Assembly (NCBI RefSeq): GCF_036365525.1 | Contig: NW_027140453.1 | Location: forward strand, 372,001-436,000 | Reading direction: 5' to 3' | DNA: 64,000 bases | DNA from: Heterodontus francisci | Lineage: Eukaryota | Shown here: positions 1 to 64,000 of the stretch, one piece after another | How positions within the stretch are numbered: position 1 is the stretch's first letter | How the letters are laid out: each line of letters starts with the position of its first letter | The notes under the pieces: generated by a model | The model's input: only the letters and a program-made list of their open reading frames with translations | What the model was told of the DNA's origin: nothing | Database searches by the model: none | Position numbers and translations under genes: made by a program

Positions 1-556
1 TAAACGGTGATCTGACTGAGGTGTTTAAAATGACTGAATGTGTTGATAGAATAGATAGAGATAAACTATATCCTGTTGTTGGGGGCGGGGCACGGGGGCA
101 GAACAAGTTGGTTTAAACCCAAACATCGAGCCAGGCTATTCAGGAGTGATGTCAGGAAGCATTTCTTCACACAAAGGGGCGTGGAAATCTGTTTCCTGTG
201 TGCAGATTAGTGTTTATAAGGTCAATAAAATTTTGCACGAATGGTGTGGTAGTGATTCCTTTAGAAGAACAACACTTTATCTTTAAGACAAGCAGTTAAA
301 CTATAAATGCATGTGCCAGAGTAGCATTTACCCCCACATCACGGGATTGTTTTTCATTACACCTCTGTTCATTNNNNNNNNNNNNNNNNNNNNNNNNNNN
401 NNNNNNNNNNNNNNNNNNNNNNNNNNNNNNNNNNNNNNNNNNNNNNNNNNNNNNNNNNNNNNNNNNNNNNNNNNNNNNNNNNNNNNNNNNNNNNNNNNNN
501 NNNNNNNNNNNNNNNNNNNNNNNNNNNNNNNNNNNNNNNNNNNNNNNNNNNNNNNC

Positions 557-1425
557 TGTCTATGGCTATCTAATTATCTGTCTGTCTACCTATTTCACTC
601 TCTATATAGAATCTTTATCCATCAATATTTATCTACAAATCTATCTGTTGATCCCTCTGTCTATCTATTCTCTAAACCACCTGTAGAACTCCCAATTCAT
701 TTCTTTCACTCTCGCTATCCAGTTATTTATCTATCTGTCTAGCCATCTCTCTATCAATCTGTCTATCTATTTCTCTATCTATTGATCCCTTTATCCAACT
801 GTATCTCTATCTATCTTATATGCCTATATATATATCTATACCTGCATTGCTCGATCTTTCTATTTAGTTCTCTATCATTATCTACCCACATATCACTCTA
901 TCTATCTATTGCTCTCTCCATCCATCACTTTCTTTCTTTATATCCAACTATCTACCTATCCATTTATTCCAACAGTTCATCTATCCATTTATTCATAACT
1001 TTCTTTAACTAACTATTTACCCATCACTCTGTCTATCTATTGATACCTCTATCCATCTATTTCGTTATATCCATCTATCTCTTCATCTCGATTTCTCTCC
1101 CTGTATCTCCCTCTCTATCTGTTGATATCTCTATCTATTGACTTTTCTGTCCATCTATATCTCCTATATGTCTATATAGGTCTATATGATCTGATATGAT
1201 ATGCCGATATATGTCTCTAGAGATCGATCTTTCTATCTAACGCCCTATCTCTCTATTAGTATCTATCTACCACTTTATCAATTGATGTCTCCATCCAACT
1301 CTCTTTATATCTATCAATAGCTTTCTATATTTATATCTATCTATCAATCCCTTTCTACCTATCAGTCAATCCTTGTCTATCTATCCATCTAACTCTCTTT
1401 CCGTCTATCCATCTATCTATCTATT
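557..1425 (+). repeat. Degenerate (TCTA)n simple repeat
   Basis: Imperfect TCTA/TCTG/TCCA tetramers next to the N gap at 374-556. Confidence 0.9.
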
Positions 1426-2069
1426 TTTATGTGCACCAGATTGACATTGGACTCTCATTGACAGGACCTGCATATAAGATCACAGACAGCAGGTGGCAGC
1501 AGAGATCAACATTTCATCCAATTCCATCATCCTGAGCTCCAGTGAGAAAGACAGGATGGAGGAAGGACAGGGGGCAGGAAAAAAGAAAGTTTGTTTGGGT
1601 GAAAAAGGGGGAAAAAAGAGATTGAAAGAACGTGACGAGAAAAGAGAGAAGAACTGCAAGAGAAATCCAAGGAAGGAGAAGAGTTTCGGAAAAAGGGGGC
1701 GGGACGGAATGAGAAAGTAGAGAAAGAAAAAGAGAAGGGAAAGAAAATGGAGAGAAGAAATCAGAACAAGAAAGAAAGACAGAGAGGAAGAGAGATAGAG
1801 ACAAAGAAAGATAAACAATGAAGGAGAGGAGTAGATTGAAAGGAATGACAAAAGATAGAAAATTGGTCGATACAATAACAGAAAGTTTGATTGGATGAAA
1901 TAAAAAAATTGATGGAAGAGAAGAATTAAAGAAAGGATAAAAGAATGATGGGGAGGAAGAAAGATAATTAAAATAAGGAACTGAAGACTGAAAGCATAAC
2001 TAAATGAATGATATACAAATGCTGAAGAAGGAAATTCAGCTGCAATAGGCATCACAGACTTTGCTGCAC

Positions 2070-2420
2070 TGACCCAGCAGCCACATTTCCTCTGCATGGA
2101 GGGGGCAGGTGCACGGGGCCCAGAGACAGCGTCTCACCCAGTAGGAAATGAGACAAACATGGGCTCAATCTGCCAGCCTCTGAGCGGAGAGCACAGCAAC
2201 AATAACAGGTGGCACTTTCCGTTAAACCACAGGGTGAAACTCGGGCGCAATGACCGACTTTACAAACCGTGCAGCGCGCCTGCATGCAGAAAGCTGAGCT
2301 GCACCATTTGAAAGTTCACATCCCACGGCCTCCGTTTGATATCTTTCCGTGCAGCTGCACAATGTTATTTTCCAGCTCCAGTCTTGTTTTGAGTTAATAT
2401 TTTCCGGAGGAAATGACACT
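2070..2420. promoter_or_regulatory. Candidate TRB 3' enhancer (Ebeta-like)
   Basis: Motif-dense unique island ~3.5 kb 3' of C: RUNX/ETS composite 2079-2093, E-boxes at 2106/2206/2352, RUNX AACCACA at 2225, several GGAA, TTTGAT/GATA at 2335-2343. Confidence 0.55.
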
Positions 2421-5070
2421 GTAACCGAATTTTAAAGTCACAGCACATTATCGCTCCGGTTCACTCAAGCAGACAATCACTTTAACAAGCAAAATGTTTA
2501 CCCCCATACAGTATGTAAGATTTCAGTGAACGTTTGGCCGACTCTGCTCTGTCTCATTGATATTTTCCAGTGTTACTGCTGAAATTTTTGCATTTAGGGT
2601 TGTTTTTTTTATATTTGGAGAATTGGAATGGGGAGTGAGCAAGTACTGGGAAAAAAGGGGAAGGGATGTGATTCGAGACCAGATTGTGTGTGTGAGAGAA
2701 AGAGCTAGGGAGAGCTGGGGAGAGAGACAAAGAGAGAGGGTGAGGGGAAGAGGGGGTAAGGGAGCGAGAGAGAGAGATAAACAAACAGAGGGGGCAAGAT
2801 ATGGAGAGAGAGAAAGACAGAGGGAAAGAGAAGGGAAGAGATGGAGAGAGAGAAAGACAGAGGGAAAGAGAGGGGAAGGGATGGAGAGAGACAAATAGAC
2901 AGACAGGATAGAATATGGAGAGAAAGACAGGCAGCGAGAGAGAGAGAGAGAGAGGGTGACAGAGAGACAGAAAGGCAGACAATGAAAAATACTGAGGAGT
3001 CAGCAACTTGGAAAACGGTAAGCGAGGTGATCGAGAGAGAGGGGGGAGGGGAGAGAGAGAGACAAACATGGTGAGTGATGGGGAATTAAGCAGGCAGCAC
3101 ACAGGAAGAGGAAGAAATGAGATAGAAAGGAAAAGAGGTAGGGGAATGGCTGCACAAGAGACACAGAGAGAAAGAAGGGATAAATGAAAGATACAGGGAG
3201 AGAAAAATAGAAAGAGAGAGGGAGAATGATAGTGGGGAATAGAAAAGGAGAGAAAGATGCAGGGCATTGAGAAAGGCAGGGGACGGATAGAGACAGAGAA
3301 CTGGTGAGATAGAGAGACCAGGAGCTAGAATAGTGGGTAGATAGAGCTGACAAAAAAGAGTTTCCGATTACCAAAAATGCAACGCTTGTAGCCTTCTAAA
3401 GCTGGTTTAAAGATTGACTCGATATCTACGTACATCAATCAGCCTGATAATGAAGGTATCTTTCAATGTCTGTAGCCAGTGAGAATGGGTTCATATTCCT
3501 GAGATGCAGGTCAGTGTGCACTGTTAGCCATCAGGAAAGAATGAACAGGCTGGGACACTTTTCTGTTGAATGAAGAAAGCTGAGGGGTGACCTGATAGAC
3601 GTCTTTAGGCTTACCGAGGGGTTTGATAGGGGAGATGGGGCCATAAATATAAGACACATCACTATTGAATCCAATCAGGAGAGACTTCTTTACCCAGAGA
3701 GTGGTGGGAATGTGGACCTCGCTACCACTTTAAGAAGAATAGCATCGATGCCTTTAAGGGGAAGTTGAGAAAGCACTTGAAAGAGAAAGGAATGGAAGGA
3801 GATGTTGCTGGGGTGAGATGAAGCATGGGTGGGAGGAGGCTCATGTGGAGCTGAAACACTGGCATGGACCAGACGGGCTGAATGGCCTGTTTCTGTGCTG
3901 AAATCTCTATGGAGCTGGGGTGCAGTTCAGACAAGGTCTCACTGAATGGCAGAACAGATGCGAGGATCAAAATGGCCCCCCTCTTGTTCCTAGGTTTCTA
4001 TGTACACAGCCTGGGTCTGGTGCAGTTAAACACAGAGGTGACTGGCTCGATCCCTCCCCAACAGTATCGCTCAGTAACCCCATAGGGCAGAAGGGAGACA
4101 GCAGCCACCTGTCATTACCCATCTCCCACGTGGACAATCCCTTGGCGACTGTGAGCGCCATTGCCCGCTCAGAGCAAACCATTTACAAAGGAGGGGTGCA
4201 GCGTCCTGGGTGCCAAAGCCGGGTTGAAATTGCCCAAATCTAGAACAGTCTGGTAAAGCACTCATCGGTGAAATTGCGTGGAAGGACAGCATTGTGGTAA
4301 GAATGGTCTGGGCTCATAATCCCAAGATATGAGTTCAAATCCCATCATGGTATCTGGGGAATTTCAATTCAGCTAATTAGCTCAAAATGTGCAATAAATA
4401 GCTAACATCAGCAATGGCGACCTTGAAACTGCGAGAGATTTGTATCAAACTCCACCTGGTTAACTCATGTTCTTTCGGGACGGAAATCTGCAGCCGTTAC
4501 CCGGCCTGGCCTACATGCAACTCCAGACCCACAGCAATGTGGTTGACTCATAACCGCTCTCTGAAATGGCCTAGAAAGACATTCATTTGTGTTCAGGAAA
4601 GTAGTTCATCGCCACCTTCTCAGTGGCTGTCAGGGATGGGTTACACATAGCAACAGGGAAACAGGAGACTATTTAGCCCACTCGAAGCTGCCATGTAGAG
4701 CGAGGAAGCGATTCTGCCCTCTCACGCCTGTTGCATAGAATTGGGTGGAGGAGGTCATTCAAACCAGGAGAGCCTGTTGCATTGCAACAGGAGGAGTCCA
4801 ATTCAGCCCCTCGAGCCTATTACATAGGCATAGTGTGAGGAGTCCATTAAACCCCGGCACATGTTCCGCCATTCAATTAGATCATGGAAGATCTGCACAC
4901 CAACCCCATTTCCCCATCTTTGCTCAATATCCCTTGATCCCGTTACCCAATAAAATTCATCTAATGTCCACCTGCATATTTTAATGTTGTTTGGAAATGT
5001 TGTGCCAAGCGCGTGGGGTAAAACTGAAATAATAGTGGAGAGAAACGGTTTTCTTTGTCGAAATATTCTA

Positions 5071-5076
5071 TTTATT
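5071..5076 (-). promoter_or_regulatory. Candidate polyadenylation signal for TRBC
   Basis: AATAAA on the minus strand ~780 nt after the stop codon. Confidence 0.45.
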
Positions 5077-5851
5077 TCTTAACCAGTGAACAAGAAAAGA
5101 AAAAAAAATGTAGAAGATCACAAGCGAGCTATCGATACTGGATCCACTGAGAACCCCACGACAAATAATGGACAATTATGAGCGCATTTTCCATTTGCAA
5201 TCGATGAGGTGTCTGATACAAATTTTTATAACATTTCTGCATTAACAGAAAAGGGAAAAAAGACATTAATAGTTGCACTAAACAGAACTTGAAGTTACAA
5301 TTTGTTTACTACTGCTTAATATTATACACGGCTTTACGAGAATTGCACGGAATGAGGGACTTAAGTTTCATGGAGAGATCAGCAAAGCTGGAATTGATCG
5401 CCTTGGCATTAACAACTGGCTTTTTCAAAGAGCTAGCACTTGCACGATGGGCCAAGTGGCCTCCTTTCGTCCTGTAAGGTTGTCTGTTTCTTTATAACGT
5501 TTCAAACAACACAGACTAATAATTAATAAACAGACAAAATAATCTGGAAAAAAAGTTTGCACGTTTCTCAAAGCTTCACCTCCTGAGACAACAGGAATTT
5601 AATACATTCACGAGAATATGAAAGGACTTATTCTAGTGGAAAAGACAGACTGGGGCTTAAAATTTCCTCTGTTCGTTTCCCGCAGTGGGGATGGGTATTT
5701 AAGGTTGTCCGCCAAAGTTACGCGGGTACAGCGGGAGTGGTTTAGACGAAATTCACCCCCGAGATATTCACAATAATCGTATTTTCTCTCCCCTTGCTCC
5801 CTCGTGTGTTCTGCTGCTTATCCATCTTTTGAGTTCATTAATTTGCGACGA

Positions 5852-5878
5852 TCAGTCAAACCTTTTGCTGTAAGACGT
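5852..5878 (-). CDS. TRBC: TRBC exon 4 coding part (cytoplasmic tail + stop)
   Basis: Poly-T tract...ataccag| then TSYSKRFD*; phase 0, matching exon 3. Confidence 0.9.
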   Translation of the reverse strand, partial: TSYSKRFD

Positions 5879-6823
5879 CTGGTATATGATAAAAAAAAGA
5901 GGGCGTTATTACCGTCATGGAATTATGGACTGATACAGAACAGAAGGAGGCCATTCGTCCCGCGTGCCTATACTGGCATTTTGAAAGAGCTGTCCAATTA
6001 GTCCCATTTCACAGTTCTTTCCCCTATAGCCCTGAGACTATTCCCTCCCCCACTACCTCAACCCCCTCAAACAAGTATTCATCCAATTCCCTCTTGAAAG
6101 TTACTACTGAATCAGCTTCCACCGACCTTTCAGCCAGTGCATTCTCAACCACAACAACTCGCTGGCTCAAAATATATTTCTCACCTGCCCCTCTGCTCCC
6201 TTGGCTAATCACCTTACAGCTGTGTCCTTGGTTGGGCAATCCTGCTGCCTCTTTGAAGCTGTTACCCCATTCATTGTCCTATCCAAACCATTCATCATTG
6301 TGCACACCTCTATTAAATCTCTCCTTAACCTTCCCTGATCCAAGGAGAACAATCCCAACTTCCGTATTCTCCTCACATCACTGAGGTCCCTCAACCCTGA
6401 TACCGTTCAAGTAAATCGCCCCTTCACCCTCTCCAATGACTCGACATCACTGTCCTGACCAGATCATCATGTGCATGAATAATCGAGACGAACCATGCAC
6501 ATGCTCTTTCCTGCTCATGCATTCCTAACCTTGCATATAAAGTCTTGTAAAATCACAATAAGTTCAATTATTTTCCAAGGGAAATTCCAGAACATTGACA
6601 ATTGTGTTCAACTGGATTAAATTGGTTGGTTAGTTTTGTGGGCACAGGAATGAATGGAAAGTGAATTGGTGTATTCCATCTGCGTGCAATAGGAATGCAA
6701 AACGTGGGCTCGTGAATATCGGATAATCACTCGTAATTTCAGTCTGGAATTCAGGAGAAACTTCTTTACCCAGTTTCACCATTACAATACCTATGTTAAG
6801 AACTTCAGTAATTTTAATCTTAC

Positions 6824-6930
6824 CTTAGTTTTCCAAGCAATTGTTGAGATGAAAATTGTATAAAAGATGCTTTTGCAGATGAGGATCAGGTATGTCAGTT
6901 TTGCCGTTGCCATGCTTTGGATTTTCGCCT
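6824..6930 (-). CDS. TRBC: TRBC exon 3 (connecting peptide + transmembrane)
   Basis: (E)AKIQSMATAKLTYLILICKSIFYTIFISTIAWKTK carries the antigen-receptor TM motif Y.IL..KS..Y with the charged Lys. Acceptor tttacag|, donor |gtaag. Confidence 0.95.
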
Positions 6931-8300
6931 CTGTAAAGTAAATGTAACAGAAAATGTTGCAATCTCTGTTCTCTCAAGGCAAGAAATGCTACTGCGTGAA
7001 AATGTAATGTGTGTCAGTGAAGCAGCCCAATGTAAGGGTCGAGCTGCGAAAGCAGAACTGATCTCCCTTTGACGCAAGGAGCCCTGGGGTATTCCTTACT
7101 ACAAATGGAGTTCAGCAATATGGCCGATCTGAATTGGGGCCGCTGTAACTTCTGTGTCAGCTATGGCTCACGTATGTATCAGATCTAGCTGATTGGGTAA
7201 CGCTCTCCTGTCTGAGTCGTACGATTGTGGGTTCATGCCCCAGTCCAAAGACATGAACCCCATAATCCAGACTGACTCTCCCAGTGCCAGTAGACAGCGT
7301 GTGTGCTGCACTGCAACTTTGGAGGAACCTTCTTTGAGATGATGTGTTAAACTAATTTAACCTCTGGGAAGTGGAACTGTCCCTCTTATCTCCACGCCAG
7401 ATTCACACTATCAACTCCCAAGGAATTGTAAGTTTTAAGACAGGTGTACACAGCTCCCTCCCCTCCCATCCCCAGGCGTCTCCTCTCCCTCATCACACGG
7501 CAGCATATTTCCCTGAGGTCGTGAACCCAAGAGGACCGTGAGGTTATATCATTCGACTAGGCTGATTTCGAAATTCCCACGGCCTTTCCCTCCCAGAGGA
7601 GTTTTCTCATAAACTCGTTGTGCATGATAGTATGTATAACTGTAAAACTACAGCTTGGAAATGTTGAAATGAGTATATACATGAAATGTCTGACACAGTA
7701 ATAATTCCAGAATTATTGGTGAATATTTTTTGAGTCATGGAGTCATTACAGCACAGAAAGAGGTCATTCGGCCCATCGAGTCCATGCAGGATCTCTACAG
7801 AGCAATCCAATCAGTCCAGCTCTCCCCTTCCATCTCCATTGCCCTGCAAGTTAATTACCCTCAACAGTCCGTCCAGTTTCCTTATGAAATCATTCATTAT
7901 CTCCATTTCCACCACCCTCGTAGACAGTGACTTCCAGGTCATTACCACTCGCTGCATAAAACACTTCTTCCTCACATCTACCCCCCCACTGCATCTTTTT
8001 CCCAAAGCCTGAAAACTGTGACCGCCCCCCCCCCCAGTCCTTGTGCCAGCAACTCATGGGGACAACTTTTCTTTGTCTACCTATTGTAAACCTGTCATAA
8101 TCTTGTACAACTCTGTCAAATAGCCCCTCAATCTCCTTTTCTCCAAGGAGAACAACCCAGGTTCTCCAATGTAACTTTGTAGCTAAAATTCCTCATCTCT
8201 GGAACCATTGTGGTAAATCTCCTCTGCACCCTCTCAAGGACCCTCACCTCCTTTACAAAGTGTGGCGACCAGATACAGATAGAAGCAGATAGATATTCAC

Positions 8301-8321
8301 CTTTACTTATACCGCACATTT
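8301..8321 (-). CDS. TRBC: TRBC exon 2 (hinge, interchain Cys)
   Basis: 21-nt exon (E)MCGISK with polypyrimidine ttttcccag| acceptor and |gtgaat donor; phase 1 at both ends, matching exons 1 and 3. Confidence 0.93.
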
Positions 8322-8641
8322 CTGGGAAAAGAAAGAAAAATCAATAAACATTCAGCATCAGAATATTTTATGAAATCACTGTGTAAATGTAGATTATCAC
8401 AATTGAGTCCCGCACTGTAGTCTAATATATTGAGAGTCATTTTAATTGAGTGTTTAACCATATCTTCCCCTTTACACTACAATATTGTTCTATTTCATGA
8501 ATTATTTAATTATTTATTGACTTACTGATACATCTACTTGCTTATTCGTACTTTCATAAGAGCACAGGTGCGATATAAATGCAACTTTCTGATTTCTTTG
8601 AAGCTGAAATAAAATGGTATTGGTCTCACTAGTGTGCCTAC

Positions 8642-8992
8642 CTGCTTTGACAGCTAATGTTGAACTGCTTGTTGCAGGCACTGATTCGTTAGTGTAGAGA
8701 TCTACTCTGCACTCAACGTTCTTGGACCGAGCCCAATCTAGGGCGTCGAATCTCAGCCGGCTGCTGATGCTGTAAGATGTATTTTCTTTTGATAGGATGG
8801 CATTGAGATCAGTGTGAATGTTCGTGTCATTAGCATCTTTCTCCTTGCCATCGACAAGCCAGTGGATCTTGATGTTGTCGGGGTAGAAGTCGCTGACGAG
8901 GCAGACCACAGTGGCTTTTTTCTTTTCTCTAATCTCTTCGGGAGAGGGCTCAAAGACAGTAACTTTGGCAGGCCTAATCGTATCGTTTTCGC
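8642..8992 (-). CDS. TRBC: TCR beta constant region exon 1 (Ig C1 domain)
   Basis: Encodes (G)ENDTIRPAKVTVFEPSPEEIREKKKATVVCLVSDFYPDNIKIHWLVDG...YSISSRLRFDALDWARSKNVECRV. Has the C1-set Cys/Trp/Cys and the TRBC-typical FEPSxxEI..KATxVCL and SSRLR motifs. Acceptor cctgcag| and donor |gtagg; 351 nt. Confidence 0.97.
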
Positions 8993-9085
8993 CTGCAGGA
9001 AAAGTAAATGGAGACAATATGGATGAGTATGAAACCCGTCTTGAGAATTTTAAACCACCAAACAATATCAACCTTTCAATCCTAG

Positions 9086-9138
9086 CCAGAGCAGTTAATT
9101 TTGTGCCAACTCCAGAATAAACCTCTCTGTTTCCCGAA
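9086..9138 (-). pseudogene. TRBJ: Atypical C-proximal TRBJ (donor lost, in frame with C exon 1)
   Basis: SGNREVYSGVGTKLTAL (F to S in FGxG). Donor GT replaced by CT. Weak RSS: CACCGAT-12-GTAGAATCA. Confidence 0.75.
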
Positions 9139-9399
9139 CACCGATCAGTCATAAAACGTAGAATCAGTTTGCAACCTCGACATGCTTTTGTACATTTTAA
9201 CCCAAAGTGGCAGAAAATGATCATCTCAACCTCTTAGTCATTGAGGGAAGTACAAGTCTGTCTCATTATGAAAGAGGTTCTCCTGTCTATCTGAAAAGTG
9301 TTATCCTGAACTCTGGGCCAGCCTGTTCTCAATAAAAAGGCTATCACTCACCTTGTCCCATTATCTAGAGCCCTTTCCTATCAGGGAGGTTATGGGGAA

Positions 9400-9960
9400 C
9401 ATTTCTAAAGCTCTGGTTAGGCCACAACTAGAGTTTTGCAGCCAGTTCTGATCACCACATTTGAGGAAGGTAGTGAGTGTCCTTGAGAGGGTGCAGAGGA
9501 TATTTAACAGAATGGTTCCAGGGATGAAGGATTTTAGCTACAAGGTTAGGTTGGAGAAGCTGGGATTGTTCTGCTTGGAGCAAAGGAGATTGAGGGGAGA
9601 TTTGATGGCAGCGTACAAGATTATGACGGATTTAGATAAGGTAGACAAAGAAAAACTTCACCCATTAGTTGTTGGTACAAGGACCAGGAGAGACAGATTT
9701 CTGGTGCTGTGCAAAAGATGCAGGGGGGGTGTGAGGGGGGACATTTTTATGCCACGTGTGGTAATGACCTGGAACTCGCTGCCTGCAAGGGTGGTGGAAG
9801 CGGAGACAATGAATGATTTCAGAAGGAAATTGGATGGACACTTGAGGCAAATTAACTTGCAGGGCCATAAGGATAGAGCGGGTGAGTGGGACTGATTGGA
9901 TTGCCAGACAGAGAGCTGGCATGGACTCGATGGGCTGAATGGCCCCCCTCTGTGCTGTAT
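9400..9960 (+). mobile_element. CR1 LINE 3' fragment
   Basis: LERVQR...LEKLGLFCLEQRRLRGDL...RVVMTWNSLP. Similar fragments at about 3530-3900(+), 5915-6450(-), 7735-8270(-), 10050-10780(-), 14600-15130(+), 27750-28330(+), 40600-41725(-), 43010-43650(+). Confidence 0.9.
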
Positions 9961-11352
9961 TATGATTCTAATCCTACTCTTGTCTCTTCCCCCAAATGTA
10001 ATATTTAATAATTAGTGCTACCGTAAACTCACACATGAAAGGAGGGGACCATTCAGCCTGTTGTGTGAATTCCAGCTCTTTGGTAGATCTAGCCAATTAA
10101 TCCTACTCCCCACCCTGTTCTTCTCACATAACCCAGTAAACTATGTACCTTCAAACTCTCTCTATTTCCCTTTTGAAAGCTACTTTTGAAGTGAAGCTAC
10201 TATTGAATCTGCTTTCAGCACCATGTCAGGCATTACATTCCAAATCACAACAACTCGCTGTTCAAACAAAATATTTCCTCATCCCCCCTTTTTTTTTCCA
10301 ACGACCTTAAATCTGTGTCCTTCTGGTTACCGAACCTCCTACCACTGGAAAAAAGGGTTTCTCCCTTTTAACTCTATCGAAAGCCTTCCTGAGTTTCAGC
10401 ACCTCGATTAAAATTTTCCCTGTACCTTCTCTGCTCTAAGGAGAACAATCCCAGCTTCTTCAATCTCTTCACGATTTCTGAAGTGCCTCAACTCTGGAAC
10501 CATTCCAGTCAATCTACTCTGCATTCTCTCTAGGGACTTATCCTGTTTTCCAAAGGGTGGCACCAGAGTGGAACACAATGCTGCTACTGAGGCCTAAACA
10601 GTATTTTATAAATGTTCATGATAACAGCTTTGCTTTTTCCCTCTGTGCCTCTGTTTACAGAGCCAAAAGGATTCAGTGTGCCTTTTGATAGCCTTTTGAA
10701 CCTGCCCTGCCACCTTCATAGATTTATGAACATACATCCCCCTGGTTTCTCTGTTCCTGCACCCAATTTAAAATTGTACCGTTTGAGAAACAATGTATTG
10801 GCTCAAAGAAAATAAGGGGAGTGTGTCCGAGCCAATATTTATCCGTCATTCAACACTTCACATCCACCATTTCCGGTTATCTGGTCATTTAGTGCAATGA
10901 TGCTTGTGGGATCTTGCTGTGCGCATTTTGGCTGAAACCTTTCCCTACATTACAACAGTGACTACACTCCACAGTCAGTTCTTTAACTCTAAAGCTCTAT
11001 GAGCGTAATATTGCGAAAGAAATACCTGAACAGGTTTGGGTTTACAGTCAAGACTCTGTGAGAATGCCATGAATATTAAAATGATACAATCATTAACATA
11101 ATGACTGATGCCTAATTTTGTTACATTTTTGTTCTGAATATTGAACCATTGGAGATTTCAGGAGACTCCTCTTCACCCAGAGAATAGTGAGAATGTCGAA
11201 TTCGCTTTTTTTTTTGACTCGGAGGTAAGAGTGTCACCACTGTGTAACTTCACTGAAATACTTAAACCCAAGCTGTATTTTGAGAACTGGTCTCTTTCTC
11301 AACCAGTTGAGCTGCAATTGACAGATGCAGTTTGACAATGGTGCGTCTTTAC

Positions 11353-11404
11353 CTAGCACGCGTTAGTTTGGTACCTTTGCTGCAATACACGAAAGTGCCT
11401 TGCG
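11353..11404 (-). pseudogene. TRBJ: TRBJ relic
   Basis: QGTFVYCSKGTKLT, then a +1 frameshift, then VL|gtaaag. Heptamer-like CACGTTG but no nonamer. Confidence 0.6.
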
Positions 11405-12346
11405 CACGTTGCTGTCCAAAATCTGCCTGTTTGCAAAGGGGCTGAACACAAGTTTAATTTTGGTCTTAACAATTGTACTTTTATTGGGACTTCCTCCCTC
11501 TGGGATTCGCCACGCTGTTGTTTGTCTTCAATTAATTTTCCCTTTATATTTTGTCTGCTTTTCCTGGTTACTTGCGAATGTGTCTTTATTTTAAGAATAA
11601 GTTTAATGAAACAACATTGATCTCCCCTTCGCCTTCTCTGCTCGAAGGAGAACAATCCCAGCTTCTCCCATTTCTACACACAAGTGAAACCTCCCCATGT
11701 CTGGTACTATTCTAGTAAATATCTTCTGCACCCTCTCTATGGCCTTGACATCCTTCCCAAAGTGTGTTAGCCACGAATTGGTCACAATACTCCAGGCGAG
11801 GCCTACCTGGTGATTAATAACAGCAAAAAATTGCATTTAACTAGCACCGTTGATGCAGTGAAAAATCTCACCATCAGAGCAACTCAGACAGCAACTTGAT
11901 ACCGAGTTATCGAAGTAGATATTAGGGACAGGTGAACAGTCAAAGAAGTAGGTTCTAAGATGCTTCTTAAAGAAGGAGAAGAGGGAGAGAAGCAGAGGTG
12001 TTTCAGGAGGGAATTCCAGGGTTTCGGGCTCAGGCAGCTGAAGGCACATCCGCCAATGGTGGGTTCAAGGGAGCGGAGGATGCACAAGAGGCCAGAATTG
12101 TTCGGAGCACAGGGAAATCATCAGGGGTTCTTTTAGGTCCAGAGGAAGTTACAGAAATAAGGAGCCACCGCCTCACTGACAGAACAATGCACTAATCCCG
12201 CGTAATTGTCCCCTACACGTGAAATGAATCCTTGTGTTCATCTGCTAAAATCCCTCCCAACAATTAGAAAACTGCATCCGTACAACAACAGCAGACCTTG
12301 GTCCATCCATCATTAACTGAGACCTCTTGTACTGTCAGCTACTCAC

Positions 12347-12385
12347 CCGAAACGCTTAGCTTCGTGCTTTGTTTGCTGTTATTAT
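12347..12385 (-). pseudogene. TRBJ: TRBJ relic (FGxG deleted)
   Basis: NNSKQSTKLSVS followed by phase-1 g|gtgagt donor; no recognisable RSS. Confidence 0.45.
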
Positions 12386-13210
12386 TGGATATTAGTCAAT
12401 ATTAAAGATGCAGACAAGTACTATGTCGTACTGCATCAGGGGATACCAATTAGAATTAAGCCTGCAGGTTGCTCAATCGTCTGCGAACACACAGAGCTGC
12501 TGGCTCTTTCCCCATAACCCTGCATTTGTTAGCCTTCAAGTATGCATCAAATACATGTTTTAAAAGCTACTATTTAAAGCGACTTTCAGGCAGTGCATTC
12601 CACATGACAGCAACTGGCTGTGTAAAAGCAAATATTCAACTCCCTCTTTGTTTCTTTTACCAATGACAAATCTGTTCTCTTTGCTTACCGACCCTTCTCC
12701 CAGCAGAAATGAGTTATTCTTATTTACTCTATTACAAACCATATGATTTTGGACATTTTGAATATGATATTAATTCTCACCTTAACCTTCTCTTCTCTAA
12801 GGAGAACAACCCCAGTTTCTCCAGTATCTCCACACAATTGAAGTCATTCATCCCTGGAACCACACTAACAAATCTTCTTTAACCTTCTCTGCTCCAATGA
12901 GAACAATATTCTGCTTTTCCAGTCTCTCTATAAAGCTGAAATCCTTTCTCCCTGGTATCAATCACCCCACCACCACTTAATCCTCTCTGCATTACCCTAC
13001 CAGTTTTCAGAATATATCTTGCTGAAATATTGCGAATTAAATATAATAATTATTACAATCATTTGGTAATAAGTGGGGCAACGAGGGAAATCTGGGAAGC
13101 AGGGTCAACCATGCAGCTCTGTGCAGTTATGTACTGGAGTGCAATGCCATGGATAAATATACAACTAACTTAATTGACGCACTCAAAATGTTACATTTTT
13201 TAAAACTTAC

Positions 13211-13262
13211 CCAACACTGTTAATTTGGGATGGTGGCCAAAATGAAAGTTAGTAGTTGCATC
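13211..13262 (-). CDS. TRBJ: TRBJ (D2 cluster), non-canonical FGHH
   Basis: DATTNFHFGHHPKLTVL|gtaag; RSS CACAATG-12-CAGAAAACT. Confidence 0.8.
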
Positions 13263-13899
13263 CACAATGCTACATTCCTATCAGAAAACTAGGATGGCCT
13301 AACAGTTCCCGTAGACTGTCAATACTGTAGCTTGTTCACTGTATTTATTTAGTATATCAAGTGAGCATGTAGTGAAATTGTTAAGCTGTTTGGACATTGC
13401 CATGTACCTCTCACTTTGAATTCTGATTTGAAACAGTGTTTCAGCGTAAATTTAAGTCAATTCCTTATGCACTCAATTTAGTTATTTTCTTGAAGGAAGA
13501 CTAGGTGAGTTTGCCATTTCGTATCTAATCTTCTACAACCTTGACTGGATCTAGTCTTTGTTTATTACATTCAATCATTTTTGTTGAGTCAGTGTGTTAA
13601 AGGTTATGGAACCAAAGACGGTAGCTGGAGCTAAGATAAAACTCAGCCATGATTTAAGTGAATGGTGGAAGAGGCTCAAGGGATGAATGGTCCTTTGTGG
13701 CTTCTTGTGTTTGATTGGAGTCCTTTTCAAAATCGTTGACTCGGGTTTGCATCTGTTATAAACTTGACAGTGGCCCTTCCTGAGTTCAGCTTTTAAAATA
13801 ATCACTACTAGTTGAGCCTTGCCTCTCTGCTTTTACATTGGTGAAGCTTAATGCTTTTACATTGAACACTGGGGGGACAAATCGCTCGGTTTTACATAC

Positions 13900-13955
13900 C
13901 CAGAACTGTTAATCTTGTCCCATCGCCAAAGCGGAGAGGTGTGCTGTTTCCAGAA
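13900..13955 (-). CDS. TRBJ: TRBJ (D2 cluster)
   Basis: SGNSTPLRFGDGTRLTVL|gtatgt; RSS CACAGTG-12-ATTAAAACT. Confidence 0.93.
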
Positions 13956-14507
13956 CACAGTGTTACAAAGCAGTATTAAAACTGCTGGGGACCAATGATT
14001 ACACGATAATTCATCGAATACTCTGACACCTTTGAACAATTATCATTCAACCAATTGCAATGTGTAGATTTGTCTGTCCTTTTCTCCACCATTCCATTTT
14101 AAAGCAGAGAAAATATGGTAACATTTGCTTAGACGTTCTTGGAGCTCTGTGCACAGTTCTGGTCTCCATATCCCTCGGTTAGACCACACTTGGATCACTG
14201 TGCACAGTTCTCGTCTTCATACATATTTACCTATCAGGAAAGACTGAATAGCCTTTATGATAGATAAGAGAAGGCTTAGAGGTGACCTGAAAGAGGCGTC
14301 TAAGATTATGAAAGGGTTGGGGCTTCCAGAGGGTAGACACAGAGAAGTCTGGTAACGTTGTCTTTGCAAAATTGTGCATCTTGGGATTCAAATTTACTCA
14401 AGTTTTCCAGTATGTGGCCAGGTTTGTGAGTTTTGGGAGAATTACGAAGCAATGAATGAACACTTAGAGCGAATTAAATTTGAATATTGAGATCTATTCT
14501 TGTTTAC

Positions 14508-14560
14508 CCACCGAGAACGTAATCCCAGAGCCAAAGTAAGAGATCGAGGTCCCAGCTGAA
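14508..14560 (-). CDS. TRBJ: TRBJ (D2 cluster), short divergent C-terminal end
   Basis: SAGTSISYFGSGITFSV|gtaaac; RSS CACAATG-12-TGTAAAACT. Confidence 0.82.
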
Positions 14561-15736
14561 CACAATGTCACAGGCCAGTTGTAAAACTACCAGGGCCCTC
14601 AGTTAGGCCTGAGCTGGAGTCTCGTGCCCAATTCAGGGCACCACACTTTTGGAAGGATGTCAAGGTCTTGGAGAGCGTGCAGAGAGAGATTTACTGGAAT
14701 GGTCCTAGAAATGAGGGACTCAGTTATGTGGAAAGACTGGAGAAGGTGGGATTGTTCTCCCAGAGAAGGTGAAGGAGAGATTTAATAGTTGATTTCAAAG
14801 CCACGAAGGGCTTTGTTAGAGTCAGTAGGGGGAGACTGATTCCACTGGCCGGAGATTTCACAACCAGAGAACATAGATTTAAGGCAATTGGCAAAAGATC
14901 CAGATGTTTATTGAGGGGCCATTTCTTTACACAACGACTTGTTATGATATGGAATGCATTACCTGAAAATGTGATAGATACTGATTGCATATTGAACTTC
15001 AAAAAAGAATTGGAGCATAGTTCAAAAAGGCGAAAATTGCAGGACTGTATAGAAAGAAAAGGGGTGAGGGAGGCGAATTGGAGAACATTTCCCAACAGCC
15101 GACTCTAGTAAGATGGGCCGAGTGGTATTCTTGTGTCCAACATGCATATTTGTCGAATTATTTCCATCAACTGTTTTTTTTAGAAGTCTGTCCCATTATC
15201 AACAGTGAGCTTTCATTCCAGAAGATCACTGCTTCAGGACGTTAATCATAGCAAGCTGAACAAACTCTGTTTAAGAATGGGATTGAATTTTATACGGATG
15301 AAGGCAAAGCACAATCTTCTAAAACAAAATCGAAGCGGTCATTTTTATTAATTAGTGTGAGGTTAACAATTTTATGCGGCAACAGCTCAGAATTGTTGAC
15401 TTAATTTTGGCTGCAAGCCCATAAAGTATGGATTGACAAAAGTATTAGGGTCATGTCTTTCCAGCCATGTCTATCCTGGATTCTACTCCACCCAATAACC
15501 CTCCTGAGAAAAGAGCCTGAGGAATGTCTCCCAATTCCAAAACAATTCAGCCAATCACAAGAAGGCATTTCCACCATAACATTCTACGTTAGACAACCCA
15601 ATGCACTTCTCTGTCGGTTTAATGTCACACAGCATTTTCTATATTTTTGAAAGGATAATAAGATTGTCGATGTGCTGGTTGATAATTCGAAAATTGGACT
15701 GTAATGGGAAACTGCAGAATATGATGATAGACTATC

Positions 15737-16255
15737 CCTTCTTCTTTCTTTTCTTTCTTTTGGGCCTACTTATCTCGAGAGACAATGGATACGCGCCTGG
15801 AGGTGGTCAGTGGTTTGTGAAGCAGCGCCTGGAGTGGCTATAAAGGCCAATTCTGGAGTGACAGGCTCTTCCACAGGTGCTGCAGAGAAATTTGTTTGTC
15901 GGGGCTGTTGCACAGTTGGCTCTCCCCTTGCGCCTCTGTCTTTTTTCCTGCCAACTACTAAGTCTCTTCGACTCGCCACAATTTAGCCCTGTCTTTATGG
16001 CTGCCCGCCAGCTCTGGCGAACGCTGGCAACTGACTCCCACGACTTGTGATCAATGTCACACGATTTCATGTCGCGTTTGCAGACGTCTTTATAGCGGAG
16101 ACATGGACGGCCTGTGGGTCGGATACCAGTGGCGAACTCGCTGTACAATGTGTCTTTGGGGATCCTGCCATCTTCCATGCGGCTCACATGGCCAAGCCAT
16201 CTCAAGCGCCGCTGACTCAGTAGTGTGTATCAGCTGGGAGTGTTGGCTGCTTCAA
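15737..16255 (-). mobile_element. RTE-clade LINE 3' fragment inside the J cluster
   Basis: RWLGHVSRMEDGRIPKDTLYSE...GRPCLRYKDVCKRDM...CSTCGRACHSRIGLYSH is an RTE ORF C-terminus with a C2H2 finger; GAA-rich tail near 15740. Confidence 0.88.
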
Positions 16256-16294
16256 GGACTAGTTAGACAAACAAAGCCTTTAACATTTACATAC

Positions 16295-16350
16295 CCAAAA
16301 CTGTGAGCTTGGTCCCTTGGCCAAAATATAATGGTTCGGTCTTTCCATAA
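16295..16350 (-). CDS. TRBJ: TRBJ (D2 cluster)
   Basis: YGKTEPLYFGQGTKLTVL|gtatgt; RSS CACAGTG-12-TACAAAACT. Confidence 0.94.
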
Positions 16351-17020
16351 CACAGTGTTACACTCCCATTACAAAACTATTACCCTCCAGACAACCTATT
16401 GCACAAGGAGGCGGCCATTCAGCCCCTCTATCCTGCTCCTCTATTCAAAGGCTGATCTGTACCTCACTTCATTTACCAATCTGATCTCGATATCCCTCGA
16501 TAACCTCCCCAAACAAAGTTATTTCCATCTCAATTTTGTCAGGTCTAATCGCCCTCCAGGATTCACAGCTTTTTGTTGAAGAGGGAGTTCCAGAGATCTT
16601 TTACAATCAATTATTATCATGTACTTTTACTACGGATTCCTCTGCGAGAGGTGAAATCAGAGGGTTTTCCATCAAAATATCTGATGTTAGACATCCCAGT
16701 ACGGCTTTAGTTTCACATAAAAAGCTACAATGAGATTCTTGATATTCCCATTGATAACTAGAATAATGGAGAGTTGTGGGCAATCACAGAATATAACAAT
16801 AGACCAACAAATGGCTTTATCAAGTTTGACTATCCCAGTGGATAGTGAATGGAACAATATAACAATAGTGTTACTCTAAAAGAGAAGCAAATGAATTTCT
16901 TCTAAAGGCAGGCTGGAGATTGGGTCAAATCATTAACTAAACCCTCTCCACTCCCCATTGGAGGCAACATAATAGCAATTAAACTGTAAAATGAATACAA
17001 TGCTGAAACCGTTCACCTAC

Positions 17021-17073
17021 CGAAAACTACTAACTTGGTCCCATCGCCAAAAGTATAATCGTAGTTATTTGAG
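17021..17073 (-). CDS. TRBJ: TRBJ (D2 cluster)
   Basis: SNNYDYTFGDGTKLVVF|gtaggt; RSS CACAGTG-12-GTTAAAAGT. Confidence 0.93.
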
Positions 17074-17573
17074 CACAGTGATGCCTGTCAGTGTTAAAAG
17101 TCCCATCTAGTTAGAAATGCTCAAATGCAACGTCTTCGAAATGATGTACTCAAATTGTAGATTTACATACTATGAATGTGTGATGTAAAGACAGCGGCAA
17201 TGCACCCTAGATATTGGACAGGAGAACAACAGGTTAATTATAGGGCCTGGTGGAGGTTACAGAGACAGCGAGATTTGTCGGGATTGGAGGATGTTGCAGG
17301 GATACGGAGAGTTATAGAGGCTGGAGGCGGTTACAGGGATAGGGAGGTTTGTAGGGGCCGGAGGACGTTACAGTGACAGGGAGGCCTTGGGTTGAGTTGA
17401 AAACAAATGTGAAAGATATTTAAACCAAGATATTGCAGGTCCAGCTGCCAATATAAATCGGCGAGGTGATTCTGTGACCGAGAACATAATGTATTTTAGA
17501 GCATCTAATTTCGTCTGAGAATCTCAAATATCCTCATTAACGAAAACAACAAAAGCTTCTGTTCTATGCTCAC

Positions 17574-17626
17574 CTAAAACAATCAATTTTGTCCCGTCAC
17601 TGAAGTAATACGGAGTATTTCCTGTA
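17574..17626 (-). CDS. TRBJ: TRBJ (D2 cluster), FSDG variant
   Basis: TGNTPYYFSDGTKLIVL|gtgagc; RSS CACAATG-12-AGTATAACT. Confidence 0.87.
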
Positions 17627-18683
17627 CACAATGTTACATGACAATAGTATAACTACAGGTCGAAGAGCAATGAAGCTGGTGCACTGATGCAAAACCTCAC
17701 ACAGAATGCACTGGAGATTTGACTCTTTATGTTAAGGGCATTATAATGTTAATTAGAAAATCATTGTGAGGAATAGAAAGGGAAGTTCGTTACTCAGATA
17801 GTGGTAATAATGTGGAATGCACTACCACAGGGAATGGGTTGAGGTGAATTGTGGAGATGCTTTCAAGGAGTGAGTTGGAAAAAGACATGGGAGAGAAAGG
17901 AATAGAAGATTAGATGATGTAAGGGTGAGAGGAGGCTCGTGTGCAGTTTCACCACTGGTTTGCTTACACACTGTAAATTCTATATAATTAAATGTAATTA
18001 TGATGTTTTATTTCACTCATTCTGGGGGAAGAACGATGACAGCATTTTTTGGAAACAAATAATCTGCCCTCTGAGAAAACGGTTAATAAATCTGCTACTG
18101 CCTCCCTGACAGGACTGCAGATAGACCTACACCCCATTGAGTGCAGGGGCGATGGTTGCAAAGTGATAATGTTACTGTGCTAGTAATGTTCTGGTTCAAA
18201 TCCCGAGGGTAGCTAGAGGAATTAAACTTCAACTGATAAATGAAAGTCTGGTTTAACTGCATGAAACTATCGTCAATTGTCAGAAAACCCCGCCTGTTGT
18301 CATATAAGTGACTTCAGACTTCAGTTGACTCTCAACTGCCTTCTGAAACAGCAAACCACCCAGTCCAAGAGCAATTAGGGTTGGGCAGCAAAACTTGGCC
18401 TTGCCAGCGACGCCCATATCTGATGAAAAAAAATGAGCTAGCAGACCACTCAGAGGGCAATTAGGGATGGGCAATAAATTCTGGTCCACATGCCACGAAC
18501 GAATTAAAAAAATGTATTTCCCTGTGCATCTTAGTATTTTCCATCTATTCTGCCTTTTATGCACATTGGAAATGCTGCCTGAAATTTTTTTGTTATTTGT
18601 CAATGCAACATTTCAGTTGCAAACTGAAACTCAGAAACAGCGTGAGCTACAATCATTTTTTTTTCAAAGAACGTCCAACTCAC

Positions 18684-18736
18684 CCAACACAGTCAGTTTT
18701 GTCCCGTCACCGAAGAAATACTCGTAGCTTCCAGAA
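18684..18736 (-). CDS. TRBJ: TRBJ (D2 cluster)
   Basis: SGSYEYFFGDGTKLTVL|gtgagt; RSS CACAGTG-12-TACTAAACT. Confidence 0.94.
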
Positions 18737-19038
18737 CACAGTGTTTCAGCCCTGTTACTAAACTATACTGGTCCCTGAAAGGTTGCCGAATATTTGAGTG
18801 AATAATACAGCTCTTGTTTGTTTGTCCATGATCAGCTAAATGGGAGAAATTTTCCCTTCTTTAAACACAGATCCAGTTCAAGAATCAGTCTTTCTCCTTC
18901 TCTCTCTCTCTGTCTCTGTTTGTGTCTTAAATGCATTGGAAAAATGTCTTTCTCCAATGAACCCGGAGCCTTAAGCATCTTTCCGACCATTTCAGACAAC
19001 ATGCATTCTCAGAATTGGCCTAACATTCCTGGACTCAC

Positions 19039-19088
19039 CTGCCACTACTAACTTGGTAACGCTTCCGAAGTAATATTGATTGCCAGAA
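19039..19088 (-). CDS. TRBJ: TRBJ (D2 cluster), FGSV variant
   Basis: SGNQYYFGSVTKLVVA|gtgagt; RSS CACAATG-12-AACAAAACT. Confidence 0.87.
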
Positions 19089-20150
19089 CACAATGAGAGA
19101 CCCTTGTAACAAAACTTCATAAGGCGAGGTGCAGGTCTTGCCTATATCACACTTGGACCCTGTCCTCGAAAGGGTTTGTAGATCACATCTCCTTAATTTA
19201 TATATCTCCTAATTTACATTTGTGGCTCACGAGCAAGGTCATAGAATCAGAAATATACATTACTGAAGGGGAGACCATTCGGCCCATAGGACCTCTGCTG
19301 ACTTCATGAAAGGGTTTTAACATAGTCCTGGATATTTCCCTTCGAGTATCTATCAATTTCCATTTTGAAATTCACTACTGAACCAACTTCCACCACCAGT
19401 TCAGATGTGCCTTCCCGATCACAGTAACTACCTTTGTGGGAGAATGTCTCTTCATCCCGCCTCTGGTCCTTTTTGTCAATTGCCTCAAAACCTGTGTCCT
19501 CTGGTTACCGACCCTTCTACCAATGGAGACTGTTTCTGATTATTAACTCTATCCAAAACCTTCATTAATTTGAACACCTCTTTTCAATCTCCCTTTAACC
19601 TTCTCTGTTGAAAGCAGAATAATTCCAGGTTCTCCAGTCTCTACAACTATCTGAGGCCCCTCATCTCTGGTACCATTCTGGTGAATCATTTCTGCTCCCT
19701 ATCTCAGGCCTTCATAAAGTGTGGTACCCAGAACTGCACACAATGCTCCAGCTGGGACCTAACCAGTGATTTGTAAATGTTAATCCTCACTTCCTTACGG
19801 AACTCCTTGTGAATCCTTCACCAATGATGGTCTGTTCCAGCATCATCAACTGGTCATTTCAAACATATTAACCCTTTTTTTGACCTAGCTCTCTCTCTAA
19901 CTCACTCCTCGCATTAAACCGCTGGAGTAACATTAGGGACAGGGGGAGGTCATTCAGAGTCTGATTTCCCAGACAGCTATCACTTGTTGATTTCCACACA
20001 CACAATCGGTCATTGTTAAGAAACGGGTGGCACCTGAATAGGGAATATGATTAGCGTTATCTTCATATATTAATCTTGTAAATTTCAATCAGACTATACC
20101 ATATCAGACCGTGCGGAATGATTCTGACTGACGCCACGCTAATCAGTTAC

Positions 20151-20202
20151 CTAAAACCACGAGGTTTGTGCCATCGCCAAATGTGTAGTCGTTGTTCCCT
20201 GA
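20151..20202 (-). CDS. TRBJ: TRBJ (D2 cluster)
   Basis: SGNNDYTFGDGTNLVVL|gtaact; RSS CACAATG-12-AACAAAGTG. Confidence 0.92.
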
Positions 20203-20634
20203 CACAATGTTACACAGTTGTAACAAAGTGAGGGAATCTTTAACTCTCTGCACACCGGTTAATTAAGTGCAGTTGCATCATTTTGTATTGGGTTGCATTT
20301 ATTATCCCGCCCTTTCAGTCTTTACCTCGTTTTGTCATTTTTTTTGTCTTTGTCTCCACCTCTCCCATCTTTTTCTCTATAATTTTCAATCCCCTTTTGC
20401 CTGCATTTAGCTCCCAATCTGTTTCTCTGTAGATATGGTTTGTCTCCCTAGCCTTCTTCCGTTTGCACCTCGCCATTCCCCTATGTTTAGTTTTTTTAAC
20501 TGTTGCTTCATTACTCTTTGTTTTTTCTCAAGATTACCTTCTCTCTCCTTTCTTCAAATTGACGGGAGAAAACTTGCTGACAGTTTTAATACTTACTGAG
20601 ACCAATGATATGGTTCGACAAATATCTCACTCAC

Positions 20635-20692
20635 CCAGGATTGTTAACTTAGTGCCGTCTCCGAAATATGATGGCTGGTTATTTCCTGCTCC
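20635..20692 (-). CDS. TRBJ: TRBJ (D2 cluster)
   Basis: GAGNNQPSYFGDGTKLTIL|gtgagt; RSS CACATCA-12-ACAAAAACA. Confidence 0.92.
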
Positions 20693-21245
20693 CACATCAT
20701 TATGTCACAACACAAAAACATTCCTCAATTGCGCCCTGCCAGTTTTCAGTGTCCATCTCATTAATATTTGATATTGCCCTTTGACTAACATGAGCTGACC
20801 ATACAACAAAGTATACCCATAAAATAACCGGGTGGGGAGGTGGGGGAGGGGGGGGGGCTTGACCATTAAAGCTAGCAACATTCACAGTACCGTCTATCCA
20901 TCCATCTGTGAATCTGTTAGATGTCCACAGATACAGTGCTTATAATACAGGAAGATTTTACATGGAGTTCTTCATAATTATTAATTAACTTCTACACACA
21001 AGTTGGGGACCAGATAGCTCAGTTGGCGAACGTGCCAGTTAGAACAATGCTTACAGAATGGATTCATTTCTCACTGTGTCTGGGGAAGTCAAGGGGAAGC
21101 CTCCTCATAGACACTCCTCCCCATTCATGCTCCTCTCTCCTGCTGGTGAAAAGGAACAGAGAGCCAGTCCATCAGATGACCACCAGCCTGCACAGACAAG
21201 ATGAACCCAGCATCCCTGGCTTCATTGAATGAAAGTCTAACTCAC

Positions 21246-21302
21246 CCAATACTGTTAGAGCCGAACCATCTCCAAAATGTAAAGGCTCGTAGCTCCCGCC
21301 TG
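21246..21302 (-). CDS. TRBJ: TRBJ (D2 cluster)
   Basis: GGSYEPLHFGDGSALTVL|gtgagt; RSS CACTATA-12-ACCAAAACA. Confidence 0.9.
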
Positions 21303-21457
21303 CACTATACTAAACAACAGTACCAAAACACACCTTTGGATAGACATATACACCGACAGAAAAGTAGCTATGTCGATAGATAAACATAAAGATGGATACA
21401 CAGACCGATACATTATGGATGATGGAACAATAGATGTTTATATAGACGGTAACGTAC

Positions 21458-21507
21458 CTAAAACAGTTAACTTGGTACCAGCTCCGAAGTAGTAAATATC
21501 AGAAGAG
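21458..21507 (-). CDS. TRBJ: TRBJ (D2 cluster)
   Basis: SSDIYYFGAGTKLTVL|gtacgt; RSS CACAGAG-12-ATCAAAACC. Confidence 0.93.
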
Positions 21508-23043
21508 CACAGAGCTAAATCCCTGCATCAAAACCTCTCACCTCTCTCTGATTCATGTCCTGAAGGAGCCTTTCACAACTAGAAAGAACCTCCAGGAGTA
21601 TTGGCACAAAGGAACATAGAAATGCTGTCGCTGGAGTAGGCCATTCAGCCCATCGAGCTTGTTCTGACATTCAGTGAGGTCATGACTCATCTGTATTGTA
21701 ACCCCATCAGCCTGTTTGTGTTCCAAACCCTTTTCCTAACAAGGCTCTATCATTCTCAGATTGGGAAGTGACAATTGACCCTGTGGCCTCAGCAGTTTCA
21801 TAGGGGAGAGAGGCCCAGATTTCCACCACCGTTTGTTCAGTTATGTCCTTTCTGGCATCACCCCTGAACGGCCAAGCTTTGATGTTAAGCTAATGCTCCC
21901 CTCCACCCTCACCCTTGTTCTGGGCTCTGACACCCGCGGAAATTGCAGCTCTATCTACCCTATCGAATCCTCTCATTATCTTAAACACATCAGTTGGATC
22001 AATCCTTAATCTCCAATGCTCAACATCTCTAAGCAACCTGCCCCCATAATTTAATCCCGGCATCATTCTGGTAAATGAGGAAAGATCGATCGCAATCTGC
22101 CCTGGTCTTTCAGCTCATGTTCCCCAGGTCGTTCAATGTGCATTCAACACCCAGTGTCCATTCACAAACAAAAAAATCCCCTTTGATACTTCTCATCCAT
22201 TCAAACGCTTTAGGATAATGGGGAATACATCAAATCATATCGAGGATTCAGCACCGAACCAGACCATTCAGCCCACTACGTCCTAGCCGATTAAATGCTC
22301 CACATGATCCTTCTCACACCCTCTTCATCTCACCCCATCCTTTTAAAAGGTCCTTTTATTCCTTTCTCCCCCATATGTTTATCCAGCTTCCCTCTTAAAT
22401 ACATCTCTGCTATTCGCCTCAGCCCACTCCCTGTGGTAGTGAGTTCCACATTCTCGCCACTCTCTGGTTGAAAAGGCTTCTCCTGAACTCCATATTTGAT
22501 TTATTAGTGACTGTCTTATATTGATGGTCCCCTGGTTCTGGTCTCCTCAACAAGTGGAATCATCTTGCCTCTGTCATAATCTTAAAGACCTCGATCTGGT
22601 TATCCCCTCTGCCTTCTCTTTTCTGGAGAAAACAGCACCAGCCTCTTCATTCTTGACCTGTGGTTATATCCTCTCAGTTTTGGGAGCACATTTGTAAATA
22701 TGTTTTGTTTTGCTCTATCCAGAGCCTCTGCTTTTTTAATCATATGCAGTCCAGAACGGCATACTGAAGAATTGAATCTGACAGTTTTCGTTCTGTGTCT
22801 GTGTCCTCTTGTTTTGTTCTCATTTGCAGCTACATTGCTGTTTGTACTGTTTATTTTAGAGACCCTCCCTTATGTCCCCACTCAAACCCCTTTCCAAATG
22901 AATTCATCAGTTGTAGGTCTCCCTTTTTAAGCCCAAGAGTCGAAATTAATTCACCGAATTCCTAAATATTCACTCCCACGACCACCCCACGTGAATTCCC
23001 GAATTGAATCAACTTTTCCAGTGTTAGGAAGGCATTCACTCAC

Positions 23044-23093
23044 CTAAAACCACCAGTTTGGTCCCATCACCGAAATATGCTTCTCCAACGTTA
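23044..23093 (-). CDS. TRBJ: TRBJ (D2 cluster)
   Basis: NVGEAYFGDGTKLVVL|gtgagt; RSS CACAATG-12-CGCAAAATC. Confidence 0.94.
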
Positions 23094-23670
23094 CACAATG
23101 GTATGGGGCTGTCGCAAAATCCCCCTCAAGTCTAGATTGTTCAGTCTGTTCCATTGAAGTTCGGACTGTGTCAATGGCCCGTAAAGGGTGTTGGAACAGG
23201 GGGACAGGAGGTGGCCGTTCAGCCCTTCTAGCCTGTTCCACCATTCAATTCGATCAGTGTTGATCTGAATCTTAACTCCATCATCCCACCTTGGTTCTGT
23301 AACCCTCAATACTTCTGTTTAACAAAACTCTAACAATCTTGGATTTGAACTTATCAATTGACCACCAGTCTCAACAGTATTTTATTTTGTTGTGGGGGTG
23401 CGGGGAGAGTTCCTGATATCACCCCTGAACGGCTCGAATTTCAATTGTTCTGGACTCCCCCCAACCTGAAGAAGCAGTTTCTCTCTATCTATCCAACACC
23501 TCAAGCACCTCGATTATATCAGCCCTTTAATGATCTATATTCAAGGGACTGTCAGCTTAGTCTGAGTAACCAGTCCTCATGATTTAACCCCTTTCTGCAT
23601 CTAATATCTGAACTTACTCCCCGCATATAAACCTAGATGTTGATCTGATAGGAAGAACAGAGTCCCTTAC

Positions 23671-23718
23671 CGAAAACTGTTAACTTGGTCCCGTCGCCGA
23701 AGTAAGCTATGTTTCCTG
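23671..23718 (-). CDS. TRBJ: TRBJ (D2 cluster)
   Basis: GNIAYFGDGTKLTVF|gtaagg; heptamer CACAATG, weak nonamer TCATGATCT. Confidence 0.9.
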
Positions 23719-24080
23719 CACAATGGTCTAAACCCAGTCATGATCTGGCCCGGGAACTGTTCCATTTGCAACTGAACGGGTCTGTGCCGGGCGGTTTACC
23801 GGGGAACACATCGCCAAGGGGGTGTCCCGTTGGACTGGTCTTTGCGAACCAGAAGGAAGGGCCAGTGTCGTTCCGGGGAGAGAAACACCGCGCCAAAGTG
23901 ACAAACGGATGCTTGTGGCAGGAGGGAAATTAGGCGCAATTCTCGGCGGTCATGAGACAGATCTAACCGGCTGCCTAACTCGTTAAACTGTCCGGGGAGG
24001 AGGGGGGGCGGGGGCAGTAAGCTTGGAATGCACACAGCTAGACATGAAGGTAGAGAGAACAAAAGACCCCTTTATCTTAC

Positions 24081-24131
24081 CTAACACCATCAGTTTGGTG
24101 CCGGTCCCGAAATTGAGTGGTGCTGTTGTAG
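24081..24131 (-). CDS. TRBJ: TRBJ (first J of D2 cluster)
   Basis: TTAPLNFGTGTKLMVL|gtaaga; RSS CACATCA-12-GCACGAACC. Confidence 0.92.
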
Positions 24132-24653
24132 CACATCAGCAAATCATGTTGCACGAACCCAGTCGAAAACAGTTTGCTAAAAGTGACCTGCTCAGCGTTT
24201 AGGAAGCACTGGTCAAGACAATCAGGACACACAAAGCAGCTTACAGCCAATGAAGCAGTTTGTTTAGGAAGTGGTCACCACAGGGAGACAGAGCAACTGA
24301 TATTGTACCAAGGAAGTCCCATCAAACAGCAGTGAGATTAATGAGTAGATCATTGTGATGTTGGTTGAGCATCAATATTGGTCCCAAGACACCGGGGTGG
24401 TGTTTCAGGGGTTGAAGAGTAACCAGTTTTCACACAAATAACACACAGTTATTCTCTTTTCCAGAGGAATGCTCTACGTTATAAAGCTGGACCATTCTGA
24501 GGCATCTACAAGATTGAAAGGGCCCAGCTCCCGCCATAATCCAGAGGAGATGTTTATTCGTTTACTCTGTTGCCACTGCTCTTCTGCTAATCTTCCTCGA
24601 GGTATGCAGAGCGAGGTTTTTGTACGGAGGCTGCATTGGATTCTATCACAGTG

Positions 24654-24666
24654 TCCCCCCTGTCCC
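24654..24666 (-). CDS. TRBD: TRBD2 (C-proximal D segment)
   Basis: GGGACAGGGGGGA (vertebrate Dbeta core GGGACAGGGGG). Flanked by a 5' 12-RSS (24667-24694) and a 3' 23-RSS CACTGTG-23-ACAAAAACC (24615-24653). Confidence 0.97.
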
Positions 24667-26307
24667 CACGGTGATAGACACTCATACAAAAAAGAACGCG
24701 AATTTTGCAAGGCCCTGCCTCTGAAAAGACTCCCGAGGGCTTCACTTGGTGAAGTCAGTTGAGATTGAGCTGCTGAAAGTTTTTTAGTCCTTTGGACCAA
24801 AATTAAAGGCCGTTCATTCCGTCTCAAAACTGTTAGCAGGAACAGGAGGTGGCCATTCCGCCCCTTCTCAGCCTGCTACACAGGTGCAGCAAGAGGCCAT
24901 TCAACCCCTCTAGACCTTGTTACACAGGAAGAAGAGGAGGCCCATTCAGCCCCTCTTGAGCTGCTTACACAGTAACAGGCCCATTCATCCACTCAAGCCT
25001 CCTTCCTTTCCTCTACTTCCTTCCTTCCTTCCTTCCTTCCTTCCTTCCTTTCCGTCCTTCTGTCCTTCCTCCCTTCCTTCCTTTCATGGTTTTTTTTCTT
25101 GCTTGCTTTCTCTCTTGCTTTCTCTCTCTCCATTCCATCTCTCTGTTGCACCCCTTCTCCCCTTCACCCTCCCCCATCCCTTACCCGCTTCATGATCCGC
25201 ATTCTCTCTTCGACAACCTGCAGGACCTCAGGACATACCGGCCACGGGACCTCAAACAGAAGCCACTTACTCTAGACAGTAAATCGTTCACACTGTTATC
25301 TCTTATCTTATCACTCAGAGAGACCCATATCTGCCAAACTAGTGCAAGTTTCCCAGGTGTCGTGTTGATGTGTGCGGTGCTGTTATCATTCCTGCAGATC
25401 TCATAGCACACCAACCCCCATCGCCATGCACCTGACATGAGGGAGAAAGGAATAGAAGTTTAGATGGAGTAGGGTGGGGGTGGGGAGAGGAGGCTCGTGT
25501 TCAGTATCACCACTGGCTTCATGACACATTTCTGGGGGGATTTGAGCAAATTTTGAAAATGAATAATCCGCCCTCTGAGAAAATGGGTCAAAAAAGGAAC
25601 TCCTTCCTTAACAACACTGTGGAAATACCTAAAACACATTGAACGCAGGCGTGACGCTAGCAAAATGATAATGTTGCTGGGCTAGTAATCCAGCAGCCCG
25701 GGTTAGTGTTCTGGTTGTGTGAATTCAAATGGCCGCAGATGGAATTTAAATTCAGCTGATTCATAAAAATCTGTCAGGGTGCCATGAAACTGTCGTCGAT
25801 TGTCATAAAAACCCATCTACCATCTTATATGGGACTCCAAACCTGCAGCATGCAGTTGACTGTTAACTGCCCTCTGAAATTGCAAAGCACTCAGTTCAAG
25901 GGCAATTAGGGATGGGCAACAAATGTTGGCCTTGCCATCGGTGCCCACATCCCATGACAAGAATAAAAACATGGCCTAACAAACCACTCAGAAGGCAATT
26001 ATGGGTGGGCAATAAATGCATCCCAGCACGAATTAACAATGACTTTTCCTGTTCATTTTTGTCTGTATTTTGCTCCCCATCTGTGTCTCTCTGTATATGG
26101 TTGCCTCCCTAGCCTTCTTCCACTCTCCACCTCGCCTTTCCTCTATGTTTAATTGTTTTAACCTTTGCTTCTTTACTGCAATGCTTACGGTTTATTTTTA
26201 CAAATTTCATGTTCTCTCCCCTTTCTTCAAACGGAAGGGAGCAAACTGCCCAACAGTTTCAGTGCTGATTGAGCCCACTGATATATTTCGACCAATATTC
26301 TACTCAC

Positions 26308-26365
26308 CCAGGACCGTTAACTTCGTGACATCTCCAAAATATGATGGATGGTTACTTCCTGCTCC
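26308..26365 (-). pseudogene. TRBJ: TRBJ (D1 cluster), nonamer deleted
   Basis: GAGSNHPSYFGDVTKLTVL|gtgagt. Heptamer CACATCA is intact but the ACAAAAAC present in the paralog at 20712 is deleted. Confidence 0.85.
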
Positions 26366-26886
26366 CACATCACCATGTCACAACATTCCTCAATAGCGTC
26401 CTGCTAATTTGCATTGTCCCGATCATTAATATTTGATATGGGCCTTTGAGTGACACAGGCCAAAGTAAACTCATAAACTAACCAGGGTGTTTGGCAATTA
26501 AAACTCGCAACATTCCCAAAACTGGCTCTCCATCAATGTATGGACCAGTTAGTCAGATGTCCACAGAAACAGCTCTGACAATACTGGACAATTTTACTTG
26601 GAGTTCGTCATAATTATTAAGTAAGTTGTGCATGCAGGATGGGGACCGAATAGTTCAGTTAGCTGGATGGCTCACGTGTGATTCAGAGCAATGTCAACAG
26701 CAGGGGTTCAGTTATCGTCTTGGTCAAACTAAAGTAACGGGAAACCGCCTTACCTACCTTTTTCCCTTGTCATTCTCATCTCTCCTGCTGGAGAAAAGGA
26801 GCAGAGAGCCATGGACGGAACATCTGCATGGCACAGGCAATATGAACCCAGCCATCCTGGCTTAATCGTATAAACATCTAACTCAC

Positions 26887-26937
26887 CCAAAACTGTTAGA
26901 GTCCAGCCTTCCCCAAAATGCTGGGTGTTCCCGCCTA
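26887..26937 (-). CDS. TRBJ: TRBJ (D1 cluster)
   Basis: GGNTQHFGEGWTLTVL|gtgagt; RSS CACTATA-12-ACCAAAACA, identical to the RSS at 21303. Confidence 0.87.
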
Positions 26938-27096
26938 CACTATACTAAACAACAGTACCAAAACACAGCGTTGGGTAGACAGGTACAGTCTCAAACAAGT
27001 AATGTATCGATATCTAAACACATAGATGGATGCACAGATACATTGTGGATCGATCGAACAATGGATATTTGCACATTTATGTAGATGGGATATTAC

Positions 27097-27138
27097 CTAA
27101 AACTTAGATCCAGTTCCGAAGTATTAATATCAGCAGAG
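27097..27138 (-). pseudogene. TRBJ: TRBJ pseudogene (D1 cluster)
   Basis: Decayed paralog of J 21458: internal deletions around YFGTG and heptamer mutated to CAAAAG; donor retained. Confidence 0.8.
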
Positions 27139-29353
27139 CAAAAGCTAAATCCCTGAATAAAACCTCTCACCTCTCTGTGGTTCTATCCCAAGAGAGCCTT
27201 TCACAACAATGGAGAACCTACAAGTACAGGAATATTGGCTGACAGCAGCACGAGAGCATAAATTGACCGTTCAGCCCTTCGAGTGGGATCCGACATGCAA
27301 AAAGATCATGTATCTCAGTATCATCAAGGTGGATGGAAAGAAAGGTGCAGAGCTGAGTGGTTAAGTGCACAGCTCTCAATGGTGGATTGATGGAAATTGG
27401 ACAGTCCAGAATTTCAGGATCACAAAGATCTCGGAGAGTTGTAGAGGCTGGAGGAGGTTACAGAGATAGGAAGGGTTGCAGGGGCTGGAGGAGGTTACTG
27501 AGATAGGAAGGGATGTAGGGGCATGGAGGAGGTTATAGACATAGAGAGGGTTGTCAGGACTGGAGGTGGTTACAGACATAGAGAGGGTTGTAAGGGGGCT
27601 GGAGGATGTTGAGGCGCTTTTTAAAAACTCCTTCATGGGATGTGGGCGTCGCTGACAAGGCCAGCATTTGTTACCCATCCCTAGTTGCCCTTGACAACTG
27701 CGTGGCTATTTCAGAAAGCAGTTACGAGTAAAGCAAAATAGTTAATAGGTAGAATGAGGTAGAAGTCGTGTTTCAGCTATACAAAGCCCTGGTTACAGCA
27801 CATCTGGAGTTCCTCTGAGCATTTGTGGGCACCAGACATTAGGAAGGATATGCTGGTCTTGGGGGAAGTGTAGTGTAGATTAAACAGACTGATACTTGGA
27901 CGCCAAGGGTTAAATTGCAAGGAAAGATTACACATTTCCTATTCTTTGGAAAAGAGAAGGTTAAAGGGTGGTTTGAGCAAAGTTTTCAAGATATTAAGGG
28001 GAATGCATGATGTAGATAGAGAGAAACGATCTCCATTAGTTGTGCAGTCTAGATCTACGGGACAGAGTTTAAGAATTAGAGCCAGAACTTTTCAGGCATA
28101 AAATTAGAAAACATCTTTTCACATAAAGGATGGTAGAAGTTTGGAACTCTCTTCTGCTGGAACAATTGTCAATTTTAAATCTCAAATTGATAGATTTTTG
28201 TTAACCACAGCTATTAAGGGATTATGGGGCAATGGGGGTAGATAGAGTTAGGTCACAGATCAGTCATGATCGCATTGATTGGCAGAACAGACTCGAGGGG
28301 CCGAATGGCCTACTCCTGCTCCTGTGTACCGATGATCCTATGTTCCTGTAACTTTTATTTAAACATAGAGTCAGCATTCTGCTTCAGTTAGAGTGTCCCA
28401 AATTCTGACAACTCTGAGTGAAAAGGAATCTAGTAATTGTCCTTGTAGATCTTTTGTCAATGATTTTAAATATCTGACCTTTGTTTATTGACCCATCCAC
28501 CAGTGGAAATAATTTCCCCTTCAAGTATTTATCCAGTCCCCCTTTTGAAAGTTACTGTTGAGTCTGTTTCCACACCCTTTCAGGCAGCGCATTCCAGATA
28601 ACAACACACCGCATAATTGTTTTATTCATCATATCACCCCTGTTTATTTCGTCAATTACCTTAACTCTGTGTCCTTTGCTTACCAACGAGCATTGGAAAT
28701 TGTTTCTGAGCACGTACTGTGTCCAAAGCCTTCATTGCTTTGGACACCTCTGCCAAATCCCCCCTTAACTTTCTCTGCTCTAGTCTCTAGACGCAACTGA
28801 AGCCCCTCATCACTGGAACCAGTCGTATAAATCATTCGTGCAACCGCTCGAAGGCCTTGACATCCATCCTAACATGTGACACTCACAATTCTCCAGCTGG
28901 GACCCAACCAGCGATTCATCGAGGTTCAGCTTAACTCCCTTGCTCAACTCCTCGTCAATCCTTCATCAACGAAGGTGCTTTCCAGCTTCCTCAACTCTTC
29001 ATTCTAAATCTCTTGATCGTCACGTATTTGTCCCTGTCCCTCACTCCTATCATCAACTCGTATTACGCCAATTTAGCCACATTAGGGACTGGATTAGACC
29101 ATTCAACCTCTGATATCCAAGGTACTCATCACATGTCGATTTCCACATGCATAATACGTCTCTCGTTCATTTCAGGAAATATTCCATATGGGGCTCGGAA
29201 GTAATGCATGGAGTCTGAACACGAATACAAGGTGTATGTTTATATATAAGGTCCTCAGATCCACAACTAGGTTTGAATAATTTTAAATTGCAACCAGACA
29301 TCCCTCTGATTCCACTTTCCTTTAAAGAGCTAATTCGATTCTATCTCACTTAC

Positions 29354-29405
29354 CTAAAACCATGAGTTTTGAACTGCCCCCAAAAGTATAACCATCGTTG
29401 CCTGA
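29354..29405 (-). pseudogene. TRBJ: TRBJ (D1 cluster), defective RSS
   Basis: SGNDGYTFGGSSKLMVL|gtaagt; heptamer CGCAATG has lost the essential CAC. Confidence 0.83.
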
Positions 29406-30146
29406 CGCAATGTTATACTGTTGGAACACAACTTGCGTTTCTTCAACTCGATACACAATAGTTAATGAACATAGTTGGAACATTTTGTATTGTGTTATAT
29501 TCATTATTCCACCCTATTGCTCTTTATCTTACATTCTGCTGCAATAGATCTCCTCGTCTCTGTCTCTTTTTTATTGTTTTAAATCTAATTTCCCATCTCC
29601 CTCCAGTTCTGTCTGCTGTTTTCTCTCCATCTGGAGTTAAGAAGAATGGGAGATGATCTTCTGGGAAATTCTAAGATTCTGAGGGCGCTTGACAGGGTAA
29701 AGGCTGAGAGAATGTTCCCATGTAGAATTAAAGGGCGCAGTTTCAGAATGAGGGGTCGCTCATTTAGGACGGAGTGGAGGAGGAATTTCTTCTATCAGGG
29801 AGTCGTGAATCTTTGGAATTCCCTCCTCCACAGCCCTGTGGAGACTGAGTCCGTGAATGCATTCAAGACTGAGATAGAGAGCGGAGCCAAGGATTATGGA
29901 GAACAGGTAGGAAAGAGGGATCGAGGCCAACATCAGATCAGCCATGATCTCTGGTTGCAAATTCCTCTCTCACCAGCCCTCCTCCAATCTCCTACATTTA
30001 GCTATTTACATTCTTGCTTCTTCAATGCAATGCTTACTCTTTTGCCTGTTTTCACATTCTCTCTCCTTTCTTTAAATTGAAGAGAGTAAACTAGTCGACG
30101 TTTTCAATGCTAGTAAGAGACGTATTTTGACTAACATCTCACTTAC

Positions 30147-30204
30147 CCTGGACAGTTAATTTAGTGCCATCTCCAAAATACATAGGTTGAATACCCCCTG
30201 CTCC
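30147..30204 (-). CDS. TRBJ: TRBJ (D1 cluster)
   Basis: GAGGIQPMYFGDGTKLTVQ|gtaagt; RSS CACATCA-12-ACAAAAACA. Confidence 0.92.
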
Positions 30205-30548
30205 CACATCATCACCTCACATCACAAAAACATTCCCCAACTCTCTTCTGGAAGAAAAGAAACTCACTGGGCCATTCCTTAATATTTGATAGTGGCCTCT
30301 GGTTAACGCAAGCTAACTGTAAGTTAATGTAAACTCGTGGACTAACCAGGCAGTTTGCAGTTATAACTAACAGAATTCCCAAGACTGTCTGCCCCGTCTA
30401 TATGTGGACCTGTTCATCAGTTATCCACCGTGGCAATCCTGACAATAGGAGATTTTCTCTAAGTCCCTCACAATTATTCATTCAATCCTTCTTGCAAGAT
30501 GTTTACAGGTGACCCTTGCTTCACTGAAAACAAAGAAACTGAACTCAC

Positions 30549-30605
30549 CCAAAATCGTCAACGTGGACACGTCCCCAAAATGTAGCAGGTTGGTATACCC
30601 GCCCG
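30549..30605 (-). CDS. TRBJ: TRBJ (D1 cluster), FGDV variant
   Basis: GGYTNLLHFGDVSTLTIL|gtgagt; RSS CACTGCA-12-ACCAAAATA. Confidence 0.85.
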
Positions 30606-30820
30606 CACTGCACGAAACAACAATACCAAAATACAACGATGGGTAGACTGATGTCTTGACAAACAAATAGATAGATAGGTGGACAAACAGACAGACAGAT
30701 GGATCCACAGTCCAACAAATAGATAGGTACATTGATAGATAGATAGATAAATAGGTAGACTTACAGATGAAAAGATGTATTTACATATATAAATATCTAC
30801 ATGTGCAAACATAATCTTAC

Positions 30821-30870
30821 CTAAAACAGTGAGTTTAGTCCCAGCTCCGAAATAATAAATGTCACCAGAG
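30821..30870 (-). CDS. TRBJ: TRBJ (D1 cluster)
   Basis: SGDIYYFGAGTKLTVL|gtaaga; RSS CACAATG-12-ATTAAAACA. Confidence 0.94.
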
Positions 30871-32376
30871 CACAATGATAAACTCATGTATTAAAACATC
30901 ACCTGTCTTTGAGTCCTTTACCGAAGGAGCCCCACATAATAAGGGAGAACCTACAAGTATAAGGAAATTTTGTCCAAAGGAACATAGCAACTGGGGAACA
31001 GGAGTTGACCATTCAGCCCTTCGTGCTTATTCCGACATTTAATTAGATTATAAATCATTTGTACCATAACCCCATCGACCTGCCTTCCTGGTTCCATAAC
31101 CTTTAGCATCTTTGCCGATCAAAAAATAATCAACCACACATTTGAAATTTTCGACTGACTCCCTCAGCTTTCTGTGGGAGAGATTTCTGGATTCCACGGG
31201 GCATTTTGTAAACAGGTCCTTCTTGACATCACTCCTGAATGGTCAAGCTATCAGTTTAAGGTTTTGCTCTCTTGTTCTGGACCCGTCACACCAGAGGAAA
31301 TATCAGATCCTATCATTATCTTAAACACATCAATTGGATCACTCCTGAATCTCAAATTCTCAATTTACTGCAATCCTACTTTAAACAACACATCGTCATA
31401 AATTAAACTCTTTTAATCCCGGTATTATCCTGGTGAATGAGGAAAGCTCATGGGGCCCTTGACACCTCATTGTCCACTGGATATGGGTAGCTCACCAGTT
31501 CGATTAGTAACTTGAAAATAGTGTGTCTCAAAATGGTTTCATCCATTGCCGCTCGAGGCCAAGAGGGAATATTTCGAATTGCGTAGAATTTACAACACAC
31601 AAACAGGCCAAGCCCATCTGCTCCATACCAGTGTTTACACTCCACTTGAGACTCCTCTCATCCCCTTCATTTAATCCAATTTTTTTTATCCAATCTACTT
31701 TTTTAAACCCACTCCTTGTGGTAGTGAGTTCCACATTCGCACCACTGTCTGGGTAAAGAAATTTCTCCTGAATTCCCCATTGAATTTATTGCTGACTATC
31801 TGACATTTATGCTCTCCCCGTTCTGGTCTCCCCACAAGTGGAAAAAACTTCGGTGTGTCTACCTTGTCGAAACCCCTTTCAAAATCGTACAGACCTCTAC
31901 CAGGACACCCCTCAAACTTCACTGCTCTCGAGAAAGGAGTTCCAGTCTGTCCGACCTTCCCCAATAGTTATAACTTCCCAGTTTGGGCAGCACAGCTGTT
32001 AATCTGTTTTGATTTTCCTTTTCCAGAGCCTCTACATCATTTATTTTATAATATGCAGACCAGAACTGCATACCGAACGATGCAATTGGACATTTTTCGT
32101 TCTATGTCTGTGTCCTCATATTCTTCTCTCACAAGTGCAATCATTCTATTTGTATCTACATTGCTGTTTGTTCTGTTTCTTTTACAGACCCTCCCTTCTG
32201 TATCCACTCAAACCCCTTCCCTACAGTGAAACAAATTCGGCAGTTGTAGATCTCCCCTTGTAACCTGAACAGACGAAAGAAATTCACCAAATTTCTATAT
32301 TTTCACTCTTTCGACCACCCCACGTGAATTCCCAAATTGAATCAACTTTTCCAGTATTAGGAATGCATTCACTCAC

Positions 32377-32426
32377 CTAAAACAACCAGTTTGGTCCCAT
32401 CTCCGAAATATGCTTCGCTATTGGAG
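32377..32426 (-). CDS. TRBJ: TRBJ (D1 cluster)
   Basis: SNSEAYFGDGTKLVVL|gtgagt; RSS CACACTG-12-CACAAAATC. Confidence 0.94.
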
Positions 32427-33039
32427 CACACTGATATGGGGCTGTCACAAAATCCCCCTCAATCCCCTTAGATTGTTAAATCTGTTCCATTGAAGTTCCT
32501 ATTATGTCAATGACTGTTAAGGTCGTAGGAACATGGGGACAGGAGGTGGCCATTCAGCTCTTCGAGCCTGTTCCACCATTCAATCAGATCAGGGTTGATC
32601 TGAATCTTAACTCCCGCCTTGGTTCTGTAACCTTCGATACGCAATACTCTATCAATCTTGGATTTGAATTTATCAATTGATCCCCAGTCTCAGCAGATTG
32701 TTTTTTATGGGGTGGGGGTGGAATCCATCATTTCCACTACCCTTTGTGTGAAGAAGTGCTTCCTGATATCATCCCTGAAAGGCAATAATTTAAACTATTC
32801 TGAGCTCCCCCCAACCTGAGGAAGCAGTTTCTCTTTCTATCTATCCAACACCTCAAAACACCTCCATTATATCAGACCTTAATGTTCTAGATTCGAGGGA
32901 TTATCAGCTTCGTCTGAGTAACCATTCCTCATGAGTTAACCCTTTTATGTAGCTAATATCTGAACATTACTCCTGGTGATTTTTTAACTAGACATAGAGT
33001 CTGATCGATAGGAGGAACAGAAATACACAGTCGCCTTAC

Positions 33040-33087
33040 CCAACACTGTCAACTTGGTCCCATCGCCGAAGTAAGCTATCTCTGCTG
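33040..33087 (-). CDS. TRBJ: TRBJ (D1 cluster)
   Basis: AEIAYFGDGTKLTVL|gtaagg; RSS CACGATG-12-TCATGAACA. Confidence 0.92.
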
Positions 33088-33328
33088 CACGATGCTCTAA
33101 ACTCAGTCATGAACAGACCCGGGAGATGTTCCCCTTGGAACTGAACGAGACAGGACGGGGTGGTTTACAGGCGAGGGTCATATTGGACTGGTCTTTGCAA
33201 ACCAGAAAGAAGGGCCATTGTCATCAGCCTGACTTTTTAAACCGCCCGCGGAGGGTTGGGGGGAGCAAGCTTGGAATGCAAACAGCTGGACATGACGGGA
33301 GTGGGAAAAAAACGTCCCTTTTTCTTAC

Positions 33329-33379
33329 CTAACACCGTCAGTTTGGTGCCGGTCCCGAAGTTGAGTGGTGCGTTGTTAG
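33329..33379 (-). CDS. TRBJ: TRBJ (first J of D1 cluster)
   Basis: NNAPLNFGTGTKLTVL|gtaaga; RSS CACGTCA-12-ACATCAACC. Confidence 0.93.
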
Positions 33380-33904
33380 CACGTCAGCAGATCTCGTTAC
33401 ATCAACCCGGTCGGAAACTGATTGCTAAAAGTGACCTGCTCAGCATTTCGGAAGCACTGGTCAAGATTATCAGGACGCACAAAGCAGCTTACAGCCAATG
33501 AAGCAGTTTGTTTATGAAGTGGTCACCACTGGGAGACGCAGCAACTGATATTGTACCAAGAAATTCCCATCAAACAACCGTGAGATTAATGAGCAGATCA
33601 TTGTTTGTGATGTTGGTTGAGGGATCAATATTGGTCCCAGGACACCAGGGTGGGGTTTAAAGGTAAAAGAGTAACCAGTTTCCACACAAATGACACACAG
33701 TTATTCTCTTTTCCAGAGGAATATTCTAGCTTATAAGGCTGGACCATTCTGAGACATCTTTATGATGAAAAGGGCCCAGTTCCCGCCATAATCCTGGGCC
33801 ATGTTGACTCGTTCACTCTGTTGTCACTGCTCTTCTGCTGATCCTCCACCAGGTGTGTAGAGCGAGGTTTTTGTACGGAGGTTGCATTGGATTTTATCAC
33901 CGTG

Positions 33905-33917
33905 TCCCTGTTGTCCC
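33905..33917 (-). CDS. TRBD: TRBD1 (V-proximal D segment)
   Basis: GGGACAACAGGGA flanked by a 5' 12-RSS (33918-33945) and a 3' 23-RSS CACGGTG-23-ACAAAAACC (33866-33904). Confidence 0.97.
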
Positions 33918-34059
33918 CACAGTGATAGACACTCATACAAAAAAGAGGAACGCGAAATTTACAAGTCCCCGCCGCTTAAACGGCTCCCGAGGCTTTCACC
34001 TGGTGACGGCAGTTGAGATTGAGGTGCTGAAATTTAGTTAGACCTTTGTAGCACAATTA

Positions 34060-35520
34060 AAGGCCATTCAGCCCCTCTCAAATCTGTTTCACATGAACAG
34101 GAGGAGGACATTCAGCCCTTCTCCAGTCTGTTACACAGGAACAGGAGGAGGACATTCAACCCCTCTCCAGTCTGTTACACAGGAACAGGAGGAGGACATT
34201 CAGCCCCTCTCCAGTATGTTACACAGGAACAGAAGGAGGACATTCAGCCCTTCTCGAGCCTGCTACACAGGAACAGGAGGGGGACATACAGCCCCAATGC
34301 AGTCTGTTACACAGGAACAGGAGGAGGACATTCAGCACCTCTCCAGTCTGCTACACAGGAACAGGAGGAGGACATTCAGCCCCTGTCGAGCCTGTTACAC
34401 AGGAACAGGAGGAGGACATTCAGCCCCTCTCGAGCCTGTTACACAGGAACAGGAGGAGGATATTCAGCCCCTCTCCAGCCTGCTACACAGGAACAGGGGG
34501 AGGACATTCAGCCCTTCTCCAGTCTGTTACACAGGAACAGGAGGAGGACATTCAACCCCTCTCCAGTCTGTTACACAGGAACAGGAGGAGGACATTCAGC
34601 CCCTCTCCAGTATGTTACACAGGAACAGAAGGAGGACATTCAGCCCTTCTCGAGCCTGCTACACAGGAACAGGAGGGGGACATACAGCCCCAATGCAGTC
34701 TGTTACACAGGAACAGGAGGAGGACATTCAGCACCTCTCCAGTCTGCTACACAGGAACAGGAGGAGGACATTCAGCCCCTGTCGAGCCTGTTACACAGGA
34801 ACAGGAGGAGGACATTCAGCCCCTCTCGAGCCTGTTACACAGGAACAGGAGGAGGATATTCAGCCCCACTCCAGCCTGCTGCACAGGAACAGGGGGAGGA
34901 CATTCAGCCCCTCTCCAGTCTGTTACAAAAGAACAGGAGGAGGACATTCAACCCCTCTCCAGTCTGTTACACAGGAACAGGAGGAGGACATTCAACCCCT
35001 CTCCAGTGTGTTACACAGGAACAGAAGGAGGACATTCAGCCCCTCTCGAGCCTGTTACACAGGAACAGGAGGAGGACATTCAGCCCCTCTCGAGCCTGTT
35101 ACACAGGAACAGGAGGAGGACATTCAGCCCCTATCCAGTCTGTTACACAGGAAAAGGAGGAGGACTTTCAGCCCCTCTCGAGCTTGTTACACAGGAAAAG
35201 GAGGAGGACTTTCAGCCCCTCTCCAGTCTGTTACACATGACCGGGAGGAGGACATTCAGCCCCTCTCCAGTCTATTACACAGGAACAGGAGGAGGACATT
35301 CAGCCCCACTAGAGCCTGTTACACAGAAACAGGAGGAGGCCATTCAGCCCCTCTCCAGTCTGTTACACGGGAACAGCAGGAGGACATTCAGCCCCTCTCG
35401 AGTCTGTTACACAGGAACAGGAGCGGGACAATCAGGCCCTTTGCAGTCTGTTACACAGGAACAGGAGGAGGACATTCAGCCCCTCTTGAATCTGTTACAC
35501 CGGAACAGGAGGAGGACATT
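34060..35520 (+). repeat. 44-bp minisatellite upstream of D1
   Basis: Unit AGGAACAGGAGGAGGACATTCAGCCCCTCTCCAGTCTGTTACAC, about 33 copies, running into an N gap; 396-bp higher-order repeat. Confidence 0.95.
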
Positions 35521-36899
35521 NNNNNNNNNNNNNNNNNNNNNNNNNNNNNNNNNNNNNNNNNNNNNNNNNNNNNNNNNNNNNNNNNNNNNNNNNNNNNNNN
35601 NNNNNNNNNNNNNNNNNNNNNNNNNNNNNNNNNNNNNNNNNNNNNNNNNNNNNNNNNNNNNNNNNNNNNNNNNNNNNNNNNNNNNNNNNNTCCCTCTCAA
35701 TTCACCCCTTATCCCAATCCCTGCCTCCGTTCCTTACCCTTTTCTTTACCTGCATTGTCCCTCCACAACCTGCAGGATCTCAGGAAGCACCGGCTACGGG
35801 TCCTCAAACAGAACACTCTTAATGTATACAGTAAATCGTGCACACTGCAATCTCTTAACCTATCACTCAGAGAGTCCCAGGTCTGCCAAACCAGGGGTGT
35901 GCAAGTTCCCAGGTGTTCTGTTGCGGTGCTGTTATCATTTCAGCTGATCTGTCTGCACACCAACAGCCATCGCCCATGCATCTGGTCCTCAACTATAACA
36001 TTGAGGGTTTTACTCTTTTGTTCGGTTCTTATGCTGCTTGCTCTTCAGATGAAGGTAACGCGAGGTTATGGGTTGAAGAGGTTCAAAAAGTGTCTAACAA
36101 TAAAGGCGGACGTTGAATGAAGGATTGGGATATGGACACAAAACATTTTCAAAGAAAGGCGATTATGGAGTCATCAAAGTAAGTACATTTCCCTTTGTCC
36201 TTTTGCAAACATGGCACAAAGTAGGAATCCATTGCTGCTTCTAAATGTTCACTGGACATTATAGAGCGATGAGAAGTCATGTTCAACTTGTATAGAATCT
36301 TCCTTCGACCACAGTTAGAGCACTTTTCACAGTTCTGGTATTCATTTTAAAGAGATATAGAGATACAGGAGAAGGGGCAAAAAAGTAATGACAAGGATGA
36401 TATCAGAACTGAGAGGTTACAATTATCAGGAAGGGCTATAAAGAAAAGGCTGAGCAGGTGATCTGATGGAGGGCTTTAAGATTATGAAAGAGTTTTTGAT
36501 AGGGTAGACGTGAAAAAGATGTTTTCACTTGTGGGGGAACAGGAACTCCGAACCATCAACAGAAAGATAGTAACTAATAAATAAAATCGGGAATTCAGGA
36601 GAAAATTCTTTACCCAGAGAGTGGGAGGATGTAGGGAGTGGGATAGGGCGAATAGCGGAGATGTATTCAAGAGGGAATCTGGATAAACAAATGGGGGGAG
36701 GGGAGATTTGGAAGGATCTGTTGATGGGGTGAGATGAAGCAGGGAGCGAGGAAGCGCGTGTGGAGGATGAACACCAGCATGAATGTGTTGGGCCGAATGG
36801 CCTGTTTCTTTGCTATTGGCCTCAGGACACTGTCCAAGGGATATAGTGCGTCTCACCTGAGAAAGCAGACCAGCCACTGACTTTACATCTCAGGAGGAA

Positions 36900-39540
36900 A
36901 TGCAGCACTCCCTAAGTACTGACACTCTGACAGTGCAACACTCCCTCAGCACAGACCCTTTGACAGTGCAGCACTCCCTCAGTACTGACCCACTGACAGT
37001 GCAGCATTCCCTCAGCATGATCCTCCGACAATGCAGCACTCCCGCAGTAGGAACCAGCTGACAGTGCAGTGCTCCCTCAGTACTGACCCTCTGACAGTGC
37101 AGCACTCCCTCAGTACTGACCCTCTGACAGTGCAGCACTTCCTCAGTACTGACCCTCTCACAGTGCAGTGCTCCCTCAGTACTGACCCTCTGACAGTGCA
37201 GCATTCCCTCAGTACAGATCCTCAGACAGTGCAGCACTCCCTCAGTACTGCTGCCCTGACAGTGCAGCACACCTTCAGTACTGACACTCTGACAGTGCAG
37301 CACTCCCTCAGTGCTAACCATCTGACAGTGCAGTGTTCCCTCAGTACTGACCCTCTGATAGTGCAGCATTCCCTCTAGTACTGACACTCTGACAGTGCAG
37401 CACTCCCTGAGTACTGACCCTCTGACAGTGCAGTGTTCCCTCAGTACTGACCATCTGACAGTGCAGCACTCCCTCAGTACTGACCCACTGACAGTGCAGC
37501 ATTCCCTCAGCATGATCCTCCGACAATGCAGCACTCCCGCAGTAGGAACCAGCTGACAGTGCAGTGCTCCCTCAGTACTGACCCTCTGACAGTGCAGCAC
37601 TCCCTCAGTACTGACCCTCTGACAGTGCAGCACTTCCTCAGTACTGACCCTCTCACAGTGCAGTGCTCCCTCAGTACTGACCCTCTGACAGTGCAGCATT
37701 CCCTCAGTACAGATCCTCAGACAGTGCAGCACTCCCTCAGTACTGCTGCCCTGACAGTGCAGCACACCTTCAGTACTGACACTCTGACAGTGCAGCACTC
37801 CCTCAGTGCTAACCATCTGACAGTGCAGTGTTCCCTCAGTACTGACCCTCTGATAGTGCAGCATTCCCTCTAGTACTGACACTCTGACAGTGCAGCACTC
37901 CCTGAGTACTGACCCTCTGACAGTGCAGTGTTCCCTCAGTACTGACCCTCTGATAGTGCAGCATTCCCTCTAGTACTGACACTCTGACAGTGCAGCACTC
38001 CCACAGTACTGACTCTCCGACAGTGCAGCACTCCCTCAGTGCTGACCATCTGACAGTGCAGTGCTCCCTCATTTCTGACCCTCTGACAGTGCAGTGCTCC
38101 CTCAGTACTGAACCTCTGACAGTGCAGAACTCCCGCAGTACTGACCATCTGACAGTGCAGTGTTCCCTCAGTATTGACCCTCTGACAGTGCAGTACTCCC
38201 TCAGTTCTGACCCTCTGACAGTGCAGTGCTCCCTCTGTACTGACCCTCTGACAGTGCAGCACTCCCACAGTACTGAGCATCTGACAGTGCAGTGTTTCCT
38301 CAGTACTGACCCACTGAGAATACAGTGCTCCCTCAGTGCAGACCCTCTGACAGTGCAGCACACCCTCAGTACTGACCATCTGACAGTGCAGCACTCCCTC
38401 AGTACTGACCATCTGACAGTGCAGTGTTCCCTCAGTATTGACCCTCTGACAGTGCTGTGCTCCCTCAGTACTGACCCTCTGACAGTGCAGCACTCCCTCA
38501 GTACTGACCATCTGACAGTGCAGCACTCAATCAGTACTGACCATCTGACAGTGCAGTGTTCCCTCAGTATTGACCCTCTGACAGTGCTGTGCTCCCTCAG
38601 TACTGACGCTCTGACAGTGCAGCACTCCCTCAGTACTGACCATCTGACGGTGCAGCACTCCCTCAGTACTGACCATCTGACAGTGCAGCACTCCCTCAGT
38701 ACTGACCATCTGACAGTGCAGTGTTCCCTCAGTATTGACCCTCTGACAGTGCAGCACACCCTCAGTACTGACTCACCCTCTGACAGTACGACACGCCCTC
38801 AGTACTGACCCACCGACAGTGCAGCACTCCTTCAGTACTGACTCTCTGAACGTGCAGTGGTCCCTCAGTACTGACAATCCGACAGTGCAGCATTCCCTCA
38901 GTACTGACACTCTGACAGTATGGCACTCACTCAGTACTGACCGTCTGACAGTCCAACACGTCCTCAGGACTGACCCTCTGATAGTGCAGTGTTACCTCAG
39001 TACTGACCCTTTAACAGTGCAGTGCTCACTCAGTACTGACCCTCTGACAGTGAAGCACTCCATCAGTACTGACTCTCCGACAGTGCAACACTCCCTCAGT
39101 ACTGACCCTCTGACAGTGCAGTGCTCCCTCAGTACTAACCCTCTGACAGTGCAGCACTCCATCAGTACTGACCCTCTGACAGTGAAACACTCCATCAGTG
39201 CCCACGCTCCGACAGTGCAGCACTCCCTCAGTACTGATCCTCTGACAGTGAAACACTCCATCAGTGCCCACGCTCCGACAGTGCAGCACTCCCTCAGTAC
39301 TGACAATCTGACAGTGCAGTGCTCCCTCAGTAATGACCCTCTGATAGTGCAGTGCTCCCTCAGTACTGACTTTCCGACAGTGCAGCACTCCCTCAGTACT
39401 GACCATCTGACAGTGCAGCAATCCATCAGTACTGACTCTCCGACAGCGCAGCACTCCCTCAGTACTGACCCTCTGACAGTGCAGTGCTCCCTCAGTAATG
39501 ACCATCTGACAATGCAGCACTCCCTCAGTACTGCCCCTCT
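36900..39540 (+). repeat. 33-bp minisatellite
   Basis: Unit CTGACAGTGCAGCACTCCCTCAGTACTGACCCT, about 80 copies; 495-bp higher-order duplication (ORFs at 37031 and 37526 are identical). Confidence 0.96.
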
Positions 39541-42197
39541 GAAGTTGAACATCTCGCACTGGATGTATCAGCATGGATTTTATGCTCAGTTCTCTGGGAG
39601 TTTCTGACTATACCAACTGAGCCACAGGTAAACATTTAACCAACATGCTTTTCCTAAAAGGATCAACCTTTCCAATTTGTTGATGGTGACCTGTTGAGCA
39701 ACGTTTGCAGAGAAAGTTTCTCTTTAGAAATCCGTAATTCGAGAGCTGCAGTGGAGACAGAGTTCCTTGACTTTTGAACTGGTCTCAGCCAATTAACGAA
39801 GTTGGCAGCATTGGCGATCGATGGGCGGTAGGTGCGCTATTGCTCCACTAATCCTGATCGCTCTTCCTTCCTCGGCAGTTCCTTCCTCTGACAGCGACCT
39901 CAGCTCTGCAATTCCCTCCCTAATCCTCTCCACCTCTCTCTCCTCCAAACCTGCCCGGCTTTGGACCACACTTCCTCATAATTCCTGCTGTGACTCGGTG
40001 TCTAATAGTTGGCAGATTTACGCTCTTCGGGCCGTTTCCTCTACGGACGCTGAAGTCGCTATATAAATGCAGGTCGCTGCAGTCTAATTACACGATAGTG
40101 CTGACCTGTGAACAGGAGGTCCGGGACTAGGAGCATGTCCTCCTGAAACTGACTCTGCCGGCTGTTTCGCTTTACGTTCCTTCCACGGGTAGACACAGAA
40201 CTAAACTGGTCACAGTAAAAATAACTGGAATTTGTCACGACTGGGATTTCGCGTTTTGTTGCTCCAATTTTGAGCACTTGCCTGTCGTCACTTGATGCAA
40301 CTGAGTGGCATTGGGAGAACAGTTAAGTGATAAATACATTGGTGTGGACCAACAGTCAGGTATAAGGGGGTAAGTAGGGCAAATGTTCTCCTGTGGGACA
40401 TTAGAGAACCAGATGGGGTTTAAACAACAATCAGGTAGTTTCCTGGTCATAATTCACGTCACTGGTACTTTATCTCAATCATTTGAACTTCAACTCTTCT
40501 GCCTGCTGCAGTGGGGTTTGAACTCACGACTACCAAAGCGCTAGCCCGGGCTGTTGAATTACTGGTCCAGTAACATCACCACCAGGCTAACAACTCAGCT
40601 TGTCCCATTCCCCGGCCTTTTCCCCATTGCCCTGCAAATTTTTGTTTCTCTTCAGGTAATTATCCTGGACCTCGATTGACACTATCTCCATCGCACTGTC
40701 AGGCAGTGCATCGCAGATCCTAACTCTCACTGTGTAGAAAAGGGTTTCCCCCTGTCACGTTTGTTTGTTTGGGTTTTATTTGCCGTTTACCTTAAACTGG
40801 TGTCCCCTGGTTCTCCACACTTCCGCCAATGAGAACAGATTCTCTCTATCTACTCTGTCCGGACCCCTCATGATTTTGAACAACCCTATCAAGTCTAATC
40901 TCAAGTTTCTCTTCTCTGTGGAGAACCACCCCAGCTTCTCCAATCTATCCACGTAACTGAAGCCCCCTCATCCCTGGAACCAATCTCTTAAATCTTTTCT
41001 GCACCCTTCACTTCCTTCTGAAAGTGTGGTGTCCAGAATTGGGTGTAATATTCCAGTTGAGGTGGAACCCGTGTTATGTAGAGATTTCCCATAACCTCTT
41101 TGTTTTTTAAAAAAAATTGATGCCTCTATTTATAAAGCCCAGGATTCAGTCTGCCTGATTAACCACTTCCTCAACTTGCCCTGTCATCTTGAGTAATTTA
41201 CACTGATATACACCCAGGTCCCTCTGTTCCTGCACCACCTTTAGAATTGTATCCTTTATTTGAGATTGTCTCTCCTCGTTTTCACTACCAAAATGAAAGA
41301 CTTCACACCTTTATGTAATAAACTGCATCTGCAATTTGCCCGCCCATTCCACCAGTCATTCTACATCCTCTTAAAATCTATCACCATCCTCCTCACGGTT
41401 CACAATACTTCCACGTTTTGTGTCATCTGCAAAGTTTGAAATTGTGCCCTGCCCACCCAAGTCTAGGTCATTAATATCGATCAAGAAAAACAGTGGTCCC
41501 TGGAGAACCGCACTATATACCTTCCTCTAGTCTGAACAACAACCGTTTACCACTACTATGTTCCCTGTAACTTTGTATCCATGTTGATAATGCCCCTTTT
41601 ATTGCATAAGCTTTATCTTTGCTGACAAGCCTGTTATGTAGTACTTTATCAAACGCTTTTTTTGAAGTTCATGTACACCACATCAACCGCAATACCCTCA
41701 TTAACCCTCTCTGTTACCTCATCAAAAAGTGTGTATCCGACTCTTGGTTTTCTGATTAGTCCACAGAGTGCTGGTTGTTTCAAAAGGCGGTGTAGCATTC
41801 GTCATCGCTACAGATGGGAGAACCTCAAAGCACCCTGTATGACTGACCACTTCCTCTGATGTGTCTTTATATATCAGCCGTGGTTTAGTGGGGAGTACCT
41901 CGGCACTGAGTCAGAGGTTTGTGGGTTTAAGTCCCCGCACCATGATTTAAGCATAAAATCTAGGCTGACACTCCCAGTGCAGGACAGAGAAAGTGCTGCA
42001 CCGTGTGGAGGTGTAGCACCGAGGTACTCTCTTTATTTTGGCTGAGATGTTAAAACGAGGTCCTGACTGCAGACGGGAATGATCCCATAGCCACTATTTC
42101 GGAGAATAACAGGAGCATTCTGGAGGATTATCTGGGGCAATAGACATCCCTAAACCAACTTAACTAAAACAGATTGTTTGGTCATTCTCAGTTTCCA

Positions 42198-42305
42198 CCA
42201 GGAGATGGCGCAGTTCTCCGCAGAACTTGTGGCTGCAAATGGGATTCGATCAGATGGAGAGACAATGAATTTCCATTCAGCGAGTGATCGCGCCCTCTGG
42301 CGGCC
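42198..42305. promoter_or_regulatory. Pair of oppositely oriented CTCF-like motifs between V and D
   Basis: CCAGGAGATGGCGC (+, 42198-42211) and GGCCGCCAGAGGGCGC (-, 42290-42305), compared with consensus CCASYAGRKGGCRS. Confidence 0.65.
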
Positions 42306-44457
42306 GCAGAGGGAATTTTCATCACCATTCATCATTTGGATCATCCATCTGACGTAAAGGAGTCGCAGTCCGAGTATGATCAATGCTACCTACTTCCAGT
42401 GAGATGTCGGATTATTTATTGCCATGTGCAAAGATGACCAGATCGTGACAAATGGAGCGAAACTCCCCACCCCCGCAACCCCTCCACTAACACTATTGGA
42501 TCTAAGATGCATCAGTTGGAATTCATTCCTGGTTATGTGCATTCACCTCACATTGGAATTTCGAGACAGGGTGCCGACCGGCAGTTTTATCACGCTGCTC
42601 GATCTTGGACCCTGCAAGTAAAGGGTTACTATCTTGTTGGCACGTGGAAAAGACTTCTGATCTGCGTCCCTGCAATTTTGCTTCAATCATCAGAGAACAC
42701 ATCAGCTAAGGAACTCACTTTCGACTCCACTGGCATAATGGAGGTTGGAAATGTGCACAGCATCTCGAATCCGTAAAGGCTGGAGGACATCTTACCGTCA
42801 GGAGCCCATTAAAAGTCTTCCACTTCATAAAAGCTAAAGAAAAGAAATGATGGCCTGTTGTAGATGTCGGGAACTCCAGTCCAATTTGAAAATATCTGGG
42901 GCTGCAGCAAAAGTGGTCGAGAAACAGGGTGAGTAATTTCAATGACAACATTCTTCTCATTATTGATACTGAAAGAGGGACCCGTGTATATGAATCAGAG
43001 CAATTTTACATCAAGGTACAGCAAGGAATTAGGAAGGCGAGTAACATGTTAGCTTTGAAACATAAGAGTAAGGAAATCTTTCTGCAGCTAGTTAGGACTT
43101 TGGTAACAACACACCTTTAGTGTTGTGTAGAGTGTTGCTCTCCTTATCTACGGAAGCATGTATTTGCCTTAGAGGAGGTTGCAACGAAGGTTCACTCAAT
43201 TGGTTCCTCGGAGGAGAAGGCTGCCCTATGAGGAGAAATTGAGTCGAATGGGCTGTTATTCTCTGGAAGAATCAGAGGTGATCCATTTGAAACGTACAAG
43301 ATGATGAGAGGGTTTGACAGGGGACACACTGAGAGGCTGTTTCCCCCCTGGCTGGAGAGCCTAGAAATAAGGGGTCGAATCTTCAGGATAAGGGGCCGTC
43401 TATCGTACTTAGATGAGGACGAATGTCTTCACTCAGAGGGTTATGACTCTTTGGAATTCAGAGAGCTGTGGAATTCTCAGTCATTGAGAAAATTGAAGAC
43501 ATGAGATCCATAGATTTTAGGCACCAAGGGAATCCAGGGATGTAGGAATATGGCGGGAAAGTGGAGTGAAGGTAGCAGATCCTCAAGATCTTCATTATGT
43601 GGAGGAGCAGACACGGCGGGCCGAATGGCTTACTCCTGCTCCTATTTTCTAATGTTCTGATGTAAGTGGTTCCTGCGTGTTTGCAGTGTCAGACCATTGT
43701 GTCATCACAGCACATACCGTCTAAAATATTATCTTTCTCTTCCGGTCTAATCCGTGTTTCACTTGACCATGAAGTCTCGTCATGGCAAACCCTGAAGCCA
43801 GTTACGGGCCAACAGATCTTGATAAGGGAAGTTTGTCGATTTCAGTGCAATTTCCAGGCGATCGGAATGAATTATAATCAGAGCAGAGAAAGTTAAGGGA
43901 CCCAGAGGAAGGTGGTGTTGGAAATCAGGAAGGGTTTTGATAAATTGAACAGGGAGAAGCTGTTTTCTGTGGCAGGAAGGTCGCTAACCAGGGAGGCGCT
44001 GATTTAGGGTCAGTGGCAAAAGAAGCAGAAGCGGGATGAGGAGAATGATTCTGACTGGGACGGGTATTAATGATCTGGAACACATCGCCTGAAAGGGCAG
44101 TGGAATGGGATTCAGCTTTCAAACGGGAATTGGATAGATCCTTGGAGCAGAAGATTTCCAGGACGAGGGCAGAAGGGCAGGAAAGTGGGACTAACTGGAT
44201 AGATTTTTCACAAAAGCAAGCAGAGGCGGGATGATCTCCTCTGTGTTGAATCTTTCTGTGATGCTACAATGTGGACAGATCAGAAAGGAACAACTTGACA
44301 TCATTGCCTTTATTTAAGAAAAGTAAAACTATTCTCCACTCTTTGGCATATGAAGCGTGACAACAAAGCTATTGGGAGTCGGTGAACCTTATCTGTTATC
44401 TCTATGGGTGCATTCTCACTGCAGATCGGGTTCCAGTCAAGCAAACCCTACTGATAG

Positions 44458-44760
44458 GGCGGCACAGTGGCGCAGTGGTTAGCACCGCAGCCTCACAGCT
44501 CCAGCGACCCGGGTTCAATCTGGGTACTGCCTGTGTGGAGTTTGCAAGTTTTCCCTGTGTGGGTTTCCTCCGGGTGCTCCGGTTTCCTCCCACATGCCAA
44601 AGACTTGCAGGTTGGTAGGTAAATTGGCCATTACAAATTGCCCCTAGTATAGGTAGGTGTAGGGAAATATAGAGACAGGTGGGGATGTGGTAGGGATATG
44701 GGATTAGTAGTGGATTAGTATTCGTGGGTGGTTGATGGTCGGCACAGACTCGGTGGGCCG
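44458..44760 (+). mobile_element. tRNA-derived SINE (shark HE1/V-SINE type)
   Basis: GGGCGGCACAGTGGCGCAGTGGTTAGCAC...GGTTCAA pol III A/B boxes, followed by the V-SINE-like core GTGGGTTTCCTCCGGGTGCTCCGGTTTCCTCCCAC. Confidence 0.85.
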
Positions 44761-45974
44761 AGTCTTATATGGCTGCGTTGGAGTCGAAACTGCCCTGGGA
44801 CAAATTCCTCCCAGCACGCCAGGGAATTCTGTCAAGAGCAGGCTGGTTATCATCTGAACAGGTCAGTGTTGAAGAGATTTACCATGACATGTGGAAGTAT
44901 GTCAATGAGACACCGGTCATTCTTTTTTCAATAGGGGCCCTAAGACTGTGTTTGCCCCGTGGTATTGATCCATCCAAATCCAGATTTGATAGATTTCCTT
45001 CAGTGAGGAACTTTTTTGGGATGCATTCGAGGATTAATTTGAGACATGACATGTGACAAGAGCTGCCTGCTTGGGAGGAACAGGGACTTTGGGCCTGACA
45101 TTTTGGTGCTTTCCACACCTCATGCATGGGCCCTGTTGTAGATCAAGTCACCGCAATTGGTTTATTTCTGTTCTGTTACGGGATGAGGGCTGGGGAGGGC
45201 CACCTTTATTCCCAAGTCTAACCGCTCTTGAGCATACTTCTTCTTGAATGCAACTGCGTGGCTGACCAGGCCCATTCCTCAGGGCAGTTAAGGGTGAACA
45301 GCACTGCTGCCGGGGTCTGGAGTCACTGTGAGTCCAGACTGGGTGAGGGAGGCAAAATTCCTTCCCTAAAGGATATCACTGAACCAGGTGGCTCTTTCCG
45401 CCAATCCAGCAGCTTTATGCTGAGCATCATTGCTGGAATACAACTACTGTTACAAAGGCTACCATCATCAACAACGACATTATTGGTCGACAAGGATGTC
45501 AGAAGATGAACGAGGTGTCTTGGTTTTTTTTGGCATCTAGCAAATCCTGCATTCCTAAGCCTACCTCTTCAGAATGCAGCCTTCCATACCAGTGCCCTGT
45601 TTAGCTTAGTGCTAGAACCCAACACAGTTTAATTCAGAGAGTACAGATCTGAGAGATGCCGGATAAACCTTATTCTTGAGATTCACTGTGACACCAGTGA
45701 CGGTCTCAGTCAGCTCGATGGACCCTCCACCAGTTGGACCAAGTTTCAGCTGAAAGCCCGGCCCCAGCGCCTGGGAATTCCTGCTGCGCCTTTGTTAGAC
45801 CAAAGTACGTGAATTGAATGCAGTTATGAGACAGTGCATTCCAGGAAGGTGGGGATTGCTCTACCTAGGTATATTGGAATATAATTTCTGAAAATGAGAT
45901 GGATAAATTAGCGGTTTGTCAATAAAAATATACTGATACGCAGATTAACCACAAGCATTATTCATGGTTGGCGC

Positions 45975-46630
45975 TGGACAGGTTGAGAGAGCAGTTAATA
46001 AAGCATACAGTATCCTGGGCTTTATTAAAAGGGGCAGAGAGTACAAGAGCATGGAAGTAAGTTGCACTTGGACAAGACACTAGTTCGACCTCAGCTGGAG
46101 CATTGTGTCCAGTTCTGGGAGCCGCACTTGAGGAAAGAAATGAAAGAATTGGACAGAGTGAGGGAAAGATTCAGGAGAATGGTTCCACGGGTGAAGGACC
46201 TCAGTTATGATGATAGATTGGAGAAGTTGGGATTGTTTTCCTTGGAGGAGAGAAGGCTGAGAGGTGATTTGATAGAGGGATTCAAAATCATGAGGTGTCG
46301 GGACAGAACAGATAGAGAGAAACTGCTCCCACTCGTGAAAGGATGGAGAATGAGAGGGCACAGATTTAAACTAATTGGAAAAAGAAGTAAAAGTGACATG
46401 AGGAAAAAATTGTTTCACACAGCGAGTGGTTAATGTCTGGAGTGCAGGCCCAGAGAGTATGATGAGGGCACGTTCAATCGGGGCATTCAAAAGGGACTTA
46501 TGAAAAAGGAAGAATGTGCAGAGTTACGGGAAGAAGGCGGGGGAATGGGACTAAGTGAATTGCTCATTCGGAGGGCCAGTTCTGACACGATGGGCCGAAT
46601 GGCCTCCTGTACTGTACCAATTCTCTGATT
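45975..46630 (+). mobile_element. CR1 LINE 3' fragment
   Basis: LVRPQLEHCVQFWEPHLRK...LGLFSLEERRLRGDLIE. Confidence 0.9.
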
Positions 46631-47388
46631 CTGTGATGAGGAATGTCGATGATAAGTGGCAGTAACTTGATTGCTAACCAGATGATCAAAATTGGGTGAA
46701 ATTTGTGATAAACACAACAATGGTCAGTTTAAACGGTACAGGGTGATATTCTAAGACAATAAGATGTATCTATCCATCGGAACTTTGATAGTTCTGTCTT
46801 TCAGCAGAACCAAGCCATCTATTTATCACTTTAAGAGCTGCTTGCAAGCTGAAAGATAGAGATGCAGACTCACACAGACAATACCAGCACAGCTGAAGAG
46901 ATTTTTCTTTTAACTTGTTGTGTTATTCTGATCAGGAATGCGATGCCTGAAAGGATGGAGGAAGCAGATTCAGCAGTAACTTGGAAAGGAGATTGGGAAA
47001 TATATTTGAACAGGAAATATCTGCCTCCCATTGAGGAAAGAGCAGGAGAGTGGGATGAAATAAGTAGATCTTCCGAAGTGATGGCACAGGAACGATGGGC
47101 CGAATTGCCTCCTCTGTCCTGTATGATTGTCCAATTCTTTGCAGATTATTTCATCCGCTTTGGAAAGTACTGAAGTGTGGAACTGGATTTTGAGCTGTCT
47201 CTCTGGGAGCACTGAGAAACTATTGGATTATTTCAACACTCTGAAAGTTGATGGAAAACTCTGCAAAGTTTCATCAATGAACAGCTGTCTTTATGAGCTC
47301 TGCTTCCTTGAGTTTTCCTCTCTAACACTCACAGTATAAGAGGGTGGTATGTTTTTGACCCAGCCCTGCTCCTCTTTGAATCACTGTG

Positions 47389-47690
47389 ATCACTAGCAGC
47401 ACAGTAATACACCGCCCTGTCAGTCTGATCCACCCTCAGTATTTTCAGGCTGCAGGTTTTAAGATCGGGTCTGGTGGCTTTAAATCTCTCCTTGAAACCC
47501 TCTTCAGGCGTTGAATCAGAGGTACCAACCGAGGTCACTATGAGCTGTAACCCTGCTCCGCTGTGCTGGCGATACCAGTACATGTAGCTCTCGCTGGTGT
47601 CATTCTGGAAACAGTGCATTTCCGCCGTTTTCCCCTCTGCGACCGTCAGCCGGTTCCCCCACTGGGTAACGAGAGCGCTCCTGGACCGGG
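47389..47690 (-). CDS. TRBV: TRBV, D-proximal V exon
   Basis: ALVTQWGNRLTVAEGKTAEMHCFQNDTSESYMYWYRQHSGAG...DRAVYYCAASD; 23-RSS CACAGTG-23-TCAAAAACA at 47350-47388. Confidence 0.96.
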
Positions 47691-47771
47691 CTGTGGAGGA
47701 ACATGAGAAACATATCGGGTCAAAAAGAACAGACACAATAAGGAGAGAGAGAGAGAGATTTAATGGTAAAC

Positions 47772-47826
47772 CTCCCGATGCACACCACAGTCGATCAGCT
47801 CGCTGACGCCCCAGCACAGGGGTCAT
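47772..47826 (-). CDS. TRBV: Putative (atypical) leader of V 47389
   Basis: ATG...MTPVLGRQRADRLWCASG g|gtttac, phase 1. It is hydrophilic, so it may be read through unspliced (see findings). Confidence 0.45.
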
Positions 47827-48344
47827 GTGCTGATTCCCAGAATCGCTGGGCACAACTGCAGTGGCGCTAAATAACGACACTTGTCCTCAACAGTAAAACC
47901 AAACCAGTAAATCTCTAACTGATTGGAGCCCTTTGATATCAACAGGAATTGTGTCTCAAAGCTGATTAACTGGGGCCTGAATTTCCCTCCAAGTAGAAGC
48001 AGTAACCTGGGAGCAGCAGAAACAGTAGATGGAGGTAAACAGTGCACAGCATGATGCAGGAATGTGAACCCTTCTTTCAACCTTCCAGCTTGGTCCAGCT
48101 CTCACACACACTGCAGTCCTATTGGTGCACAGCCTGCTTTTGTGATGCAGTGTGGAAGTGACTCCATTGCAATGTCAACCAATAGAACTTCCCTTGTGTA
48201 TCCAACAAAGAAGGTGGTTCTTTCACCTGTGTGGGTGCAGGAATTAGAATTACACAGGATTGACTTGCAAAGTCCCATCTATTGCAGGGTTTGGGGATGT
48301 TCATAAAGATTGGAATGATTGACATATATACCAACTTGATTGTA

Positions 48345-49300
48345 TTTTTCGAGGAGGTGACTTGATGTGTAGATGAGGGGTAAGTAGTTGATGTCGTCTA
48401 CATGGAATTCAGTAAGGCTTTTGATAAAGCCCCACAAGAGAGATTGGTTAAGAAGGTAAGAGCACATGGGATCCAGGGCAATTTGGTAAATTGGATTCAA
48501 AATTGGCTTATTGGCAGGAGGCAGAGGGTAAAGGTCGAGGGTTGTTTTTGCGAGTGGGAGCCTGGGTGGTTGATGGTCGGCGCAGACTCGGTGGGCCGAA
48601 GGGCCTGTTTCGGTGCTGTAACTCTAATCTAATCTAATCTAATAATCTGTGACCAATGGTGTACCACAGCGATCTGTGCTGGGCCCTTGCTGTTTCTGGT
48701 GCAAATTAATGATTTTGATGTGAATATAGCAGGTATTAAATATAAGTTCGCAGACAACATGAAAATTGTTGACGTTGTAAATAGTGAAGAGGGAAGCCTT
48801 AGATTTCAGGACGATATGGATGTCCAGTTCTGGGCACCACACTATAGGAAAGATGTGATTGCACTGGAGAGGGTCTAGAGGAGATTCACCAGGATGTTGC
48901 ATGGGATGGAACATTTCAGCTATGATGAGAGACTGAAAAGACTAGGGTTGTTTTATACCCAGCAGAGGAGGCTGAGGGGGGACCTGATTGAGGTATATAA
49001 GATTATGAGGTGCACTGATAGGTCAGATAGGAAGATTTTATTCCCTTTATAGGAGGGGCAATAACCAGGGCATAGATTTAAGGTAAGAGGCAGGAGGTTT
49101 AGAGGGGATTTGAGGAAACAAAATCTCAACCAGAGGGTGGTTGGAATCTGGAACGCTCTGCTAAAAGAGGTGGTAGAGGCAGGAAGCATCACAACATTTA
49201 AGAAATATTTAGATGAGCACTTGAAACGCCATAGCATGCAAGACTACGGGCCAAATGCTGGAAAATGGGGCGAGAATATTTAGGTGCTTGATGGCCGGCA
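48345..49300 (+). mobile_element. CR1 LINE fragments with SINE-like insert
   Basis: FSKAFDKAP...HGIQG...WIQNWL, YKFADNMK, VQFWAPHYRKDV. Confidence 0.88.
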
Positions 49301-50455
49301 CTATTCGGTAGATGGGTCAATTCACTGCTGCATTGCTTGCTCAGTCTTTTCAGAAACAAGTGGGACTCAGGCTGCGGTGGAGCTCCATCCCCACCTCCTG
49401 GCTGTAACGTGTAACTACAGGCACCTGCGATTTGCACATTGCAATTGATAAAATAGGCATTATGAAGACATGCTTTGCAATTGCTCCATCTTCCTCATTT
49501 TTATCCATTGCTTCAGCTGGTGACGCTGGTGACATCGTATTAGATAGAATTTACAGCACAGATTCAGGCTATTCGGCCCGATGGGCCCATGTTTCAGACC
49601 AGTCTGGGGCAGATGGCAGTGTAGTTGTAATGTCACTGAGCTAGTAATCCAGAGGCCGGGGGGGGGGGGGGGGGTGGGGTGGTGGAGGGGGTGGGGGGAG
49701 GCGGATTCTCCAGGGGACATGCGTTCGAATCCCACCAGGTCAGATGGCAGAATTTAAATTCTGAATCTAAGGAATTCTGGAAAATCATAGCCATCGCCTC
49801 CACTCTCTCTGCAGCTATCTCTTTTCGAACTCAAGTATGAAATCCATCTGTTCCAGGGGACTTGTCAGATTTTAAGCCCTGAAGTTTCTCCAAGACTTTT
49901 TCTCAATTGATATGAATATCCTTAATTTCCTCACTCTTCTTAGCCCCCACATTACTGTTTATTTCTGGTATGGAACTTGTGTCTTCTACTGTGAAGACAG
50001 GCACAAAATATTAGTTCAATGCCCCTGCCATTTCCCCATTCCCCATGATAATTATTCCTGTCTTTACCTCTAAGGGACCAACGTCAACTTTAGCTACTCT
50101 GTTGCTTTTTATGTAAAAGCTCCTACCATCTGTTTTTATATTGCTGGTTAGCTTATTCTCATATTTTATTCCAACATCCGATGAAAGAACATAAACAATG
50201 TCTTCATCCAGCCCTATCAGTATGAGGTGCTATTTCCTGCTGCCTAATGTTTTTATCCAGCATCCATTTACATATATCTGGTTGTGGGGAGTTAGAACAT
50301 GGGCGTTCTGCCACTCGAACGGTAACTGAACAGATGCAGATCCGCATCCGATCAGCCAGGGCTGCTCTTCACCGAATGCTGGGTTAAATGCATCTGTTTG
50401 AAGGGAGACATGTGAGGGTTTTTGTCAAGGCAGCCAATGACTCTGAACCGCTGTG

Positions 50456-50764
50456 TCCCATCAGCAGCTGCACAGAAATACACCGCCTCGTCTTTGGCGT
50501 TCACACTCTCGATCGTCAGAGTGGATTTCTTATTTTCCAGAGTCCTCGTGATTGCAAATCCGCTCTTAAATCCATCTTCATACTGAGGTTCACCTGCTGT
50601 ATAGGTAAACCCGATTAACAGGAATCCTCTGCCGGGGGACTGACGATACCAGTACATGTTGTTGCGAACTGCTCCTTCCTGCAGACAGTTCATTTCCACG
50701 GGTCCTTGCTGTTTAACAGCCAGTGACTGAGGCCATTGATGTATCACATCACCCCGGCAAACAC
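50456..50764 (-). CDS. TRBV: TRBV V exon
   Basis: DVIHQWPQSLAVKQQGPVEMNCLQEGAVRNNMYWYRQSPGRG...DEAVYFCAAADG; 23-RSS CACAGCG-23-ACAAAAACC at 50417-50455; acceptor tttctag|. Confidence 0.96.
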
Positions 50765-51143
50765 CTAGAAAGAGAAATTAGAGGGAATGAACTGGTATCG
50801 ATGGAGTTACAATTGCGACGATGGACGTCGGTGTTGCACCGAATTAACGACAGAAATTCGGTCTGTGTCCTAATTTCCTGCAAGCATCTGGATCTGTAAC
50901 AACTGTAAAATAGAATTGTGGAATCCACAAGCTTGCAAGTGGGTGCAAACATTAAAGAGTTAACATCATATTAATGGCACTTGTCTTCCCGAACTGGGGG
51001 ACAGATGAATGAGTTCACTGTCTGATATGAAATAATCGATTACTGATTTAACAAGTCACCGCTGCTCAGTTTTATTGAGATCATTAATCATCCCTTTCAA
51101 TGATCAAATGCAGAAGAGTGATTGGGACAGAATTTTAACCTAC

Positions 51144-51189
51144 TCAGCGCCAGAAGGGAAATAGCAAAGAGGATGAAACTGAAAGCCAT
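51144..51189 (-). CDS. TRBV: Leader exon of V 50456
   Basis: MAFSFILFAISLLAL a|gtaggt; 46 nt, hydrophobic, phase 1. Confidence 0.92.
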
Positions 51190-52015
51190 GTTTGCGGTGG
51201 ATCTGAGAGACTTTCTGCTGGTTACTCTGGGTTTTAAGGGAGGGAGAGAGATGAGGTGTTGGCAGAGCGGATCGTCATAAGAGGAAGTTATCTCAAGGCA
51301 ATGATCCCCGCCCCTACCTTTAAGTTGTCCCCCATTCTTTTGCTTGCTTCTTTATGCCACCGTTTCCCTCTTTATTCTCTCCACTTGCCTCCCCCCTCGT
51401 CACTTTCTGCTCCACTGTAAATATCCTCATTCCTATCACTTTGTGAGCTTGCTTTCACACCGAAGCCAGGTGATCTCTGAAGGTAGCGAGGTGTTGGAGA
51501 AGGGGACTTGTCCCAATCCTTTCCCTCAGACAGCATAACGGCTCCCCACACTCCTCCTTCCACCCTTTCAGCTCTGCCCTTTAAACCCCCTTTTCACCCC
51601 TCTCCTCATGTACTTGTTAATGTATAGAAGCAACAGTGAAGAGAGAGGCGAGACAATCATTGACATGGCATTATTGATAACTCAAAATGAGTTGAACTCT
51701 TCTACATTTACAGAGAGTAGGTCGACTAATCGATGTGAATGGTATGTCATTTATTTAACGTCATGAAGTAAAGAATAGAGGCAGGTAGGTTAGTGGATGA
51801 TAGATCGATAGTCAGGTTACAGACAGGTGGATGAGTGAAATGTATGCACAGATGCAGACAGACAGTTGTGTGTTTAGATAGACAGATTGATAAAGAGACA
51901 TACAAGGAGACAGACAGACTCACAGGCAGACAGAGAGACAGATCACTCTGCCACAGTTAATTCCTGTCTCCTTTGGGGTTTTTGTTGAACTGCTGTATTT
52001 CTCTGAGTCACTGTG

Positions 52016-52314
52016 TAAACTCCAGGCACAGTAATACACGGCTGAGTGATTCTCCCACAGGCCGGAGGACTCCAGGTAAAAGTGAGTGCTGTCAGGTCTC
52101 CTGGCGGTGAAACCGTCCACCTCACCGGAGGGGGTGACCATGTCGATGTAGTTAGAATAGAAAAGGTCCTGAGGCTCACTGTCAGGGTGCCATCGGTACC
52201 AGTGGAAATACGAGTCAGCTGCTGCTTCAGTGCAAATGCACTCGATGCTGACTGGAGATCCCGGGGAATGGGATATGGAAGGGGGAATCTGTTGGATCAG
52301 CACGGCTCCATAAT
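52016..52314 (-). CDS. TRBV: TRBV V exon (CAWS family, TRBV30-like)
   Basis: AVLIQQIPPSISHSPGSPVSIECICTEAAADSYFHWYRWHP...SAVYYCAWSL; perfect 23-RSS CACAGTG-23-ACAAAAACC at 51977-52015. Confidence 0.95.
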
Positions 52315-52730
52315 CTGTAAAACACAAAGTGAGCAGAGAGGTGTTAAGAATGATACACCATGAAGGGGTAAATGAATGGAGAGGTGGGAGTGTGTGTGAG
52401 AGAGAGACAGAGAGAGAGAGATTCGTGTTATAAAGACAGAAAAATAGAGAGGGAGAAAGAGTGAGTGAGAGAAAATGAGACATGCAGAAAGAGAGAGAGA
52501 GAGAGAGAGCATGACAGAAAGTTAAAGGTAAAACCAAGGGTAATCCATAGAACAAAGAAAGGGAAAGAGTGAGAGAAAGAGAGAGAGGAAAGCAGACAGG
52601 GACAGGGAGAATGAGAAACGGACAAAAGGAGAGTCAGACTAGAAAAAGAAAGAAAAAAGAGGATAGGGAGAGAGAAAGTGTGAAAAAGATAGGAAGAAAA
52701 AGAGAGAGATAGACCGAGTGATATATAAAC

Positions 52731-52803
52731 CGATGCAGAGAGAATCTACACAGCCAAACGGTGTTAATAAACCGAGGAGGGGGTTAAACCCCAAAGGGAA
52801 CAT
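52731..52803 (-). CDS. TRBV: Probable leader exon of V 52016
   Basis: MFPLGFNPLLGLLTPFGCVDSLCI g|gtttat, phase 1; the exact donor is uncertain. Confidence 0.55.
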
Positions 52804-53497
52804 TCGGGGAAGGATCAGTGAGGATCACTGTCATCTCCCAGTTCAGTTCCACCTGACCCCTTAACACCAGCAACACAACCCAGAGGTGAGACACAGTCAT
52901 CTCTGGAGGGAGACAGATCCATGTGTTCATTGTGTGAAATCACTGAGCTGTTTTATTGCAGAATATCTCAATGTTCTGAGTGGGATTTACTGTCCCCTCC
53001 TCCCCACTGTTAAATGGTCGGATGGGAGGAGCAAATCTCTTTGTACTTGTTCATTGTCTCCCACGAGGGGACTGTACTTTTCTGGGGCGGGGTTAAACCA
53101 GGACCTGAGTAATCGGCCGGGCTGTGTCCTCCCATTGATGGCGGGGTCTGGAGTTACTTTAAAACTGCAGCAACTCAGAGGATCCCTCTGAGATAGCAGT
53201 GATGTGAGGGAGTGAGGTAAGGGGAGTTACACTGTTTGTCTGACATCCCGATCTAACCAGTGAATGGGAGGTTTTACTCTGCACCTTATTGCTAGGTGGT
53301 GGGTCTGCCTCTGTACCTATCCAATGCGTGATAGGCTTAACTCTGTATCGAATCGGCATGTGATGGGATTGACTTTGTGGAAACATCCTCTGTAAATCTG
53401 CCCTATCAATCAGTTCCATCATTTTATAGTATTCTAAGTGTGTCTCTCTCCTTCCCCCTGTCACATTCCCCCCAGCCTGAGCCCAGCCTGTTGTGAG

Positions 53498-53832
53498 GGT
53501 TTTTGTTTTAGGAAATTCAGAAAATCGATCTTTGTCCTAATTTCCTACAAGAACCTGGAACTATACAACTGTAAAATTAAATAATGGAATCTACATGCTT
53601 GCAAGTGGGTGGAATTATTAAAGTGTTAACATCGTATTAGTAACACTTGGCTTCCCAAACCAGGGAACAGTTTAAAGACTTCACTATCTTATATTAAATG
53701 ATTGATTGCTGATTTCACTGTTTTATTGAGATCATTAATCAGTTGATCAAATGTCGAAGAGTGATTGGAACAGAATTTTAACCTACTCAGCGCCAGAAGG
53801 AAAATAGCAAAGGTGATGAAGTTGAAAGGGAT
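53498..53832 (-). pseudogene. TRBV: Orphan leader + intron + nonamer of a V 50456-type gene with the V exon deleted
   Basis: Leader copy at 53787-53832 with ATG changed to ATC. Paralogous intron runs almost directly into a retained nonamer (53498-53506). Confidence 0.8.
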
Positions 53833-54569
53833 GTTTGGTGCGGATCTGAGACACTTTCTGCTGGTTACTCTGGTTTAAGGGTGAGAGGCAGTTGTAGTTC
53901 CCCTAGTGCAGAACGTCATTGAGATGGTCCCCGCCCCTACTTTTTAAGTTGTCCCCCATTCTTTTGTTTGCTTCCTTCCGCCCCTTTCCACTTGTTTCTT
54001 CTCTCCATTTCCCCCACCCCCCTTGCACCCCACTTTCTACTCTGCTGCAAATATCTTCACAAGCCTTTGTGAGCTTGCTTTCATGCCGCAGCGAGGGGAA
54101 TTCTGAAGGTAGCGAGGTGTTGGAGAGGGTAGGTGAAAAAGACAAGGGGCGGTGCAACGATAGCTGCTTTGGGTGACTCCAGAGGTAACGGTGCAGAACA
54201 GGGGATTATTAACATCCTTTTGCAAATTAAAATCAGTAGTGGAGGAAAAGAAGGTGGATAGTTCGATGGCCTCGGAGGCGGCTCATATAACATCACTGTA
54301 AATTGGAAATCTAACTGCGTTTAGCCTTTAAAGTGAAAAGATTGCAGAAGCAGAGGAATTGACTCATTGATCAGCGGCGCCAAAGCCTGTGGTGGCGCGA
54401 AATATAGTGGAGCCACTGCGCCGACCAGTGGCAGCATGGTGCAACTGCAACAAGCTGTGTTTGTTACTTTCCCAGTGAAACCCATGCTGTGGGCTTCTTC
54501 AAGTCACTTCCCGAAATTCATCCTCCTTCTCAGTGTTTCATCCTCTCCTGCAGAGGATTATTACCCGCA

Positions 54570-54950
54570 GAATTAACGATACAAATTCAGTCTTTGTCCT
54601 AATTTCCTCCCAGTATCTGGACAGATGTAAAGCAGAATAGTGAAATCTACATGAGTAAAAGTGGGTGTAGATGTTATATGGTTAACAGTATATTCTTAAC
54701 ACTTTTGTTGCCAAAAAAGGGGTAACAGATTAATGAGTTCACTGTCTTATATTCAATAATTGATTGCTGATTTCACAAGTCACCGCCGCACAGTCTTGTT
54801 GAGATCATTAATCAGTTGATCAAATGTAAAACAGTAATTGTGACAGAATTTAAACATACTCAGCGACAGAATGAAAATAGCAAACGTCGATGAAATTGAA
54901 TGGCATGTTTGCGGCGGATCTAAGACACTTTCTGCTGGTTGCTCTGGGTT
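54570..54950 (-). pseudogene. TRBV: Second orphan leader/intron of V 50456 type
   Basis: Leader at 54860-54906 with a +1 frameshift; intron paralogous to 50840-51140; no V exon follows; a CR1 element is inserted just upstream. Confidence 0.78.
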
Positions 54951-54954
54951 TAAG

Positions 54955-56570
54955 GGAGCGAAGCTGAGGGAGGAAACATTATTTGGATTAGCATCCTTGA
55001 AAGTTGATAAATCACCAGGGCAGGATGAAATGAATCTTAGGCTGCAAAAACAAGCAAGAGAAGAAATAGCAGAGGGTCTGACTATCTTTTTGCAGTCCTC
55101 ACAGGTGTGGTGCTGGAGGATTGGAGAATTGTTAATGTTGTGCCTCCGTTTAAAAAGGGAGAGAAGGATAGACTGACTAATTACAGGCCAGTCAGTCTGA
55201 CCTCAGTAATGAGCAAATTATTGCAATCTATTCTGGGAGACAGAATAAACTGTCACTTAGAAAGGCACAGATTAATCCAGGATAGTCAGCATAGATTTGT
55301 TAAGGGATGAACTTGTTTGATCAATTTGATCGAATTTTTTGAAGAAGTAACAAGGAAGATAGATGAGGGTAGTGCAGTTGACGTGGTCTACCTGGATTTT
55401 AGCAAGGCTTTTGAAAAGGCTGCACATGGCAGACTGGTTAAAAAAAACAAAATCCCATGGGATCCAGGGAAATGCAGCAAGGTGGATACAAAATTGGCTC
55501 AGTGCCAGGAAACAAAGGGTAATTGTTGATGGGTGTTTTAGCGACTGGAGGGCTGTTTGCAGCGGCGTTGCACAGGGCTCAGTACTGGGTTCCCTGCTTT
55601 TTGTGGTATTTATTAACGATTTGGATGTAAATGTAGGGGGGCATAATCCAAATGTATGTAGACAACACAAGGATTAGCCGTGTGGTAGATCGCGAGGTGG
55701 ATAGCTGTAGGCTGCAGGAAGATATTGATGGTCTTGTCAGATGGGCAGAACAGTGGCAAATGGAATCCAACTTGGAGAGGTGTGAGGTGATGCATTTGGG
55801 GAGGTCAAACAAGGCAAAGGAATACACGATAAATGGGAAAATACTGAGAAGTGCAGAGGAAGTGAGGGACCTTGCAGTGAATGTCTACAGATCCCTGAAG
55901 GTAACAGGACAGGTCGATAAGGTGGTTAAGAAGGCATATGGAATCCTTTCCTTCATTAGCTGAGGTATAGAATACAAGAGCGGGGAGGTTATGCTGGAAC
56001 TGCATAACTCATTGGTTAGGCCACAACTTGAGTATGTGTGAAGTTCTGGTCACCTCATTACAGAAAGAATGTAATTGCACTAGAGAGGTTACAAAGGAGA
56101 TTAACAAGCATGTTTCCCGAACTGAAAATGCAGCTATGAGGAAAGATTGGATAGGCCGGGGTTGTTCTCCTTGGAACAGAGAAAGCTGCGGGGAGATCTG
56201 ATTGAAATGTACAAAATATTGAAGGGGCCTGGATAGAGTGGATGTGAAGGGTCTATTCACCTTGGCAGAGAGGTCAGTGATGAGGGACCATAGATTTAAA
56301 GTGATTGGTAGAAGAATTAGAGGGGAGATAAGGAAAATCATTTTTCACCCAGAGGGTGGTGATGGTCTGGAACTCACTGCCTGAAAGGGTAGTTGAGGCA
56401 GAGATCCTCAACTCATTCAAAAGGAGTCTGGATTTGCACCTCAAGTGCTGCAATCTGCATGGCTACGGACCAAATGCTGGAAGGTGTGATTAGAATAGGT
56501 GGATCGTTTTTCGGCCGGCGCTGATGTGATGGGCCAAGTGGCCTCTTTCTGTGCCTTATACCTTCTATGA
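54955..56570 (+). mobile_element. CR1 LINE fragment (RT domain to 3' end, degenerate)
   Basis: NYRPVSLTSV, VDVVYLDFSKAF, GSVLGSLLFVVFINDLD, C.VMHLGRSN. Confidence 0.93.
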
Positions 56571-56709
56571 GACTATTGGAGTGATAGAGTGTATGTGAAA
56601 GTGCCAAGGAATGAGAGAGAGACAGAGTCACAGAGGATGATATGGAGAAAAACAGTTAGAGAAAAAGAGAGGCAGTGATAGAGATAGATGGACAGAGGGA
56701 GAAAAAGAT

Positions 56710-57389
56710 ATGCCTGTCTGTCTATCTATATAGCTATCTATCTATCTATCACTGTAGCTATCTGTCTATCTTTCTCTCTATCTATCTATCTGCATGGCTG
56801 TGTGTCTGTCTCTCTATCTGTGTCAGTTTGTCTCTCTATCTGTATGAATCCGTCTGTCTGTCTACCTACCTATCTTTTTGTCTGTCTGTCTTCATATTTA
56901 CCTATTTGTATATCTGTCTGTCTATCTATCTATTTGACCATTTGCCTATCTATCTGTCTACCTATCTGTCTGTCTATCTATCAATCTGTCTGTCAATCGA
57001 TCTATCTGTCTGCCTATCTGTCTACCCATCTGTCTTTCTATTTATCTGTCTGTTTATCTATCTATCTAATGTCNNNNNNNNNNNNNNNNNNNNNNNNNNN
57101 NNNNNNNNNNNNNNNNNNNNNNNNNNNNNNNNNNNNNNNNNNNNNNNNNNNNNNNNNNNNNNNNNNNNNNNNNNNNNNNNNNNNNNNNNNNNNNNNNNNN
57201 NNNNNNNNNNNNNNNNNNNNNNNNNNNNNNNNNNNNNNNNNNNNNNNNNNNNNNNNNNGTCGATCTATCTGTCTGTCTATCGATCAAATGTCTGTCTATC
57301 TATCCATCTGTCTATCGATCTATCTATCTAATGGCAGTCTCTCTGCCATCCTAGCTACCTATCTGTCTGTCTATCGATCTATCTGTCGG

Positions 57390-57449
<60 letters not shown>

Positions 57450-57485
57450 ATGTCTGTCTGTCTGCCTTCCTAGCTATCTATCTGC
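56710..57485 (+). repeat. (TCTA/TCTG)n simple repeat with N gap 57074-57258
   Basis: Directly visible tetranucleotide array. Confidence 0.92.
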
Positions 57486-57789
57486 CTCTTTATGCTGCCT
57501 ATGATATGGTGCTGTACACCAATTGGCTTCCGTGTTTTAAGTACACTGCTCTCTGAAATGACCTAGCAAACTCTTCAGTTATCTACAAGGCATCACGCAC
57601 CTTCTCCAGGGCAATGAGTGATGATGAATAACTACTGACTTTCTGAGACCCAGGCACCCAGAATGAATAAAAAAAAATTAAAGCAAGAGAAGAGATAGCA
57701 GAGGATCTGACCATCATTTTCCAGTTGTTAATTGGCTGTTTTGGGGCATCTTGAAGTCGTGGAAGACCTTATATATATATATCTTTTCT

Positions 57790-58325
57790 TATTCGTTCAT
57801 GGGACGTGAATTTCTTTTGCAAGGCCAGCAATTATTTCACAATACTGATTGCCCTTGAGAAGGTGGTGGTGAGCTGCCTTCTTGAACCGCTGCAGTACAT
57901 GTTGGATAGGTACACCCACAGTGCTGTTAGGAAGGGAGTTCCAGGATTTTGACCCAGTGACAGTGAAGAAACGGCGATATAGTTCCAAGTCAGGATGGTG
58001 TATGACTTGGAGGGGAACTTGCAGGTGGTGGTGTTCCCATGAGTCTACTGCCCTTGCCCTTCTAGGTGATGGAGTTGGTGGGTTTGGAAGGTGCTGTCTA
58101 AGGACACTCGATGCTTTGCTGCAGTGTATCATGTCGATGGTACACACTGCTTCCACTGTGGTGTAGGAAGTGAGTGTTGAAGGTGGTAGATGGGGTGCTG
58201 ATCAAGCGAGCTGCTTTTTTCCTGACTGGTGTTGAGCTCCTTGAGTGTTGTTGGAGCTGCATCCATCCAGGCAGGTGGAGAGTATTCCATCACACTCCTG
58301 ACTTGTGCCTTGCAGATGATTGATA
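57790..58325 (-). mobile_element. Non-LTR retrotransposon 3' fragment
   Basis: KAQVRSVMEYSPPAWMDAAPTTLK and FFTVTGSKSWNSLP, which are LINE RT C-terminal motifs. Confidence 0.8.
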
Positions 58326-58438
58326 CTCTATACATCAGTTCACAATGGTGATGTTAACTATCTGTCTTATTTACATCATTAATTAACCTTTTAATTAATC
58401 AAGTATAGGACAGAGACTGTGACTCAGTTTTAACATAC

Positions 58439-58641
58439 TCAGTGCCAGAAATTAAACAGTGCAGACGAGGACCTTGAAATTTTGCAGGGGATTAGGGTGA
58501 GCCCCTGCCCGGCATACTGCCGATACCACAGCATAATACTCTTTCTACTGTCATTCTGGTAACAGTTTAATTCTGCTGGTTCGCCTCTCTTCACTGCCAC
58601 CAGAGTTGGCCACTGGTGTATCACCTCTACTAGAGTTTTGC
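58439..58641 (-). pseudogene. TRBV: Truncated TRBV fused to a leader remnant of the next V
   Basis: EVIHQWPTLVAVKRGEPAELNCYQNDSRKSIMLWYRQYAGQGLTLI stops after FR2 and joins sequence paralogous to the 51144 leader; no second Cys and no RSS. Confidence 0.88.
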
Positions 58642-59109
58642 CTTGAGAAATAAGGAGAATAGTTTAAAAAGTTTAGAACATATTGTGACATATGATAACC
58701 AACTATAACTATCAAAATAGTTAAGTAGATAATACTAGATAACTATATAGGCAGACAATATATAGTTAAATGATATATTGGTAGATATATAGATAATAAA
58801 CAGATAGATATAGAGATTGAAAAATAATGTAGCAAGTGAAATGAGACAGACAAATTAACCCAGAATTAGGGCAAACTTATCGGTTAAAGATAGGTATAGT
58901 AGCGTCACGAATATATAAGTAACTTTCATTCAGTCAAAAATTTCATTAAGTAAATATTATTTACAGTGAAAGTAAAGTATGTAGTTTAAGAAATGACAGA
59001 AAATCGACTTCAATGATGTTGTATCAATCTAGTTTGATAGAAGTTAGTAGTGAATGAAAACACAGCATGTATTTTAGCACAGGTATCTTTATGAACAATG
59101 AATACCTAC

Positions 59110-59155
59110 ATGGAAGAAGAGAACAGACGATTAGGAAGAGTTTGACTAACTGCAT
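59110..59155 (-). pseudogene. TRBV: Intact leader exon of the truncated V 58439
   Basis: MQLVKLFLIVCSLLP t|gtaggt; 46 nt, phase 1. Confidence 0.85.
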
Positions 59156-60550
59156 CCTGCAGACTGGGGGCTGAATCTGTTCATGAACCAATATCAGGCG
59201 GCTGAAGATAAAGCAGAGAGCGGAAATGACAGCACTGGAAACAGGGTTTCCTTCTGACCCCTCACTTCTGGGTATGACAGAATAATAACACCCCCTGGCC
59301 GAAAGGAGATTGAATAAGGAACTGCTTCCCGTCTGTATCTGGCTCCCGTTGCTTGTGTCTGATTGGTGTTGTATAGGGTAGCTCTTTCGAACAGCTGGGC
59401 CAGGCTCGATGGGCTGAATGGCCTTTGCCTCTGCTGTATGATTCTATAAATATATAAGACACATCAAGTTGCTTGTTTGTATTAGGCAAATAAAGATTTA
59501 TTTTCCCTGTGTTAAACGACAATTCAAGGGCTATGTTTTACATTGGGGTGAAATCTTAGATACTTTGAAAAGCGACAGTGTCATGAAGAAGTGGGTTAAC
59601 TGTTTTAAACAGATGCTCAAACCGTCGTCAGGAGGCAGGTGTTCCAGTGAGAGACCTATCTGGGGAGGTGTCTCACTTTTGCATTGTATGAATCATCGGG
59701 GACATGTACAACAGGGAGCTATGTGTAACTCTTGTCACATACCACCGACAGCTCATTCAACAGGACCATGAGCCCATTTACCCCACCTCGGAATCTGTTC
59801 TTTACAGGTAGAGGCTGCCTTATCGAGAAGGATCTGAGCACCTTGCTGCAGTATTTTTAATAATTCATAATGTATTGATATACTCTGAGTCGAAGGAGAG
59901 CAAGAAGATGAAACTATCAGTAAAATACAAATCATGATATATCAATAATTAAACTGGTATGGTGCAAATAATGGTGTTCGATAAATGATAAACGTCAGAT
60001 AAATTTGGATGCATATTTAGAGGTGAGAGACAGAGAGATAAATCGATGACAAATATATATATGATCGAGATAAATAGATAGATAAATGGTGCAAATAACC
60101 AAAAATGGACAGCGAGATAGATAAATAGATAGATACAGATGGATAGATAGATAGATACAGATGGATAGATAGATACAGTTAGATAGATNNNNNNNNNNNN
60201 NNNNNNNNNNNNNNNNNNNNNNNNNNNNNNNNNNNNNNNNNNNNNNNNNNNNNNNNNNNNNNNNNNNNNNNNNNNNNNNNNNNNNNNNNNNNNNNNNNNN
60301 NNNNNNNNNNNNNNNNNNNNNNNNNNNNNNNNNNNNNNNNNNNNNNNNNNNNNNNNNNNNNNNGATCGATAGACAGATAGACAGACAGACAGATAGATAG
60401 ATGCAGAGATGCACAAAGAGACACAGAAACTCGCAGATAGTCCGAGAGGCAGAAACACACTGAGATAGACAGACAGGCTTATCTCCCACAAGTGCTTTCC
60501 TCCCCCTTTATAGTTTTTGCTGAACTCCGGCACCTTTCTGAGTCACTGTG

Positions 60551-60849
60551 CTGTCTCCAGGCACAGTAATACACAGCTGATTGATTTTTCCACAGACTGG
60601 AGGACTCCAGGTAAAAATAAGTGTTGTTGGGTCTCCTGGCGGTGAAACCGTCCACCTCACCGGAGGAAATGACCGTTCCAGCAGAGGTGGAATAGAAAAA
60701 GTTCTCGGGCTTATGGTCCGGATGCCACCAGTGCCGGAAGAATGCAGAGCCAGCTACTGCTTCTGTGTAAATACACTGGATACTAACTGGACAGCCTGGG
60801 GAATGGGATATGGAAGGGGGAGACTGTTGGTTCAGCACGGCCCCTACAT
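60551..60849 (-). CDS. TRBV: TRBV V exon (CAW family), ORF lacking the conserved Trp
   Basis: Paralog of V 52016: GCPVSIQCIYTEAVAGSAFFRHWWHP...SAVYYCAWRQ, with WYR changed to RHW. 23-RSS CACAGTG-23-GCAAAAACT at 60512-60550. Confidence 0.88.
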
Positions 60850-60851
60850 CT

Positions 60852-60896
<45 letters not shown>

Positions 60897-63164
60897 ACCC
60901 AGGGACAAGATTTAAATTGACATCGGCCACGATGAGGGGACAGGCACGATGGGCCGAACGATCTCCTGTGTGCCCTAAATGTCCCGTGTTTCTTTGTAAA
61001 AAGGGAGAGGTGGGAGAGGGAGAGATGCACAGAGAGAGAGAGAGACTCAGAGAAAGACATAGAATGATATAGAGTGAGAGAAAAGGAGAGAAGCAGAGAC
61101 AGAGAGAGAGAGAGTCAGAGAGAGAGAGAAGCACACAGACAGAGGGAGAAAAACAGCAACAATCTATACATGGACAACAGACGTGAAGGAGCTAAGAGGA
61201 CAGGGAGAGAGAGAAAGAGAGACAGAGAGAAAGGGAGAGTGGGAGGGACAGACATTGAGGTACATATATCGTTAGACAGAGAGAAAGAGATATGTAAATA
61301 AATATTGATAGATAGAGATTCTATATAGATAGATAGTGAAATAGGCAGATTATACAGATAATTAGATAAAATAGATAGACAGATAGATAGAATGATGGAT
61401 AGAGAGACAGATAAATAGACGGAGAGATAGATAGATATAAAGATAGATATGCAGATTCATAGATAGATAGATTCAGAGAAAGGGAGATACAGAGAGATAT
61501 ATGGTGCAATAGACATTCTGATAAAGACCAGAGGTGTAATGAACAACAATACTGTCATGTATGGGGTAAATGTCACTCTAACACGTGCTTTTATTGTTTA
61601 GCTGCCAGTCTTAAAAATAAAGTACTGTTGTTCTGAAGGATTCACTATCACACCATTTGTACAAAATGAATACATTTTATTTACCTTCCAAACACTAATC
61701 TGCACACAGGATACAGATTTCCACTCCCCTTTGTGTGAAGAAGTGTTTCCTGACATCACTCCTGAATAGCCTGGCTCGAAGTTTGGGTTTAGACCACCTT
61801 GTTCTGCCCCCGTGCCCCGCCCTCAACAAGAGGAAATAGTTTATCTCCATCTACCCTATCAACCCATTCAATCATTTTAAACACCTCAGTCAGATCACCA
61901 TTTAATCTTCTATACCTGAGGGAATAAGGAACAAGCAATGTAAACATGTTGGGTGTTGCATTTCCTTCACCCTTGATTGACTGATCAAAGATATTTTCAG
62001 AAACTCTGAACACAGGAAATCTTTCATAGAATCAGAGACTGGTTACAGTACAGAAGGAGTCCATTCCGCCCATCGAGACCATGCCAGCTCTCTGCAAGAT
62101 CAACCCAGCTAGTGCAACTCCTCCTATCTCTCATGTCAATTCAATTTGTCGCCATAACCACCTGCAAATTCCTCTGCGCTGTTTCCTTCGCATGCTCTTG
62201 TGGAAGGACTTTGTCAGCACAACACAGCAACAGAATCGCATTGCACAGAGAGACACAGAGACAGGAAAGGCACCGTCAGGATGTGTGGTTATCAGAGTGC
62301 AGCTGTAAATGTTTCAACATGTTCACGGATGCAGCAAGAAAAAAACAGCCTGTTTTGTGGGTTTAACCGACACACATTTGTATTTTTCCACTCCTAGGCC
62401 CGAGGCAAAACAGTAGGTTAAAGGGTAAGGTAACAAAGTGTTATGTTCCTGGGCTAGTAATGTAAAGGCCTGGGCTAATAACCTGGAGATGTGAATTCAA
62501 ATCCCAGCATGCTGGATTATTTCAATTCCCTTCATTAGATAAAGCTTGATTGATGAAAAGCTGCTCTCAGTCATGGTGAACATTAACCTACAGTATTGGA
62601 CAAAAAACTCATCGTCACTGAGAGAAAGAAACCTGCCATCCTTATCCGCTCTGGCCTAAGAGGTGACTCCAGTCCCACAACAATATGGTTGATTCTTAAA
62701 GGGCCCTCTGAATTGGCCGGGCAAGACAGTCGGTCATACAAAAGCTGTGACGGGAACAGACAGCAATGGGGGTGGGCTCATCGCCATCTTCTCAAGGACG
62801 GTGAGGTGGTGGGCACTGAATACTGCATAACAGTGCCACAACCACATCCTGTGAATGAAAGCAGATAGAGAGATTGAGAAATATAATAGAATAGAGGCCT
62901 CAACACGGGTGTGTGTACACTGCATGGCCTGTCCTCACCCCCAGACACATCATCTGGTCTGTTTCAATCTTTCCCCTCACTGCTCTGTAGCTAACCCCAG
63001 CCTCCTCCATGCAAGCGATACATGCACAGTTACTTGGCTGAGCTCCCATCCAGCATCCCTCATTAACATTCCCCAGTAACCCTCCATCCTAAACTCCCAC
63101 AAAATGCTCATGTGCCTGCTGTGTTATTTCCACCAACTTCACCAATCCCTTTCGACACCCCTAA

Positions 63165-64000
63165 ATGTTGGTGTTGTTCTCCTGCTGAAGATGTTGTTGA
63201 ATTTGTTGGTGTCTTCTTCCGACTGAAGTTGTTGTTGAACTTCTTGGTGCCTGCTTCTGACTGAAGTTGTTGTTGAATTTGTTGGTGCCTTCTTCTGACT
63301 GAAGTTGTTGTTGAAATTGTTGGTGCTTTCTTCCGACTGAAGTTGTTGTTGGATTTTTGGTGTTTTTCTCTCCTGCTGAAGTTATTGTTGGATTTGTTGG
63401 GTTTTGTTTTACTGCAGCTGAAGTTGTTGTTGTATTTGTTGGTGTTTTTCTCCTGCTGAAGTTATTGTTGAACTTGTTGGTGTTTTTCTACTGCTGAAGT
63501 TGCTGTTGAATTTGTTGGTGCTTATCACCTGCTGACTGAAGTTGTTGTTGTATTTGTTGGTGTTTTTCTCCTGCTGAAGTTATTGTTGAACTTGTTGGTG
63601 TTTTTCTCCTGCTGAAGTTGTTGTTGAATTGTGGGGCTTTTTAACTGTTGCTGAAGTAGTTGTTGTATTCGTTGATTTTTTTTCCTGCTGAAGTTGTTGT
63701 TGAATCTGTTGGAGTTCTTTACTGCCTGCTGACTTTGTTGTTGAACTTTTTGGTGTTTTTCTCCTGCTGAAGTTGTTGTTGTATTCATTGATTTTTTTTT
63801 CCCTGCTGAAGTTGTTGTTGAATTTGTTGGTGTTCTTTAATCCCTGCTGACTTTGTTGTTGAATGTTTTGGTGTTTTTCTCCTGCTGAAGTTGTTGTTGT
63901 ATATGTTGAATTTTTTTTCCGCTAATGTTGTTGAATTTGTGGTGTTTTTCTCCTGCTGAAGTTGTTGTTGTAATCGTTGATTTTTTTTTTCCTGCTGAAG
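63165..64000 (+). repeat. ~38-bp TG-rich minisatellite running off the window edge
   Basis: Unit approx. CTGCTGAAGTTGTTGTTGAATTTGTTGGTGTTTTTCTC. Confidence 0.9.

What the first reader, a model, noticed from the sequence alone, without database searches (positions are those of the whole stretch)
1..373. Inverted copy of V-array flank located 3' of C beta: footprint of an inverted downstream V region
Seen: bases 1-372 are a close reverse-complement paralog of ~61525-61905, the DNA just upstream of the CAW-family V 60551. The match includes a CR1 fragment plus ~180 bp of unique sequence across the same junction (e.g. TGTGTGCAGATTAGTGTTT, CATTACACCTCTG), and both copies continue into TCTA repeats. 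So this is a segmental inverted duplication, not just two repeat copies. Inference: TRBV30-like V cassette(s) exist or existed in opposite orientation downstream of C, as in tetrapods, and exchanged DNA with the 5' array. Such Vs would rearrange by inversion.
Basis: partly seen in the sequence, partly recalled or inferred. Interest (0 to 1): 0.8.

Follow-up and report, generated by a model that had tools for sequence, protein, structure and literature searches.

The report
Inverted flank duplicate behind shark C-beta
About 650 bases of non-coding DNA that lie next to one V gene of the horn shark's T-cell receptor beta locus occur a second time, backwards, behind the constant gene, but no V gene lies next to the second copy, so it looks like an old rearrangement scar and does not show that a backwards V gene exists there.

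Summary
Bases 1-373 are a reverse-complement paralogue of 61523-61904 (86% over 382 columns, E 5e-109). Homology resumes after the N run (556-663 vs 61382-61268, 87 of 101 ungapped columns).

Both copies cut a CR1 LINE at the same base (191|192 and 61714|61713). In the reads, 372-384 contigs per run carry the family's normal continuation at that point. The non-CR1 part is not a common repeat. Only one contig at least 80% alike lies on it, against 97 to 128 or more on the CR1 part.

The window is a Heterodontus francisci TRB locus on the minus strand. Copy 1 lies about 5.2 kb beyond the C-beta stop codon.

The inference of an inverted V is not supported in the window:
- No plus-strand V (best E 2.0).
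- No plus-strand 23-spacer RSS.
- Homology stops about 400 bp before the V60 exon.
- The N run is collinear with 141 bp of microsatellite.

Earlier unchecked notes of this scan report inverted beta-like cassettes behind C-beta on other pieces of this genome.

The parts
1..191 (+). Copy 1, part a: 3' fragment of a CR1 LINE ORF2 in sense orientation, cut off at base 191 within the ORF. The window edge cuts it on the left.
   Evidence: Translation shows the CR1 C-terminal motif (ORFs). 176 of 191 bases are identical to the partner. Family contigs continue differently after the equivalent base 61714.
192..373 (+). Copy 1, part b: low-copy non-CR1 segment ('U').
   Evidence: Only self and partner hits in the window. 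152 of 182 bases are identical to the partner. No Rfam match.
374..555 (.). N run of 182 letters, not read and not filled. By collinearity it corresponds to partner 61383-61522 (about 141 bp of TCTA-type DNA).
556..665 (+). Copy 1, part c: start of the TCTA-rich array, still specifically homologous to the partner.
   Evidence: Best hit 84 bits against 64 for the next array. Alignment. 87 of 101 ungapped columns identical.
666..1430 (+). TCTA-type degenerate microsatellite with no specific homology. It occupies the interval where a V exon and RSS would lie (about 1074-1421) if the partner's spacing held.
   Evidence: spacing is my own arithmetic
61714..61904 (-). Partner, part a: the same CR1 fragment in sense on the minus strand. 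Its 5' end is near 61919.
   Evidence: High contig counts and depth over 61713-61919, falling in bin 61920-61988.
61523..61713 (-). Partner, part b: the U segment.
   Evidence: One 247-letter contig (61452-61691) is the only record laid there in each of 4 runs.
61268..61382 (-). Partner, part c: TCTA-rich segment homologous to 556-665.
60512..60859 (-). V60 ('CAW' family) V exon with its 23-RSS (heptamer at 60550). It lies next to the partner block but outside the duplicated part.
5852..8993 (-). C beta gene: exon 1 8643-8993, exon 2 about 8305-8322, TM exon 6824-6931, last coding exon ending about 5855.

Best explanation
This is an old, low-copy, inverted duplication of non-coding DNA inside one horn-shark TRB locus. 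At least about 0.65 kb is visible, and the window edge cuts it on the left.

The copied block has three parts: a CR1 LINE fragment that had already lost its 3' end, about 180 bp of low-copy DNA, and the beginning of a TCTA-rich microsatellite. One copy abuts the upstream edge of the V60 cassette. The other lies about 5.2 kb beyond the C-beta stop codon, on the other strand.

Shown: both copies descend from one rearranged ancestor, the block is not a dispersed repeat at 80% likeness or more, and no V or RSS lies next to copy 1 within the window.

Inferred: the block was copied by a repair or replication template switch, or by breakage and rejoining at microsatellite DNA, because its visible end lies in such DNA. 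It has no function of its own. It is a neutral structural scar in a locus that is prone to rearrangement.
For: - Match statistics.
- A shared CR1 truncation. In each of the 4 runs, 372-384 contigs go loose before 61714. Their consensus, reverse-complemented, reads the normal CR1 continuation (N-S-L-P-Q-K-A-V-E-A), and neither copy has it.
- Copy 1 shares the partner's minority letter at 3 of the 5 listed positions where the CR1 family majority differs. At 1 of 5 it has the family letter, and at 1 of 5 a third letter.
- In 61500-61595 every listed difference comes from 1 contig.
- Homology is collinear on both sides of the N run, so 1-373 is correctly joined and oriented relative to 556 onward. 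From 556 the sequence is N-free as far as C beta.
- No V, RSS or V60-body homology beside copy 1.
- The V52/V60 cassette homology (67%) ends at 61285 / 52744, so the block is not part of the older V-cassette unit.
Against: - The left end is unseen, so the true size and content of the duplication are unknown.
- V60 is bracketed by TCTA-type arrays on both sides (61290-61525 and 59950-60530). A deletion between such arrays could remove a V and leave no relic. 'No V was copied' and 'a V was copied and deleted' therefore cannot be told apart here.
- Divergence is uneven: K2P 0.083 in the CR1 part against 0.188 and 0.154 in the rest (Fisher p = 0.016). One simple neutral event does not predict this.
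The tool also warns that a filter leaves records out.
- All four runs are one sample, perhaps the sample that was assembled.
Confidence: 0.6

Rival explanations
1. Copy 1 is what remains of an inverted, TRBV30-like V cassette that was copied from the V60 end of the array to a place 3' of C beta. The V has since been deleted, for example by recombination between the TCTA arrays that flank V60-type cassettes, or further such Vs lie just left of the window.
For: - Polarity and place fit. In the partner the block runs towards V60. In copy 1 it runs towards the tail of C, about 5.2 kb from the stop codon.
- The interval where the V and RSS would sit (about 1074-1421) is exactly the TCTA array that ends at 1430.
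- V60 has TCTA arrays on both sides.
- Inverted V genes 3' of TRBC are reported for most amniotes, salmonids and some amphibians (PMC11754216, passages read). One is also called a shared feature of the beta and delta loci (PMC12227049, one passage).
- Unchecked earlier notes of this scan report inverted V-D-J-C beta-like cassettes behind C beta on other pieces of this genome.
Against: - No V-like sequence on the plus strand in 1-9000 (best E 2.0).
- 0 plus-strand 22-24-spacer RSS among the 20 sites found.
- Homology ends about 400 bp before the V60 exon, and nothing beyond the array (1430-6500) matches V60's surroundings.
- The block lies outside the V52/V60 cassette unit.
- Flanking DNA still 84-92% identical means a merely decayed V would still be visible.
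Confidence: 0.18
2. The two arms are the duplicated breakpoints of an ancient inversion of the 61-kb core that they bracket (five V segments or relics, two D, the J array, C). Staggered breaks are known to leave inverted duplications at inversion ends. I recall this model; no call supports it.
For: - The arms are inverted and bracket the whole proximal V-D-J-C block.
- The ends lie in break-prone microsatellite DNA.
- The partner's proximal end (about 61268) lies within about 20 bp of another old rearrangement boundary, the end of the V52/V60 homology at 61285.
Against: Nothing in the window shows that genes outside the arms have the opposite orientation. 61905-64000 holds only CR1 fragments and a 38/118-bp tandem array. 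Only one block is seen duplicated, and the outer flanks are unseen.
Confidence: 0.1
3. Two members of an old, small, composite dispersed repeat family (CR1 piece, U segment and microsatellite tail) that landed here independently.
For: - The block starts near a 5'-truncated CR1 end (about 61919) and ends in a microsatellite, as LINE-derived units do.
- The two parts differ in divergence.
- Copies below 80% likeness could not be seen.
Against: - Only one contig at least 80% alike lies on U in four contig sets of about 2.6 Gb each, against 97 to 128 or more contigs on the CR1 part.
- No third copy in the window at word size 7.
- No detectable homologue of U upstream of V52 (80 of 200 shuffles score as high).
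- The only two detected copies lie 61 kb apart in one locus.
Confidence: 0.07
4. An assembly artefact: a small piece placed or turned wrongly next to the N run, or a misjoin inside the TCTA array.
For: - 1-373 borders an N run.
- The window holds 4 N runs of 170-185 letters, all in low-complexity DNA.
- No listed contig bridges the U|CR1 junction or the whole stretch.
- Several TRB-bearing pieces with an identical C exon 1 exist in this assembly.
Against: - At 84-92% identity copy 1 is a true second sequence and not a mirrored copy of the partner.
- Homology to the partner is collinear and in the same orientation on both sides of the N run.
- 556 onward is N-free up to 35520 and includes C beta.
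Confidence: 0.05

Closest known systems
TRBV30 (mouse Trbv31)-type inverted V segment 3' of the last TRBC
   Same: Position downstream of C beta. The polarity of the copied V-flank points back towards the tail of C. The source is next to a forward V of the same locus.
   Different: The defining element, a V exon with a 23-RSS, is absent beside copy 1. The duplicated part stops short of the V in the partner too. Whether V60 belongs to the clade of inverted TRBVs was not tested; the PDB sequence search of its V exon gave only generic V-domain hits.
Low-copy inverted segmental duplications and inverted duplications at inversion breakpoints
   Same: Two copies in cis in inverted orientation. They contain a repeat fragment plus unique DNA across a shared junction, and the ends lie in break-prone simple sequence.
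   Different: It is small and old: about 0.65 kb visible at 86% identity. That is below the customary thresholds of 1 kb or more and 90% or more, which I recall from memory. One end is unseen, and no inversion was demonstrated.
Inverted V-D-J-C TRB loci of salmonids and pike (PMC10464911, passages read)
   Same: Inverted duplication within or around a TRB locus in a fish. Remnant inverted Vs there are read as relics of a lost locus.
   Different: Those are whole loci placed head-to-head with Vs in the middle. Here a sub-kilobase non-coding block lies tail-side of C, with no gene segment in it.
CR1 LINE 3' fragments
   Same: 1-191 and 61714-61919 carry the CR1 ORF2 C-terminal coding motif and belong to a very abundant family.
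   Different: Both copies lack the CR1 3' end at the same base. A retrotransposed CR1 would keep it, so the pair did not arise by two insertions.

Membership tests
TRBV30-type inverted V cassette | A V exon (Ig V domain with the conserved Cys...YxC) at the site | tested here: not met
   tblastn of the four window V ORFs, E up to 10. All hits with E < 1e-3 are on the minus strand at 47-61 kb. The best plus-strand hit in 1-9000 has E 2.0 and is low complexity.
TRBV30-type inverted V cassette | A 23-spacer RSS on the strand opposite to C, pointing towards C | tested here: not met
   Consensus scan found 20 sites. The four known V RSS were recovered on the minus strand. 0 plus-strand sites have a 22-24 spacer, and there is no site at all below 11060.
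TRBV30-type inverted V cassette | Location 3' of the last TRBC in inverted orientation | tested here: met
   This holds for the copied flank only. Copy 1 is inverted relative to the V60 flank and lies 5.2 kb beyond the C stop codon.
TRBV30-type inverted V cassette | V belongs to the clade of 3'-inverted TRBVs | not tested
   There is no V at the site. For the neighbour V60, the PDB sequence search gave only generic V hits, and no tree was built.
Inverted segmental (low-copy) duplication | Two copies sharing unique DNA and a derived junction, not explained by a dispersed repeat | tested here: met
   Shared CR1 truncation. U has only self and partner hits in the window. One contig lies on U at 80% likeness or more.
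Inverted segmental (low-copy) duplication | Customary size and identity thresholds (1 kb or more, 90% or more; recalled) | tested here: inconclusive
   About 0.65 kb is visible at 86%, but the left end is cut by the window.
CR1 LINE insertion | Intact 3' end with variable 5' truncation | tested here: not met
   Both copies stop at the same internal base, while the family goes on: 372-384 loose-end contigs per run.

The most novel reading that the evidence does not exclude
The block is a surviving trace of the step that a published model postulates for the TRB locus: a forward V family being copied to an inverted place 3' of C (PMC11754216, discussion passage). Here it is caught in a shark, with a CAW-type V flank as source. 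The V itself has since been excised between its flanking TCTA arrays or lies just left of the window. The pair of inverted arms would then bracket the whole proximal V-D-J-C core and could once have mediated its inversion.
Probability: 0.15. Interest if true: 0.65.

Novelty: new member of a known kind. Interest (0 to 1): 0.27.

Why it matters
As it stands this is a small structural scar. It shows that non-coding DNA moved, inverted, between the V array and the region behind C beta in a shark TRB locus. That fits the known plasticity of antigen-receptor loci.

It would matter more if the unseen DNA to the left holds an inverted V. It would then bear on whether the inverted 3' V of tetrapods (TRBV30/31) goes back to the common ancestor of jawed vertebrates. 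In the held library I found no paper that answers this for sharks.

Tried and rejected
1. U (192-373) as the normal 3' end of a CR1 family. Rejected: family contigs continue with the usual ORF2 end after 61714, and neither copy does.

2. U as a common repeat. Rejected at 80% likeness or more, and no third copy exists in the window. Older copies are not excluded.

3. The block as part of the V52/V60 cassette unit. Rejected: that homology ends at 61285 / 52744 and does not resume beyond the block. U has no detectable homologue upstream of V52 (80 of 200 shuffles score as high).

A CR1 fragment does lie upstream of V52, in the same orientation and at a similar distance from the RSS (53159-53464 against 61714-61919). 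Its 48-bp, 73% match is what any two CR1 copies would give (0 of 200 shuffles reach it). It is only a weak hint that the V-side copy is the older one.

4. A V hidden beside copy 1. Not found.

5. A second, divergent C exon on the plus strand in 1-9000, as earlier notes report on other pieces. Not found with the window's own C as query (best E 7.3). A C only 30-36% identical might be missed.

6. Known RNA families in 1-9500. None: one chance match at 23 bits against a gathering score of 60.

7. TRBV30-likeness of V60 through PDB sequences. Uninformative.

8. Earlier findings by sequence and by words. Blank.

9. Supplements of the papers were closed and were not asked for. The accession tables of PMC11754216 may show which shark TRBVs were in its tree.

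Full report
WHAT THE WINDOW IS

The window is a T-cell receptor beta locus of the horn shark, Heterodontus francisci, read on the minus strand.
- C exon 1 (8643-8993) is 100% identical over 116 residues to two NCBI models of that species (P0004, P0005). It is 99% identical to the published cDNA-derived protein P0006, and 53-61% identical to C beta of other sharks.
- The TM exon is at 6824-6931, and the last coding residues are at 5855-5875.
- V segments with 23-spacer RSS end at 47388, 50455, 52015 and 60550, all on the minus strand. A V relic lies at 58463-58648.
- Two D-like segments (about 33904-33918 and 24653-24667) and a long J array lie between the Vs and C.

Bases 1-373 align collinearly with the reverse complement of 61523-61904. 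The match is 85.9% over 382 columns with E 5e-109, and it is listed first of 31 inverted pairs.

Bases 1-191 are the C-terminal coding part of a CR1 LINE. By itself that part would prove nothing, because it has 6 further, more distant relatives in the window.

The next 182 bases (192-373) are different. In the window they match only themselves and the partner (2 hits of 2, E 3e-42).

In the four Logan contig sets (one sample, likeness 80% or more), the partner's version is covered by a single 247-letter contig (61452-61691). At 61500, 61572 and 61595 all depth comes from that one contig.

Three cautions apply:
- The tool warns that depth from contigs is not copy number and that a filter leaves some records out, so I rely on contig counts.
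- Copies less than 80% alike are invisible.
- All four runs are one sample, perhaps the one that was assembled.

COMMON DESCENT OF THE TWO COPIES

In each run, 372-384 contigs of the CR1 family become unlike the window just before 61714. The reverse complement of their consensus reads the ordinary CR1 continuation, N-S-L-P-Q-K-A-V-E-A. Other CR1 copies in the window also have this continuation (ORFs).

Both copies instead switch to the U segment after the same base (191|192 and 61714|61713). A retrotransposed LINE keeps its 3' end, so this junction arose once and was then duplicated.

One search lists five positions where the family majority differs from the partner. Copy 1 shares the partner's letter at three, has the family letter at one, and has a third letter at one.

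EXTENT OF THE BLOCK

After the 182-letter N run the homology resumes. The region 556-668 has its best match at 61378-61268 (78%; 84 bits against 64 for the next TCTA array). The alignment contains several non-repetitive strings, and 87 of 101 ungapped columns are identical.

Beyond about 665 / 61268 both sides are low-complexity DNA without specific similarity. The visible block is thus about 0.65 kb. Its left end is cut by the window, and only about 15 bases of the CR1 fragment should lie beyond base 1, because the family signal drops after about 61919.

Homology is collinear and in the same orientation on both sides of the N run, and 556 onward is N-free up to 35520. So 1-373 is correctly linked and oriented relative to C beta, unless there is a misjoin inside the TCTA array.

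The N run corresponds to about 141 bp of TCTA-type DNA in the partner, so it has no room for a V. I did not fill it or look it up.

WHAT IS NOT THERE

- tblastn of the four V ORFs and the C ORF against the window (E up to 10) gives no plus-strand V-like hit in 1-9000 better than E 2.0. Those weak hits are serine/leucine-rich low complexity.
- A consensus RSS scan recovered all four V RSS and the D and J sites. It found no plus-strand site with a 22-24 spacer among its 20 sites, and nothing at all below 11060.
- Sensitive BLASTN of 1430-6500 against 45000-64000 gave 33 rows, all interspersed repeats or low complexity. None pairs this region with the V60 body or its downstream flank (repeated for 1400-2700).
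- In the partner the duplicated part ends about 400 bp before the V60 exon.
- The older V52/V60 cassette homology (67%) ends at 61285 / 52744, within about 20 bp of the block's end, and does not resume beyond the block.

DNA that still matches at 84-92% would leave a V that had merely decayed easy to recognise. A V was therefore either never part of the copy or was removed outright.

One way to remove it without trace is recombination between the TCTA arrays that flank V60 on both sides (61290-61525 and 59950-60530). The 875-bp array at 556-1430 spans exactly the interval where a V and its RSS would be expected (about 1074-1421 by the partner's spacing, my arithmetic). This is inference, and I could not test it.

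UNEVEN DIVERGENCE

The CR1 part differs by K2P 0.083, the U part by 0.188, and the part after the N run by 0.154. Fisher's test on 1-190 against 191-373 gives p = 0.016. The change lies near base 217 and not at the junction.

A gene-conversion tract entering from the left, or local rate differences, could explain it. I leave it unexplained.

The direction of copying is also open. U has no detectable homologue upstream of V52 (80 of 200 shuffles score as high). A CR1 fragment at a similar distance upstream of V52 is only a weak hint that the V-side copy is the original.

WHAT COULD NOT BE DONE

The window is not the contig of either NCBI model. Apart from the C exons, the exons of P0004 and P0005 match the window at only 81-86%. 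At least three TRB-bearing pieces therefore exist in this assembly.

Earlier notes of this scan are AI notes that I did not check. They describe an inverted V-D-J-C cassette of a divergent beta-like chain, lying tail-to-tail with C beta, on other pieces of this genome. If the same cassette lies left of this window, inverted Vs do exist behind C beta in this species. Copy 1 would then sit between the two constant genes and not next to a V.

COMPARISON WITH WHAT IS KNOWN

- An inverted V 3' of TRBC that joins by inversion is standard in mammals (PMC11264764, abstract and passages; PMC10464911, introduction passage).
- It is reported for most amniotes, salmonids and some amphibians, together with a model in which a V family was moved to an inverted 3' place (PMC11754216, passages).
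- One passage of PMC12227049 calls an inverted V after C a shared feature of the beta and delta loci.
- Salmonids and pike have whole inverted V-D-J-C loci (PMC10464911, passages).
- My four searches found no paper in the held library that maps a shark TRB locus with or without such a V. Subscription papers and supplements were not visible.

The present feature shares place and polarity with the TRBV30 arrangement but lacks its defining parts, so I do not file it there. It is best filed as a small, old, low-copy inverted duplication.

VERDICT

- Observation: confirmed.
- Segmental inverted duplication: supported.
- Inverted V region: unsupported within the window and untestable beyond it.
- Interest is modest unless the left flank shows a V.

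Noticed in passing
window 24653-24667 and 33904-33918 (minus strand): Two D-like segments, each flanked by a 12-spacer and a 23-spacer RSS with perfect nonamers. J segments follow each of them, and no constant gene lies between.
   Followed up: partly
window 5852-9224; proteins P0004, P0005: Two NCBI gene models of H. francisci, on contigs of 1.57 and 1.99 Mb, share C exon 1 100% with the window. Their other exons match the window at only 81-86%. The assembly therefore holds at least three TRB-bearing pieces with an identical C exon 1 and clearly diverged surroundings.
   Followed up: partly
window 9080-9131 (minus strand): A J segment lies directly upstream of C exon 1 and reads in frame into it in ORF 8514-9224.
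   Followed up: no
window 145-154 and the partner's equivalent: AGTGATGTCA, which I recall as the conserved V-beta promoter decamer, lies inside the CR1 part of both copies. The same CR1 sequence is present on more than 100 contigs, and it lies over 800 bp upstream of the V60 exon. It is probably a coincidence.
   Followed up: no
window 58463-58648 (minus strand): A partial V relic between V52 and V60: 39-51% identity to V47 and V50 over 45-62 residues. No RSS was found next to it.
   Followed up: no
window 34093-36120, 36890-39600, 63166-64000: Large tandem arrays that give long artefactual ORFs. The last has a 38/118-bp period, with 21.7 copies of the 38-bp unit, and runs off the window.
   Followed up: no
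window 4302-4584 and 62464-62731: A SINE-like element in direct orientation on both sides of the locus, 65% identical, with moderately many contigs in the reads. It is unrelated to the inverted block.
   Followed up: no
window 53159-53464 vs 61714-61919 (minus strand): CR1 fragments lie upstream of V52 and V60 in the same orientation, at similar distances from the RSS (about 1.15-1.45 kb and about 1.17-1.37 kb). This may be a remnant of the old V-cassette duplication or chance.
   Followed up: partly

Follow-up and report, generated by a model that had tools for sequence, protein, structure and literature searches.

Two D-J blocks before a single C gene in a T-cell receptor beta cassette of the horn shark Heterodontus francisci, with 19 cassette versions in the assembly

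Organisation of the locus

The window, a stretch of 64,000 nucleotides from Heterodontus francisci, harbours a TRB locus that reads V-D1-J(10)-D2-J(18)-C, with all segments on the minus strand. The RSSs follow the order V-23 / 12-D-23 / 12-J, as expected of a TRB locus.

The sole C gene (TRBC) consists of four exons. As read from the sequence, exon 1 (8642..8992) encodes the Ig C1 domain, exon 2 (8301..8321) the hinge Cys and exon 3 (6824..6930) the transmembrane (TM) region, while exon 4 (5852..5878) encodes the cytoplasmic tail to the stop codon, with a C-terminus identical to that of the database protein AAA61563. Together they specify a TCR-beta constant chain with a TM Lys, which is characteristic of TRB. 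Exon 1 matches six H. francisci TCR-beta records at 99–100%, TCR-beta chains are present among the PDB matches, and the splice from exon 1 to exon 2 appeared at a loose end of contigs from run X5. Compared to the C of other sharks, values of 53–61% were obtained. Two divergent TRBC gene models, 50–67% alike, exist in each of Mustelus, Scyliorhinus torazame and Pristiophorus. In a TRBC protein tree with weak deep support (28–56), the horn shark C groups with neither carcharhiniform type.

The original prediction of two D segments with full 12/23 RSSs at a distance of about 9.25 kb was confirmed. D1 (33905-33917; 33866..33945 with its RSSs) and D2 (24654-24666; 24615..24694 with its RSSs) are 9,251 bp apart, and each is open in all three frames and has a 12-RSS upstream and a 23-RSS downstream. 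A 44-bp minisatellite in 33 copies, to which no strand is assigned, is located upstream of D1 (34061..35520), and a remnant of 2–3 units of 44 bp was found upstream of D2 (24837-24972).

Using a J profile, 26 J-like segments were detected, to which two frameshifted relics were added by eye. Ten of the resulting segments lie between D1 and D2 and 18 between D2 and C, in agreement with the predicted numbers. The expected common J series after each D was also recovered, as J1.1-J1.7 (29354..33379: 33329-33379, 33040-33087, 32377-32426, 30821-30870, 30549-30605, 30147-30204, 29354-29405) pair in order with J2.1-J2.7 (20151..24131: 24081-24131, 23671-23718, 23044-23093, 21458-21507, 21246-21302, 20635-20692, 20151-20202) at an offset of 9.15–9.5 kb. 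J1.8-J1.10 (26308..27140: ~27097-27140, 26887-26937, 26308-26365) repeat the J4-J6 triplet for a third time, being 78% like J2.4-2.6 and 70% like J1.4-1.6; J1.8 is frameshifted and the nonamer of J1.10 is damaged. J2.8-J2.15 (13211..19088: 19039-19088, 18684-18736, 17574-17626, 17021-17073, 16295-16350, 14508-14560, 13900-13955, 13211-13262) have no counterparts in block 1, and the segment at 14508-14560 is 3 nt short with a weak donor. J2.16-J2.18 (9086..12395) are all broken: the first (12347-12395) has neither RSS nor FGxG, the second (~11354-11400) is frameshifted and the third (9086-9138), 94 bp from the C acceptor, has a CT donor. Not every J of the window is functional: these three and J1.8 are broken. 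None of 50 shuffled controls yielded a J (score >20) or a D, nor did the plus strand or the V region of the window give a J or D match.

The D-proximal TRBV (47389..48052) features a leader exon and a 23-RSS, as read from the sequence. The interval 50456..60850 (upper end approximate) holds three further intact TRBV, whose 3' ends are at 50456, 52016 and 60551, together with a partial V near 58490.

TRB loci are typically neighboured by MOXD2/DBH-like and EPHB5/6 genes. The six unplaced contigs with TRB carry 0 of 17 ephrin-receptor and 0 of six monooxygenase matches; the Pfam families of these markers were confirmed by name.

Splicing of J segments to C

The original prediction held that transcripts with a cluster-1 J splice across 17–24 kb. 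This is supported by AAA61563, a cDNA-derived H. francisci protein from an unspecified animal, in which a cluster-1 J is joined to C; the J1-to-C introns of the window would span 17.3–24.3 kb. The J of this protein (SNSEAYF), of the same type as J1.3 of the window (32377-32426), occurs solely as J1.3; it is present in four of 23 units, each of which has D2-J2 downstream of it. Its C variant with Thr107 is that of units 407c and 2233c and is absent from the window unit. Its V has no exact match among the examined V genes (best 94%), and its N-terminus runs into the V intron.

Rearranged and spliced V-D-J-C products are represented by AAA61563 and also by J-to-C joints in contigs of runs X5-X8 (presumed RNA, one sample), in which C exon 1 is joined to J donors at GT-AG ends. 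These joints were assigned to J2.1 and J2.3. Since the 3' ends of these two are the same as those of J1.1 and J1.3, the joints leave the use of J1 undecided. Among 15 joints listed (134 further), none connects J1.9 or J1.10 to C, and 0 of 51 candidate short cDNA-derived horn shark proteins passed as evidence of J usage. The ~18 competing J donors of the prediction are ordinary, since catfish is described with 125 TRAJ ahead of a single TRAC (PMC8656973).

Copies of the cassette in the assembly

The assembly contains 23 occurrences of the V-D-J-D-J-C unit, on six unplaced contigs. These occurrences represent 19 distinct copies, which is an assembly count; the contigs possibly mix haplotypes, so that the number per haplotype may differ. 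Four pairs of units are at least 99.5% identical, the other nearest neighbours share 96.6–98.5% and all pairs at least 94%. Distinct versions differ by 1.5–6% and by private deletions and insertions. Ten units lie on one 3.5-Mb stretch formed by C407 (six units) and C761 (five units), which overlap end to end by 22.9 kb at 99.97%; inverted pairs are frequent.

A search of the assembly with C exon 1 gave at least 21 matches at 98–100% (150 scored of 352 candidates), and a D search gave at least 23 D1-type and at least 17 D2-type matches (40 scored of 44). By direct annotation, both D segments are kept in 21 of the 23 units, and D2 is missing from the other two through one common deletion. C is assembled in 21 units. 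All 21 exon-1 copies are intact, with AG/GT ends and no stop, and comprise 14 distinct nucleotide versions. All 23 units have D RSSs close to the consensus. Each unit has about 20–28 J (20–25 profile-detected per complete unit) and several V. Copies of the D-proximal TRBV were found upstream of 22 of the 23 units, and 22 have a co-oriented V within ~9–23 kb of D1. Where examined, a cassette has 4–6 V upstream and 6–15 inverted V behind C, and the V array common to inverted pairs is 45–65 kb wide. This is not a single translocon with one V pool and one D-J-C per haploid genome. As in shark Ig-type miniclusters, the units are numerous and self-contained, with V, D, J and C of their own, but they are not limited to one V and one J.

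Rearrangement and clonality

From the V(D)J rules, D1 would join J1 or J2 segments and D2 would join J2, while the 12/23 rule would also permit D1-D2 joins. After a failed V-D1-J1 join, an upstream V could be joined to D2-J2 in its place. Mammals owe such a second try to a second D-J-C cassette, whereas here it would come without a second C. As unrearranged J segments have donors and no acceptors, splicing would likely run from the nearest donor downstream of the V acceptor to the C acceptor. Because each cassette has a small V set of its own, rearrangement would likely be mostly confined to one cassette or inverted pair.

For each T cell to express a single beta chain, cassettes would then have to be activated in a limited and stochastic manner, as is the case for shark IgH miniloci. 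With 19 different copies in the assembly, shark T cells likely have to choose a single cassette from the set, in the way that shark B cells do for antibodies. We tentatively propose, with somewhat less than even confidence, that TCR-beta of this species is organised like shark antibody genes, with 10–20 autonomous cassettes per haploid genome that each allow a second D-J try, and with clonality arising through chance activation among 20–40 alleles. If true, clonality and beta-selection would not follow the two-allele feedback scheme of mammals.

Alternatively, the copies may exist but serve jointly as a single translocon-like pool, or be mostly silent with one or two in use, in which case no new exclusion problem arises. 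The V array of inverted pairs is within easy reach of RAG, and expression per unit is not separable in contigs from one sample, both of which suit this alternative. The intact C exon 1 in every assembled copy and the near-consensus D RSSs argue against it, as do the C variant of AAA61563 that the window unit lacks and the co-oriented V that the units have kept. We regard it as unlikely.

Origin of the two D-J blocks and of the copies

The absence of a C exon or relic between the clusters, as predicted, was consistent across tblastn, blastn and profile HMM searches, the last of these negative in 21 of 21 inter-D intervals. Between D1 and D2 of the window, the best score for a C exon 1 relic was 17.3 bits compared to a shuffle maximum of 23.3, and the best for a TM exon relic (18.5, shuffle 18.2) falls in an ATAG microsatellite. 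Profile HMMs built from 12 shark TRBC Ig domains and nine TM tails reached at most −0.3 (Ig) and 1.5 bits (TM) in the 21 intervals, whereas a 36%-identical pseudo-C used as positive control scored 43 and 11. The mammalian arrangement, with a separate C for every D-J block, was found in none of these intervals.

Local alignments revealed a duplication junction on the minus strand (25139..26062), base-sharp at ~25,434. One side (25434-26062) matches the J2.9-J2.10 spacer (17884-18535) and the other (25139-25434) the region upstream of D1 (35694-35984), and block 1 ends there, 9 kb short of C. The D1 and D2 blocks are 65–88% alike overall, with 76–88% from D to J1.3 and 65–69% between J1.4-1.7 and J2.4-2.7. 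Per-segment global identities from the junction comparison were discarded, as random pairs reach ~68%; only the local alignments and the junction of that comparison were used. The similarities from D to J1.3 and of J1.8-1.10 fit a single D-to-J9 duplication superimposed on an older one within J4-J7. An uncollapsed haplotype as the source of the two blocks is ruled out by their low similarity.

The predicted D-J-only tandem duplication is the simplest reading of the sequence, and the sharp junction and missing C relic stand on its side. It falls short of proof, since duplication of a whole D-J-C set and later loss of the C would leave an identical scar. Block 1 would then be the leftover of a full, mammal-like D-J-C cassette that lost its C before amplification. 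An ancestral second C is plausible given the two divergent TRBC models in Mustelus, S. torazame and Pristiophorus; the 65–69% similarity of the J4-J7 stretches indicates an old split, and a repeat-filled gap between J1.7 and J1.8 (~27,300-28,500) could mask a deletion. This history is nevertheless fairly unlikely: no C or TM trace was found in 21 of 21 inter-D intervals by searches that detected the positive control, the block end falls exactly in the homologue of the J9-J10 spacer, and the similarities from D to J1.3 and of J1.8-1.10 (78%) fit the two nested duplications.

The D2 copies across units form one clade, so the D-J doubling is older than the cassette amplification. That the many cassettes are mostly an assembly effect (both haplotypes, collapsed or re-expanded repeats), with a true number as small as in salmonids, is very improbable: every unit is on an unplaced contig, several contigs end inside a unit and four unit pairs are 99.5–100% identical, but the 19 versions are 1.5–6% apart with private deletions and insertions, six units share one contig with differing V neighbourhoods, ten lie on the joined C407-C761 stretch, and two haplotypes yield at most two versions per locus, so that half the count would still be ~10. 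In the reading that we consider probable, the window holds one complete TCR-beta cassette, the D-J part of which was likely doubled by an old tandem duplication short of C; the whole cassette was then copied, giving 19 versions in the assembly.

Comparison with known systems

Rast and Litman reportedly proposed multicluster TCR-beta for the horn shark in 1994, with several clusters of the V-J-C type deduced from libraries and blots, in the same species and with the same C protein (AAA61563) as here, but their paper is said to lack a map at sequence level, a copy number and the D-J-D-J-C layout. The amplification would settle this older claim and matters more than the D-J-D-J-C layout, which alone is a modest variant in which a second-chance D-J block is kept without a second C. 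Since private J and C variants make reads assignable to units, TCR-beta allelic exclusion across cassettes is testable now, as is the clonality of an MHC-restricted receptor with dozens of rearrangeable alleles.

Searches of the literature in main texts, with thin coverage of subscription journals, turned up no genomic map for TRB of any shark. A review states in general that cartilaginous-fish TCR genes are translocons like the mammalian ones (PMC6795676); for the horn shark, ten units on one stretch and 19 versions contradict this statement. The highest TRB unit counts in the literature found are six D-J-C units in newt (PMC12698447) and four V-D-J-C loci in salmon (PMC10464911).

Mammalian TRB is described as V(n)-(D-J-C)2-3 with an inverted 3' V (PMC5278385). 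The horn shark shares with it D segments with 12/23 RSSs and a core resembling the conserved vertebrate one, a tandem pair of D-J blocks, a four-exon C and inverted V behind C. Unlike in mammals, both blocks use one C, there are 10 + 18 J, and the whole V-D-J-C unit is multiplied. In skink, three D and six J with one C form a single locus (PMC11754216), so several D are likewise served by one C; the account available gives no D/J order, and a D-J-D-J-C precedent is possible. Minifish was rejected as a multi-D precedent, as the eight D quoted in PMC8656973 are one D in the primary paper (PMC7775753).

Newt and axolotl have six and five tandem D-J-C units (PMC12698447, PMC12529555), so C gene number is expanded there as well. 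Their units are described with common V clusters and diverging C genes, whereas the horn shark units each have their own V copies and are 98–100% identical in C exon 1. Salmonid and pike TRB forms head-to-head V-D-J-C pairs in up to four loci (PMC10464911), resembling the inverted pairs of complete units with central V genes found here. Those units have one D, with 17–130 V per locus in trout, while horn shark units have two D and a small number of V each, and no fewer than ten of them lie on one stretch.

Shark IgH miniloci, for which the many-allele clonality puzzle has so far been raised, comprise 15–200 V-D-D-J-C clusters (PMC2435157) and are likewise many near-identical, self-contained rearranging units per genome. 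Each is described as having a single V and a single J within 2 kb, whereas a TRB unit is a small translocon that has V genes of several families and about 20–28 J.

Organisation of the locus

In the window, TRB occupies the minus strand. Scanning for RSSs located D1 (33905-33917) and D2 (24654-24666), both flanked by a 12-RSS on the upstream and a 23-RSS on the downstream side; their spacing of 9,251 bp agrees with the original prediction of two D segments with full 12/23 RSSs about 9.25 kb apart. D1 is followed by 10 J segments (block 1) and D2 by 18 (block 2), of which 26 were found with a J profile and two, frameshifted relics, were recognised by eye. J1.8, J2.16, J2.17 and J2.18 are broken and the nonamer of J1.10 is damaged. 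With one C gene of four exons (5852-8992, minus strand) and four intact V genes at 47-61 kb, each with a 23-RSS, the predicted layout V-D1-J(10)-D2-J(18)-C is right as observed. Applied to 50 shuffles, to the plus strand and to the V region, the D and J finders gave no match at all.

Six Heterodontus francisci records match C exon 1 at 99-100% identity, and TCR-beta-type models from other sharks match it at 53-61%; the RSS arrangement is that of TRB. Ephrin-receptor and DBH-like exons did not map to any of the six TRB contigs, which are unplaced.

The J at 9086-9138, whose donor is dead, sits just 94 bp before the C acceptor; the paralogous units examined retain it. The RSS and 5' half of J2.16 (12347-12395) are missing in the window unit and in unit 779c; in other units this J is intact or near-intact. 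Between D1 and the first V stand two minisatellites (34061-35520, 44 bp x 33; 36901-39542, 33 bp x 80).

Origin of the two D-J blocks

The stretches D1-J1.7 and D2-J2.7 are collinear, 76-88% identical over D-J3 and 65-68% identical over J4-J7. J1.8-1.10 are a third copy of J4-J6, 78% identical to J2.4-2.6 and 70% to J1.4-1.6 (867 columns). At about 25,434, a homologue of the J2.9-J2.10 spacer is joined without filler to a homologue of sequence that lies 2 kb upstream of D1. An older internal duplication of J4-J7 probably came first and would have been followed by a single tandem duplication that started upstream of D, extended past J9 and left out C; J losses would afterwards have differed between the two copies.

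As predicted, neither a C exon nor a relic was detected between the blocks. In tblastn, C exon 1 reached at best 17.3 bits against 24.7-33.9 kb (shuffle maximum 23.3) and the TM exon 18.5 in the inter-D interval (shuffle 18.2), the latter in a microsatellite. Across all 21 genomic inter-D intervals, the highest scores were -0.3 bits for the profile of 12 shark TRBC domains and 1.5 bits for that of nine TM tails, while a pseudo-C of 36% identity, used as positive control, scored 43 (domain) and 11 (TM).

The sharp junction and the lacking C relic fit the predicted D-J-only tandem duplication, which we consider likely but unproven, as the same scar could result from duplication of D-J-C with later deletion of C. 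The latter course is rather improbable, but keeps some weight because an identical scar is expected and three other sharks each have two divergent TRBC models (Pristiophorus P0007/P0010, 67% alike; Mustelus P0008/P0016, 50%; Scyliorhinus torazame P0015/P0017, 55%). The two models of Heptranchias are near-identical.

J-to-C splicing

In the rearranged H. francisci protein AAA61563 (nr), the J peptide SNSEAYF abuts C. Among 23 units (genomic copies of the V-D1-J-D2-J-C cassette), this peptide is found only in J1.3, in four units, all with D2 and J2 downstream. The C variant (Thr107) matches units 407c and 2233c; the V has no exact counterpart among the loci compared (best 94%), and the N-terminus runs into the V intron. 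This single sequence supports the predicted splice from block 1 to C across D2 and block 2. The emphasis placed on competing donors was less apt: bypassing many J donors is normal, as in catfish, where 125 TRAJ precede one TRAC (PMC8656973).

Contigs of four presumed RNA runs, derived from one sample, contained joints with GT-AG ends between C exon 1 and the donors of J2.3 (three runs) and J2.1 (two runs), which are indistinguishable from J1.3 and J1.1 joints (shared 3' ends; J1.3 and J1.1 lie outside the stretch compared).

Amplification of the cassette

The genome contains at least 21 copies of C exon 1 (98-100% identity; 150 of 352 candidates scored) on six contigs, all 21 intact, and at least 23 D1-type and at least 17 D2-type matches (40 of 44 scored). 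All 23 units were retrieved and annotated directly. D1-J-D2-J is present in 21; units 761d and 779c lack D2, J1.8-1.10 and J2.1-2.2 through one common 4.9-kb deletion, and show that D2 can be lost while the rest of the unit stays intact. The contig end was reached before C in two units.

Four unit pairs are 99.5-100% identical, leaving 19 distinct versions (94-98.5% alike). One of these pairs corresponds to a 22.9-kb end-to-end overlap (99.97%) between contigs C407, which holds the window, and C761, which therefore place ten units on one 3.5-Mb stretch. About ten units per haplotype remain if the other four contigs represent the second haplotype. The D-proximal V lies upstream of 22 of the 23 units, and its matches (33 of 33) all fall on these six contigs. 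Together with its neighbour, the window unit makes up an inverted repeat (94-96%) around ten V genes. D RSSs are near-consensus throughout all units. In a tree of 17 D2 and 19 D1 copies (four near-identical units left out), the D2 copies form one clade, so the D-J doubling is older than the cassette amplification.

In most units D1 and V are some 9-14 kb apart; in those of the 407d type, which have a far longer 44-bp array, the interval is 19-23 kb. The units resemble mosaics of J alleles, a pattern suggestive of gene conversion between units. LINE-like reverse-transcriptase ORFs occur in the J2 array or J-C intron of 407c and 407e (C407:1022166, 1298956).

Neighbouring relics and arrays

An inverted, broken J-C relic lies 9-15 kb past the left end of the window (C407:357084-363600), with further ones at C407:315889/320495, 502880/507740, 994584/998165 and 1148021/1157320. 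These relics sit 16-23 kb behind several C genes and contain one J with a poor RSS, a frameshifted C and a TM relic; no D was found in them. The relic C is only 28-37% like shark TRBC, PDB matches of its first 46 residues are mostly TCR-beta chains, and it may represent a lost second, ancient TCR-beta-like gene.

Inverted arrays of 6-15 V genes also lie behind C (C407:330462-348959, 278027-308400, 1165581-1212900), like the inverted 3' TRBV of amniotes. Their V families are not in the upstream sets, and inversional joining would be needed for their use. Other Ig/TCR constant-domain exons (weak matches) form large tandem arrays on C8, C23, C34 and C46, the last with dozens of exons at about 16-kb spacing.

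Proposed working and comparison with known systems

Under the 12/23 rule, D1 could join either J block and D2 only the second; D1-D2 joins would be possible, and D2-J2 could replace a failed V-D1-J1 join. Rast and Litman reportedly described horn shark TCR-beta as multicluster in 1994, which would partly anticipate an array of 10-19 copies.

Shark IgH rearranges within a minilocus, with few loci rearranged per B cell (PMC2435157). By analogy, TRB rearrangement may occur mostly inside a unit or inverted pair, with exclusion via limited activation.

Our literature search, with most subscription journals beyond its coverage, returned no genomic map of a shark TRB locus, and none appears in the accessible portions of PMC5931798, PMC10322711, PMC13433984, PMC1845163 and PMC2192082. 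Minifish as a precedent were ruled out by PMC7775753. A review describes cartilaginous-fish TCR genes as translocons (PMC6795676), and the same is found for TCR alpha/delta (PMC12227049); mammals have tandem D-J-C cassettes, and duck, zebrafish and catfish a single D with two C (PMC5278385). In salmonids, V-D-J-C units are paired head to head, at up to four loci (PMC10464911). Axolotl has five D-J-C units and newt six, the newt number being stated to surpass other vertebrates (PMC12529555, PMC12698447), and in a skink three D and six J occur with a single C (PMC11754216), in an order that may differ from D-J-D-J-C. As the repeat unit of a TCR-beta array of 10-19 copies, D-J-D-J-C is a variant form of TRB in which TCR-beta exclusion becomes directly testable.
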